Shown in pieces: positions 1 through 64,000 of a DNA stretch of 64,000 nucleotides. Source of the DNA: Botryllus schlosseri (taxonomy: Eukaryota); NCBI GenBank assembly GCA_051294905.1, contig CM119377.1:10540001-10604000 (forward strand). Reading direction: 5' to 3'. Positions within the stretch are counted from its first letter, which is position 1, and each line of letters starts with the position of its first letter. A program made the translations under genes and the position numbers. Below the pieces are notes generated by a model, which saw only the letters and a list, made by a program, of their open reading frames with translations, did no database searches and was not told the DNA's origin.

Positions 1-138
1 TCTCGTTTAGAGACAATGCCGTTAATTGTATTATGATTAGCGATCATCATGTCATGATTGTTCGACAGTAACATCGCAAAACAGAACAACATCGAATACT
101 AAACCGCAACTATTCATGTACTCATGTACTGCGAATGC

Positions 139-243
139 AGGGTGCGTACTATACATGGGTACAGGCTTTTTCCCCGAATATACACGTCATTTTAAGGGTG
201 CGTATTATACATGGGGGCGCACTATATTCGGAAAATTACGGTA
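139..243 (-). mobile_element. Terminal fragment of a Tc1/mariner-superfamily (Tc2/pogo-like) DNA transposon
   Basis: Reverse complement of the end reads TACCGTAATTTTCCGAATATAGTGCGCCCCC, resembling Tc2/Kanga-type TIRs (TA-CCGTA...). The subterminal repeat GGGTGCGTA(C/T)TATACATGGG occurs twice (139, 196). No partner end was found. Confidence 0.45.
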
Positions 244-1463
244 CTAATATGCCACGCTCTCCATTCCTCTTGTCCACTATTGATAGCCGGCTGTTTGCCG
301 TCGAATGCCACCCACAGCCTTTCCTTTTGAAGGTGTTTGACAAATACAAAGGATCGTGGAGGAACTGTAAGCATCGACCTTGCCCCGAACTCAAAGTTTA
401 CCCGGGTCAAAAGGTAATATCCTGTACTGGAAATAGAGTAAGTCACTATTGGAGTGATGAGAGTGGCTAGATTTTGTTTGATGGTTGCAGATGGAGTTTC
501 ACACATGTGTAACATATACCACTTCGGAAGGTGGTGTTTATAATGGTTGTTCAAAAATGCTGCGTTGTAATGTATCATTCTATAGATTATTGATAAAAAA
601 AACATCAATGGGCCAGCAAGAAACTAGCAGCAAAGGCGTCATATTTTCGGTCATGATTTCTGTTCAATGATTTGACGAATTGGTAGTAAAGCGTAATGGG
701 TGACAGTGTGTTCCTTTGAAAATTATTTTGGTTTGCCACTCATATTTAACTCGTGTAATGTTTGATCTGTGTTTCAACATGCTGATACTTCTTTGGCCTC
801 TTTCTCATTGCGTGTGTACAACTGTACTGTACAGGCCTCTTTTTAACATGTTCTTCTATTTTTGATACCATATTTGAACTTTGTAAGCCAGGATGGGGGT
901 TTCACTGAATGACTCTTCCAAGTCTTTCCACTCTTTTCATGCATTTCATTGTATTGCAATATTTGTGGAGTTTTAGATTGATCATGGTAATTGGGGGATA
1001 CCTGTACTGAATCCCTTTACTCGATAACAATCATATTTACTTCTCTGCAGATTTACTAGGCATCCTTTTACTAGTTTTATGAAATATGGCAGACATGATG
1101 TTTGTTTTTGGACTGGCCACCTCATACCACCATACTGGAATGCTGCCTCGACTGACGGCCCATTTAGAACTGCCAGTGGCAGTCTCAATCTTTACCGACA
1201 CCCGTCCAATGCTTTCTCCGCCAGCATTTACTGCACTGTGTGTGCGTAGTATATCCTTATATTCCCGAAATAGTTTCTTGATTGCAATTTTCCACTGATC
1301 TGACGACGACCGATGTGCAAACATACTTAGGTAAAACCTAAAAATTGACTGATATGAGAATTGAGCACTCGCGGTGATCGACACCGTTATACTATTTCAG
1401 TGGCTTTCAGCCTTCTTCAGGCCAGTATTGATGGTCGCTTCGTAAACCGATATTGTATGCCAG

Positions 1464-2018
1464 CATTCGGACAGCATTGTGTCTGGGGTAGATTCGATCT
1501 TTGCTTGCCACTCGGACACCACGTCTGGGGCATTGTCGGGATTTGATGCCACTCGGGCATCATATCTGGGTTATGTACGCACTGTCTTCCGCCACTCTGA
1601 CATCATATCTGGGGTAGATTCTGACTTACGTTGCTATCGGATATCATGTCTTTCGTATGTTCGACTGTTTGTACTGTGTTGCACCACTCTGACATCACAT
1701 CTGGGGTGTGTTCGGAATACGCCTCCACTTGTACAGTGTATCCGGGTAGATTCAGACTGTGTGCCACCACAGGGACTGGGACATGTTAGGACTTTGGTGC
1801 AACTCAGATATCATTTCTGGGATGTCTTCACACTGTCTTCCGCCACTCGAACACCATATCTGGTGTAGATTCGAGCTGTGATCCGCCACTTGGACATTCT
1901 ATCTGGGGTATAATTTGACTGTATGACTACAAACATCATGTCCGGTTATGTTTGGGCAATCTTGGCACTTCAACTTGGACATCATGTATGGGGTATGTTT
2001 GCACCTTGTTTGACCACT
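1464..2018. repeat. Degenerate minisatellite, about 13 units of ~41-43 bp
   Basis: Core CCACTCGGACATCATATCTGGGGTA(G/T) recurs at about 1508, 1549, 1592, 1633, 1684, 1725, 1764, 1800, 1843, 1886, 1926, 1971 and 2013, with a more variable ~15-bp segment between cores. Confidence 0.85.
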
Positions 2019-2021
2019 ACT

Positions 2022-2331
2022 AAATAATTCCTCGAAAGATTTCTCAAATGTTTCCATCAAATCAAAACTCATTGTGTATCAATGATATCTCATTATCATA
2101 GGAGGGTTAGATAATATTGGACATACATTTGGTACTAGCTTGATTGCTGTTAGTCCTATGAATTTTGCAAGGACTTATCTATCTGTCCTCAATTCAATTT
2201 TCCATTTGTCAGGACTTGAAAGTTTTCTTGCTGATGATTTCGAAACTTATGATGACAGCGGTAATCTTTGCACAATCATTACATACAAAATCTCCCCAAG
2301 TGTAACCTATACTTTAAACAGCTTAAAGTAG
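2022..2331 (+). pseudogene. Kelch-repeat relic, 3' fragment of a K1/K2-type BTB-Kelch gene
   Basis: Frame 1 reads SKLIVYQ*YLIIIGGLDNIG...AVSPMNF...YDDSGNLCTIITYKISP, matching K1/K2 SKLIQYEDFLFVIGGRDNGG...TVSPMNF...YDAGTNIWTIIACKISP. In-frame TGA at 2083-2085; no BTB portion upstream. Confidence 0.75.
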
Positions 2332-2685
2332 ACGTGATATTTTCGGTGCTGGCGTTGAAAACATTGGAGTGTTTTGTCTGTAAAGAAATCCTGTGATAAT
2401 AAAAATTTTAGACATTAAGACTTTATTGATCACCATGGTCATCAACATCAACAACAGACATTTTGCAGCATGCCTGTTTCGAAGTATTGCGAACCAGACA
2501 AGTATAATTTCATGACATATATTTGTTTGTTATTCTTGTTGTTTATACTATTTTGGTACCCGCACCGTGTTCCCGAATAGTATACTAGTATGTAATCGTT
2601 TTTCCATTATCAGAATACAAACATCTTATTGTTCCTAAACCCTAACTGTTTAACCATGTCTCGACATGAAGAATACACATAGAAC

Positions 2686-4287
2686 ATGGATGAAGCCGGC
2701 CATTTTAAAGCCCTGATGGCAAGACTTGATTTGATGAGAGAAGAAAGAAAATATTGTGATGTCACCATAACTGTTGAAAGCAAACATATCCATGCACACA
2801 AGGATATCATTTGTGCAGCATCTGATTATTTCAATGCCATGTTTTCTCACGATACATTGGAGAAACAGCAAGGCCTAGTTGCAATGAAAGATGTCAAATA
2901 TGACGCTGTCAAAAAATGCATTGACTTCATTTATAGCGGAAAACTATCGGTATCGATCCTGCAGTGTGAGGATATTTTAACCTGTGTCACTACAATGCAG
3001 TTGATTCAGGCATGCCAAAAAATTGAATATTTTCTGCAAGGAATTTTGAACGTTGAAAGCTTCTTTCTTGTGAGAGATATTGCTCTGAAATTTTCCTTGA
3101 AAAACTTGCTTCACTCATGTGATTCGTTTGCTGTCGACAATATTGTCTCCTTGTCGAAAGTGGAGGATTTCAATACGGAAGAATTGAGTTTCATATCATC
3201 ACTGATATCATCGGAAGCCATGTCTATCATTGAGGATGATAAATTAGCATGTGTGCTCCAATGGTTGAATGCTGATCGCTGCAACCGTGAAACAAACCTG
3301 ATGGGCTTGCTTCAACATGTTAGGGCCCCTAAACTTAGCCCTGGATATTGCAAGTATTTAATGGAGCAAGAATCATTATGCCACACCTCTGTTGAACTTA
3401 TCAGACATCTCTTCGCGGCTGTCGTCGGAGATGGTAAAATTGCTAACTTCAATCCGCGTGATATTCTAAGTGAAGCAAAAATTTCATCACACAACTCAAT
3501 AATTATCTTCAATGAAACTATAGAAGAAGTAGTGTCGTATTTCCCATCAGATGGAAAATTGAATCCGGTTATCAAATATTGTGACCCAATGAAGCCGGAG
3601 GAACTTGCCAGTTGCTCACTTAACAGTGTTTTATATATTATTTTCTGCAATCACCAAGTATTTTCCTTCAACTTGAAGGATAAAAATCTTTCTTGGACAT
3701 CTCTTACAAACTGTAAGAAATCACATGGAAAATATTTGCGATGCACAATTTATCGTAACAATATCTATGTTGGAGGAAATGATTCCTTGGAAAAGTGGGA
3801 TTTAACAAGAAATGAAAATTGGGAAGACGTGGATTTAGAAGAAAATATCTGTGAAGAGTTGAAACTAATACAATATGAAGATTTTCTTTTTGTCATTGGG
3901 GGTAGAGACAATGATGGAAAGGCTGTGAACAATGTGATGAAAAGTTCACCTGGTATCAAATGGATTACAGTTAGTCCTATGAATTTTGAAATGGCCGATC
4001 CATCTGCAGCTGTTCTCCATTCCACCCTGTATGTAGGTGGAGGCCCAAGCAATTATGGTTTGGAAATGTATGATGCTGGGACCAATATATGGACCATCAT
4101 CGCATGCAAGATCTCTCCCTCTCGTTATAAGCTTTTTAATATTGACTATGAAATATTCGGTGTTTTTAAGGAAGACGATGGGTGTTATATTATGGAATTT
4201 GATGCAGAGAATAAAGCGTGGAAAGTGAAAAAGCGTATCCTCACAGGCGGCATTTGGGAGCCTGGAACAGCAACAGCTTTTTATTAG
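2686..4287 (+). CDS. BTB-BACK-Kelch protein K1 (kelch-like, putative Cullin-3 adaptor), 533 aa, intronless CDS
   Basis: BTB motif CDVTITVESKHIHAHKDIICAASDYFNAMF, BACK region (LACVLQWLNAD...LLQHVR) and Kelch blades (IYVGG, FVIGG, LYVGGG...YD..TNIW). Close paralog of K2. Confidence 0.93.
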   Translation: MDEAGHFKALMARLDLMREERKYCDVTITVESKHIHAHKDIICAASDYFNAMFSHDTLEKQQGLVAMKDVKYDAVKKCIDFIYSGKLSVSILQCEDILTCVTTMQLIQACQKIEYFLQGILNVESFFLVRDIALKFSLKNLLHSCDSFAVDNIVSLSKVEDFNTEELSFISSLISSEAMSIIEDDKLACVLQWLNADRCNRETNLMGLLQHVRAPKLSPGYCKYLMEQESLCHTSVELIRHLFAAVVGDGKIANFNPRDILSEAKISSHNSIIIFNETIEEVVSYFPSDGKLNPVIKYCDPMKPEELASCSLNSVLYIIFCNHQVFSFNLKDKNLSWTSLTNCKKSHGKYLRCTIYRNNIYVGGNDSLEKWDLTRNENWEDVDLEENICEELKLIQYEDFLFVIGGRDNDGKAVNNVMKSSPGIKWITVSPMNFEMADPSAAVLHSTLYVGGGPSNYGLEMYDAGTNIWTIIACKISPSRYKLFNIDYEIFGVFKEDDGCYIMEFDAENKAWKVKKRILTGGIWEPGTATAFY

Positions 4288-4348
4288 CTTGTCTGAAATG
4301 TTAAATATGGACTGTGACTTTAAATAGTGGCAATCGATGTAACTATAA

Positions 4349-5519
4349 CATTGGGCAAGAATTTTGAACAAAGAATTTGTTGACTTTGATTTTGCTCTTG
4401 GTTTAGGCTAATTTTGCTATGCTGGTTCAAAACATGCCAATGATTTTATTCTATCTCGTCAAGTTTTTGCTCTACTACATATGCCCGAAATATGCAAATT
4501 GTCACGAATCAAGCCATATTACTTTTCCACATATAGAAATCCACACTTTTATCATATAATAAGTTATATGGCAAAGTCAATTCCAACTAGTAGATGCTGA
4601 GTTATTCGAGTTTTTCATTGATAATTCTCGGATTATCCTTGATCGTTGGATTATCAACGAAAAACTCAAATAACTCCGCTTCTACTACTTGGAATTGACT
4701 CATATTTGTTTTTCATCGTCTTTGAAGACAGCTCAACAATTTTGTGGGATCAACAGAAAAATTTGAAAATTAAAAAAAAAAAAATTCCTAATAAATTAAA
4801 AATTTTAATTAGATCTACCGATTCGTATACTTGTTGGAATTGAATCAACTTTGGTGAGCAGCGTTTTTTTTAAGGTAACCTGACAATTTAATCAGTGAAT
4901 GACTGGAATCCGAGGGAAAAAGTTATTTTTGAACAGGCCTAATGCACATGTAACCATAATACACATGTGCCACTCCCGTATGTTTATGTCGGACAGCATA
5001 CATTGAAAAAAGCTAAAATATCTCCATAATTTCCCAGAAAACCTTGACATAGTCAGTGATGGGCAAGGAGAAAGCATCCCCCAATATCTGAAGATGAAGG
5101 GGGTAAGATACCAGAGCAGATTGGAGCTTACATATGTTAGCCAACTATTGCTCAAGTATCAAACGAAACAACCCACAGAATTATGAGTTATTAGCGCAAA
5201 TTTGGACCCTGAAACTCTCACTTTATTTGTATTGCAGAAGCAATATCAGTTTAAATCACCCAAATTAAAGCAGTGCAAATGTTTATTTGGAGTCTATTGA
5301 TTTACTTTCGACTGCTTGTGGTTTTTGTAACGTTTTATACAATAAACACAAAATATTATAAGCAGTACTTTTATGTGGGTTATGAGACAATGGGGTGGGT
5401 GCCTACCCCAAAAACCTGACGTGATAGAGAAAAACGGAAGTCATTTTCTAATTCAGCGCCCAAAATGTAGTCGAAATCAATTGTCTGATCAAAGTCAACA
5501 TAAATTGTGTTTACCAGTG
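4349..5519. mobile_element. ~1.17-kb non-autonomous insertion with CACTG-like termini and TAA flanks
   Basis: TAA|CATTGGG...CCAGTG|TAA. The segment is absent at the paralogous position downstream of K2 (~8310-8325), where the flanks are contiguous. Contains a 50-bp-arm inverted repeat (4576-4625 / 4650-4699). Confidence 0.6.
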
Positions 5520-5859
5520 TAATTGATGATATATTTTATGACTACATCTAATATCTGGCACTGCTTATGTTTGATGTCTTCAGTCCTTGTCAATCCGACT
5601 AATTAAACGCTAGTTGAGAGCAAACCATAAGCTGAAAAATATTTGGTCACATTAGCCAACTCGGCTGATTTTGTCTATGATTCAATCGTTACATATAAAT
5701 ATTTGTCAAATATGTTCAATAATTTATTGTTTGATACTATTGCCTTATTCGCAATGACTGAATGTTATCTTGTGGTAATGATTGGTTACATTTGTTTTAT
5801 TCTGATTTCACAGAATAAGTTAACGCAATCCCACATTGGTGTTGCTTTGAATACGGTGA

Positions 5860-5952
5860 AATGCATATTGACCAAAAACTTGTGTATTCCAGTTTGAATA
5901 TCCTAATCCTCATAAAGCTACTGTCTGCATATGGCGGAACCTGTCCGGTAAG
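5860..5952 (+). pseudogene. Relic of the UNC-93-like 5' region and start codon (MAEPV...)
   Basis: 5860-5946 aligns with 9900-9990 (AATGCA(T/C)ATTGAC...CAGTTTGAATATC...TACTGTCTGCAT-ATGGC(G/A)GAA(C/T)CTGT). ATG at 5931 corresponds to UNC-93 A ATG 9972 (MAESV). Homology stops a few codons later. Confidence 0.7.
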
Positions 5953-6633
5953 ACTTAATTTAGTAGGGACTTTTTATTTGTTCAAATTCAGACGCTCCAA
6001 GATTGATAGTGACGACCCGTATCAAAAGCATTGTTGTGACAGTTGCACAAATAATTTTTCTGAACAAACGTGAATCGATTTTGTCAAACTTTGAGTTCAC
6101 TAAAGTGATGTGACGGACAAGCTATTTGCTAATTTTAGTGCACCCAATATCACTGTGACGTTCGGCAGTAGACATAACCAATCGCCTGTTACTGCAACAT
6201 AAAACTTCTTGTGTGCCAGTAATCCTTAAAATTCCATGAACGCTTCATTACACGCTATGGTGCTCATGCAAAACGTGTTAGCGACCCCAAGATTAAGTAT
6301 CCACAATACAAAATGTTTTTTAGGAACAACATGCCATAGATTTAACGACATGTACAGACGAGAGCATTGAACTGGTAACCATAATTGTGGTGTTATGACC
6401 CCGTAGACAGGTCTATACTGTATGTATTTATTTTGTAAGTGTGTTTGCTCCCCGCCAGAAACCCACTGGTCGGGAACCATTAGACTAGTATAATTTCATG
6501 ACACATATTTCCTTGTTATTCTTGATGTTTATACTGTTTAGGTAATGTTCCCGAATAGTATGTAACGTAATGATGTAATGATTTGTACATTCTCAGATCA
6601 TAAACTTCTTTTGTTCCTAAAAACTCTATCAAC

Positions 6634-8265
6634 ATGTCTGAACATGAAGAATACACATTAAACATGGACGAAGCCGGCCATTTTAAAGCTGTAATGACAA
6701 GGCTTGATCTGATGAGAGAAGAAGGAAAATATTGTGATGTCACCATAACTGTTGAAAGTAAAAATATCCATGCACACAAGGATGTCATTTGTGCAGCATC
6801 TGATTATTTCAATGCCATGTTTTCTCATGATACATTGGAGAAACAACAAGGCATAGTTACAATGAAAGATGTCAAATATGAAGCTGTTAAAAAATGCATT
6901 GACTTCATTTATAGTGGAAAACTATCGGCATCAATTCTGCAGTGTGATGACATTTTAACTTGTGTCACTGCAATGCAATTGATTCAAGCGTTCGAAAAAA
7001 TTGAATATTTTCTCCTAGAATTCCTGAACCTTGAAAACTTCTTTCTTGTGAGAGATATTGCTCTAAAATTCTCCATGAAAAACTTGCTCAACTCTTGTGA
7101 TTCATTTGCTGCTGTCAATATCGTCTCTATGTCGAAACGTGAGTATTTCAATACAGCAGAACTGAGTTTCATATCCACACTGATATCATCGAATAACCTG
7201 TCTCTATCTGAGGATGTAAAATTAGCATGTGTGCTCCAATGGGTGAATGCTGATCGCTCCAACCGTGAAGCAAACTTGATGGGCTTGCTTCAACATGTTA
7301 GGGCGCCTAAACTTAACCCGGGCTATTGCAAATATTTAGTGGAGCATGAACCAATATGCCACACCTCTGTCATACTTGTCAGACATCTCTTCTCAGCTGT
7401 CTTCGGGGATGAAAAAATCAAAAACATTGATCCATGGGATATTCTAAGTGAAGCAAAAATTCTGTCTCACAACTCAATAATTATTTTCAATGAAACTCTA
7501 AAAGAAGTAATGTCATATTCTCCATCAGACGGGAAATTGAAATCGGTTGTCAAATATTCTGACTCAATGAAGTCAGTGGAGTTCACCAGTTGTTCACTCA
7601 ACAGTGTTCTATATATTTTTTTCTGCAATCATCAAGTATTTTCTCTCAACTTGAAGGACGAAAATATTTCTTGGACATCTCTTCCTAGCTATCAGAGATC
7701 ACATGGAAAATTTCTGGACTGCACAATTTATAATAATGATATCTATGTGGGAGGGAATAATTCCTTGGAAAAGTGGGATTTAACAAAAAATGGAGATTGG
7801 GTAGACGTAAATTTAGAAGGAAATATCTGTGACCAGTCGAAACTAATACAATATGAAGACTTTCTTTTTGTCATTGGAGGTAGAGACAATGGTGGAAAGG
7901 CTGTGAACAATGTGATGAAAAGGTCACCTTCTATTAAATGGATGACAGTTTGTCCTATGAATTTTGAAATGACCTATGCATCTGCGGTTGTTCTCCATTC
8001 CACTCTGTACGTGGGTGGAGGCCCCCAACAGCATAATTTGGAGATGTATGATATCAAGACCAATATATGGACCATCATCACATGCAAGATCCCTCCCGTA
8101 TTTCTTAACCTTTTGAAGGTTGACTATGACATCTGTGGTGTCCATATGGAAGACAGAGAGTGTTATATCACGGTATTTGACACTGCAAATAAAGCATGGA
8201 ATGAGAAAAAAGCAATCCTTGCAGGCGAAATTTGGGAATCTGGAACGTCAACAGCTTTTTCGTAG
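6634..8265 (+). CDS. BTB-BACK-Kelch protein K2, 543 aa, intronless CDS
   Basis: Same BTB/BACK/Kelch motifs as K1; 55/60 identical residues over the first 60 aa of the BTB region (hand count). Confidence 0.93.
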   Translation: MSEHEEYTLNMDEAGHFKAVMTRLDLMREEGKYCDVTITVESKNIHAHKDVICAASDYFNAMFSHDTLEKQQGIVTMKDVKYEAVKKCIDFIYSGKLSASILQCDDILTCVTAMQLIQAFEKIEYFLLEFLNLENFFLVRDIALKFSMKNLLNSCDSFAAVNIVSMSKREYFNTAELSFISTLISSNNLSLSEDVKLACVLQWVNADRSNREANLMGLLQHVRAPKLNPGYCKYLVEHEPICHTSVILVRHLFSAVFGDEKIKNIDPWDILSEAKILSHNSIIIFNETLKEVMSYSPSDGKLKSVVKYSDSMKSVEFTSCSLNSVLYIFFCNHQVFSLNLKDENISWTSLPSYQRSHGKFLDCTIYNNDIYVGGNNSLEKWDLTKNGDWVDVNLEGNICDQSKLIQYEDFLFVIGGRDNGGKAVNNVMKRSPSIKWMTVCPMNFEMTYASAVVLHSTLYVGGGPQQHNLEMYDIKTNIWTIITCKIPPVFLNLLKVDYDICGVHMEDRECYITVFDTANKAWNEKKAILAGEIWESGTSTAFS

Positions 8266-8656
8266 CCTGAAATGTTAAATATGGCATGCGACTCTAAAGA
8301 GTGACATTCGATGTAATTATTGCTGATGATACATTTTATGACTTCATTCAATATCTGCTACCGGGTTATGTTTCATGTCTTCATCTCATGTCAACACCGA
8401 CTCATTTGTCGCTTTTTAAGAGCAAATCATAAGTTAAAAAGAGATTTGGTCACATGAGCCAACTCAGGTTGATTTTGGAGATGATTCAATCCTTACATAT
8501 AAAAATTTGTGAAATATGTTCATAAAATTATTGTTCGATACTATTACCTTATTTACAATGGCCGAATGTTATCTCGTGGTAATGATGGGCTACATCTCTT
8601 TTATTCTGATTTGACAAAGTGAGTTTGTGCGATCCTACATTAGTGTTCCTTTAGAT

Positions 8657-9886
8657 CAGGGGTCACCAACACGTGGGCCGCATGCGGCCCGCGAGGTCAT
8701 ATTTTGCGGCCCACGACCTGATTTGAAATTTCGGAAGAACGCTTAGTAAAGCATTTTGAAATGCTGAAATTGATTTCAGTTTGAACATATTTTTGTTGTT
8801 AGTCAAAGTCTTGCGCACAATGCCGCTATTCCTCACTAGCTGATACGGCTTCGGCGATGGTAATATCAGTCCATGGAGAAAGAATTTGCTGATATGAATT
8901 TGCATATTGCCTTGACGTGCAATGGCCCACCACTGCCCAGACCAAGACGCTTAGAAAACGACTTTGGGCTCCCAAAAAGACCCAAGCTTTACGAGGAGAT
9001 AGTTTTCCAGCAAGTAGGCCTACCGTGTCTAGCTAACCACAATATCGATTCTTTAGTCCAGCGGTGGCGAATCTGCGGCAGTAGAAGGAAAATTATGCGG
9101 CCGTCGACACTTGATTTGAATAGGATGTGTTGGCGGCCGTCAATATGTCAATTGAATTTACGAATTGACTCCCCAATTAATGAGAGGTTTGAATTATACT
9201 TGAAATTTTCTTCGCGCAATGCGCGATTCAATGCGAGTTGATTTTCGATTTTAATATAATAGTGTCCTTTGTAATCTGAGCCCCACAGCACGGATGCAAA
9301 CTGCAAAGGAAAGATGCGCCCATAAATAAATATCAATTTGTAATCGTGTTCTCCTCACCACAAAGGAAATTTGTTTCTGGTAGGCCTACATTTGGGCGAA
9401 TCCAATATCTTCCCACTATACCGACAATCCTGATGAGATGTCGAGAAATAACAGTATGCAACAAAGGGGACTAATAACAATTGGCCCTCCCAGAAATGCA
9501 GCACAGCATTATTAACTGCGCTAAATTTTCGAAGACACCCCCTGCATCAATTCTATCGATAAATTTGATCACATGTGCTGAAAAAGGATAAATATTTGAT
9601 AGTAATATGTGAAACTATACGAATATTAATGAGGAAATTAACTCAAGAATATTAAAATATTTTCGCGCTTCGCGCGACTACAATACGAATCCTTGTGCTT
9701 ATTCGCAATATGACTACTCGCGATTTGCCCCTCGCCCATGTTAGCGTTGTACTGTCGTAGAGTTATCAAAACGTGACTGTTAAACAGCGTTTGCCTATTT
9801 TTATCTCGATATTGAAGTCATGCGGCCCGTGGCCTCGTCGAATTTTGAAAAGTGACCCGCGACCCGTTTTGAGTTGGCGACCCCTG
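8657..9886. mobile_element. hAT (Charlie/Buster-like) non-autonomous element
   Basis: TIR CAGGGGTCACCAAC / GTTGGCGACCCCTG. Perfect 8-bp TSD CTTTAGAT (8649-8656, 9887-9894). Empty orthologous site at ~5845-5860. Confidence 0.92.
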
Positions 9887-9971
9887 CTTTAGATACAGTG
9901 AAATGCACATTGACGAAAGACATTTGTACATTCAGTTTGAATATCATCAACCTCATAGATTTACTGTCTGC

Positions 9972-12900
9972 ATGGCAGAATCTGTGCTAAGCCGTGATTT
10001 TGACAAAGCACAGGAAAGAAGAAAAATTGCTCGATCGTTTGGTTGGAATGTGTTTGCAACATTTTGCTGTTGGTCTGCGTATGCCTCTATATTCAATCTC
10101 CAATCAAGTCTGAATGTGGAAGATGGACTTGGTAAGTGCGGCGTAGAAATATCAATCTCAGGTGCTCAATATATCATTGTGACCTACTGGTCTGTCGAAA
10201 GAATAGTCTAGGTATATTGTGTCACAATAAAATAATTGATGAAAACTAGTCAAATGGCATCCAAATTTTGTCTGACATTTTAATCATTGTGATGTGGAAA
10301 CAACAGTATCAAGTGCTAACAACTAACTCACCACCTTGACAGCAAGTTTTATTAACTTCTGGCTGTTTATCTTGACCAACATGTGCGAAAAATTATATGT
10401 AAGATCCCACTACAATAGAATTGAGATGGATTGATAGGTATTTACCAAAAATGTGCACACGGCACAGTCGGTTGAGTAAGTAGATGATTTTCATCTAATT
10501 TGGTCGTTTTATAAGGAGCTAATGTGCGGAAAATTGCCATAGAAAATAGGGAGCAGGAATGCCTAAGTAATTTTCCTCCTCTTGTAAATTGGTGTATTTG
10601 CTATAACCTTCAACACAGCAATGGGTCCTGTGACACCTCTAATGCAGAGAAGGTCTGATATCATTTTTTAGCTTTAGTAATCCTATTTGTGAGTTAGCAA
10701 TAAGCATGATAATAATGGATATTGAATCTCACAATCTTCATGCATTAAATTAGGTTCGAAGGGACTTGCCTCCTAACCAGTAGTCACCACAAATTCGGTT
10801 ACATACTATCACCGAGAATGCTATTACCGAGTATGGACAGATAATTTTTCAGGGCACGCCATATGATTTGACACACATGACATTATAACCGTGTTTGTTC
10901 CAAAACATGTAACACTTAACTCGAGAGGTACTTATGCTTTTTGTGTAAGTTTTACCTTCGATATACTCAATACAATACAGTTTCCTTAACCTAGTCATTT
11001 CCATCCAGCAGCTCATAATAAAGTTATTCTGGAATAGTGGCTATATGTAGGTAGGCTATATCACGGGAGAAAATGGATTCCGTGGCGAGGTTTCAATCTC
11101 TTTATATTGAAACAGAAAAACAAAATTTGAAACGACTGATCATTAATTTGTGGAGACCGACAACTTTTCGGATTAAACCTGTTTTACCTTACTATTCCAA
11201 CATTTTATTTTTTCCACGGACCCGAAAAAACGTCTACAAACAGAATGCTACGCGGACCACTGGTTGAGAACCTCTTATCTAGTGTCTTGTTGTCGACACA
11301 TATTGATGATAGTCCTATTCAATTTAATAAATAATGCGGACTTAGCTATGCTGATAACATTTACAGGTACAAACACTCTCGCGATTGGTTATCTGGTCTC
11401 GACAATTGCCAGCTTGTTCATGTCGCCTGTATTACTGAAAAAAATTGGAGCAAAGGCATGTTTGATTTCGTCAGATTGCTCCATGTTTTTATTCATCCTT
11501 GCAAATCTTTATCCAAGTAAGTATAATATCACCTTGTTACTTACACATGTCGCCTGCTAATGTATTTCTATATTCAGGATACTATACTTTATTGCCTGCA
11601 TGTATTTTAATGTTGCTGTTGCAATGCACTGGATTTCCTGCCATGTCGGTGCTGAATGTGCTATATGCAAACCTATATTCTACTCTCAGCGACAAGTCAA
11701 AAGATTATTGGACGATTCGCTTTTCGGGATATTTTTTCACTGGATTTCAATGCTGTCAGGTCAGGTGGTTGTTTCAATTATTTCGATAGGTGCTCAGAGT
11801 CATGCTTGTGACTTGATTCGAAGCTTGTCAAGTTGATATTGTTAATAAGAAATCGAATCAAATGCAGTCTCTTGAGTTTGCTTGTATAAAATGATTCAAA
11901 TCTGAGTCCAATCGCTGATTTATTCAAAGGATGCAGGGAAATTGAAAAGGGATGCAAATCCATCTTCAAATCTTTCGTTTTCAAAACTAAATCTACAGCC
12001 GTGCTTATTCCTGCCATATACTATTCTTCATGGTTGTTGGCATCCATCGTTGCTGTGCTGACTATTTACTATTCCAAAAATTCCATGAATAAAATGGATG
12101 ATACAGATAGCTTCGGTTCAAATACAGTATTTTGTCCTGCAGGTGTTTGGAAACATGCTTTCATATTCTGTTCTTTACGGATTTGACCAGAGTGCTTTAG
12201 AATCGAATCAAAGTTTGCTAAACTGCACGATATCCGGAAATTCGAGCTGTGTGTCAAATGAAGACAGATATCAACATTGTGGGATTAACGATTGTCAAAA
12301 TGAGAACGTTATAGAAAATACCATCCAGCAATATAAACCTGCCAGTCAAATACCGCTCTATGTTCTCCTTGGATCCGTTCTGCTTTTGGAGATTATGGGA
12401 GTTATCATTCATGCTATCGTTGTACCGAACGATGAAACTTTCAAGAGGAAAACAAAGTATTATCAGCAGGAGATGATGCCATTAAATGCCGATCAATCCA
12501 AGGTTTTGCAATCAGACGACTCTGATGGGAGGACGGTGAGCTTAACTGGCCGACAAGTATTTTGGCGGGTAATAGTGAAACTTGTACTACGGTAATAGAT
12601 ATTTACCGTACTCAAATATGTGACCAAGGGAGTGTTAAATTGCCCATTCTTTTTCTCAGAATCCAAGGGCATTGTCCGCATCACTGATGCTCAATATGTC
12701 TAGTGGTAGTTCATGTGATTCTAAAAAGTCAATGGCTTTCATTGATGTACATTTCCATCAGGACTGATGAACATTTGCGAGTGTGCTTGATGCCGGCTAT
12801 CAGCAGATACCTTTCGGAATAGGGCCTGATTCAATTCAGTGCATGTCATCTATAACTGCTCCAACTCAAGGAGAAATATAAAGTCGACTTTTCAAATTGA

Positions 12901-14812
12901 ACTCAAATTCCACAACTTATCTTGCAAAATGAAGCTCTGTTGCAGAAGGTTGTTATTATATTCAAATAAAGGTATGTTCAAAACACAGAAATATAAAGCA
13001 TATTACATTCAGAGTAGGTTATAAAATAGAGGTTGCCTGTGGTTAGGGTGAAAAAACACAAGTGAAAAACTAATGACCACACATAGCACAACGTAACTAA
13101 CAGCAAACCGACCAAACTAAGAAGACAACTCCTAATCAACAATTACTGTAAGAAGAGGTCATGCGATACTTGATTATTCTTACTGCATCAACAGTACTCC
13201 TGAAAAACTTCACTTCTTCCGAATTAAATGACACCGCCGCAGTAGTGTCTAGTGCAGTGGTTCTCAACCTTTTTGTCTTCGCGGACCCCTTTTGGACCGT
13301 CACGGACCCCCGCGGACCCCCCGAAGTTTTAGTTCAAAATTAGCTCAATTATTGTGCAATCGTTATCTGTCTTGTGCAAATAATAACTGTAGGCTAGTGA
13401 TAAACAGTCACAAAATGACTTTTCTTGAAAATAACATCATACTATTTATGTAGAAATTAGGCTGACTTTTATTATTTCAAAGCGAATTCTGCAACTGCCC
13501 CGAAGGTTCACTTTAAATTTAGCTCATTTATCGTACAACTATTTCCGTCGAGTGCAAACACCAACTATAGGATTGTAATAAACAGCAACGAAAGTGACCA
13601 TTGACCATTCTGGAAAATAACATCATAGCCTTTTAATTATGTAGAAATTGAGAATACTTTTATTAATACAAGGCGAATTCTAAAGCTAAATGTTTTGTAA
13701 TACGTGCCGTGTCTTGAAAATCTGCGCCTTCGATTTGAAATAAACTAGTGTTGAAAACCCGTTTCCACTAACAGAGGTGGTGGCGAATGTATTAATGGCG
13801 CGTATCGCTTCCGACGACACATTGGGGTATGATCGCAACAAATATGGTACCAAAATTGACAAATTAGTTTTTTTATTGAACATATAACGTCAAGCCTGGT
13901 CATTTCTATACAGCAAAATATTTGTCTCAGTAGGTCATTGGCAATTTAGCAACTAAAATGAGTCTGCATAGTAGGATATTTCATCTCAGACGGTGATTAT
14001 GTTTATGTGAGTTCTACTAGTAATGAAGCTAAACTGCTTCGTGATTTTCCTAATTTAAAAAAATAAAAATGAGGTTATCAACTATTTTTTAAATTTAGAG
14101 GCTTCGCGGACCCCCTGAAAATGCTTCACGGACCCCCAGGGGTCCGTGGACCCCCGGTTGAGAACCACTGGTCTAGTGAATTGTTTTATACTACTGTTGC
14201 TTTTTCTACAACAGTTGTAGGTAAAATCTGTTTTCCTGGGAAATATATTAAAGGGAAAGGACGTTGACCATGGTAACGAATCAGTTTGTAGAACAAATAA
14301 CAGAACTGAAATGGCATTGAAAGCACTCAAGTATGAATAGCCTGCTGTAAAGCAGTCTACGAACATTATGCGTCACTGCAATTGATCAAAATATTTGAAG
14401 TGATATTGCTGTGTTGCGGAACTGTGTTGCGGATCTGCATCAATCTGATGTTCAATCAAATGCTTCCTTGGAATAGTTGTGAGCTTTCTGAAGCTGGCCA
14501 AATTTTAGTAAAATGTATTTTGGACCCTGCGCAGTATCAATGTTAGACATGATTTGGATTATTTTTCTTAGTTCATGTATGTAATTCTGCATAGGTCTCC
14601 TTGTATCTTTGTACATTTACGCTTTTTTTTGTAGAACTACATGCGCTAGTTATCATTTTATGAGGATGGGGTTTTACTTTGCTCGATATCAGGTATGATA
14701 ATAGCTGAAAACATCGGTCCAGATTTCCGCTCTATTCATGCTCCATTTTGAATTTGAAGCATTTAATGGAATATAACATTGTTGATTGAGCCTGGCTTCT
14801 TTACTTCCTCTG

Positions 14813-14858
<46 letters not shown>

Positions 14859-16985
14859 GTGGTAATTAATTATAAAGATGTATTTGTTTCAAAAGAGAAT
14901 GAATATTATGTTAATGACAAAAGTTATTTTGATAAAAATATAAGTCGCTATGAAAGCAAATGTCATTATTCATGAGAATTCATGTGGTATCACGTCATCT
15001 ATACAAATGCTCAACATTAATACTGCATAGCGTTTATCTCCGCAGTGGAATCAGAATAGCTTATGTCCATTTTTATCATTTTGGGAAAATCAAACTTTTG
15101 TATAAGATTGCCATTTTTTTTCTACCATATCCTGGCCATGTTTATGCTTCACATAATGTGGTATGGCCGTTTATGACCTTTCATGGTAAAGCTTTGAGAT
15201 TGTTCCATGTTTCCTCAACCGATATCTGTTCGCAGCATCTGTGCAATATATATACAGTAAATTATGCATATATAATTATATATATATGATATACCCATTT
15301 TTAGAATCCTACGATACGGTCACTGGTTCTGTTTACGGCAAAAGGAGCCTATCATCATATTATGCAGTTACAGTTGCTGTTACTTGTACCAGTAACCTTT
15401 TATAATGGAATAGCAATGAGTTTTGTATTCGCCGAAATCACCAGGTCTTACGTGTCATGTGTTGTCGGTGTACAATGGGTGAGTGGATGGAATAAAACTG
15501 GATTGTTTATGGTGTCTAAGCATAGTTGGTCAAAGTAGTCATCGATTCAGCTCGGGTCGATGTATAGGTAAATCTGTATTACATCATTCGAGTTCGATTT
15601 TGGGGCAGTGCCAAACTTTGAATGTAGATATAAAATGTAGGCAATCCACTTAGCTTACATATTCCAGAAATATAGAAGTCCTTGTAACTGGTTGCCTTGT
15701 ACAAGTGCGGTGAAACTTACTAAATCATGCGTTGAGGTCAGAGTCAAACTAGTCTCCACTAACAGAAATATTGCCTAATCGACTGGTCAACAAATCAATT
15801 AAATATAATTAATATTACATATATGTAGGCTGTATGGCCTCATAAGTGCTGAGCATCAGGACTAGTGTATAAGATGTAGTGTAGGCGTTCTACCATCCTG
15901 TAAGCATAAGTTATCTATGAAGATAGTAAACTTGGATTATATTAAACAAGTTTCGGTAACTGCTAATATTATATTTTCACATTTTATTTCCTCATGTGTA
16001 GTTTCAAAACCAACCTCTTCTCGTGTGTGAGTTATTACCTCAACACCATGTAGTCACAAGTCGCGCAGACCATACCTGTATCTAATACTCTTTAATCACT
16101 CCTACAGGTTGGTGTGTGTATGGCATTTTTTGGAGCGTTCGACTCGTTATTTTCTTGGTTTGTCGGAAAGCTCGGTAGAAAGATCGGTCGCATCGGGCTC
16201 TTTATGATGACACTGTGCCTGGAATGCGGAAATTACATATTCTGCCTGTTATGGTTTCCTTCTTCAAGCATTCTTTTTTCGATCATCAGCATTTTCTGCT
16301 TGTTTGGAGTCACTGACGGAATTTTACAGACCATTGTTAACGGTTTGCAACCTGTTATTGTTGCTTATGCTTTTTGTGTTCGTGTATATTGTATTTCTTT
16401 TTAGTGACACACATCGACCTATTTCCGGAGAATAAAGAAATTGTCAGTGTAGTGTGGAACATGATTGTCAATCTTGGTTTCTCTACTGGAATGATGCTAA
16501 GTCGCATGATGTGTGTTTGGCAAAGAATTTTTCTCAATCTTGGCATCATCATCACAGGAACAGGCTTTTTGGGTATGTTATCTGCACTTTTTCTGCTACC
16601 GTGTAGTATATCTCGTTTAAAATGGATGGTTTAACACTGTTTTGACTTTTATATTTGATTTTGCCAACTCGAGATTTCGCAAAGCAACGATTATGGCTGA
16701 GGGTTGTGGCAAGGGTACCGGCCACTAGAGGTTAATCAACATACCAGCCATCTTGTAAATTGAATTGACTGGTTGATAAAAATGAAATATTTGAGCTCTG
16801 ATTTGTGGTACAGATCCTAAATATAGCTTTCACAACAACTTTCATTGCCATTATATGAAACTTGAATAAATATTATTACCTCTTTCAAGAATTAACGATT
16901 AGAATGTAGCAAAAAAGATGTCATTTTGAAACAAAAACCAATGTTGTCGAGCAAGACCGAAGAAGACGAAGTCGAGAGATTCTGA
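9972..16985 (+). CDS. UNC-93-like MFS membrane protein A (8 exons, ~514 aa)
   Basis: Exons 9972-10131, 11367-11516, 11578-11759, 12143-12535, 15305-15478, 16108-16342, 16405-16572, 16903-16985 (last exon least certain). All GT-AG, frame continuous. UNC-93 signature NLQSSLNVEDGLG, ANLYP.YYTLLP, HCGINDC loop, DGILQTIVN. Confidence 0.85.
13255..14170. mobile_element. hAT (Charlie-like) MITE in intron 4 of UNC-93 A
   Basis: TIR CAGTGGTTCTCAACC / GGTTGAGAACCACTG, perfect 8-bp TSD GTCTAGTG, subterminal CGGACCCC repeats. Confidence 0.93.
14815..14855. repeat. (TG)~20 microsatellite
   Basis: Uninterrupted TG run in intron 4 of UNC-93 A. Confidence 0.97.
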
Positions 16986-17873
16986 AAAGTAGCCATGGCA
17001 GCAATACCACAAGGTTGTTTAACCCTTCATGCATACAGGAGTGACACGTTCAAACTATGACAAGCTAAAGTTCAAAATAATGACAGATATATTAGTGATA
17101 CAAAGATCAGGATTATCCGATTGAATAAGCATTGATTCTGAAGTCTTCAAATGGAAATTGATTTGCCCTTAGAATGACATGGGAAATCTCGTCATTATAG
17201 TTATGAGCACACAGCGCCTTTCGACTGGGTTTTACACTAGAGTGCGAAGTCAAATCGGTCAAGAAACACCCATAAAGTTCTTCAAGTTTAAAACGTAAAC
17301 GCTATTGAAGTTGTTGTAAAAAATTACCATATAAACCAGCCAACAGAAAGACAATATGATCCCCGCAATTTCATCGCGTTATATATACCACAGTTGTCAA
17401 AATGGTTGCATGATTACGATGTCCATCTCAAGATCTCTTCAATTTATGCCGATTGCACATAATAATTGCCGAGTTGAATATATGTTCCTTATATATTTCA
17501 GTGATTGCAGATGTTCGTCATCGCAAGCGAAAGAGTGAAGGAGCTGACGATTAATTTAAATGTCTCATATGAACCCTGAAACAATATTAGTCTATTTTCT
17601 AGTTAGCATGATGGACCGACATCGACACTAATGCCTCCTCTTTTCAAACACTCCATTGTTACCAAGTTGCCTGATGTACATATTCAAAGGAGTCAGAAAT
17701 GTTTCTTATTGGCGGTATCGTTGAAGTGAAATCTATCTGCTGATAGCTGCGTTGTTTGGTTATATCATTCGTATCACTACCCATATGCAACAAATTCAAA
17801 TCTCTACTTGTGATTTTGAAAGTTTTATCTCGCCACTAATTTATAATTGCAATTGATTTAGATTATTTTTATA

Positions 17874-20800
17874 ATGACTAGTTTGAACATTTTCGATAAA
17901 GAAATTGAACTGAAAAATATTAAACAGTCCTTCATCGGTTACAACATTGGAGTTTTTTGCTGCTGGGCTGCGTATGGATCAATATATAATTTACAATCCA
18001 GCATTAATGTGGAAGGTGGGCTAGGTAAGGCGTCAAGTTTCAATTTCATCATCTTTGGAATGCTAATTAGAGTACTATGCTTGATTATATCAGACACCTG
18101 AGAAAGTTGCATGATATGTTATGATTTGTTGCATTTTATGACTGATCTCGTCATATGTAATAGACAGTGTTGTCCCACAAGCACCATAATTACTTGTTAT
18201 TGGCTCTGCTGCATTTCCATGTTGCTTCAAGATTCGTCATCAAAAGTAGACTCAACCAAAATACATTACATCGTCCCAAAACCCTCTTTATTGTAGCCTA
18301 CTTTTCGAGACACATGCTTTTTAATTTTACTCATAATAAAACTATACTGAATTGAAATGAGATATATGCTTGTGAATAGTATCTAAAATACTTTAACCCT
18401 CTTTGCATCAATATGTACACTTCCTTCACCTTGCAAACTGCCAGCGATTCGGATGGTGTCAATATCTCTGGAGAAATCATGCGTCAAGATGCTAACCAAA
18501 TCATTTTCTCCAGGTACCACAACCTTTGCCGTTTCGTATATCATCCAAGGTCTACTAAGTGTATCGCTGGCTCTGATCATGCTAAGGAAGTTCGGTGCTA
18601 AAATATGTTACGTTGTGGGGGATCTGGCTGTTTTTCTTCTAATCGTATCCAATATATATCCAGGTGAGAAGCATACTGAAAATGTATTTAACATACTTGT
18701 GTATTCACAAATGTAACTCATTGCTTCAGCGTACTACACGCTATTGCCTACGTCAATTTTGATGTTCATCCTTCAATGTGCAACATGGCCAAGCATGTCA
18801 ATGTTGAATGTACTCTATGCGAAGTTGTATTCATCAATAACTGCGAAGAATATAGACCGTCACGTTATAGCCTTTTCCGGATATTTCTTCACCACTTTTC
18901 ACAGTTCTCAAGTGAGTAGTTGGTTCTTTTTGTTCATTCATTTGTTTATTGATATTTTTATCAGTTCAAAATATCACTAGATGAAAATACAATGATCGGG
19001 TAGGAAGGAGTCAAAACAACGTGGTGAAGCTCATCAACAAAATACCCAGCTTTGCTAACAGATAGCAATATAAATGTGTTAAAATTATGAGAATGCACAG
19101 GCAATGAGAAACCATCGAGACCATTGAGATTAATAATGTTTTGGCGTGGGGCGTGACAAAAATACGATCCAGTTGATCACAGTCTGGTATTGATCTAGTA
19201 AAACATTCTGATTATGGTTTGCAGGCTCCACTGAACGTGTTATGCATTTATGCTTAATTTGTAGGTGTTAGGAAACTTGATGTCATACGCTTTACTTTAC
19301 GGGTTCGATCCAATTGCTGTTACAAGTGACAACTCTAACTGCGATACCAACAATTCGTTATGTAATTCCACCTCAATCAGAGATTATCGACACTGTGGAA
19401 TCAGAGATTGCCAGAATGCAACTATCATCGAAGAATCTCTCGCAAAATACAGACCTCTCAATCCGAGGTCGTTTTATGTCCTTCTGGCAGTGGACTTTGT
19501 GCTCGTTGCTATAGCCGTGCTGATTCAAGCGTATCTAGTGCCAAACGATGCCGTTTTTAAGAAGAAAGCGAATTATTTCCAGCAAAATAGGCCATTTGAA
19601 TCTCGAGAAGCAGAAAATCTTCAAGACTCAGAAGGAGAGGTAAAATTAGTTTATTTTTGGTACTAAAATTGTATATCCTTGTTTCAATCAGTTATCATGT
19701 CAATGCCTGCTTTTTGGATATACCATATGCAATTCAGTAAGCAAACTGATTCAGCTTACTGTTAATTTCATTCTATACAAATATACTCTGGATTGTTAAT
19801 GTCAATGAAATGGCAACTGAATCTTTTTACGAGTCATGACTCTGACCCTGCTGACCCCTCATTTCAACCCAGTCAACTATGAAGCAACGTATTCAAGGTA
19901 GGATTACTATATTTTGAGATGCGGCAAACAGAACACTTTTTACGAATCACAAAACTTGTATAATCAGACGAGGTAACGGGTAATTTGAAAATTTTTACTA
20001 CAAATACTGTTAACCTAAAAAAAAAAGGTTATTTCTCCGATTCGACTTCCAAAAAACCCGTTCTAACATAATACTGTTCTGTTCTGTGCTTACTAAAAAT
20101 AGATCTTTCAAAATCTGCACCCTCTAGACATCAACATCCGGTTTCCGCGCGTTTTTAGATGTGTCTGTGCAATCGCCTGCCTATCAAAACTATAAAGAAG
20201 AACGGATTGACAAAAAGGGGGAGATTTAGGCATCCTCGGAGGATCTTTTCGATTTCTTGTCAAAACCTCTTAAAGTAGAGTTACCATATTTTGCGATTGG
20301 GAAAAAAGGACATATGACGACCCTATCCTAAAGGCGAGCGTATCATAACCCGACTCCATCAGAAATTAAATTCCTGCTTTGAGTCAACATAACGAGAAGT
20401 AATTTAGATGTTTTTGAGATAATTTGTTTGCAAAACGAATTCATTTCTCCAAAAGTTTGAAAACTGCTAATAATAATACTACTTCGAGATTTGGTTGGAT
20501 TGCCGTCTCTGCGTAATGGTAGAATGCTAGATCCTAGTTCATCAATCTCCGACCTTTTTACAATCTCATTCCACGAGTACCACTTCCTGCGGAACAACTA
20601 ATTTGATTGAGTTATGTTATATTCCGAAGAATACTATTAGTCTACTAAAATAACACTACAGTATCACAACTAAATTTAATGAGATCACGCGTGCAATTTA
20701 GTAACACCGCATTGAAAGTCTTTTGCTTGCGCACCTAGTCGGTTCTGATGTTTTTACGTGATGTTCAAGTGCATGCTAATATTTTTGCAAACAAAGCCAG

Positions 20801-22318
20801 AAAAACAAAGTTTAGAGCTCTGCATCCAGGTTTCTGTGAACAAAACAGAAGCTTCTCGTGTGCCACCTGAATATCCTTTGCGTACCAAAGGTTGAACCCC
20901 TGTAAAAGTGTGTAAATCAAGTCCTTACTGTCCACACCTTGAACGTATTATTTCGATGCAATTTGCAGACTGTTATTGTGATTGAATTCTCTGTATCTAC
21001 CATAAAAGCAGTGTTTCACCATTGCTGCCAAGTGAAGTTTCTATTACTTATTCCAATCAGCCTCTATAATCCGTTGGCGATGTAGTTTGTGTATGCAGAA
21101 TTAACGAGGTCCTTGTCTTCCTGCGTTCTTGGTTTCCAATGGTTACTGACATTGTATTTTATATTACGACACACGCTTGAATTCATTTTCTTTCAGGTCG
21201 GAATATTTATGTGTGCATATGGTCTTTTTGATGCGATATTTTCATGGCTGATTGGGAAATTCGGGAGACAAATTGGTCGTGTACCGATATTTCTGATCTG
21301 TTGCGCTATGGATTGCGGAAATTACGCCTATGTTATGCGATGGTCACCTGGACCTCATGATGTTATTTCAATAATTGCCGTATTCGGGACTTTTGGGATC
21401 GTAGATGGGATGCTGCAAACAATCATAAATGGTTGTATTACTATACTATGTTTTCATTAAGTCAAGTATATTCTTTTTTCTTTTACAGTGACTCACATTG
21501 ACTTTTTTCCAAAACACCAGGACATTGTCCTAATTAGCTTGAACATTCTTGTAGCATTCGGGTTCGCGCTGGGCTTGGGCTCCAGCAGAATCTTATGCGT
21601 TTCTTCGAGAATATACTTGAACCTAGGATTTATACTGGCGGGAACAGCTCTTGTTGGTAAGACTATACAAAATTATTGCTGGATTAAACTAAACAGTCCC
21701 TAGATTCATTAGAACACGCTCGGTGAAAAGCTCACCCTTAACTCATCCGCTCAAGATTGATGTAGAACTATCAAAGGCCATAAATTCTGCAATGGCCGTC
21801 ACTTGTTGGATAATCCCGCCTGTGCGAAAAATTATCGAGACAACAGATGTCTCATACTCGGAAAGGGTCTTTAACACTTTCATTGGTGTGCCTTGGAGTC
21901 GACTTTTATCAAAATACACCAGCCAAGACTGTGTCAACAAAAAGAGTTTGTGTATCATCTAAAAATAGTACATTGAACGCTCTCGTATTCGGCATTTCAT
22001 GCTGGTGACGTCATATTTTGTGCTACGATTGTTGATATACGATGTTCTTTTGAATTCTCTACTAGTTGCTGACAATTACCCCTGACGAGAGTCAGCCGAA
22101 AATATTCGGGTTCATTTCAATATGAATATACTATTCAGTTGTATATTGAAGTTCTGTACCTCCAAGAAGCTGTTCAAATATGTCTATGTAGTACAATTAA
22201 GTTGAACTGAGTTTGATATTTCATGATCAATACAGTTTTTGCCGAATTCTACAATAGACAAGCACCGAAGTCCAAGGCAGAGGATATGACACCAAGATTG
22301 GACGATCCTGCTTTATAA
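17874..22318 (+). pseudogene. UNC-93-like gene B, probable young pseudogene or null allele (8 exons)
   Basis: Exons 17874-18024, 18514-18663, 18730-18911, 19265-19639, 20969-21142, 21197-21431, 21489-21656, 22236-22318. Lengths match paralogs (150/182/174/235/168). In-frame TAG at 21083-21085; intron-5 donor reads TT (21143) instead of GT. Confidence 0.8.
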
Positions 22319-23324
22319 ACTTTGGATAAGTTACCCGTTCAGCCAGTGGATATCATCCATTTTCATGTTGACCATTGAAAACATTTCAACTTACTTCCAG
22401 CTTCCCAGTATTATCCATGTTATGGCATATTCTCCTTTTCCTGGTAATAATTAGTACTAGCAGTCTGTATGCCTGATTTGTATTTTCCTTGATATATTTC
22501 GTGCATGATTGGAACACTATTACATTCTCATTGGGATTTTTATGATGTGGGATTATTTTTACAATGTTTCATAATTTTTATGACTGTGTCACTCTGCTAA
22601 CATACCTCATTCATCAAAATAGCGGATTTGCCCAATAACTGCCTCCGGTGTGACAACCATGTTTTTGACATTTGCTTCAGCCTTGACAGTAATTAAAACT
22701 TTGTCGCTGACAGTATTATAGCGACACCATACCTGTGGATGTGGATGTGTTTTTTACTAGCCGTACACTAATGAAGATTTGTGCAAATGTGACTATGCAT
22801 TTCAATTTACTTTGTTTTAATGGCCATTATTTTATGTATTACCAAAGTATAGGCCTACCTCTGACATTGAATGCAAAATGCTCCTCAACAGTTCGTATAT
22901 TTTTTATTAGTTTAACCATATCCAAGTATGTAACCATGTTTTATATTGTACTTTTTCTGTACTTGCCAATTTTACAAGCATAAAAGAACTTTCCTGTGCC
23001 GAAATCAATCCAATAATGTGACCCTCGAATAGCGGCATTACCCAGATTATATGCCAGCATTCTAAAATAGGTTTTCCTGCCAACAACTTATTGACAGTGA
23101 GAATTTTTTTTAAGACACGCCAATTTATCACATGGTTGGTTCATTTCGTATTTTTAACATCACTCGGATTGCAGTGTTGGTAAATAATTCATCATCGCTA
23201 AAATTTGTGCTTGTCCTGAAACTTGAATATCACCAAGTTACACTGGACTTATGACTAACAGTTTTCGATAAAAATGTGTTTGAATTTTCAGAGAGTTCTA
23301 GCAATTGTAACTTGTAACAAAAAT

Positions 23325-24959
23325 ATGTCAAAAACAATGGAGAGTCTATTAAGTTCCGAAAAGAAGAAACAATGGATGAAAATCATGGTGAAAGTGAATG
23401 AAATGAGGGCAAGCGGGACAGAATGTGATTTCACGATCAAAGTCGATGAAAAAATGTTGCATGTCCACCGCCTAGTGATCCGTGCTGCATCAGATTATTT
23501 TGACAAAATGCTTTCGCACGACACCATAGAGAAGCAAAACAGCTCGGTGACGTTGAGAGATGTCAACTTCGCTGCTGTGCAAGGTTGTGTCGATTTTATG
23601 TACACTGGAGAAATCGAAATTACGCGCACCAACACGAATGACATCCTCCATGTGGCCAGTATGTTTCAACTTAACGAGATTTGCGAAAAAGTGGCTGTCA
23701 TGTTGCAAGAGTCTCTCGAAGTCGCAGTGTTTTTTGAAATCCGTGAAACCGCGATCATGTACAATCTCGAAAACCTGATTACATCGTGCGACAAATTTTC
23801 CCTGGAAAATCTCGAGCTCCTTTCCAAAGAGAAAAACTTTTCAAATCTTGATGTTCATTACGTCATCAAGTTGCTTCGCGACAAAACTTTCGCTAATCCA
23901 AATGAAGAGGACTTGAAACTTGCTGTTATCTTGACATGGATCAATGCCGACTTGGAAAATCGCAGATGTCATCTAAACAAGATGACCGCGTGTTTGAATT
24001 TTGCCAATATAAGCCCAAGTTACAGTCTCCGCATATCAGAATACGAAGCAGTTTGCTACGAGTCTAGCGAATTCATGAAAGCTCTTTTCATCTCGCAGAT
24101 GAAAATGCAAAGGCATGAAGCCAAACCCGCCCAATTGCGACACCCCGGAATCACAAACTGCATTTTGGTGTTTGACCTTAGTAGCAAAGAATTAAAACGA
24201 TGCGACCCCAGCAACGGCGAGACTAAATCCTTGGGTCCGTTGCATGGCGATTTGGGTGGCGGTAAATTGTACACATCATGCATATTAGGTAACTACTGTT
24301 ATGTGCTGATGGAAAACAAAAAGACTTTCCGCTATGACTTCACAAAACCGGAAACGGGCTGGGAGACCAGGCAAGAAATGGCCCACGGCCACGAATATAT
24401 GAGTTGCGTCACAATCGGGGATGCGATTCTAGTGGTCGGCAAGGACTGCATGGAAAAATACTGTGAATCGGAGGACAAATGGTCGGATTTTGATCATTGG
24501 AAAGTCGACTGTAATCAATCATCACTTGCAGCCAATGCGAATTTTGTATTTTGCGTCGGGGGCGTTAAAGACGGAATTGTCATAAATACTGTTAGTAAAA
24601 TGGCAATACATGAAATGAAATGGAGTCATATACGGCCGGCACTATATAAAAGAGCTACACCAGCCGCTGTTGTCTTTAACAATGTTCTGTATGTGGCTGG
24701 CGGAATAAGGGGGTCCTTTTTGAATCACCTCGAAGCATACAATATCGATGCAGATACTTGGACGGAGCTTTCGCCTTTGAAATTGTCCAGAAACTTATTC
24801 AGGCTGTGCCTTGTGAATAATAAAATATTCGCCATTGGTAATAAGAAGGAAACACTGTCTCTCGAGGCTTACGACGTGGAAAAGAATGAGTGGACGATAG
24901 AGGATCGAAATTTTGACTTTAGTATTATGGGACTGGCGTCGGTGCCATATTGTTTGTAG
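23325..24959 (+). CDS. BTB-BACK-Kelch protein K3 (~544 aa), intronless CDS
   Basis: ORF 23274-24959; start placed at 23325 (MSKTM) by alignment with K4 (MSQIM) and because a TTTTCAG acceptor at 23291 lies between. BTB CDFTIKVDEKMLHVHRLVIRAASDYF; Kelch LYVAGG...EAYNIDADTWTELSPL. Confidence 0.92.
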   Translation: MSKTMESLLSSEKKKQWMKIMVKVNEMRASGTECDFTIKVDEKMLHVHRLVIRAASDYFDKMLSHDTIEKQNSSVTLRDVNFAAVQGCVDFMYTGEIEITRTNTNDILHVASMFQLNEICEKVAVMLQESLEVAVFFEIRETAIMYNLENLITSCDKFSLENLELLSKEKNFSNLDVHYVIKLLRDKTFANPNEEDLKLAVILTWINADLENRRCHLNKMTACLNFANISPSYSLRISEYEAVCYESSEFMKALFISQMKMQRHEAKPAQLRHPGITNCILVFDLSSKELKRCDPSNGETKSLGPLHGDLGGGKLYTSCILGNYCYVLMENKKTFRYDFTKPETGWETRQEMAHGHEYMSCVTIGDAILVVGKDCMEKYCESEDKWSDFDHWKVDCNQSSLAANANFVFCVGGVKDGIVINTVSKMAIHEMKWSHIRPALYKRATPAAVVFNNVLYVAGGIRGSFLNHLEAYNIDADTWTELSPLKLSRNLFRLCLVNNKIFAIGNKKETLSLEAYDVEKNEWTIEDRNFDFSIMGLASVPYCL

Positions 24960-25056
24960 ATGGCCATTGGCCATCTAAAAGGGCTAAGACACATATTAAT
25001 GTTCCTACCAGACAGGACGCAAACACTGCATATATGTAATAGACTAGGATTATTTC

Positions 25057-26580
25057 GGCACCACAAACATGACCATTTCATATATTGTGCAAGAAATTCT
25101 TGGCCAATCATAGACTCTGATCATGTTGAGAAAGTTTCTTATGTTGTGACAGCTCTGGCTGTGTTTATCAACATCTTATCCAGTATTTATCTGAATGAGA
25201 ATCCTGAAAATGTATTTATTGTACTTGTATATTTGCGAAGGTAACTCATTGCTTCAGCCCAGTACACTATATCGCAGGGGTGTCAAACTCAAATTGCGTC
25301 GCGGGCCGGATTCAAGCCTTCAAATCGCCCGCGTGCCGGACCAGTTAACTCATTCCAAAATTTTACCTTGGGCACTTTCTTTTCACTTGAATACTTTAAT
25401 GTCAAGCATAGGCCTATAAAGATATTAATACACTGCTCATAGGGGTTTTATTCTAGCAAGTTGCAAACCTTCATTCGCGAACAATGGAATTGGCAAAAAT
25501 ACGATGAATGACCGTTTGAATACAGTTAAGAAACGATAAAACAGTGACGGTAAAGACGATATAATTTGGCATATTTATATGCTCCCTTTTCTGTAGTTGT
25601 AATCAGGCGTTAACCCAACGTTATTGCTGTCGTATGTGGTATTCATGGTGTTTGTCAACTACTATGGTCATTTACACCTGGCCAATTTTCTTAATTTTTA
25701 TTCCATAGCTGCCAACCTGTAGCACGGCCCACTTCTAGGCTTTCATAAGCACCACTTACGCGTACGAGGTGGTGAGGAGGAGCCTAGATAAACATCCAAC
25801 ACTTCGATAGGAATTCTGCTGTATTCAGTGTATACGCTGTGTGGAATATATGATATTTAACTGTAAACGAGGACATTGACATTTGTATTTGAATAAAATA
25901 GTGTTTACGGTGACCAATTCTTTAATTATTTATTATAGTTGTGCCCACCTAAATACTATTTTATTCAAATCCAAATTTTTCGACATCAATAACTTTGCTT
26001 CCACTGGTTGGAATTGAGCCAAATTTGGTGAACATCGTTTGATTCGTTTCTATAGACAACAGAACAATTTCATACGATGAACAGAAAAATTTGAAATTTT
26101 TTTATTCATTTTTTTATAGTAAATAAAAACTTTCTTCTCCTGTAGCAAAGCGGCTACTGGTTGGATTTGAACCAAATTTGGTGTACAGACTTCAATCAGG
26201 TAACCTAACAATTTTATCAAGTAGTCAGTAGAATTTTAGAAAAAAAAAGTCATTTTGAAAACCCCTAATTAACATGCTCGACATTTTCTGTCTTGAGGAA
26301 ATATTTTAATGAAAGTATTTCCTGCAAAAAATTTCAACATTAGAAATGTGCTGGATAATGTAACAATTTTTCGATGAACTCAGGATCGTTTCACGAGCTG
26401 AATGAAATCGTCCGACGTGCCGGATGCGACCAGTAAGCCGTATGTTTGACACCCTTGCGGGATCGCTTTCGTTGGTGATCAAGATCATTGAATGTGCATT
26501 GTTTGCTAACATATCTATTTTGAACACACTCTATGCAAGGTTGTATTTATCTGTCAGTGCATAGTATGTGGACCATTTTT
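25057..26580 (+). pseudogene. UNC-93-like relic (exon 2 - intron 2 - exon 3, B-type) split by a hAT insertion
   Basis: 25057-25200 reads GTTNMTISYIVQEILGQS*TLIMLRK..YVV..LAVF, vs gene B exon 2 GTTTFAVSYIIQGLLSVSLALIMLRK. Intron 2 ends identically (GTAACTCATTGCTTCAG). After the hAT, 26485-26570 reads ECALFANISILNTLYARLYLS, vs B QCATWPSMSMLNVLYAKLYSS. Contains stops, a frameshift and mutated splice sites. Confidence 0.8.
25275..26457. mobile_element. hAT (Charlie-like) non-autonomous element carrying nested repeats
   Basis: CAGGGGTGTCAAAC ... GTTTGACACCCTTG. TSD degraded (CTATATCG vs CGGGATCG). Contains a SINE body (25635-25830) and the TTGGAATTGAGCCAAATTTGG repeat family. Confidence 0.7.
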
Positions 26581-28199
26581 CCACAGGGGGTCAAAGTAGC
26601 CATGGTTGGTGCTCGGGTAGAAGTAACATGGTAAATTTCTACTCAAGTACAATGATAAGTATCTATTTCCAAGTAAGTGGAAAATGTAATTCTAGGCCTA
26701 ATTTTCCCTAACAAACTGAAAACTTCAATAAAAGATGTGGGAAATCATAACCACTTGTGTAATTAGTGTAAGTACGCAAAACGTACTGAGTACTTCTATA
26801 AGTAGAAGTACTTCATTATTGAGCACCTCTGCATATTTCTATCCCACATCTTATTTTCTTAATTGACATTTCCTACTGTGTTGTAATATGGTATGTGTGC
26901 ATTTCATCTCTGGCCTGAATCATGGCGTCTTCTGCTGGTAGCAGCTCTCTTTGCCTAGCGGCGGACCTCAGTTAGAGATTACGGACTTGCTGATTGATCG
27001 TTCAGCCAGACTAGTTGGTTATTTGGCATGTTAGCGAGATTGCATCTTGTTTTTCGTCGAGTTCTTATCGCAGCTTGCGAAGGTGGCGCTTATACCGGCT
27101 TATATGTATCACAATTCTAAGTTCGTCAACAAAAGGAAGCTTACCTGATCATTGTATTATTGGTGCTTATTTATGTAATTGACCCTAATAAATTGATGCT
27201 ACATCGGTATAATATGTCAAATTTCTTAGTGGCTGCGTACTCTATTGGTAATTTCTATGAAAAAAAATTATTGGGTGCAAGAAATGGTAACGATGAAGCT
27301 GCGCAATAGACGTATTGTGACATAACCAGCAACGTAACGTGACGCAACCACTATTTTCAAAACTTTTTAATGTCGTGATGCAGTTCAATCTCAATTGTAA
27401 TATTTTCTTCGGATATACGAAGCAAAATAAATATAACAATGAAATAAGCGTGCTTATTTTTCCATGTAAGCGTACATGACCACTGTTAGATTTAGCTGTA
27501 GTCACAATCACGCATTTCAGAAGTCGTCGTAATCGATTACATTGACACAGTGATTGATACGCCCCATTTTGATATTGACATCTGTACTACCTTAGTGGGA
27601 ACAACTGTAGATGAGGTGTTAACATTTAAGTTGGCTTTCATTGCCTGCATTTTAGAAATAAACTGACATATATGATATTTTGATTGCAACATGTTCCTCA
27701 ACAGTATTTTTAGTATTTTCACTTTATTGTTAGGAAGGCAACTGTTACCAAGTAATCAAATTTGTTTTATACCGTGATTTATTCATATCCGTCAAGCCTG
27801 AGGTCATTTCATTGTGTATTTTTTTCATCTTTTCTGCGCTACTATTTCCGTGATAGTCCAGTAATCGGACACTCCAATGGTGCCATTCCGATAAGTGTTA
27901 ATATCCGCAATACAAATGTATCCTCCTGTAGTTTGAAAAGCGTTTCTTTTTCCAATTATTTTTATGTAGAGAATTTTATGGAAACACAGGCCGATCCATT
28001 ACTTACAAGATTGCTTCATTTCACATTTAAAACATCAGTTCTATTGTTGTGTGAGTAATTTGTTGTAGCTGAAACTTGCACGAAGAGGTTTGTACTGAAA
28101 TTTGAGTGTGACTGCACGGCACTTGACTTTCTACTAATAATATATAATCAATATTGATGAGAATGTTTTTAATTTCCAGAAAGTTAACAACACAAAATT

Positions 28200-29834
28200 A
28201 TGTCTCAAATAATGGGCAATCGATTAAGTCCCGAAAAAAAGAAACAATGGATGAAAATTATGGTGAAAGTGAATGAAATGAGGACCAGCGGCACCGAGTG
28301 TGACTTCACAATCAAAGTCGACGAAAAATCTCTGCCCGTCCACCGCCTAGTGATCCGTTCTGCATCAGATTATTTCGACAAAATGCTTTCGCACGACACC
28401 ATGGAGAACCAAAACAGTTCGGTGACGTTGAGAGATGTCAACTTCGCCGCTGTGCAAGGTTGTGTCGATTTTCTGTACACCGGAGAAATCGAAATTACGC
28501 GTACCAACATGAACAATATCCTCCATGCTGCCAGTATGTTTCAACTCGACGAGATATGCGAACAAGTGACGGTGATGCTGCAAGAGTTTCTCAATCCTGC
28601 TGCGTTTTTCGAAATCCGTGAAACCGCGGTCATGTACAATCTCGAAGGCCTGATTACGGCGTGCGACGAATATGCCCTGGAAAATCTCGAACTCCTTGCC
28701 AAGGAGGAAAACTTTTCAAATCTCGATGTTGACTGCGTGACCAGACTGCTACGTGATAAAACATCCGCTAATCCGAATGGCGAAGATTCAAAACTCGCTA
28801 TCATTTTAAAGTGGATCAACGCCGACTTGGAAAATCGCAGATGTCATCTAAGCAAGATGACAGCATCTTCGAATCTTGCAAAAATAAGCCCAAGCTACGG
28901 TCTCCATGTATCAGAATACGAAGCGGCTTGTTACGAGTCTAGCGAATTCATGAAAGATCTTTACACGGCGCAGATGAAAGGACAAAAGCACAAAGCCAAG
29001 CCGGCACAAATCCATTTCCCTGGAATACCAAACTCCCTTTTAGTGTTCGACCTCAGCAACAAAGAATTGAAACGATGCGACCCCAGCAATGGCGAGACTA
29101 AATCTTTGTGTCCATTGCATGACGATTTGGATGGCGGTAAATTTTACACGTCATGCATATTAGGTAAATACTGTTACGTGCTGCTGCAAAACAAAAAGAC
29201 CTTCCGCTACGACATCACAAAACCGAATAAAGGATGGGAGACGAGGCAAAAAATGACGCATGTCCACGATTGGATGAGTTGCATCACAATCGGAGATCAG
29301 ATTCTAGTAGTCGGTGGTGAGTGCATGGAAAAATACTGTGAATCAGAGGACCAATGGACGGATTTTGATGCTCCGGAAGTCAACTGTGATCAATCATCCC
29401 TTGCGGCTAGTTCCGATTTCGTATTTTGCGTAGGGGGAAGTGAAAACGGTGATGTCGTAAATACCGCTAGTAAATTGGCGATACGAGAAATGAATTGGAG
29501 TCCTATACGACCGGCACTGCATAAGAGAGCCACACCGGCCGTAGTTGTCTTTAACGATGTTTTGTACGTGGCTGGCGGGATACATCGCACGTTTTTGAAT
29601 CTTGTCGAAGCGTACGATATCTACGCCGATACTTGGACGGAGCTGTCGCCTTTGAAATCGTCCAGAAACTTATTCAGGCTGTGCGTCGTGAATAATAAAA
29701 TATTCGCAGTCGGGAAGAAGAAGGACCCCCTGTCTGTCGAAACTTACGACTTGGATGAGAATGTGTGGAAGAGTGTGGATCGAAATTTTGACTTTAGTAT
29801 TATGGGACTAGCGTCTGTGCCATCGTGTTTGTAA
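28200..29834 (+). CDS. BTB-BACK-Kelch protein K4, 544 aa, intronless CDS
   Basis: Colinear paralog of K3 (54/60 identical over a 60-aa BTB stretch, hand count); same BTB/BACK/Kelch motifs. Confidence 0.93.
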   Translation: MSQIMGNRLSPEKKKQWMKIMVKVNEMRTSGTECDFTIKVDEKSLPVHRLVIRSASDYFDKMLSHDTMENQNSSVTLRDVNFAAVQGCVDFLYTGEIEITRTNMNNILHAASMFQLDEICEQVTVMLQEFLNPAAFFEIRETAVMYNLEGLITACDEYALENLELLAKEENFSNLDVDCVTRLLRDKTSANPNGEDSKLAIILKWINADLENRRCHLSKMTASSNLAKISPSYGLHVSEYEAACYESSEFMKDLYTAQMKGQKHKAKPAQIHFPGIPNSLLVFDLSNKELKRCDPSNGETKSLCPLHDDLDGGKFYTSCILGKYCYVLLQNKKTFRYDITKPNKGWETRQKMTHVHDWMSCITIGDQILVVGGECMEKYCESEDQWTDFDAPEVNCDQSSLAASSDFVFCVGGSENGDVVNTASKLAIREMNWSPIRPALHKRATPAVVVFNDVLYVAGGIHRTFLNLVEAYDIYADTWTELSPLKSSRNLFRLCVVNNKIFAVGKKKDPLSVETYDLDENVWKSVDRNFDFSIMGLASVPSCL

Positions 29835-32229
29835 ATTAATTTTTTTAATTTGTTGTGAATCGTGATAATGATCCTACCAAATTAAGCAACGCCCTTGTTG
29901 AGCGAAACTGAACATTGTGAATGCTTTTCTGTTGAATTTCCCCATCAGTAATATATCTTTTCCAATTTGACATGTATTTATTTGAGTGTAATTATGATGT
30001 CACGTTTGATATCGCATTTAGAGTTCAGGTAATATTGAGTGTCCGAGAGTTTTGCCTAACAGTTGAGTTTTTGATAGCCAAACGACGATGACTAGTACAC
30101 AGGCAATTCTAGAAAATAAAGACAGTTGAAAATGTGTTGCTGCGACTTAAAATATAACACAATCAGTCTTGTGTGACGTTCCTACAGTGGCCATTTTTTA
30201 AATATTAATCGCCTCGAGCACCATATTTGACATGACACGTATTTGGGTATTCCAATTTCTTTGCCCACCTATAATGCATTTTGAAATGACACACTGTACT
30301 ATATATTTGTCCTTATCGACCCTATACGCGGGACACGTTGTAATTTTCAAAAAAGTATCCCGGTAATTTTTTTCAATTTTGAAAGTAACACACTATATCC
30401 TATATTTGTCTCTATTGTCACTAAATTTTGAACTATATAGTATCCTGGTAGATTTTCTATGCACATGCACATATATATCAGTTGTATTTTTGGAGGGGGG
30501 ATCAAGATCGTGTTCGCTGTACTTAAATTTTACTATCTGCGACAAAGAGAGTTCTGTTTTGACTGTTCTGTTTGTACAAGCCGATCCGTATCCATTACAG
30601 ACGAAATCCATCTAGTCTCTAGTGGTTGTATTCAGGATAAATGATTTCGGTAATGATATTAACCTGCTTCAACATCTGATTCAGCATTCAAAATGCGCAC
30701 TTGGCCCTTCAAGTTTTCGACATTATTCCATATTCCTTTCCCTAGCGTCATAAAAACACATTTCAGGCGTTACTGTATTTTTAAGCAATTAATTCTCCCA
30801 AATTTCCGTCCTCGTGTAGCCAATTAATGTGCACTGGACGTAAACTAAGTTTTGCCATTTTGGTTTTCTGCGTGTCGGCCCGCCTCCCGATATCCCTTTG
30901 TATTTTCGTAACCGTTCGTAACCAAATTTACACCCTCTCCGATCCTTTGCAACTTATTTTAGCTGCAAAAGAACTTGATTTACACGACAATTGCGTAATG
31001 CTTGCACGCAATCTGATGATATAGGGAAGCATGGCGTACACGTTTCCTCATTCAAGCGGGCGAGGTGATCGATAAAAAACGAGAAGAGCGGTGCTGCGAT
31101 TACCAGCAATGGTCCTTGGCACACGAGATCTTGCTATGGTTCAGTTCAGTTTATTAATATTTTATATCTTTTCAGGATGCCATAAAAAACGATAGAATGG
31201 AGCGATGAGAAGGCTAGTAGAAACAACTTGTAGCAGGCTTTGAACGGATTCTAAATCGGTGATTCCCAAACGCGGCTCTGATTGACCTCTAAATATCCCA
31301 CAAAAATATAATAGACGACAGTTGTTGTTGTTGTTGTTGTTTGTTTCTATGAATAATTGTAGTCAATTTCCGTATATGAATGCTAAAATTAAGGTTATTA
31401 GTTACGTCTAAAGCCGTCCAAGGCCACTTCCGAAAACCGGGAAAGAGAATTCTTGCAGACTAACGTTACGTTAACCAGGGTTGTACTAAGGTTCCGAGTC
31501 AAAAGTCAATCTTACTTTCAAAGTTTTGACTCGATTCAATTTTTATGAACCACCGAGGTAAGTGTTGGGTCTTTATTCACATAACAAAATAAGCCAGCAA
31601 ACAGAAAACTCCGAGCACGTAAGCAACGTAAAGGCACCAATTAGTAATCTTGAGAAATGATCATTAGACGTGATTACACTGACGTAATACACCACAGTAA
31701 GTCGTGGAGTAAAGGATCTAGTCCAGGGGTTCTCAGCCCTTTCTTGGCCGTGGCCCATTTTCCGGTTTGAACATGTGCTGTGGCCCACCTCTTATCTTGG
31801 AGTCTTCTATCTTAGAGATTTCCCTCTGAGCAAGTAAGCATGGCGACGGGTGTTGCGTATCTATCCGTATGTTAGTTATCTAGGCCTATAGTTCAAGTCA
31901 GGTTAAACAGTACACGTAAGATGTTTATTGTTTATTCAAATAGGACGACTCGCAGTTACCAGTCCTATTTGTTAGGATTAGCATATTTTGGAATCGGGAA
32001 AGGAGGACACATTTTCAAACCCAGAATTCCGAAGAAAAAACTTGAGGAAATGGTTAATTTTTCTCACTCCGTGGTCGGTTGACTAAAGAAACTCGCCCAG
32101 CGCCCAAAATACAGTTTTTTCCTTCACGTTTACAGGTGGTTGACTAAAAAAAAGGACGTATGGTAATAACCCTATATTTGTCAACCATCGCGGTCCTGAT
32201 GTACGAGATTTGAATCAGGCCATATAGAA

Positions 32230-34779
32230 CAGGGGCGGGCAATATACCGCCCGCGACGTGATTTTGAGCGGCCCGCAGACATGTTACGGTCTTACATGAT
32301 AATATCGCCCGCGGTCACTATTTGCTTACTATACGTCAAATAATAGTGACTGTAGCTTATTCTTTATTTTTTCGGACACGCATAATGGTGATTTTTAGTT
32401 ATTCTTTAGTTCTTTGTGTCCGTCATGCAGCCAGACAGCTGCCAGAGTTCAAAGAACCAGCAGGGTTGTAACCAAGTCACATGGTTCCGAGTCACGAGTC
32501 AATCCGACTTTTGTGGTTTTGACTCGAGTCGAGTCATTTTTAATTCATCACCGAGTCGAGTCCGAGTCCAAGTCACCGTTTTAAGGGTCAAGTCCGAGTC
32601 ATAGTGCTATGACTCGAGTCCAAGTCACAGTATTGAAGTCATGTTCAACTTATGTTTTCAATCCTGATTGGGTGATATCGAATTCCTTGCTTGCCAAACA
32701 TGCTTATTTTGTCCCTATCATAGTCTTGGCACTTGTCTATTTAGGCAGATAACGGACAGTTCCTGGCCTCAATTACCGATGCTACAGATAGACGAGACAG
32801 GCCGCCAACACGATAACTTTACTAATCTTAGAACTTCAAATCAAATATCTGTCTTGTCAGTCTGATATATCACAAATACCAGCATTCAATTTTATTACGA
32901 GCACATCGACGACCGCTCACAAATAGCTTATAGAGAATTAACGATTTCACGTCTACATACTATCTGATAGAGATCCAACGAATTCACGTCTAGATACAAG
33001 CTGGTAGAGAATCAACAGATAAACGTTTATGTAGAGGTACAGTTTTGCTTTCACATTATATCAGTTGGTTGACCAGAAAAAGGTCAACTTTCCTGCTCAT
33101 CTCCCGAAATGGTCGCCGGAGCGTTGCTTTAGTGCTGATTTACTGTTATCTTAGTCGAATTTACCCTACATTTACCAAAAATTCTTAAAAATGAGGACAA
33201 AATATCAAAAAGGAGGCTACTTCTTAGAATTGTTAGATTATCTAAAAGAACTTAAATTTGGCTCAATTCCAACCAGGAGAAAACAATGCTAAGAGAAAAT
33301 ATTTTTGATCAATTACAAATAGAGACTTTCGAATTTTACCGGCTACCTCATGATATTGTTAGATTGTGTAAAAATATGATTCATAGCAAATTTGGCTCAA
33401 TTTCGACCAGAAGAAGCGAAATTATTAGAGTGGAATATTTTGGATATGAAAAAATAGTCGACTTACTGCGAGTATGTAATCATAATATATGAAATCGTTT
33501 CTCACTAAAAATACTCCGTGTATTTTCAAATCCAAAATTTTCTCCTCTCATATCATCGATTCCAGCCAGATTCAGTGTTCTTTTTATGCAACGTAACAAT
33601 TTTATCAAGTAGCCACCCAGTACAATAAAAAAGAAGTTATTTTTGATCAGCCCTTTTGTACAAACATCACACAACATTGGCCATTCATTATTACTCAAGT
33701 GCACAATGCACATACCTAACAAAACGGACGGAGGGTATTGTGTGTTTTCACAGCCAGCAGATCAAATCAATGAGTTACACTTGAAAAATACTAAAGTGGA
33801 AATGAGATTCACATGTATGTTCAAGCGGCGTGGCCTTAGAATAATCCACATCCCCTGGATACACGTCCCTGGATACACGTTCCACTGGTGCATTAGATGT
33901 AGGAATTGAAAAGCAATTTGAACCACACTGAAGAGCATTTGATACTCATCCATTCTAGTCGCCCAAAAATGCAAAGAATCATCGCCTTCAAATATACACA
34001 TGAGCTTATCAGTCTCTTCCAAGTAGGCTACTTGACCATTTGAGTCATTTCATTGGCTCTAATTGAACTTTGCTTCGATTGTTTGCTTGTATAATTGAAA
34101 ATTCTTGAGTACTTTGATGGCGGAGGATCTATTACCTCTTCATCACTGGATGATTTTGTTCAATGCATTGCTACTATGTACCATTGTATTTTGTTTTTAC
34201 GGCGGCATATCTGATATCAGACGAGTGCAGCGAAAGCAGTGGTGACAAATAGCGATGTTGACAGAATTCGTCACATGCGTTGATCTAACCATTGTGATTC
34301 GCAAATTTCTTCACCTTCAAGTCATATAAAATAAGCCGAGTCAATGACTTGAGTCGAGTCATGCGTAATGACTCGAGTACAAGTCGAGTCAATCCAAATA
34401 TTGACTCGAGTCGAGTCGAGTCATTTTCCCATTTCAAGTAAATGACTCGAGTCAAGTCGAGTTACAAAAAAATCGTGACTCGAGTCTGACTCGAGTCATT
34501 ACAACCCTGCCAGAACACAACAATGATCGACCATAGACGCCTCATTGACGCACATTACGTTAATAAATTTATTGGATACTGTTTTGGTCTCTTTGCTCCA
34601 CCCTTAAAGTTTACGTTAAATATACGATTAATTCTTGTATATGTGGATAAATACGCGTATAATGTATCGATTCAGGAATCCGGCCCGCCAAGTATCTCAT
34701 TTTTTTCTTCATATCCGGCCCGCCAAGTGTTTCCTTTTTCCATATCTGGCCCGCCGACTGGAAAAGTTGCCCGTCCCTG
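32230..34779. mobile_element. hAT (Charlie-like) element
   Basis: TIR CAGGGGCGGGCAA / TTGCCCGTCCCTG, perfect 8-bp TSD ATATAGAA, GGCCCGC subterminal repeats. Confidence 0.88.
32461..34509. mobile_element. GACTCGAGTC-family hAT-like non-autonomous element (inner copy)
   Basis: TIR CAGGGTTGTAA / TTACAACCCTG, arrays of GACTCGAGTC at both ends. A second copy starts at 62957. No clean 8-bp TSD seen. Confidence 0.8.
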
Positions 34780-35199
34780 ATATAGAACGTATCGAGTCAT
34801 ATGACCTGGTCGATTCAATACACAAGGCTTGAGTGGAGTCATTTTCATTATTTAAGAAAATGACTCGGGTCAACGAAAAATTGCGACTCGAGTCGAGTCA
34901 TGACGCGAGCATCACAACCCCGTGATTAACTTATTTAACTACGAGTGATTGACCAGTGAGCTGAACCTTGCGATCGAATACCAGGCCTAGATTGAATATA
35001 TTGCTATACATTTTTACCTCTATAGGAATTCCCCTTTCCCAGAGGAATTACTTTAATTTGCGTTATACGTTTATATGCGTAATACGTTTTTACCTTTATA
35101 ATTTACATCATATTGTCACATAGAAATGAGAATTGTCCAACATGCGTCACATTATTTACATTAATAGTTTTATGCCTCTTCCACAAGATCGCCAAATAT

Positions 35200-36261
35200 C
35201 AGTGTTGGGATGACTCGAGTCAGACTCGAGTCACTTTTTCGTATGACTTGACTTGACTCGAGTCACTTTGCAAAAATGACTTGACTTGACTCGGCGCAAA
35301 ATTTACGAGTCAATTTCAAGTCATCAAGTAAACGGTATCAATGAGATCCGAGTATTTTGTGGATATGTTCGTATACCGAGCGAGATAGTGTAATGGTTAT
35401 GCGTCCGGCTTCTCGAGCGGTAGGTCGTGGGTTCGATCCCCGGCCGGGTCATACCAAAGACTCGAAAAATGGTATCCGCAGCTATCCTGCTAGGCGCTCA
35501 GCAATCACGGATAGCATGGAGGAGAAAAAAAACGGGGGCGCAGACTAGATGACCTGATGGGGCCGTATCGCAACTCCGTCGCCAAAGCATCTCGATGGTG
35601 CAGGCGAGAAGATATCATATCTCTCTCTCTCCCTTGTTCGCGATACGCCTGTGTCACTTGTGAGGGAAACCAGGCATTTGAACGATCCTACATTATTGCA
35701 TCACAAATTGACCACAAACGAAATGATCACAGGTTACGTTGTCGTAGTAGTAGAAGAAGAAGAATACAATAGCAATTAACGTATCTATGTTTCTTAGACG
35801 ACTCAGTGCTAACATTGCGCAGTGATCACCTTTACCAACCCTCTTGTATGATTCAAATCCATATCAATTTGTTACACCTTCTCGAGGCTTCGTATTCGAT
35901 CCTATTGGCTGTTAAAATAACAGACTGTAGCATAGCTATACAGTTAGTCGCGTATTTTATGTGCGGTTCTACGTGTGTGTGATAGACGCCTTCTTGCATG
36001 CCTATTAAACTTTATATTATGTATTTGATGCAAGATAAATGGCAAATTATTCTGTCTTTCACACAGCTAGCAAAATCTAATGACTTTGAATTGTGACTTG
36101 ACTCGTGACTCGACTTGACTCGAGTCACATCCAAAAAACGAGTGACTTGAACTAACTCGAGTCACCTTCGAAAATCAATTGACTTGACTTGACTCGAGTC
36201 AAAAAAGGCAATGACTCGAAATGACTCGTGACTCGAAGGTAGTGACTTGATCCCAACACTG
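35200..36261. mobile_element. hAT-like MITE (CAGTGTTGGGA termini, GACTCGAGTC subterminal arrays)
   Basis: TIR CAGTGTTGGGAT / ATCCCAACACTG, perfect 8-bp TSD CCAAATAT. Related partial copy at ~62530-62740. Confidence 0.9.
35375..35767 (+). mobile_element. tRNA-derived SINE (family 1), nested in the hAT MITE
   Basis: Pol III A box TAGTGTAATGG and B box GGTTCGATCCC, body GGGTCATACCAAAGAC...GGCGCTCAGCA, simple-repeat tail (GTA/GAA)n. Second copy at 37964. Confidence 0.8.
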
Positions 36262-36993
36262 CCAAATATATACTGCAAAGACTACCTCTCGTACTTCTCT
36301 AATCACATGACATACAGCACACATATATGGATAATCCATGGTCTTTTGGAACGATACTACGAATATTCAAGCAAGTGACGGCATGCCATCCGCCTAACTT
36401 TAATGGCCAAGCCACGACCTATAACCTAGCCTCGAAATTTAGTACGATAGTTTGGGAACCACAGCTCTACTCTATTAGAATTATATCATAGTAAATGTGG
36501 TATATACTTTTACTACGATTTTACAAAGCTTGTAATGATCGATTTTTGGCACATTCCCACGAAAAGAAAACATTTTTGGGGCTTCCCCTGTTTGAATCAG
36601 CTGATCGAACACCACTCGGTTACGTTATTGCGCGGATGCACCTAGTAGTGATGCAATGACCTGCAGGGCGTCTGTGTGGTTGGCTACTTGTGAATTGTGA
36701 TTGTTAATCATTTCAAGAATGCTATTTATTGTAGTGATAGCTCAGTCCTAGCAACATGTTACCGCGGTATGGTGCAACTTATGCCGACGCTGTCAGCTAA
36801 GAAAAATTGCAAGTTAGTGGATGCATAAGCCAGACCGGACTACTTGGTAGTTCTTTTGACACTATGTACTTCTCACCTTTTCTTTTTGCATAATGTAAAC
36901 TGGAAAAAAGTATAACTAAAACTTTGTTCGTTACTATTTCCCAGGTACAATTGTATTATACTTTTTTTCGTTGTATGTCTTTTTTTTGTAACC

Positions 36994-39900
36994 ATGAAAA
37001 ATGAGGAATTCAAGAAGCACCGGGAACAGAAAAGGATCGTGATATCGTATTTCTTCTACAATTTTGGCATTTTTCTAGTTTGGACTTCGTTTGTGGCCAT
37101 ATCAAGCCTGCAATCCAGCATTAACATCGAGGATGGTCTAGGTATGCAAAACATGTGAGCACTAATTTGATGCACTATTTTTAAATGGTCCTCATGACCG
37201 CTGGACCAGAGTAGAATTGGTGGCTACATCACATGCAACTTTACGTTTAATTCCTGAACCTAATTTTTCTACGCAAGAAACCCTTCTGTCACACATAACT
37301 CATTGCCGAAAACAACCACTGTTTCCAGCTTGACTACTGTATAGCCAAAACCCGCATTCATTGCACCTCTGGGACTCTTATTCAGAATATGGGAATATTG
37401 TATATGTGGATGCTACACGTGGTATTGACCATGACCATATGTTCATGATCTCCAGACGAGGATGCATAATTTCTTGGGTATGACGTGGCTGATTCTCTAC
37501 ATCGCTCCATCCTTAGACTCACCTTTACCTCAAAACCGATAAAATCTTATCCAGTGGTGTAATTCGATTGAGGGTCATGGGGGCACATAGAATATCGGTG
37601 GTCATAGAGAACACTACTCAAGATGTTTGTGCAACTGTGCATTGTTTCTCTGTGGCTGTATTTGTAACAAATCTCATTGTTGATTTCAGGCACAATAACA
37701 CTGGCTGTGACATTTGTTGTGGAGATTATATGTGCCGTGTTTTTCACGCCAATTGCCATACGACGATACGGGGCCAAGATATGGCTAATTATTGGAGACT
37801 TGGGAGCGATTCCGTACATCCTTGCAAACATGTACCCGAGTGAGTCCTATTGATGAGTGTTTGATAACTCATTTGTTTTATTTGAAACTCCAATGTAAGT
37901 CTAGGTAGGTGGCATCAACTGCTGTAATATTGTGGTTGTTGTAGGCATTATACCAGGCGATCGACCGACAAGATAGCGTAATGGTGAAGCGTCCGGCTTC
38001 TTGATCGGTAGGTCGTGGGTCCGATCCCCGGTCGGGTCAGACCAAAGACCTGATTAGTAACACGGGTATCCATGACTTCCCTGCTTGGCGCTCATGCATT
38101 ACTGGGATAGCATGGAGGGGTGGTGCAAGACTTAAAAAGCCGTACAAAGCTATATCTGCTCCTTCCTTGTCCAGCGGCATATGCACATCATGCACTCATG
38201 GCATGCATATGCAGTATGTACATATCGTGTCTATGTATATCATGAGTCGGTGTATATGCCGCAAAAACATCAAGGAAAAAAAATAAACTACGTCCTTTCC
38301 TTTCCGATCCTTTTCTTTATCCTTGAATTTTTTCACTTTCGACGAAATAAGTGGATGTTATTTTGACTCTCTGAAAATCAGACAGTAATCAAACTGGCCC
38401 TTAATTTATGGGTACCGGTAATTGATAGTTAATTGAGCTTTTTTCCCAATTTTTAGTACTGTAGTATAATGCTTATTCCAATTGTAAAATGTACTGGTAT
38501 AATTTATGTTCAAAATTCCAAATACTAATGCATGACTTTTCCATTACGGTAGTTTATTCAGTGCCATGACAGTTTTATTGTATTGACTTTGATTTTCTCG
38601 ATATTAACGATGCAACTGCACCAGGAAAAGAACCGGAAGTGTTAGTAAATATTATGATGTGTTGCCATGGAGAAAAAATTATAAACTTAATAAATGAGCC
38701 CTCAGTATCATTATTACCTAGCCTAAACCTAACAAATCCTGTGCCTTAGAAACAAAGCAATATTCCATCAATGTTCACAATTTCAACCAACTTTTCCTTG
38801 TTCAGGTTACTACACTCTGCTTCCGAGTGGCATCCTACTAGCTGTGTTGCAATCCAGTCTCTGGCCCAGTATGTGCCTGGTCAATGTCTTGTATGCAACA
38901 CTATTCTCTAATGTCAGTAAAAGACCAAAGGACGTTCACACAATCGTATTCACTGGTTATTTTTTCGCTGCTTTTCAGTTGGCACAAGTGAGTACTTGAG
39001 ATTTCTGCTTGGTTGTGGAAATTGATTTTATTGCCCGAGATGTAGCCTATATTGGCCCATGCCCATGTCCTGTCATCAATTGTTTGTTTTTGAGGTATTC
39101 ATGGTGTTTGTCGACTACTGTGGTCATGCACACCAGGCCAATTCTCTCATTTTTATTCCGTAGCTGCCGACTTGTAGCACGGATCACTTCTAGGCTTTTA
39201 TAAGACACCGCTTACGCAGATGAGATGGCGAGGAGGAGCCTAGATAAACCCCCAAAACTTAGGTAGGGATTCTGGAGTCGGACTCAAACCTGCAACCCAT
39301 TGGTGTTGCCGTTATGGATTATACCACTTCGCTATATCGCCTCCCTGTCATGAATGTAGACTATATGTATATAATTTTGCGTTTGAAAATTCCAGGCTGT
39401 ACCTATATCTAGTTTTTTTCGCATGTAGTATGATTCCCATGATGGATTTGTGGGGTGTTGTAAAGCCATTTTTATACTTCACAAACTGTTCCTTCATATA
39501 CGTCTGAAGTAATGAAATATGTCTAGCCTATTCCACTATAATTTCTCTTATAGCAAAACAGTACAGAACCAAAGTAATTTATTGTTTGAAAGCATTAGTC
39601 ATCACACTTATAAAATATAGGAAGAAATCAGAGCTGAGTATCATTATATCTATGCTGAGAAATATTATATCCATACCATAACTTTCAAAGAATAAGACAT
39701 GAATAACTGTTTTCACGAGTTTATTAGTCTGTACTATTTTTCTCAACTGTATATAACTTCATACTTTAGCTCAGTGGTTCTCAAACTGCGGGCGCATAAG
39801 CATCTCAAGGGGGGGGGCGCAAAGCCGACTTAGAGAAATGAAGTTTCTTAATCTCGGAATGAGTTTAATCTATGCTGAAACTTCCAAGTTTCGACAACGG

Positions 39901-42900
39901 CAATAACCGAAATCTTTCACTATCATCAAGGGAGGCGTGTCTAAAAATGTTTGAGAACCACTGCTTTAGATAGTTCAACATGTATCGGTCAAACCAGCCA
40001 CTCATATATATTGCAAGATTTCTAGAAAATACAGATACCAGAGTTGATATCTATCCGTGTCTATTTCAGATGTGCGGAGGTCTCCTCGCCTACGTTGTTT
40101 TATACGGATTCGATCAGATACCTGTGCCAAGCTTAGATTCCTTCCAAGAGTGCCAAGCCCTTAATGCAACCACCGTAAACACCACATCCTGCCTTTCAAA
40201 TCATACCTCGTACCAATTTTGCGGCATACACGATTGTCAAGATCCCGACGTCATCAACGAAACGATACAACATTACAAACCCATAAACTCGATATCACTT
40301 TATGTTTTGATCGCGATCTCTTCATTGCTGGCGGTTTGTGCGGCAGTTGTTCATGCAATTTTTGTTCCAAGCGATAAGATTTTCGAGCACAAGCAAAATT
40401 TTTACTCGGCGCAAATGAACATAATAGCGCGACAGAGTGAAGATGGAGGAGATGTGAGTTTGTTGAAGAATACAGATGAGGATGGTGTGAAGCCTACTGC
40501 ATTATATGCACCATCTAAGGTAAGTACCAGACCCACGTATATGGTTACTATGGGACCGATATTTTCAGTAGCCCAATACAATGCTCACTAAACTAGTGGT
40601 TTTCTTTTTCGGATTAGTTTTTAGACAAAATTCTGTCAAGTCGAGCATAGTTTTTATGGATTTTCATAGTGTCTATTTGTGCAACTATCATAGCAACTGG
40701 GCGAATTACCCTTGTATCGAGGCAATTAAATATGGTTTTGATATTGCATCTCTTTACGGAACTGTATCACTATTATTCTTCATGTGTTTGCGATTATGAG
40801 CTACAGTTGTAGCATGTTATCGTTGTATATTTGTCTGACATTCGTCCTAATGTACCTTTTTCAAGTTGCTCACTTGCTATTTTTGACCGCATAATTTTAT
40901 ACCGTACTTCTACAACATGATTTCTTCCAAACGGCACCATCAACCACTTAAAGCACCTCTGTTATCAAACAATTTGTCCTGAAACCAATTTTTTGCGCTA
41001 CGAGGTCAAAACTCCCGTCCTATGTGCCATTTTGATATCGAATTGAGAAGAAGTTTAATTGTGAAAAAATCTGCATTCAGGGTCAGAGTTTATCCAAGCA
41101 GTGTGCTGAAATCTCGAAGGCAATATGGAGGCATGTTTGTCACGCCAAACTGTTGCTTATAGTACCAATTACTTTTTACAACGGACTGACTATGGCGTTT
41201 GTGGCAACTGAGATGACGAGAGCGTTCTCGTCTTGCATCATCGGAGTGCAATGGGTAAGCAGTGGTTTTCGAATAATAGGTGTGGGTACCTACCAAGATT
41301 CAATAATGTTATTATTGGTTCGTTGACATATGAGCATGCTACATAGCATGCGACACTTCGGCATGCATCAATTGGGTATCCCACGCATGAGCATGTGGGT
41401 TAAATTATGGGTTAGGGGTGGGTTAGGGATGGATTTATGGCTGGGTTAGGGTTAGGGTTTGGGTTAGGATATATATAAGGGTTATTTCCAGGTGTATGTT
41501 ATGGGTTAGGGCAAGTTTTTTGGTTATAATTTCACATACTGAAGTGTCCCATGCTGCCATTGTGTCGCATGCGCATATGTCGGGCAACCGTTATTATTAC
41601 TACATTATGCTGCTACTACATTCATCATCGTAATTTTATTCGTTTCACAAGCTTTCGAAGCACCACTCCTTCATCAGGTGTTAAAGCTTTACGCCACTCC
41701 GACAGCTCGTGTAATGAATAAAATTATTAATTTGTTAATTTGTAAGGAGACATTAAGTAACATGTGATAGCTGCCAAGACCTTACTTACATGTAGGTCAC
41801 ACCTACGACTACGAGGACTATTTGTTCACGTGTTTTTTGTGTTTACAGTTGGTACTACGGTACTTCCGTTTCAACTTGTTTGCACGCTCCCTGTTTCAAA
41901 CCTGACACCGCTTACTCTTTCTTTTCTCTCTGAAGTAGTTTTGTCTTGTCTAATACTTGCACATGATCGTAGTTTTCGTCGATTTCTTGTATTTATAGTT
42001 TTACTTAAAATATCATCTATAAACGCTTCAATCAGAATTATAGAGGCACGGGTTCCTCAAAGTTTATAAAGTCTACTGCAGTCGTGGTATTTTTTAAACT
42101 ATTCTTTAAGCAAATATTGTCTCAACTCAACAACAACTGAAACAAGTATATTTTCGCAGGTTGGAATTGGTATGGCTATATACGGTTTCTTCGATGCGGT
42201 ATTTTCATGGATCGTGGGGAAATTCGGTAGAAAATTAGGAAGGATAGCGCTGTACACAATTGCGCTTGTACTGGATTTCGGAAACTATGTCTACGTGATC
42301 TTGTGGTCTCCCAGTGAATTTATTTTGCTGTCAGTTCTCATTATCTACATCACGTTCGGTAGCACCGATGGAATATTTCAGACCATAATAAACGGTAAGC
42401 ATTTGTTTATGACAATATGCATCACTTAACAGAAGCAATGGTACGGAAAGAGTCATAATCGAGTCACATGATATTGATAAAATCCTGTCTTTGATTTACC
42501 TGGAAGTAGGTCAGATGACATCTGAAGTTTTCTGACTCTTTGGTCAATGTTTGTACACAATAACATACTTTATAACGCGCTGTGCAATATTAAGCAGGTA
42601 ATTTTGAATCGATGTTGAATCTGGTAAGCTGTACCAATCAGAGCAGCCCTGGTCGTGTCATATAGGCATTCTTTATTGCTTTCTATGACTGATCTGACAA
42701 TATTATAGATCTTGTGATAGTAGTGTTTCAAATGGTGATGTTAGTTGTAAAATACTCTTCTAATTCATCATATCAGTTACGCACATGGACTATTTTCCAC
42801 AAGATGAAGACCTCGCAGTACTTGTTTGGAATACGGTGATTTTATTTGGATTTGCTGCGGGCTACGCGATAAGTCCATTCATGTGCGTTGGAACCAGAGT

Positions 42901-44671
42901 GTACCTCAACCTTGGCGTGCTAATATTTGGATATCTTTGCCTCGGTAAGACTCTTATTTCACAAGTTTGGTGCAGATTGGTCAAAGTAGTCGGCATTTGT
43001 ACCCAAGTAGAAGGGATATCAAAATTACTTCGAGTGGAACTAGAAAATGAAGGCCTGAAAATTACTCAAGTGTTTCAAAATAGATGACGGTAGTTGAGGT
43101 GTCGCATATTTTTTGCAATTAACCCGATATGAATTATTTTCAAAATTGCAGGCTGCATCTTCGTGACCAGCGCAAAATGACTAATATGACACTTTAAATA
43201 GGCACGATTTTCGTAAATATATTCATCTGCCGTGACACAGGGACTGTTTCGCCCATGTTATGACAATTTCACTCTACTTAACAAAATTATAGATGCAAAA
43301 ATTTGTTGCAATTCACTCTTCACACAATTCAAAATGAACCTCTTACGTTGAAAAACAATTGCCAATGCTAGGAAATGACACAATCGCTCTAAACTTTTTT
43401 CCATGATTGTGATGCATACTTTACTATGCTAGAGTTGAAATGTCAAGGCCTACTCATACTATTGAAAAGCAATTCGTTCAAAATTAGAAGCACCCATCTA
43501 ATTGTATACTAATTCTGAACTTTTAAGCAAATGTCACTATTTTTATATAATCAAAAGCGGTGCCGGTCAGGCATTGGTCAAAGTAGTCTATGTTGCTGCT
43601 CAAGTAGAAGTTACTCCGTAAAGTTCTACTCAATTACAAATAGAAGTAGCAATTTCTGAGACCGTTCAAAGCTACTTCATATGGAATTAGAAGAGGTTTG
43701 AAAAGTATTCAAGCAAGTAGTTTCAAAAAGTAGATTTATTCACGGGGTCACACACTTCTTGCAAATGACGCTTCAAATATGATATTACAAATGATTTTAT
43801 TGATGCTACAAATAGATACAATCATTGAAATTTTAGTCAGTTACCACGACACAGGTGCCATGCATCTCCACTCATAAAAGTGATACAAAATCTATAGTCT
43901 ATGAAGTAAGTAGTATTACATAGAGACTGTTTAAGTACAAGTGGAAGTAGTAGCGTAACCAATTCAGCAAATAGGTAAAACCTACTTGAGTACCTTGACA
44001 AAGTAGAAATATTTTGTTGTGGTTCAGTTCTGTATATAATATAGGACTGTCTTTACATCTACTGTATCCATTTTGATTTTAGACATTTATGAAAGTCTTA
44101 TTATTGTGCTCAAAAACTGCAATATTATTATAATTTTAGAATATTGAATACAGTGCTGCATCTCGTTGTTGCATTCAGTTAAATCAGCGTAAATGTACAA
44201 CATTCACTATATGTATATGTAGAAAATCTTCATGTTTAATTGTTTATATATCTCGCTGAACTATCTATGATGTGATAACTAAGCAGTAATTCTTGTGAAC
44301 AGTATTTGTAACTCGTTATGCTATTTTTCTTCTCCTTGTGTTCTTCATTTTGTACTTTAGGATAAATTATGAACATCACGCTTTGAAAACCGAGATAGCA
44401 GTTTAGCCGACATTCTGGACTGGTAGTAACTTTTATCCATTGCATTTATGTAATTCCTACATAAACTCTTTCTGTCCCTCTCTTAATGTGACCTCACATT
44501 TTGCTGAATTCTTGGGAGTTATGCTTTCAGTTGACTAACCAACGGAGCTATTTTCTTTCAGTGGCAGCAGAATATTTTGAACGCAAGGACAAGGCATCGA
44601 AACAAACACCTGCCGATGATGGTGATGACGCTCCTGTTGTTTCTGAGCGATCAAGTGCAATTATCTCTTGA
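36994..44671 (+). CDS. UNC-93-like MFS membrane protein C (8 exons, ~538 aa)
   Basis: Exons 36994-37141, 37690-37839, 38806-38987, 40070-40519, 41081-41254, 42160-42394, 42777-42944, 44562-44671. All GT-AG; total 1617 nt in frame. SLQSSINIEDGLG, FCGIHDC, DGIFQTIIN motifs. Confidence 0.9.
37964..38125 (+). mobile_element. tRNA-derived SINE (family 1), 3'-truncated, in intron 2 of UNC-93 C
   Basis: TAGCGTAATGG / GGTCCGATCCC boxes; body aligns with 35375-35520. Confidence 0.75.
39085..39344 (-). mobile_element. tRNA-derived SINE (family 2)
   Basis: Minus strand A box TAGCGAAGTGG (39334-39324) and B box GGTTTGAGTCC (39290-39280); body matches 25635-25830. Confidence 0.7.
39772..39963. mobile_element. 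192-bp hAT (Charlie-like) MITE
   Basis: TIR CAGTGGTTCTCAAAC / GTTTGAGAACCACTG; TSD CTTTAGCT / CTTTAGAT (1 mismatch). Confidence 0.88.
41316..41590. mobile_element. ~275-bp inverted-repeat element with internal telomere-like (GGGTTA)n tracts
   Basis: Imperfect ~45-bp TIRs (GGTT..GACATATG.GCATGC...ACACTTC); interior GGGTTAGGGGTGGGTTAGGG...GGGTTAGGGTTAGGGTTTGGGTTAGG; lies in intron 5 of UNC-93 C. Confidence 0.65.
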
Positions 44672-45513
44672 CTAGTCTCAACTATGCAAAAAAATCAATA
44701 ATGTATATTTTGTTTAATATTTTATGATGTGGTTTAATATCCGTTTTTGGTTTTTTGGTGTTCGATTGTTAGACTAATTAATTACCTTATCCAGCCATTT
44801 TAACATATAACACTGTCGCATCATATCGTTCTCTCAGATTATACTGTGTGCTTCCATTAATCAGATAAGATTTTACATAGGATCAATTTTGTGACGATAC
44901 TTTTCAAAATTCCGATAATGAAATCACGCGTATCGGTGTGTGGCCTAAGTCCTGTCCTAATCAATGACCCTTTTTGCAAGTGTATCTACACAGCACTTTA
45001 TTGTGTTTTATTGTTCTGTGCTTTTGAGCAGCATGATTATTGTCTGCGCTTGGTTTGAATAAAGCTGTTCAGTACTAATTGTTCGCATTGTAACTGACGG
45101 CTGTGTCGTGCCTGGAGCAATTAGGTGTAACTGACCAGATATTATGGTCGTGGTGTACCAATAGCCTACTTAACTAGCAACTCGATGTCTTGAGGTTGGC
45201 GACTTCTTAAACCCACAGGTTTACTCGGTACGGATGTATTGCAGAAAAGTAAGGTACGTCAGGTAGCGTAATAAAATGAGTCTGACCATATACGAAGAGA
45301 TCGGGTGACACGAAAAAGGGTGGTGTGGTCTGTGAGAAAAACAAGGTTAGATCTTGCGCAATGCGCGACAGGTTAGCGAAGCTTGCGCAACACGCAAAGG
45401 GATTACGATGCTAATTAGGCAATACGCGACAAAGGATTGCCAAGCTTAGTATCGTTGCCATGATATTGTGCAATGGTATGTGGGTCACGTGGTGATCCAT
45501 ACGAGGACAGTAT

Positions 45514-46787
45514 CAGAGGTGGTCAAAGTAGTCCAGAAAGCTACTCAAGTAGAAGTAGCGACGAAAAAATCTATTCAAGTACGAGTAGAAGTGCTTCTTT
45601 CATAAGCAACCTAAAACTACTTGAAGTAGAAGTAGAATTGAGTGTCTTTAAATCTACTCAAGTAAGTAAGTAGTTGTGAAAACGATCGTAACTTGTTCGC
45701 ACGGACTGTAAAAGGTGCAAATGGAGCTATGCGGAAGGTGTAGAGAGCTTGATTCATATTGACGCATCTCAGAAGGTGTCAATTTTTGACAGAATAAGCA
45801 GTCGTCCACATCATGGGATGTAAATGATAGTATTGCTATGGAAATGCGATACTAAGCCTTTGTTTACTCGAACACCCCGTTTTAGAGAATATCATGGCAT
45901 GGCGCCCTCCCCCATATTATAAGACCCCTAGTTCAGTCGAAGAGCAATACGGAGCAGTTATGTCGGATACGGCTTTAACGCTTTGCGTAATTAGAATACA
46001 TTAATTAAAAATATGGCAGATCGTAAAAATACCATATAGTGTATAGCTTTATTTTCGGAAAATATAAGGCATTACTACACTTTCTTTTATACTTTCACAT
46101 GTATGTTCTACAGACAAAAGAACTGAAACTATAATTAGTAGGCTACTCAACGTATAATACTCGTATTTGACAGAAAAATACAAATACTACTTCTAAAAAG
46201 CGGAAAATATATTTCATGTCTTTTTTCCAGAAAGTTTCAACGGTGGTCTGCTAAAACAGGTCTAAGTCAAAGGCCACGTCCACTCATCCAGATTAGGAGA
46301 CGTCATGGGCTGCTAGGTATAATAGGTAATTGCTAGATTGCGAAACGGTAGTTTCAAACGTTATGGGGGCCATACTTACTGTGATGAAATATTTGATATA
46401 GTCGACAATGCGGTGTGAACGGAACCACGCAACCCGGCATCTAAATTATATTCAGCGATACTTTCGTTAAAAAAATATTTGTCACTTGATATCTACTGTG
46501 CGCGAAGCGCAACGAAAATTCTTGGTATTACATGACTTTTATCAAAATTAAATGTTGGTACTACTACGTGAAAACAGCCCCGAAATTCCTTAGGCTATCT
46601 TTGTTATTGAGGGATTAAACTACTTCTACTTGACAAACTGAAAATAGCGAAAAGTAAGTAAGTAGTTGACAAGATATTACGAAGTAGAAGTAGCGAAAAA
46701 AGATGTACTTGAGTAAGTACCAAAAGTAGAGGAAAAATACTTGAGTACTTCGAAAAAGTAGAAGTACTTCGTTACTGACCACCTCTG
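45514..46787. mobile_element. hAT-like non-autonomous element (CAGAGGTGGTCA termini, AGTAGAAGTA/CTACTCAAGTA subterminal repeats)
   Basis: TIR CAGAGGTGGTCA / TGACCACCTCTG, perfect 8-bp TSD GACAGTAT. Decayed relatives at ~26584-26831, 43568-44005, 48955-49095, 50234-50720, 60615-60690. Confidence 0.9.
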
Positions 46788-46822
46788 GACAGTATACTTA
46801 CCTTGTAACAGATACCTGACGT

Positions 46823-47209
46823 TAGGGTTACCATACGTCCTCTAGGAGGATTTGTCCTCCTTTTTCGGGTTTTTGAAAATGTCCTCCGAGGACGCTTAAA
46901 TGTCTTCCTTTTCGGCTATTCGTCCTTCTTTGCAGCTTTTAAAGCTAAGATATTGGAGAGATTCGAGGGGAAATGGGCATAAATGACGCTAAATAGGAAA
47001 TTCGTGGTTCGAATGAAGATGACGACCTTTGTTTTAGTCAATACCACCGAGTTTACGTATAAAATGTGTAAATCGGGAGTCGAACGAAAGTGATGCCTTA
47101 TTTTTATTCAACCAACCACGAATAAGTCGGGAAATATATACCTTTTTTTCCGGATTTTACTCCTGAAAAAGTGTCCTCCGTTGCCGATTTCAAAAATATG
47201 GTAACCCTA
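46823..47209. mobile_element. hAT (Blackjack-like) MITE
   Basis: TIR TAGGGTTACCATA / TATGGTAACCCTA, perfect 8-bp TSD CCTGACGT, TGTCCTC subterminal repeats. Partial relatives at 47467-47790, ~32000-32175, ~60940-61230. Confidence 0.9.
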
Positions 47210-47914
47210 CCTGACGTTACCTAGGGACATTGGATTAAGGACCATAGTGGCCTGCTACAGAATGCTACAATTTCGTTAGTGATGAATAGGTGTTGAAGTC
47301 ACTGGCAGATTCTGATATATTTTGTAGATACATAGCCTGGGATACTACTTATCGTCACCACATGGTATGACATATCGAGATCAACAGGTTCACCTAACAT
47401 CAGTCAGTAATTTTGGGTCAAAGTCTTATCGCCGCCGGTCCTGGTCTTTCTAATATCTCATTTAGGTAGGGTTACCATACGTCCTCTTTTCAATTGGATT
47501 TGTCCTCTTTTTCGACTTTTTTGAAAGTGTCCTCGGAGAATTTTGGTTAAATGTACGTGGAAATTCGACGGAGATATGGGAAATTATCGGCCAAGTGACG
47601 ATCCGACGGGTTTTCTGGACTTGAGCCAGAAAATTGACCTTTTTTAGTCAACCAACGGAAAATCTGATAGAAAGAAGTCGGCTGACCACAAAGTCGGGAA
47701 AATTTACCATTTTTTTAGGATTTTACTCCAGTATTGTAAGTCTGAAAATTTTGAAAAAGTGTCCTCTTTTCAGATTTCCAAAACTACTATGACTATACGG
47801 TGTATGTAAATAATGCGTTGGCTGCTTATTGGCACTGGATTTCCCTGTGCGAGACGGATATTCTTGTTAACTCGTTGCAAAATGCCGCGGACAAAGAGGG
47901 ATTTTCATGAAAAC

Positions 47915-48050
47915 AACAAATTAGATTATAACTAAAATTAGAGGATATGAACATTTGACAATTAGATTAGAACATAGGTACATTTCACAAATTAGATTAG
48001 AATTAGAGCATAGAAACATTTCACAAATTAGATTAGAATTAGATTACCGG
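47915..48050. repeat. Short degenerate tandem repeat (ACATTTCACAAATTAGATTAGA units)
   Basis: Three to four imperfect ~30-36-bp units built from AATTAGATTAG. Confidence 0.7.
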
Positions 48051-49993
48051 CATTTCGCTCTAATTTGGTGAAATTACACAAGAGAATTTTCTAGTTGTCC
48101 AAGTCTGGCCAGTAGTAGAAACATCGCAGGCTAGGAAAATTAGGCCACTCCGTGACTCGTGATAGTGCTATCAATGTTCGATGTAACGTAGTAATGATGA
48201 GAAGTTATAGTCTTGGCCTGGACAATTTGCGATTGTCACGTTTGCACCGCAAACGCATTTGGGAATGCTTTTTGGTTGCAGCCTGAGCCGGGTCGCTGTT
48301 ATTAACGAGATACAATCGCACAAGCTCAAACGTTAATTGGTCTTAACTATCTCCACACACCCAAATACTATACCATCTTAGCAGACAGTAGACATCACAT
48401 TGATTCAAAACAAATTTAATCCAGATCATGTGCAATAACATGCAACAGGCTAATTCATTTGCGCATCTTCGCTGTTCATATTTGATCGCAAAATTGAGAC
48501 ATCTCCCGCCGTGCTGTAATATGATCTGCGCGCGCGATTTCTTGATAACGATCCTCGCTTTGGTAATTAGGTCATGATACCTCGCTGTCTCTCTTTCCGC
48601 TGTTATCTTAGCTTGCGGGTTATGGTGTTGTATTTTAATCCTACACCGGGTTATATATATGCGAATGGTGAAGTCACAAACACAAGAAAGATTATCTGAC
48701 CATTGTAATATCTGTATTTGTGTATACAATTAACCTGATGAATCGGTTAGAACTTGGAACATCATTTTTTTGAAGCATTCTCCTTTTTTTTTAAAATACC
48801 CCTCTTTTTAAAAAATATGCCTCGTTTTTTCTCGGCTGGCTACGCCCCTCTCCACTAAATCGCGCGGAGAAAATTTTCAGGGTAAATAGAATCGGCCCCA
48901 CAACACTCTATTTTGTTGATTTACGAAATTTCAAAATCCAACTTTTAAAACTAGTTCTTCGAGTACTTTTGAGACTAGTAATTTTATACTTGAAGTAGTT
49001 TTGAGCTGTATAGTAAATTATCGACTTCTACGTTGGAATTGAGTAGAAATTTACTGCATTACTTCTACGTGAGTAGCAACGCCGACTATACTTTGATGAA
49101 CATTAATTATAGACAGTGTCCGAAGATCGATTTATCACGATGGAAACCAATTCAAAGTATATCAGTGTTATCATTCATACTGATCTTGTTAACGACGTAT
49201 TTAGTCAAAAATCCCATGCATGAACAATTGAACACCCGAGCAATGAACATAAATACCTGAATATACCGGGAAATATCAGTCTAACAGTCTTCAGTTATTT
49301 TTGCTACGGACCTACGGAAATTAGTCATACATGTAGTTATATTTGTCGTTTTCTGCTGTATTACCCGCGGCACCATAGCAGAGGACACTCTTGCTTTCAT
49401 TAACCGATCTACTGACTACACCTCTCTGCCTTGCTGCAAAGTTTCAACCATTCTTGTGGCTCCGTATAGATTTAAAAAATAAATACACAGAAGACGAAAT
49501 AGTGGTGAATATATATTTCGCGATATCCAATCGAAAAATCCAGGGTTAAATCAACGTCCAATTACGATCTTTAACTCCGCAATTCGTCCAGGAATATTTT
49601 TGAATCCAATGCCTCCGATATTCTTGCAAACTCTGTTGCACTAAAGAGTGCGACAATCGCTATAGTTGCACTCGCCCGGTATGTAAACATATCGGCGGGT
49701 TTCCCCGAACATAGCAACAGCTGATTGAGGACGCATGACCCGATTTTAATGTCGCAGAGATTTACGATGTCGCTTGGGCGGAAACAGTGCAATTCAAGTT
49801 GCTACGTTAATGATTCAAAGAATAAACTTATTTCCGCATTGGCACCTGCTTTGACGTAACATGTAAATTCATCAGATACATTTATACAGGTGAGTGTGTG
49901 ATGGAACGCACAGTGGTCTTTACAGCATTCTGTTATACGTATTACAGCATCGTGTTTTGTAGTCGGAGCAACCTCTTTTGTGAATGTACCAGC

Positions 49994-52900
49994 ATGAGAG
50001 ATGACAGGTTTGACAAGGGCAAGGAGCAGAAAAAGATTATTCGCTCATTCGCCTTCTACAACGTAGGGATCTTCCTGTTGTGGTGTTCATTTGTAGGATT
50101 ACTCAGTCTGCAATCAAGTATCAACATTGAAAATGGTCTGGGTAAGCAAATAGGTCCTTTTGCTTCAATATCCTGCAACTAGCATTAATTTATCCAACAT
50201 CAGTCGATACTGGTTGTTAAGGTCCCCTTAGAGCAGAGTAGTCTACATTCCTACTCAAGTAGAAAACCACAAATTTCTAGTCAATTACAAGTAGTTGTAG
50301 TGATTTTCCAGACACGTCAAACTACTGCAAGTGGAAGATGACAGTAGATGTGGCTGCGGTGACACATACTTATATTACCTTCGTGCGTTGGCAGGACGGC
50401 TACTTTCAAAACGCATCTTCGCAAAATGACTAGTAATATGACTCATATAGATAGAGCGATTAACAAAAATATAATCTGATACTTTGACACTAGGCAATTT
50501 CGCCTGGTTGTTATGGTAATTTCTCTCACAAAGGTGATTCAACCATTCCATAAACTACTCTCTGCTTTAGTATATGTAAAAGTAAGTAGTTTTGCCTAAA
50601 AAAACTATTCAAGTAGAATTTGTTAGTCTAAAAACATGACCACTTTAAGTAGTAGAAGTAGGGGCAAAATCTACTGAGTACTCTGAAAAAGTAGAAGTGC
50701 TTGGTTACTGACCACCTCTGGGCATAATGGAATCAGTCAGTCGTTCACAAGCCGATTCATTAACTCTTTCGACGCCGAGCTAAATTTCACGATTGTCTTC
50801 AAAACGCCGCGATTTTCATCAAATAACCCCAATTTCAACCGACCGTAACTTCGTCGCTACCTTAGCTACCGAGTCGTACCTACGTCCGTATTGTAGCCGC
50901 GAACGATATCTATCTAATGATGCGTAACGTGCCTTGATTGATCCTGTTGTGTTGCTAGGACAGGCTTCGGTACGAACTGAAGTTTGGCTGATTTCACGCG
51001 CGCTGCTGCCAAGGTATGGATTTTGTTGGTGTTTCTATGGTACTTATAGATTAGCTGTGACGTTGTAAATTTCACAGAATATTCTCAATATATTATATAT
51101 TGATAATATATTATCCTTAAATCGTTAATTCCTTTTCAATGGCAATGCGGAGGTTCAGAACCGTCGTGAAATACTGCTGCCGACATGATCTTCGGACGTC
51201 GATGCTTCAAGGTTATCATTGTGACGTCAAATCCGCAATAATGGCTCGAAAATTTGACTTCTGCTAGTACCGGTACTCAAGTTTGTTTTTCAGGCGCAGT
51301 AACATACCGACGGAGCCCATTTGTGTACGATTACAAGCAACGATCTGCACAAAAACATCATTATTTGTCACCGTTGAGTCCTCGTCATCTCCCGATGCAA
51401 TTTTACGTTTGAAAAACTTGAATAAATACGTATATATTGGTGTGAAGTCTGTGTTGTCGCAGTACATGTACTGACTTGGTGGCTTCAGTAGATCCGTATT
51501 TTAACGTAACGCGCGATGTGTCGCTAAAGATTGGTGATAATGATGTAAAATGTCTTTAGGTATTATTGGCATCTGTTGAAAATCATCACCGTCGTGGAAA
51601 TATATATCAAATAAAGTTACTATTCCGCACAGGTAATCCAGCGAAATTGCCTCTTAGCAGCAAGTCTTGAATTTTGAATTCATTACCGCACAATGCCCCG
51701 ACTGCCATGAACGCAAAACGGCATGTCAGATTTCGAGACAAAAATACACTCTCTCGATTTAGCGAACATATGGGGATACGCGGCGTTTTGAAGACAATCT
51801 CTAGCGAACATATGGGGATACGCGGCGTCGAAAGAGTTAATGTGGTACAGAAATAGACCATGAGCTTTGACAATACATTAACTGTAACGACTTCCAGTAA
51901 CCGAATTAAGTTCTACGGAAAATTTCTCAGTATCGAATACAGGTCTCTTGCAACATATAGGATTACAGGCCTATTCATACACCACCGAGGAGACAAAATA
52001 TCAATCTCAAAGCCCTCAATTCATCAGACCTCCATCGTGAACACTTTTCTTCTTTATAAAAGAATACTTAATAACTGAGGCATTTCTCTTTGCAGGCATG
52101 GTAACCCTTGCCGTGACTTTCACAGTGCAAATCCTGTGTTCGATATTTCTCACTCCTGTGGTGATACGCCGACACGGTGCGAGGACCTGGCTGATTATCG
52201 GAGACTTGGGAGTGGTTCCGTACATCCTTGCCAATTTATATCCAAGTGAGTTGAATCATGATATTTCATATTATACTCATGCAGATGCGTTCAGTAATGG
52301 AGTACCGTGCTTCTACTTATTCGGAGTAAGCTACTAATGTGGACTTTGCATATGCCTACCTGTTCTACTACCTCAAGTGGCAATGTTTTTCGACTACTTC
52401 CACTTTCAGGCAAAATTACTTACTTTTTTACACTTTTGACCTTGAAAAGTATGAAGTTGTTTTTGGTTGAGTTAGCATCACTCATAAGGGGAAATTGTTA
52501 AAGAGCCGAGTGATATAGTATAGCCCCCGTGTCATGGAAAATAAATATATTTATAGCATTGCTATTCATTTTGCGTTAGTCGTGAAGAATCATCTTGTAT
52601 TTTGGAAATAGCGACTTCTGATTAACTGTTCCTATTTCTATTTGAGTACCGACAATAACTTATTTGACCATCTCTGTCAATTCCTTCCATTATGGAAATC
52701 TGATACGCGGCCCGTTTGTCAAAAAGGTTACACACCCCTGGACTACACAACTGATAGAAAATTTTACATAAATGAGTATAACACAATCACTTCAGGATAT
52801 TTCACTCTGATTCCCACTGGCATCATGCTAGCCGTTTTCCAATCAAGTCTGTGGCCGAGCATGTGTCTCGTCAACGTGATTTATGCCACTTTATACTCCG

Positions 52901-55900
52901 AAGTCAGTAAAAGACCAAAGGACGTTCATACGATTGCATTCACCGGCTATTTCTTCACCGCATTTCAAATCTCACAGGTAAGCTGTCATTTCATTCCATT
53001 GCTATTTCAAGGCCGTCGATTAAATTTGTGATGAGGCTGAGTATTTCTGGAGATGGCAACAACAGCATAGCTCCACTTTTCTGCAGTACTTGAGTGGTTG
53101 TTTTAACTAACTTCCATTTAACTTCAACAATTTTTGCCGTGAAGCTACTAACTTTTTACACTTCAAGAACTTTTTATAATTGAAGATTTTGTCAAGTACA
53201 AAATAATGATTGGATAGCTTTGCATCACTTTCATAAGTCAAATCGTCATAACAACCGGGAGGTGCAATGACTGAATATAATTTTGGAGATCGAAAGTATT
53301 TGCGATTTGATTATTAGTTGTGCATTAGACGCGCGATCCACCTAACAATTTTGAAGGCTTCACTTGTTACATCTTGTTCATATCTACTTTCTAACGGCAT
53401 TTACTTGAGCAATTTTCAGAACTAAGTCTTCTTTTACATCAAGTAAGTTTAACCTGCTTTATCATAGGCGCCGACTTTTATTTTTTTAGAGGTGGCGAAT
53501 TCTTGTGACGTCATAATTGTTCCATATCGATGACTTCATCGTCGTACGGAAACGCACTTTACTGCATTCCGCTGGTGTACATGTGTAGAGTTAAACCATT
53601 CGCGTGACGTTTTAATATCGGCCCTGCACTCATTAACATCAAACCATGCAGTCGAGTTATTAAATGGAATCTTAAAACGGTACGAACATTTGAAGTGTGA
53701 CTGCGGCCTGCACTACCAGTCTGTCCGACGGAATCTTCAGTTGCATCAATGGTATTCACGCGCAATGCCCGTGTGAGTAACGAAATACACTACGCACTGG
53801 CCTTGCAAGTAACACACGACAACTCTCGAATACTTCCAGCAGACAATAATGATGATTATAAACGCGAAATCGCGCAGCCAATCAGTAATTGTCTCTTGCG
53901 GTTTCTTGCTTCGCGTTGACCAACTCGCATCGCGGCAATTGTTTGATGATTAAAACATTGGTGCATTTCCCGATTTAAGTTCGCGGAGCATTTCTGGAGT
54001 ACATCGGTCAATTCGTAAATTCAATCTGCATGTGGACGGCCGCCAACGCATACTAATTGAATTAGGTGTTGACGGCCGCACAAATTTCCTTCTACGGCCG
54101 CGGGTTGGCCACCCCCGGGCTAGAATTAATTCCACTTCCAGCCGCATGCCGCGTTCTTACCAATAGAAATCCACTGTCTATTTAATGCCTAATAGTTTAA
54201 TATTCGATAATGTTGTTCTGGATACGAGAACATCCAGCAATCAAGTTTATCGGAATGTAGAAGGTTACCTGTTCAAACGAATCGAATAAAATCAGAATTT
54301 GTGCCACCCAGAATCCTGTGATGCATCCCGTTAATAATGAAAGGATCAAAGGAACACTGAAAAATGACTTTGTGCGACAATTTCGGAGTACGAATGTATC
54401 AAGTAGAAAACATAGAATATGGATGATGGCAAATGAGAAAGCGTGTATTCTAATCAGTATCGCCACGAATCGGTTTTGAGTGTGACACCGTATTGAGTAG
54501 CTTTCGTGGCGACAATTATTTTCTCATTATATCGGTGTTTAAGCTGTATTGCTGTATTGCTGCATTTCCCGATTAATGCCACTGGCAAAGCTTTGTTATA
54601 GAAACGAATCTGCGCAGAAATGAATTCCAATTTGCAGGCACACACCAACACACCCTCCAATTTCGCGCTGCGATTACCTATCACGAAGCTAGCTAGCTCA
54701 TGAATGGTTTTGTAAACGAATATGGGCGCACATAATTTAGATTTCAGAAAAGCACAACGTATATTTAGGTGCCTGGTCGGGAGAGGAGATCTAGCATGGT
54801 GCTTCTCAGCACACGCTAGGCGCGTAGCCAGTCGAAAAATTAGGGAAATTTGGATTTTTTTTCAAATTTACCAATATAGCATCAATTCAATGCGGGTCAA
54901 GTACATGTGTAAGTGGCGATCATATAATCTCTCCGTATCAAGGATTTTAGGCGTATGATAAGCTTGCCAACGAGTCCGGGAGTGCTGTCAATTACCGAGT
55001 CCCTGTTCTCTAGCGAATAATTAAATACGCGCGCGTATTACGCAGTCTCGGCGACAGTTTTCGCAAATCAAAATGTCCGAACCTGATGGCACCGATTTCA
55101 GGTGGTTCAGACCTTTGTCGTCTTTTAGAACTCGAGCCACGATACACATCTTCTGATTGTTACGATCAAGTATTAGCGGGAATCAATTTCGCACGTTAAA
55201 GTCTGTTTGCAGCGATTCGATGTTATTCAGTTTCGCGAAATCGCTTTTTAATCAATATGACATAAAACAATCACTAATTAGCGTAAACTCGACCGCATTG
55301 TCGCCAAACCAGCGAGAGATAGGAGCCAAAGCATGCTAGGCCCGAGACGCGATATTCAGGCCATAGGCCAGCAATGATCTCTTTCACTCCAGGCCTATTG
55401 CATATGTTATTGTGTGAGCCAGCGATGATATCGTGCACACCAGGCCGAAGCCGCCAATGCAGATGCGATTGCGCAGTCAAGCGATGATGTAGTATGACTT
55501 GGGCGTTTGAGCATTTTGTACGAGGTGGCTGGGCCACCTCGTAACCTCGTAAGTCGGCGCCTATACTTGTAATTGGTAATATTCAAGAGCAATATTCCTG
55601 CTTGTACTCCAGTACACTGAGTCATTACTTTGACCACAGCTGTAAACTCGAGGAAAATTTGAAATCAATACATTCACATTGATGATAGCCTACTCCAACG
55701 ATTAAAGATTACTAGAATCGCATTTTCAAATATTTCAGATGTGTGGAGGACTTCTCGCATATGCCGTCCTTTATGGGTTCGATCAAGTACCCATACCAAA
55801 TTTGGAATCATTTGAACCATGCCAACCTAGCAACACGACCAGTGAAAATATAGACATAGCATGCACGTCGAACCATTCTTATCTATATTGTGGCGCTCGT

Positions 55901-58328
55901 GACTGCCAAGATCCCGAAATCATAAATGAAACGATACAGCAATACAAACCGATCAACAAGATATCACTGTACGTGTTCATAGGAATTTGTTCAGTGATGG
56001 CAATCGGGGCTGCAGTTGTCCACATCATATTTGTACCAAACGACAAGACGTTCAAGCGCAAGCAGAAATATTACACAGCCCAAATGGCTATGCTAGCAAT
56101 GGATGACAAGCCGAATACAAGCACGGGTGACGACAACAAACATTGTGCTGCCATTGAAAACACACTGTATTCATCATCCAAGGTGTTTCACATGCATTTC
56201 ACTTGCACATACTTCCTACGTGTATATTATTGACAGGGTGATAGTTTGTTTAAACAAAGCATGGAGATTGGAAGATCAGTTTGGAGGCATGTCCTCAATC
56301 GGAAACTATTACTTTTGCTTCCAATAACGTTCTATAACGGGCTCGCTATGGGCTTTGTCGGCACCGAGATGACAAGATCGTTTACCTCGTGCACTGTCGG
56401 GGTGCAATGGGTATGTCATTTTTTTTTATATGAAGTCGATGCCCTCATGCCCATATGATTTCTAGAAGCAAAGTAGTCATAGATAGTTATAAACTTTGAA
56501 GTTCTGCCAAGCAGCAGAGCATTTTCTTTCATTCATCTACCAATAGCTCACCACTTCAAAATATATTCCATTAGATGACTGAATCAGAGTGGTTACTCTA
56601 CTGGTACTCTTATTACACCGTGGCCGTGACTTGGATATCAAGATTGGTTCGAATTAATGTCAAACAAAACTATTTTCTACTTAATCAACAGAACCACCTC
56701 AGTGGGTGGAGTGAAAAAAAAAGATAGTAGCAGTGTTCTCATACTGACCACGTTTACACTTTACATGATTTGTGGCGCAAGAAATATGAATTATTTGCTA
56801 CACAAGCTATTTCCACCTTATCCAGTCTCCAGTTCATACCTCGCATGAAGGACGTCATGACCAATATGCTAGTTTGTAACCGTAATTTTGTTAGTGTTAT
56901 TAGAGTGATTGGAATTTTTTAGGCATACCGGTATTAATATTGATGGTGGACAGAAAGATGTCACTCCTTGGTGGAATGATGAATATGAAAAAATTTGACT
57001 CCGCCGACCTTATGTTAAATCTCAAAAAAAATTCCTAAGCATAACTTGCTTTGTGGTTGCAATAGAAACAAATATGTTGCGATTTTCTACAGGTTGGTAT
57101 TTGCATGGCGATATATGGCCTTTTTGATGCTATTTTTTCTTGGATCGTTGGAAAGTTTGGCCGCAGACTAGGAAGGATAGCATTGTTTACAATTGGCTTG
57201 ATTTTGGAATGTGGAAACTATGTATATGTGCTGCTCTGGGCACCAACAGAGTATATGTTGTTCTCAGTACTTATATTTTATGCGACTTTTGGCAGCACCG
57301 ACGGGATATTCCAGATAATAATCAATGGTACGTACTGCAAAGTAACATCCAGTTTGCTATAGGCACGTGTTTTATGTTACTTCCAAACATTGCAGTGCTA
57401 CTATCATACCATCAGCTTTTGCCTTCTTGAAAATTGGAATGAACTTGGTAACATTGTCACTATTAAAACCAGTAGTGTTGTAAGAAATACTGGTCGCAAC
57501 TTCCTGAAATATTTATTTTGGTATGTTTCAGTGACTGACATGGACTACTTTCCCCATGATGAAGATCTTGCAGTGTTAGTTTGGAACACAGTTATTTTGA
57601 TGGGTTTCGCCGTGAGCCACGCGATTAGTCCAATTTTCTGCGTCAGTGTCAGAGCGTACTTGAACATTGCAGTACTTGTGATTGGGTACCTTTGCATTGG
57701 TAAGATGAAAAGAGTCAATGTTTTCAACTTTTTGCAGGTGCTGGTCCAAACAGTCTGACCTATGCTTCATTGCGGCAACTAGGTAAATAGTCGAGAATTG
57801 AAGTGAAAATATCAAATGGAAGGTTTTTATAAGTCAAAAATTGTGACATGGGACCTGTAATTGCTGATTACCCATAACTAGTTTTGAAATCTCTTTATCT
57901 GTGTTCCTAATTCTTTCGAGTTCAATAGAGTTCATAGATGCAACAACTTCATCCACAATATATGGAATCTATTTCTGGTGGTAAATGTCAGCATTAAAAC
58001 AGCTAATAGCCACTCGAAACAGTTGAAAGTTATATTAGCATTAAAATTGTTGAAAAAAGTAGCATAATGAAGACAGCACATGATAGTACACAATTGAACT
58101 ATTGAGCTATTTTTTGTTCTTGTTCGCCTACAGAAAAATCTAGCTGTTTGTCAATGTATTTCCAGACTGTCTATTTGGCAAATTACTACAATTCAATTAT
58201 TCATGTTTAATCTTTCAGTGGGTGCTGAATTCTATCACCGCAAGGATCAAAAAGCTTCAGAAAAATCAGCGACAGAAGTTGGCAACATGCAATCTACCAA
58301 TGAAGAATCTATCGCAATCAATTCCTAG
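49994..58328 (+). CDS. UNC-93-like MFS membrane protein D (8 exons, ~536 aa)
   Basis: Exons 49994-50141, 52096-52245, 52796-52977, 55739-56182, 56237-56410, 57093-57327, 57532-57699, 58219-58328. All GT-AG; 1611 nt in frame. Closest to C. AATAAA at 58432. Confidence 0.9.
50764..51836. mobile_element. piggyBac-like non-autonomous element in intron 1 of UNC-93 D
   Basis: TTAA on both sides, perfect 14-bp TIR CTCTTTCGACGCCG / CGGCGTCGAAAGAG, subterminal direct repeat TAGCGAACATATGGGGATACGCGGCGT x2. Confidence 0.8.
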
Positions 58329-58550
58329 CCACTGATAACTACTTATTACTACGCAAGCTTCACTGTATGTAGGTTGTAATCTAACTTGGATCACTGTCTA
58401 TTTTCGAATATCTTATTAATTTCATAGCACAAATAAAAGATATATGTGGCTTAAATCGCACTCTTTGATGTGGCATAGAACAGTGATCGCGGGGTCATGT
58501 GGGCTTCTAAAAAATCCACGGCAGCGCAAGTGGATAATAGCAATCAATTA

Positions 58551-59744
58551 TCACCATGAAGACATGCCCAGTCGGACACCTACAGATTCAAGGGCGTCAC
58601 AAGCCCATTTTGGATACTTGGAAGGGTTACCAAATAACTCTAAAAACTTTTCTTTGATAAACTCAGGGAATTTATCATCAACAATAGCATCTCGGATCGA
58701 TTTCATCAGCCGCGCTTGATACGCTACATTATGAATGGTGAGCATCAAGCACGCGGTTGGATTGTTGTTTTTGAACAGCATATGAACATACGCTCGATTG
58801 TGATTGACGCACGTTGAGCAACCACATTTTTTATCGATAGGCTCAAAGTCCTTGGAAAATTCACCGCTTTTAAGATTGATCTGTCCACTGTCGACGAGGG
58901 CAGACCCAAATCTCGCGGTTCTAGTCGGGAAAACGCAGTCAAACATATCACACCCCAAAGCGCTACAAACAATCAAATCTGCTGCGTAACCAACACCCAT
59001 TAAATACCTCGGTTTCGCTTCCGGCAAACCATCCGTACTTAGAGTCACCATCTTCCAAAAATCGTCCTTACCTTCCCCACCGCTTAAACCGCCTATTGCA
59101 AACCCCAGCACGTCTCTAGATGTCATTTCTTTGAGGCAGCGTTGTCTCAATTCATGATCCAGTCCACCTTGGATTATAGGAAATAACGATTGCTCATCCT
59201 TTCTTTCGTGAGCGGCAATGCAGCGATCCAGCCATCTTATAGAACGGTCCGTAGCCAGATTAAACCGCTTCAGATCTGTTTCGGTGCTGCTCACGACGTC
59301 GTCAAGCTGCATCATGATGTCAGCCCCGATCGCGTTTTGTATCGCCATTGATTTCTCCGGAGACAACATCATCTCTGTTTTTTCGTGAGGGTGTATGAAC
59401 TTGACGCCCTCCTCCGAAAACTCGGCAAGCTTCACGAGGGAGACCATTTGGAATCCGCCGCTGTCCGTCAACAGAGACCGGTCCCACGACATGAACTCGT
59501 GTAATCCGCCGGCTTTTTTAAGTACTTCCTCCCCGGGCTTGTTACCGAGGTGATAAGTGTTGCCTAGCATGATTTGAATTCCCAGTTCTTTCAACTGCTT
59601 TGGGATTACTCCTTTCAAAGTTCCTTGTGTTCCGACCGGCATAAATACGGGAGTGTCCACAACGCTGTGAGGTAAAGTTAACTTCCCTACTCTCGCTTTA
59701 GTTGTGCTGCATCTTGCGATTATCTCCATTCCTGGTTTATCCAT
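58551..59744 (-). CDS. QTRT1: Queuine tRNA-ribosyltransferase catalytic subunit (eukaryote-type TGT), 397 aa, intronless CDS
   Basis: [66 protein letters not shown] and zinc site CGCSTC...H. DDV and LSGGE are the eukaryotic pocket variants. Confidence 0.97.
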
Positions 59745-61305
59745 TATGTTAACTAATACTTGTAGTCTATCCAGATTGAGTAATAAACAACAGGTATTAG
59801 GATTTTCTGAAACGATGATACGAACCTAATGAACAGATTTGATATTTGGTACCATACCATACCAAGAAATGGCAGAAAAAGTCTATGTTATGGGGATACA
59901 TCATATTAACATAACAAATGACAGTTGCAGTTTAAACTTCCTAATGAATTAGGCCCTATACCGTCAACCGGGGTGACTTTGACGGTCAGTGTGACTTTGA
60001 TAAAGGTTAAAAAACGTCATCACTTCGGCTCGACTCCCGAATTACCCTTTTGGGGCATTTTAGGGTAAAAAGGAAAACAAATTGACAAAACGGAGTACAT
60101 TTTGGCGAAGGGAAGACATTTCTTGAAAAATGAGGACAAATCCTCCTAAGGAGGACATACAGAAACTCTACTTCAATACATTGAGTATCAAAGCCGCGAA
60201 CGATCTAATATTGTGGAATTCTAAACAGCAAGTTAAGGTTCAGGTTAGTTCAGATCAGATCTGGGTGAACCAAATGCATCCCGTGACGTGTCGAAACGGC
60301 TTGGAGTAGTTTACCTACAGTAATTTTAATAATTATTAACACTACTAATCTTACCCAAACGCATTGCAAATGTTACGGTATACTACCTTCTCTTCCTGCC
60401 ATCTTTCGGCATTTGCTTTTTGACCAATTTTTTCGAGCCGTTAGATGCGACTATTTAGCTACTCTGCTATCGTTGTGACGAGCTGCTAACACGAAGGCGG
60501 TTGGACCTCTCTACCATGTCCAGATTGAATTAAAATAACATGTGGACCACATCACACGAAACATCTTATGTTTACATGTTGTCATGGTTCACTAATTTTG
60601 CTAATTTCGACACACAAGTCACTGATCAGGAACGCAGCACTTCTACTTTTTCGAAGTACTCAAGTACGTTTTGCCTACTTACACAGGTGGTTATGATTTT
60701 ATGCTACTTCATAGTTTACTATTTTTAGGCAAATGTAGCCCTAGAATACAGCTGACTGGGTCATTGGAAGTCCCTAATCATCGCATCGATGTGCATTGTG
60801 CAATGTGCCATTTATAAAACTGTCTGTCTCTCTCCCTTTACTTTTTTACTTACTTGGGATTTGGTAATCGATACTTTTACATGACCAATTGTACACACAG
60901 TAGGCTAGTAACACAGCCCAGACACATTAGCAACACTATGGTTACGAGCATACGTCCTCTTTTAAGAGGATATGTCCTCTTTTTTAACTTTTTTGAAAGT
61001 GACCTCGGAGGACGCCCAGGCCAAATGTCCCCTTTTTGGAGATTTTGTCCTCTTTTTTGAGAATTTTGTTCGAGTATAGGGGTAACATTCGAGTGAGATA
61101 CAGTAAATCAGCACTGAAGTACTGCTCCAGCGGCTTATTCGGGAGCTGGTCCGGAAAGCTGACCTTTTTTTGGTCAACCAACGAATAATGTGAAAGAAAA
61201 ACTGTATTTCGGAGCTGAGCCGGAAAGTTGATCTGCGATACGAGTCTCGTTGGTAGCACATTTAGTAGTATCGATGATGATGGATTAACCAACTTTATCT
61301 CGGTT

Positions 61306-62500
61306 CATCATCACCATCATCATTGGTTTATTACAGTCCATCCTCAAGATTACCGGACCACGACTGACCTATCGATCTCGCTTCCCATGACATGCCGCCC
61401 TATTCTTGTCGCTTTCTTTTTCTATACTATCTTCTTTACTTTCATTCAGTGTGCATGCCTCCTCTTTACATCGCCTAGGCCAAGGTGGGTGTCAGATTCC
61501 ATAGACTACTCCTTGTCGCTTCAACATCTTCCTGTCTTTTCATTGTACCGCATTTTTTGTGGTGTATTGAACTGATAAAATTGCTAATAAACCAATGATG
61601 ATGATGATTAGCAATTTTCATCAGTTCAATACACCACAGAATGTGATACCATGAAAAGATATAGGAAGGTGTCGAAGCGACTTGGAGTATTGCAGGAGTA
61701 TATGGTAACTGACAACCTCCAAACTTACATGAACCTACTAACCACAAGCAGATCTGATTCGATCTGGCTTTCATTCGATCAGAGACAACCGCTGTCAGAG
61801 TGTTGCAATTTATACCGCTGATACAGCTGTGATACACCTGCTTGCGGGACCATATGATAATATCCAACATTGTGTTTTCCACGCCATATTAGGAAACGAA
61901 TAAGACTACCGATTGCAATGATCACGAGTCTATATAAGCGCATGTTTAGTTGACTCGAGATGAGATTCATTTGCTAAACCTACTTGTAACAACGTCTGAA
62001 ATATATTCGTATGTCTTGCGTATATCGGCGTCTTAAGAAGATCTCACCAGGATACAGTACAGGATTCCAGGTTAAGTAGTCAGCCAGCTAAACCTATAAT
62101 ACTTTTGTTAGCTATACTTCTACTCACCAGGAACATTACCATTGTATTACTGCAGTAGTCTATGGAATCAGACACCCACCTTGGCCTAGGCGATGTAAAG
62201 AGGAGGCATGCACACTGCACACTGAATGAAAAGTAAAGAAGATTGTATAGGAAAAAAGCAAGCAACAAGAAATGGGGTGGCATGTCATGGAAGGCGAGAT
62301 CGATAGGTCAGTCGATGGCCTTGCGGTGCCTTTACAAAAGGCTAGCGAACGACGGATGGGTCGACAACGAGCACAAGGAAGTGAATATAATGGAAAGAAC
62401 GAGTAAAGCGTCAAAGAGTAAGACAGCCGAAATATCAATATCAAGCACTGTAAGATGGGGCATAAGAGGCCGAGGTGGATGCTAGACGCGACTCCTTTCA
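61306..62500. repeat. Fold-back (long inverted repeat) built from a decayed LINE-like (RTE-like) sequence
   Basis: 61361-61588 is the inverse of 61607-61689 plus 62154-62314. A tail AATAAACCAATGATGATG lies in the loop and inverted at 61306-61332. Faint RTE ORF2-like peptides appear with frameshifts (C..V.YG.DT; WGGHVM; RRMGRQ). Confidence 0.6.
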
Positions 62501-62956
62501 TCTGTTCACTACATCGCGATGTTGGGAATCCCAGCATGGGATGACTCGAGACATGACTTCACTCGAGTTAAACTCGAGTCAACTTTTTGTGTGACTTGAC
62601 TTGACTCGAGTCTCTTTACAAAAATGACTTGACTTGACTCGGGGCTCCAAAAATGTGGATTGACTCGTGACTCGGAGCAGAATTTATTACGAGTCAATTT
62701 CAAGTCATCAAGTAAACAATGTCGATTAAATCACTGGATCTTGTGTATGTTCCGATTGTTCACGCTACCCCAGTGCAAATAGTTGAGTGACTTTGCCCCA
62801 GTGCCATGTGAGAGCAGCCAGTCATTTATACTAAAAACACTGATTATACGTTTCACCAATCCTCCATTGTTACATCACGAATAAACTGACTGCAAACGAA
62901 ATTAGATAGGAAACGAATTGAAACTTGGTGTAATGTGAATAACTATCGATTATTTG

Positions 62957-64000
62957 CAGGGTTGTAACCAAGTCACATGGTTCCGAGTCACGAGTCAATC
63001 ATACTTTTGTGGTTTTGACTCGAGTCGAGTCGAGTCATTTTCAATTCATCACAGACTCGAGTCCGAGTCCAAGTCACCGTTTAAAGGGTCAAGTCCGAGT
63101 CATGGTGTTATGACTCGAGTCGAGTCCAAGTCACAGTATTGAAGTCATGTTCAACTCATGTTTTCAATCCTGCTTGGGTGATATCGAATTCCCTGTTTGC
63201 GAAACATGCTCATTTTGTCCCTATCAGAGTCTTGGCACGTGTTTATTTAGGCAGATAACGGACAGGTCCTGGCCTCATTTACCGATGCTAAAGATAACTT
63301 TACTAATCTTAGAACTTAAAATCAAATATCTCTCTTGTCAGTCTGATACATCACCAATACAAGCATTCAGTTTTTATTATGAACACATCGACGATAGCTC
63401 ACGAATAGCTGATAGAGAACCAACAAATTCACGTCAAGATACTAGTTGATGATAGAGAATCAATAGATGCATGTTTATGTAGAGGTATTTACAACAGGCC
63501 AGCATGCTGTAAAAGCGTGCATGCAACTATGTGCATTGTGCAGTGACAACAGAACAGATACCTTTTGATTATACTAAAGGTTTTCCCAATTGCATTACCG
63601 ACTACATCGCAGTTACAGCATTGGAGAAATAATTGTACAATGGGGCTGTTCAAAAACATTTTTTCAAATTTTTTGGCTACTTGCTAAAATTGCTAGATTG
63701 CCTAAAAATCGAATTTGGCTCAATTCCAACCAGTAGAAAGCAATGCTATGAAAGAAAATTTTAGACTAATTACAAATAGAGATTTTCGAATTTTACCGGC
63801 TATCTCATGATATTGTTACATTGTGTAAAAATATGATTCATAGCAAATTTGACTCAATTCCAATTAGAAAAAGTGAAGTTATTAGAGTAGAATGTTTTGG
63901 ATATGAAAAAATAGTCGGCTTACTACTATGTAATTATATTATATGAAAGAATTTCTCACTAAAATACTCCATTTATTTTCAAATCCAGAATATTCTCCTC
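62957..64000 (+). mobile_element. Second copy of the 32461 GACTCGAGTC-family element, running off the window end
   Basis: 62957-63480 aligns with 32461-33030, and 63680-64000 aligns with 33220-33550. Confidence 0.85.

What the first reader, a model, noticed from the sequence alone, without database searches (positions are those of the whole stretch)
2022..58328. Interleaved, co-duplicating BTB-Kelch + UNC-93 array (candidate two-family module)
Seen in sequence: the order is Kelch relic, K1, UNC-93 start relic, K2, UNC-93 A, UNC-93 B(pseudo), K3, UNC-93 exon 2-3 relic, K4, UNC-93 C, UNC-93 D, all on one strand. The 2490-5950 block is a duplicate of 6475-9990 that includes both the Kelch gene and the UNC-93 5' region, so the duplication unit spanned both families. 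Established: BTB-BACK-Kelch proteins are Cullin-3 substrate adaptors. The UNC-93 family includes UNC93B1 (TLR trafficking chaperone), C. elegans UNC-93 (K+ channel regulator) and GlcNAc transporters (fungal Ngt1, rice NOPE1). Inference: a rapidly turning-over locus pairing ubiquitin-ligase adaptors with membrane transporter/chaperones, reminiscent of immune or environment-response clusters. I know of no description of this pairing. Linkage could also be passive hitch-hiking.
Basis: partly seen in the sequence, partly recalled or inferred. Interest (0 to 1): 0.7.

Follow-up and report, generated by a model that had tools for sequence, protein, structure and literature searches.

The report
Sea-squirt Kelch and UNC-93 gene cluster
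A sea-squirt chromosome stretch really does interleave four ubiquitin-ligase adaptor genes (BTB-Kelch) with four UNC-93-like membrane-protein genes, but the pattern is explained by sloppy head-to-tail DNA copying that kept only the Kelch genes whole, and the two families are not neighbours in the related sea squirt Styela clava, so nothing shows that they work as a pair.

Summary
Observation confirmed almost to the base. On the + strand lie four intact intronless BTB-BACK-Kelch genes, four 8-exon UNC-93A-like genes (B carries an in-frame TAG), a Kelch relic and two UNC-93 relics. The 2496-5961 block copies 6482-10000, including the UNC-93 A start codon.

The "two-family module" reading is not supported.
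- Both recent duplications are segmental tandem copies whose breakpoints cut through a UNC-93 gene. One took K2 plus the first 29 nt of A. The other took B exon 2 onward plus K3. Only the Kelch gene arrived whole each time.
- The ages do not match. Kelch pairs have dS 0.36 and 0.51 (dN/dS 0.36 and 0.25). Every UNC-93 pair is saturated at synonymous sites.
- In Styela clava, the nearest annotated genome (TGT 82% identical), the closest Kelch relatives form pure intronless Kelch arrays on one chromosome. The UNC-93A-like genes lie on five other chromosomes. No member of one family was found within 10 kb of the other in seven loci.
- Earlier notes of this scan, which I did not check, report the same Kelch family next to zinc-finger genes elsewhere in this genome.

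An old duplication of a Kelch-UNC-93 block is compatible with the trees but implies no shared function.

The parts
2044..2301 (+). Kelch relic, a fragment of the propeller region that matches K1 residues 386-479
   Evidence: tblastn gives 40% identity over 96 aa, E 1.5e-9. ORF blastp agrees.
2686..4287 (+). K1, an intact intronless BTB-BACK-Kelch gene of 533 aa
   Evidence: ORF. Pfam BTB 79 bits and BACK 46 bits. 76% aa identity to K2; dN/dS 0.36, dS 0.36.
4346..5524 (.). 1.18 kb insertion in duplicate copy 1. It is repeat-like, with an internal palindrome at 4575-4700.
   Evidence: It interrupts the K1/K2 collinear match. Related pieces lie at 25988-26276 and 63782-63888.
5843..5961 (+). Relic of the 5' end of UNC-93 A (upstream sequence plus ATG). 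It is dead: a stop follows after 6 codons.
   Evidence: 77.5% identical to 9885-10000, E 5e-20. Alignment.
6634..8265 (+). K2, an intact intronless BTB-BACK-Kelch gene of 543 aa
9972..16631 (+). UNC-93A-like gene A. Seven exons were found (9972-10131, 11367-11516, 11578-11759, 12143-12535, 15305-15478, 16108-16342, 16405-16572/16631). The last exon was not identified.
   Evidence: My splice models. Full-length blastp to the Styela clava protein named 'unc-93 homolog A-like', E 1e-81 to 1e-86.
17874..22318 (+). UNC-93A-like gene B. It has eight exons and an in-frame TAG at 21083-21085 in exon 5, so it is a probable pseudogene.
23274..24959 (+). K3, an intact intronless BTB-BACK-Kelch gene of 561 aa
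   Evidence: Pfam. AlphaFold2 model with pLDDT 85.8. Foldseek matches KLHL22-CUL3 and KBTBD2-CUL3 adaptors over the full length, and the six-blade Kelch domains of KLHL12 and KEAP1 at TM 0.80-0.83.
25057..26582 (+). Decayed copy of UNC-93 B exons 2-3, split by a roughly 1.2 kb insertion. Exons 4-8 are gone.
   Evidence: 25057-25275 matches 18513-18747 at 67.7% (E 3e-28), and 26484-26574 matches 18768-18858. These are collinear with 27680-28185 matching 22867-23297, and then with K4 matching K3.
28200..29834 (+). K4, an intact intronless BTB-BACK-Kelch gene of 544 aa
   Evidence: 76% aa identity to K3; dN/dS 0.25, dS 0.51.
36994..44671 (+). UNC-93A-like gene C, eight exons, intact
   Evidence: Exon models. 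61% identical to the transcript-like fragment P0132 and 35% to Styela P0243.
49994..58328 (+). UNC-93A-like gene D, eight exons, intact, 65% aa identical to C
58551..59744 (-). Queuine tRNA-ribosyltransferase (QTRT1-like), intronless. It is a flanking gene, not part of the array, and was used to place the organism.
   Evidence: Pfam TGT 491 bits. 82% identical to Styela clava and 72% to Ciona.

Best explanation
This is a lineage-specific gene cluster in a stolidobranch sea squirt. It was built by ordinary DNA-level segmental tandem duplication followed by birth-and-death decay.

Gene content. Two old lineages of intronless BTB-BACK-Kelch genes (K1/K2 and K3/K4, about 30% identical between lineages) sit among four old UNC-93A-like transporter-type paralogues. 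A and B are sisters, and C and D are sisters.

The two recent duplications made the interleaving look regular.
- Event 1: a unit of about 3.5 kb running from upstream of K2 to 29 nt into the UNC-93 A coding sequence was copied in tandem. This gave K1 plus a dead UNC-93 start relic.
- Event 2: a unit of about 6.4 kb running from exon 2 of UNC-93 B to just past K3 was copied in tandem. This gave a headless UNC-93 copy, which has since decayed to exons 2-3, plus K4.

What was kept. In both events only the compact 1.6 kb intronless Kelch gene fitted whole inside the unit. Both daughter Kelch genes have stayed under purifying selection. The 4.4-8.3 kb multi-exon UNC-93 genes were cut by the breakpoints.

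Inferred functions. The Kelch proteins are most likely Cullin-3 substrate adaptors with diverging propellers. The UNC-93-like proteins are MFS-type membrane proteins. Both functions are inferred from family membership, not shown here.

The adjacency of the two families is passive physical linkage, not a selected functional pairing.
For: Shown by tool results:
- The collinear duplicate blocks and their breakpoints lie inside UNC-93 genes.
- Flanking non-coding DNA was copied with the Kelch genes (81% and 61-68% identity). This means DNA-level duplication, not retroposition.
- K1/K2 have dS 0.36 and dN/dS 0.36. K3/K4 have dS 0.51 and dN/dS 0.25, with the BTB part most constrained.
- All UNC-93 pairs are saturated at synonymous sites (pS about 0.77), so their duplications are much older.
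- The relic next to K3 matches B across B's short intron 2 at 67.7%. That distance is similar to the K3/K4 dS, so it fits one event.
- In the Kelch tree K1+K2 and K3+K4 are sisters, and a Logan transcript (P0001) is the outgroup to K3/K4. Styela copies form their own clades, as expected for species-specific birth and death.
- In the UNC-93 tree A-D form one clade made of (A,B) and (C,D).

Styela clava (assembly GCA_964204865.2):
- The ten closest Kelch relatives with a contig on record are all on OZ123524.1. The three loci fetched there (4.43-4.72 Mb) hold only intronless Kelch genes and no UNC-93 piece.
- Seven UNC-93A-like representatives lie on five other chromosomes. The four loci fetched around them have no Kelch within 10 kb.

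Leads not checked here: earlier scan notes say this genome has about 160 such Kelch genes, some in arrays that alternate with C2H2 zinc-finger genes.
Against: - The collapsed order K12-(A,B)-K34-(C,D) agrees with the tree shapes, so an older duplication may have copied a whole Kelch+UNC-93 block. That is still block duplication, but it means the pair has stayed together through at least one round.
- All eight genes keep one orientation and lie close together, which could allow shared regulation.
- The Styela genes are only 29-35% identical to those here. They are not 1:1 orthologues, so absence of linkage there does not exclude a pairing that arose later in this lineage.
- I could not search the rest of this genome.
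- No expression or interaction data were available.
Confidence: 0.8

Rival explanations
1. The cluster is a functional two-family module. The linked Kelch adaptors recruit Cullin-3 to the neighbouring UNC-93-like membrane proteins or their cargo, and selection keeps the genes together and duplicates them together.
For: - The two families are interleaved on one strand.
- Both recent duplication units contained DNA of both families.
- The collapsed order K12-(A,B)-K34-(C,D) is compatible with an ancient duplication of a K+U block.
Against: - The recent units carried only truncated, dead UNC-93 fragments.
- Duplication ages differ greatly between the two families.
- One UNC-93 gene is decaying (B, with a TAG) while all four Kelch genes stay constrained.
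- There is no linkage in Styela clava.
- The same Kelch family is reported next to a different family elsewhere in this genome (unchecked).
- A full-text search found no paper linking UNC-93 with KLHL or Cullin-3 in a relevant way.
Confidence: 0.07
2. The cluster is a shared regulatory neighbourhood. The two families do not interact, but they are kept adjacent because they share a tissue- or stress-specific chromatin domain or enhancers. The copy of the UNC-93 A 5' end that now lies about 670 bp upstream of K2 could even lend promoter activity to K2.
For: - All genes share one orientation and lie close together.
- The UNC-93 A 5' relic, including about 130 bp upstream of the ATG, lies between K1 and K2.
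Against: - No expression data were available.
- Tandem duplication alone explains the common orientation.
- The linkage is absent in Styela clava.
- The relic is short and has diverged (77.5% identity).
Confidence: 0.1
3. The intronless Kelch genes are retrocopies that inserted independently into a pre-existing UNC-93 array.
For: The Kelch genes lack introns. The K3/K4 similarity at high stringency is confined to the coding sequence.
Against: - Non-coding flanks, and UNC-93 fragments on the correct side, were co-duplicated.
- No poly-A tail remnants were seen.
- The family is already intronless and tandemly arrayed in Styela clava, so intron loss is ancestral and not linked to these events.
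Confidence: 0.03

Closest known systems
KLHL / KBTBD BTB-BACK-Kelch Cullin-3 substrate adaptors (for example KLHL22, KLHL12, KEAP1, KBTBD2)
   Same: K1-K4 have the same three-domain architecture. The K3 model superposes over its full length on the KLHL22 and KBTBD2 chains of their Cul3-complex entries. Its propeller superposes on the six-blade Kelch domains of KLHL12 and KEAP1 at TM 0.80-0.83.
   Different: - K1-K4 share only 17-25% identity with any named KLHL.
- They belong to an ascidian-specific clade, with a score gap of 395-588 bits for Styela relatives against 244 bits or less for all others.
- They are intronless, tandemly arrayed and fast-evolving: 53-59% identity to the nearest relative in a sample whose TGT is 87% identical.
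- Cul3 binding and substrates are untested.
UNC-93 family of MFS-type proteins (UNC93A-like; the solved relative is UNC93B1, PDB 7C76)
   Same: - The gene models align over their full length with Styela clava proteins named 'unc-93 homolog A-like', several of which pass Pfam PF05978.
- A profile of the ascidian relatives hits only UNC93B1 in the PDB, E 2e-15.
- Crude hydropathy shows about 11-12 hydrophobic segments.
   Different: - This is a divergent, lineage-expanded branch.
- Single exons from the window stay below the Pfam UNC-93 cut-off (16.2 bits against 22.9).
- The closest relatives, P0132 and P0137, hit only MFS_1.
- A long loop with an invariant CG..DCQ motif marks the clade.
- No function is known for this branch, and nothing ties it to TLR trafficking or K+ channels.
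Mixed tandem arrays made by block duplication, such as the Kelch + C2H2 zinc-finger arrays noted elsewhere in this genome by this scan
   Same: Unrelated genes are copied head-to-tail as blocks, broken copies included, which gives an alternating pattern. The same intronless Kelch family is involved (AI notes that I did not check).
   Different: Here the array is small. The recent units contain only fragments of the partner gene, and the partner family's own duplications are much older.

Membership tests
BTB-BACK-Kelch (KLHL-type Cul3 adaptor) | N-terminal BTB/POZ domain | tested here: met
   Pfam PF00651 scores 79-92 bits in K1-K4 against a cut-off of 20.5.
BTB-BACK-Kelch (KLHL-type Cul3 adaptor) | BACK domain following the BTB | tested here: met
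   Pfam PF07707 scores 42-50 bits in K1-K4. The profile aligns to the BTB-BACK region of KEAP1, KLHL22 and KLHL3 chains.
BTB-BACK-Kelch (KLHL-type Cul3 adaptor) | C-terminal six-bladed Kelch beta-propeller | tested here: met
   The K3 AlphaFold2 model has pLDDT 85.8. Its residues from about 295 to 560 align over 283-295 columns to the complete Kelch domains of KLHL12 and KEAP1, at TM 0.77-0.83 and rmsd 2.3-3.0. Only K3 was modelled.
BTB-BACK-Kelch (KLHL-type Cul3 adaptor) | Binds Cullin-3 and delivers substrates for ubiquitination | not testable with these tools
   The only evidence is fold similarity to the adaptor chains of entries solved in complex with Cul3 (8khp, 8h36). The interface residues were not examined rigorously.
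UNC-93 family (Pfam PF05978, MFS clan) | Match to the UNC-93 profile above the curated cut-off | tested here: inconclusive
   - Only single exons could be submitted. Exon 5 of C scored 16.2 bits against a cut-off of 22.9, and exon 6 hit MFS_1 weakly.
- The spliced proteins have no reference, so they were not scanned.
- Styela relatives in the same 99%-supported clade pass the cut-off with 25-41 bits.
UNC-93 family (Pfam PF05978, MFS clan) | Full-length homology to recognised UNC-93 proteins | tested here: met
   blastp of the spliced models A-D against Styela 'unc-93 homolog A-like' proteins gives E 1e-70 to 1e-95 over about 450-530 residues. A profile of the relatives hits UNC93B1 alone in the PDB, E 2e-15.
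UNC-93 family (Pfam PF05978, MFS clan) | Twelve-helix MFS-like membrane topology | tested here: inconclusive
   A crude Kyte-Doolittle scan shows about 11-12 hydrophobic segments in C. No dedicated topology predictor or structure was run.
Co-duplicating two-gene functional cassette | The duplication unit carries complete copies of both genes | tested here: not met
   Event 1 copied only 29 nt of the UNC-93 A coding sequence. Event 2 copied B without exon 1, and only exons 2-3 remain detectable.
Co-duplicating two-gene functional cassette | Matching duplication ages in the two families | tested here: not met
   Kelch pairs have dS 0.36 and 0.51. UNC-93 pairs have pS of about 0.77, which is saturated.
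Co-duplicating two-gene functional cassette | Linkage conserved in related species | tested here: not met
   In Styela clava the three Kelch-array loci have no UNC-93 and the four UNC-93 loci have no Kelch, and the families lie on different chromosomes. Caveat: the Styela genes are distant paralogues or co-orthologues, and only 10 kb on each side was examined.
Co-duplicating two-gene functional cassette | Co-expression or physical interaction of the two products | not testable with these tools
   No expression data or complex prediction were available.

The most novel reading that the evidence does not exclude
In this sea-squirt lineage a Kelch adaptor and a UNC-93-like membrane protein became a working pair, for example through Cul3-dependent control of the transporter or chaperone at the membrane. 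On this reading the pair was duplicated once as a whole block (K12+AB and K34+CD), and the later partial duplications only add new Kelch specificities to the same set of UNC-93 partners.
Probability: 0.06. Interest if true: 0.65.

Novelty: new member of a known kind. Interest (0 to 1): 0.25.

Why it matters
The result shows how a striking alternating pattern of two gene families can arise with no functional link. Small intronless genes survive imprecise tandem duplication whole. Their long multi-exon neighbours are cut and leave relics, and those relics mimic co-duplication.

The analysis also documents that sea squirts of this group carry fast-evolving, species-specific arrays of intronless BTB-Kelch genes and an expanded UNC-93A-like family. 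Neither family has a known function in these animals.

If the pairing were functional after all, it would link Cullin-3 ligases to UNC-93-type membrane proteins, a connection I found in no paper.

Tried and rejected
- Exact look-up of the window's own proteins in public assemblies: the TGT protein is not on record, so this genome is not in that collection.
- Synteny through the Styela TGT protein (P0014): not on record. The closest relatives come only from short Logan contigs (1.4-3.4 kb, samples SRR25569784 and SRR32906204), which hold no neighbouring genes.
- First Kelch homologue search with K3 alone: it found only one close hit. A five-sequence profile was needed to reach the Styela family.
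- Per-exon Pfam scans of the UNC-93 genes: sub-threshold only. The spliced proteins could not be passed to Pfam, structure or database tools because they have no reference and I did not type them in. They were analysed only in scripts.
- Search for the last exon of UNC-93 A by motif and tblastx: not found.
- The 521 bp between the two K1/K2 copies (5961-6482) matches nothing else in the window.
- Retroposition of the Kelch genes: rejected because the flanks were co-duplicated.
- Operon-like co-transcription, which is known in tunicates: judged unlikely from intergenic distances of 0.95-7 kb, and not tested further.
- Rfam, tRNA and tandem-repeat scans: nothing relevant.
- Literature searches for UNC-93 with KLHL or Cullin, and for Kelch expansions in ascidians: nothing relevant.

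Full report
**What is in the window**

The window is eukaryotic DNA with 35-43% G+C and no gaps. Its one conserved housekeeping gene is an intronless queuine tRNA-ribosyltransferase on the minus strand at 58551-59744. It is 82% identical to the Styela clava protein and 72-73% identical to those of Ciona and Phallusia. The organism is therefore a stolidobranch sea squirt. The genome itself is not in the public gene-position collection.

**Kelch genes**

Four uninterrupted + strand ORFs carry BTB, BACK and Kelch Pfam domains: K1 2686-4287, K2 6634-8265, K3 23274-24959 and K4 28200-29834.

A model of K3 built from a 22-sequence alignment has pLDDT 85.8. It matches the KLHL22 and KBTBD2 chains of their Cul3-complex entries over its full length. 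Its C-terminal half matches the complete six-blade Kelch domains of KLHL12 and KEAP1 at TM 0.80-0.83. A sequence profile of the family also finds KEAP1, KLHL22, KLHL3, KLHL12 and KLHL20 chains in the PDB.

K1/K2 and K3/K4 are each 76% identical in protein and about 83% in DNA. The two pairs share only about 30% protein identity with each other. A Kelch fragment at 2044-2301 is a genuine relic.

**UNC-93 genes**

All-against-all comparison of stop-to-stop ORFs showed four sets of paralogous exons. I assembled them into models with eight coding exons and shared intron phases 1,1,0,0,0,1,1.
- A runs from 9972 to about 16631. Its last exon was not found.
- B runs 17874-22318. It has a TAG at 21083-21085 in the middle of a conserved stretch of exon 5.
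- C runs 36994-44671.
- D runs 49994-58328.

Single exons are too short for Pfam (best hit UNC-93, 16 bits). An exhaustive profile search with exon 4 found 110 relatives. The full-length ones include seven Styela clava proteins that NCBI names 'unc-93 homolog A-like', and several of these pass Pfam UNC-93.

My spliced models align with these over their whole length, at E 1e-70 to 1e-95. A profile of the relatives hits only UNC93B1 among solved structures. The family assignment is therefore sound, although this is a divergent branch.

**How the pattern arose**

Sensitive self-comparison shows two segmental tandem duplications.

Event 1:
- 2496-4346 matches 6482-8320 at 83.6%.
- 5524-5848 matches 8324-8652 at 81%.
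- 5843-5961 matches 9885-10000 at 77.5%.
- Copy 1 carries a 1.18 kb repeat-like insertion and copy 2 a 1.23 kb insertion.
- The last segment contains the UNC-93 A start codon. In the relic the reading frame stops after six codons.
- The unit therefore ran from upstream of K2 to 29 nt into UNC-93 A.

Event 2: a collinear series links the DNA after K3 to gene B and to the DNA before K3.
- 25057-25275 matches 18513-18747 at 67.7%. This covers B exon 2, its 66-nt intron 2 and the start of exon 3.
- 26484-26574 matches 18768-18858.
- 27680-27784 matches 22867-22957.
- 27900-28185 matches 23028-23297.
- The K4 coding sequence then matches K3.
- The unit therefore ran from B exon 2 to just past K3, about 6.4 kb. 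In the second copy the UNC-93 part lacks exon 1 and has lost exons 4-8.

In both events the breakpoints fell inside a long UNC-93 gene. Only the compact Kelch gene was copied whole. Because non-coding flanks were copied too, these are DNA duplications, not retropositions.

**Ages and selection**

By the Nei-Gojobori method K1/K2 have dS 0.36 and dN/dS 0.36. K3/K4 have dS 0.51 and dN/dS 0.25. The BTB region is most constrained (dN/dS 0.09-0.26) and parts of the propeller least constrained (up to 0.89). All four Kelch genes are thus maintained.

Every UNC-93 pair, including the closest (C/D, 65% protein identity), is saturated at synonymous sites, with pS about 0.77. No whole UNC-93 duplication is as recent as the Kelch ones.

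**Trees**

The Kelch genes of this window, one Logan transcript and the Styela genes form an ascidian-only clade (support 100/99). K1+K2 are sisters. K3+K4 are sisters, with the Logan sequence as their outgroup. The two pairs join weakly (85/63). The Styela genes cluster by species.

The four UNC-93 genes form one clade with two Logan sequences, arranged as (A,B) and (C,D).

Once the recent copies are collapsed, the order K12-(A,B)-K34-(C,D) is compatible with an old duplication of a Kelch+UNC-93 block. Block duplication is what tandem duplication does to any neighbours, so it carries no functional meaning by itself.

**Relatives**

In Styela clava (assembly GCA_964204865.2) the ten closest Kelch relatives with a contig on record (29-35% identical) all lie on chromosome record OZ123524.1. 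The three loci I fetched there lie at 4.43-4.72 Mb. They contain about eleven intronless Kelch genes, head to tail, and no UNC-93 piece, even by tblastn.

The seven UNC-93A-like representatives lie on five other chromosome records. One of the four loci I fetched is a four-gene tandem array. None of the four has a Kelch gene within 10 kb.

The caveat is that the Styela genes are distant relatives, not one-to-one orthologues.

The nearest relatives occur only on short, transcript-like Logan contigs with no neighbours. These at least suggest that both families are expressed in related species.

**Context from this scan**

These are AI notes used as leads only. The same genome is said to hold about 160 intronless BTB-Kelch genes in several clusters, some alternating with C2H2 zinc-finger genes, and follow-ups there also found block duplication without evidence of partnership. 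I confirmed only that the family is lineage-specific, intronless and arrayed. If the notes hold, Kelch genes sit beside different families at different loci, which again points to passive linkage.

**Verdict**

The locus does turn over quickly. The 'two-family module' is not supported. The best explanation is passive hitch-hiking during imprecise tandem duplication, with selection retaining new Kelch copies (confidence about 0.8).

A functional pairing remains possible at roughly 6%, and a shared regulatory neighbourhood at roughly 10%. Neither could be tested without expression data, interaction data or the rest of the genome.

No paper in the searched library links UNC-93 proteins with KLHL or Cullin-3 adaptors in a relevant way.

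Noticed in passing
window 58551-59744 (-): An intronless queuine tRNA-ribosyltransferase (QTRT1-like, 397 aa) lies tail-to-tail with UNC-93 D. Only 222 bp separate the two stop codons.
   Followed up: partly
window 32460-33547 and 62956-64000; also 33038-33213 against 61206-61031 (inverted): A dispersed repeat of about 1.1 kb is present in two copies at 85% identity, with a further inverted piece. No Pfam domain was found in its one ORF that I scanned (33256-33489). It is probably a non-autonomous mobile element.
   Followed up: partly
window 4346-5524, 8652-9885, 25275-26484: Each duplicated block has acquired its own insertion of about 1.2 kb since the duplication. The pieces recur elsewhere: 4669-4950 matches 25988-26276, 25635-25818 matches 39091-39274 at 85%, and 9054-9169 matches 54007-54122 inverted at 81%. 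A 126-nt palindrome lies at 4575-4700. This indicates active small repeats in the locus.
   Followed up: partly
window 40070-40519, 55739-56182, 12143-12535, 19265-19639 (exon 4 of C, D, A, B): The UNC-93-like proteins carry a long loop after the sixth hydrophobic segment, with several N-x-S/T sites and an invariant C-G-x-x-D-C-Q ... Y-x-P motif. The motif is also invariant in the Styela and Logan relatives (alignments A1 and A5). It appears to be a signature of this ascidian-expanded branch, and its function is unknown.
   Followed up: no
L004-L006 (Styela clava OZ123524.1, 4.43-4.72 Mb) and L001 (OZ123526.1, 10.01-10.04 Mb): Styela clava has pure head-to-tail arrays of intronless BTB-Kelch genes spaced about 4-8 kb apart. 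It also has a separate four-gene tandem array of UNC-93A-like genes. Both families are therefore independently expanded in that species.
   Followed up: partly
L007:18992-21007 (Styela clava OZ123517.1): An intronless 671-aa gene with weak ubiquitin and faint Armadillo hits lies 3.8 kb downstream of a Styela UNC-93A-like gene. I did not look at it further.
   Followed up: no
window 21083-21085: A single TAG is the only detected defect in UNC-93 B. All splice phases and exons are otherwise intact. The gene could be a very recent pseudogene, a polymorphism or a sequencing error.
   Followed up: partly
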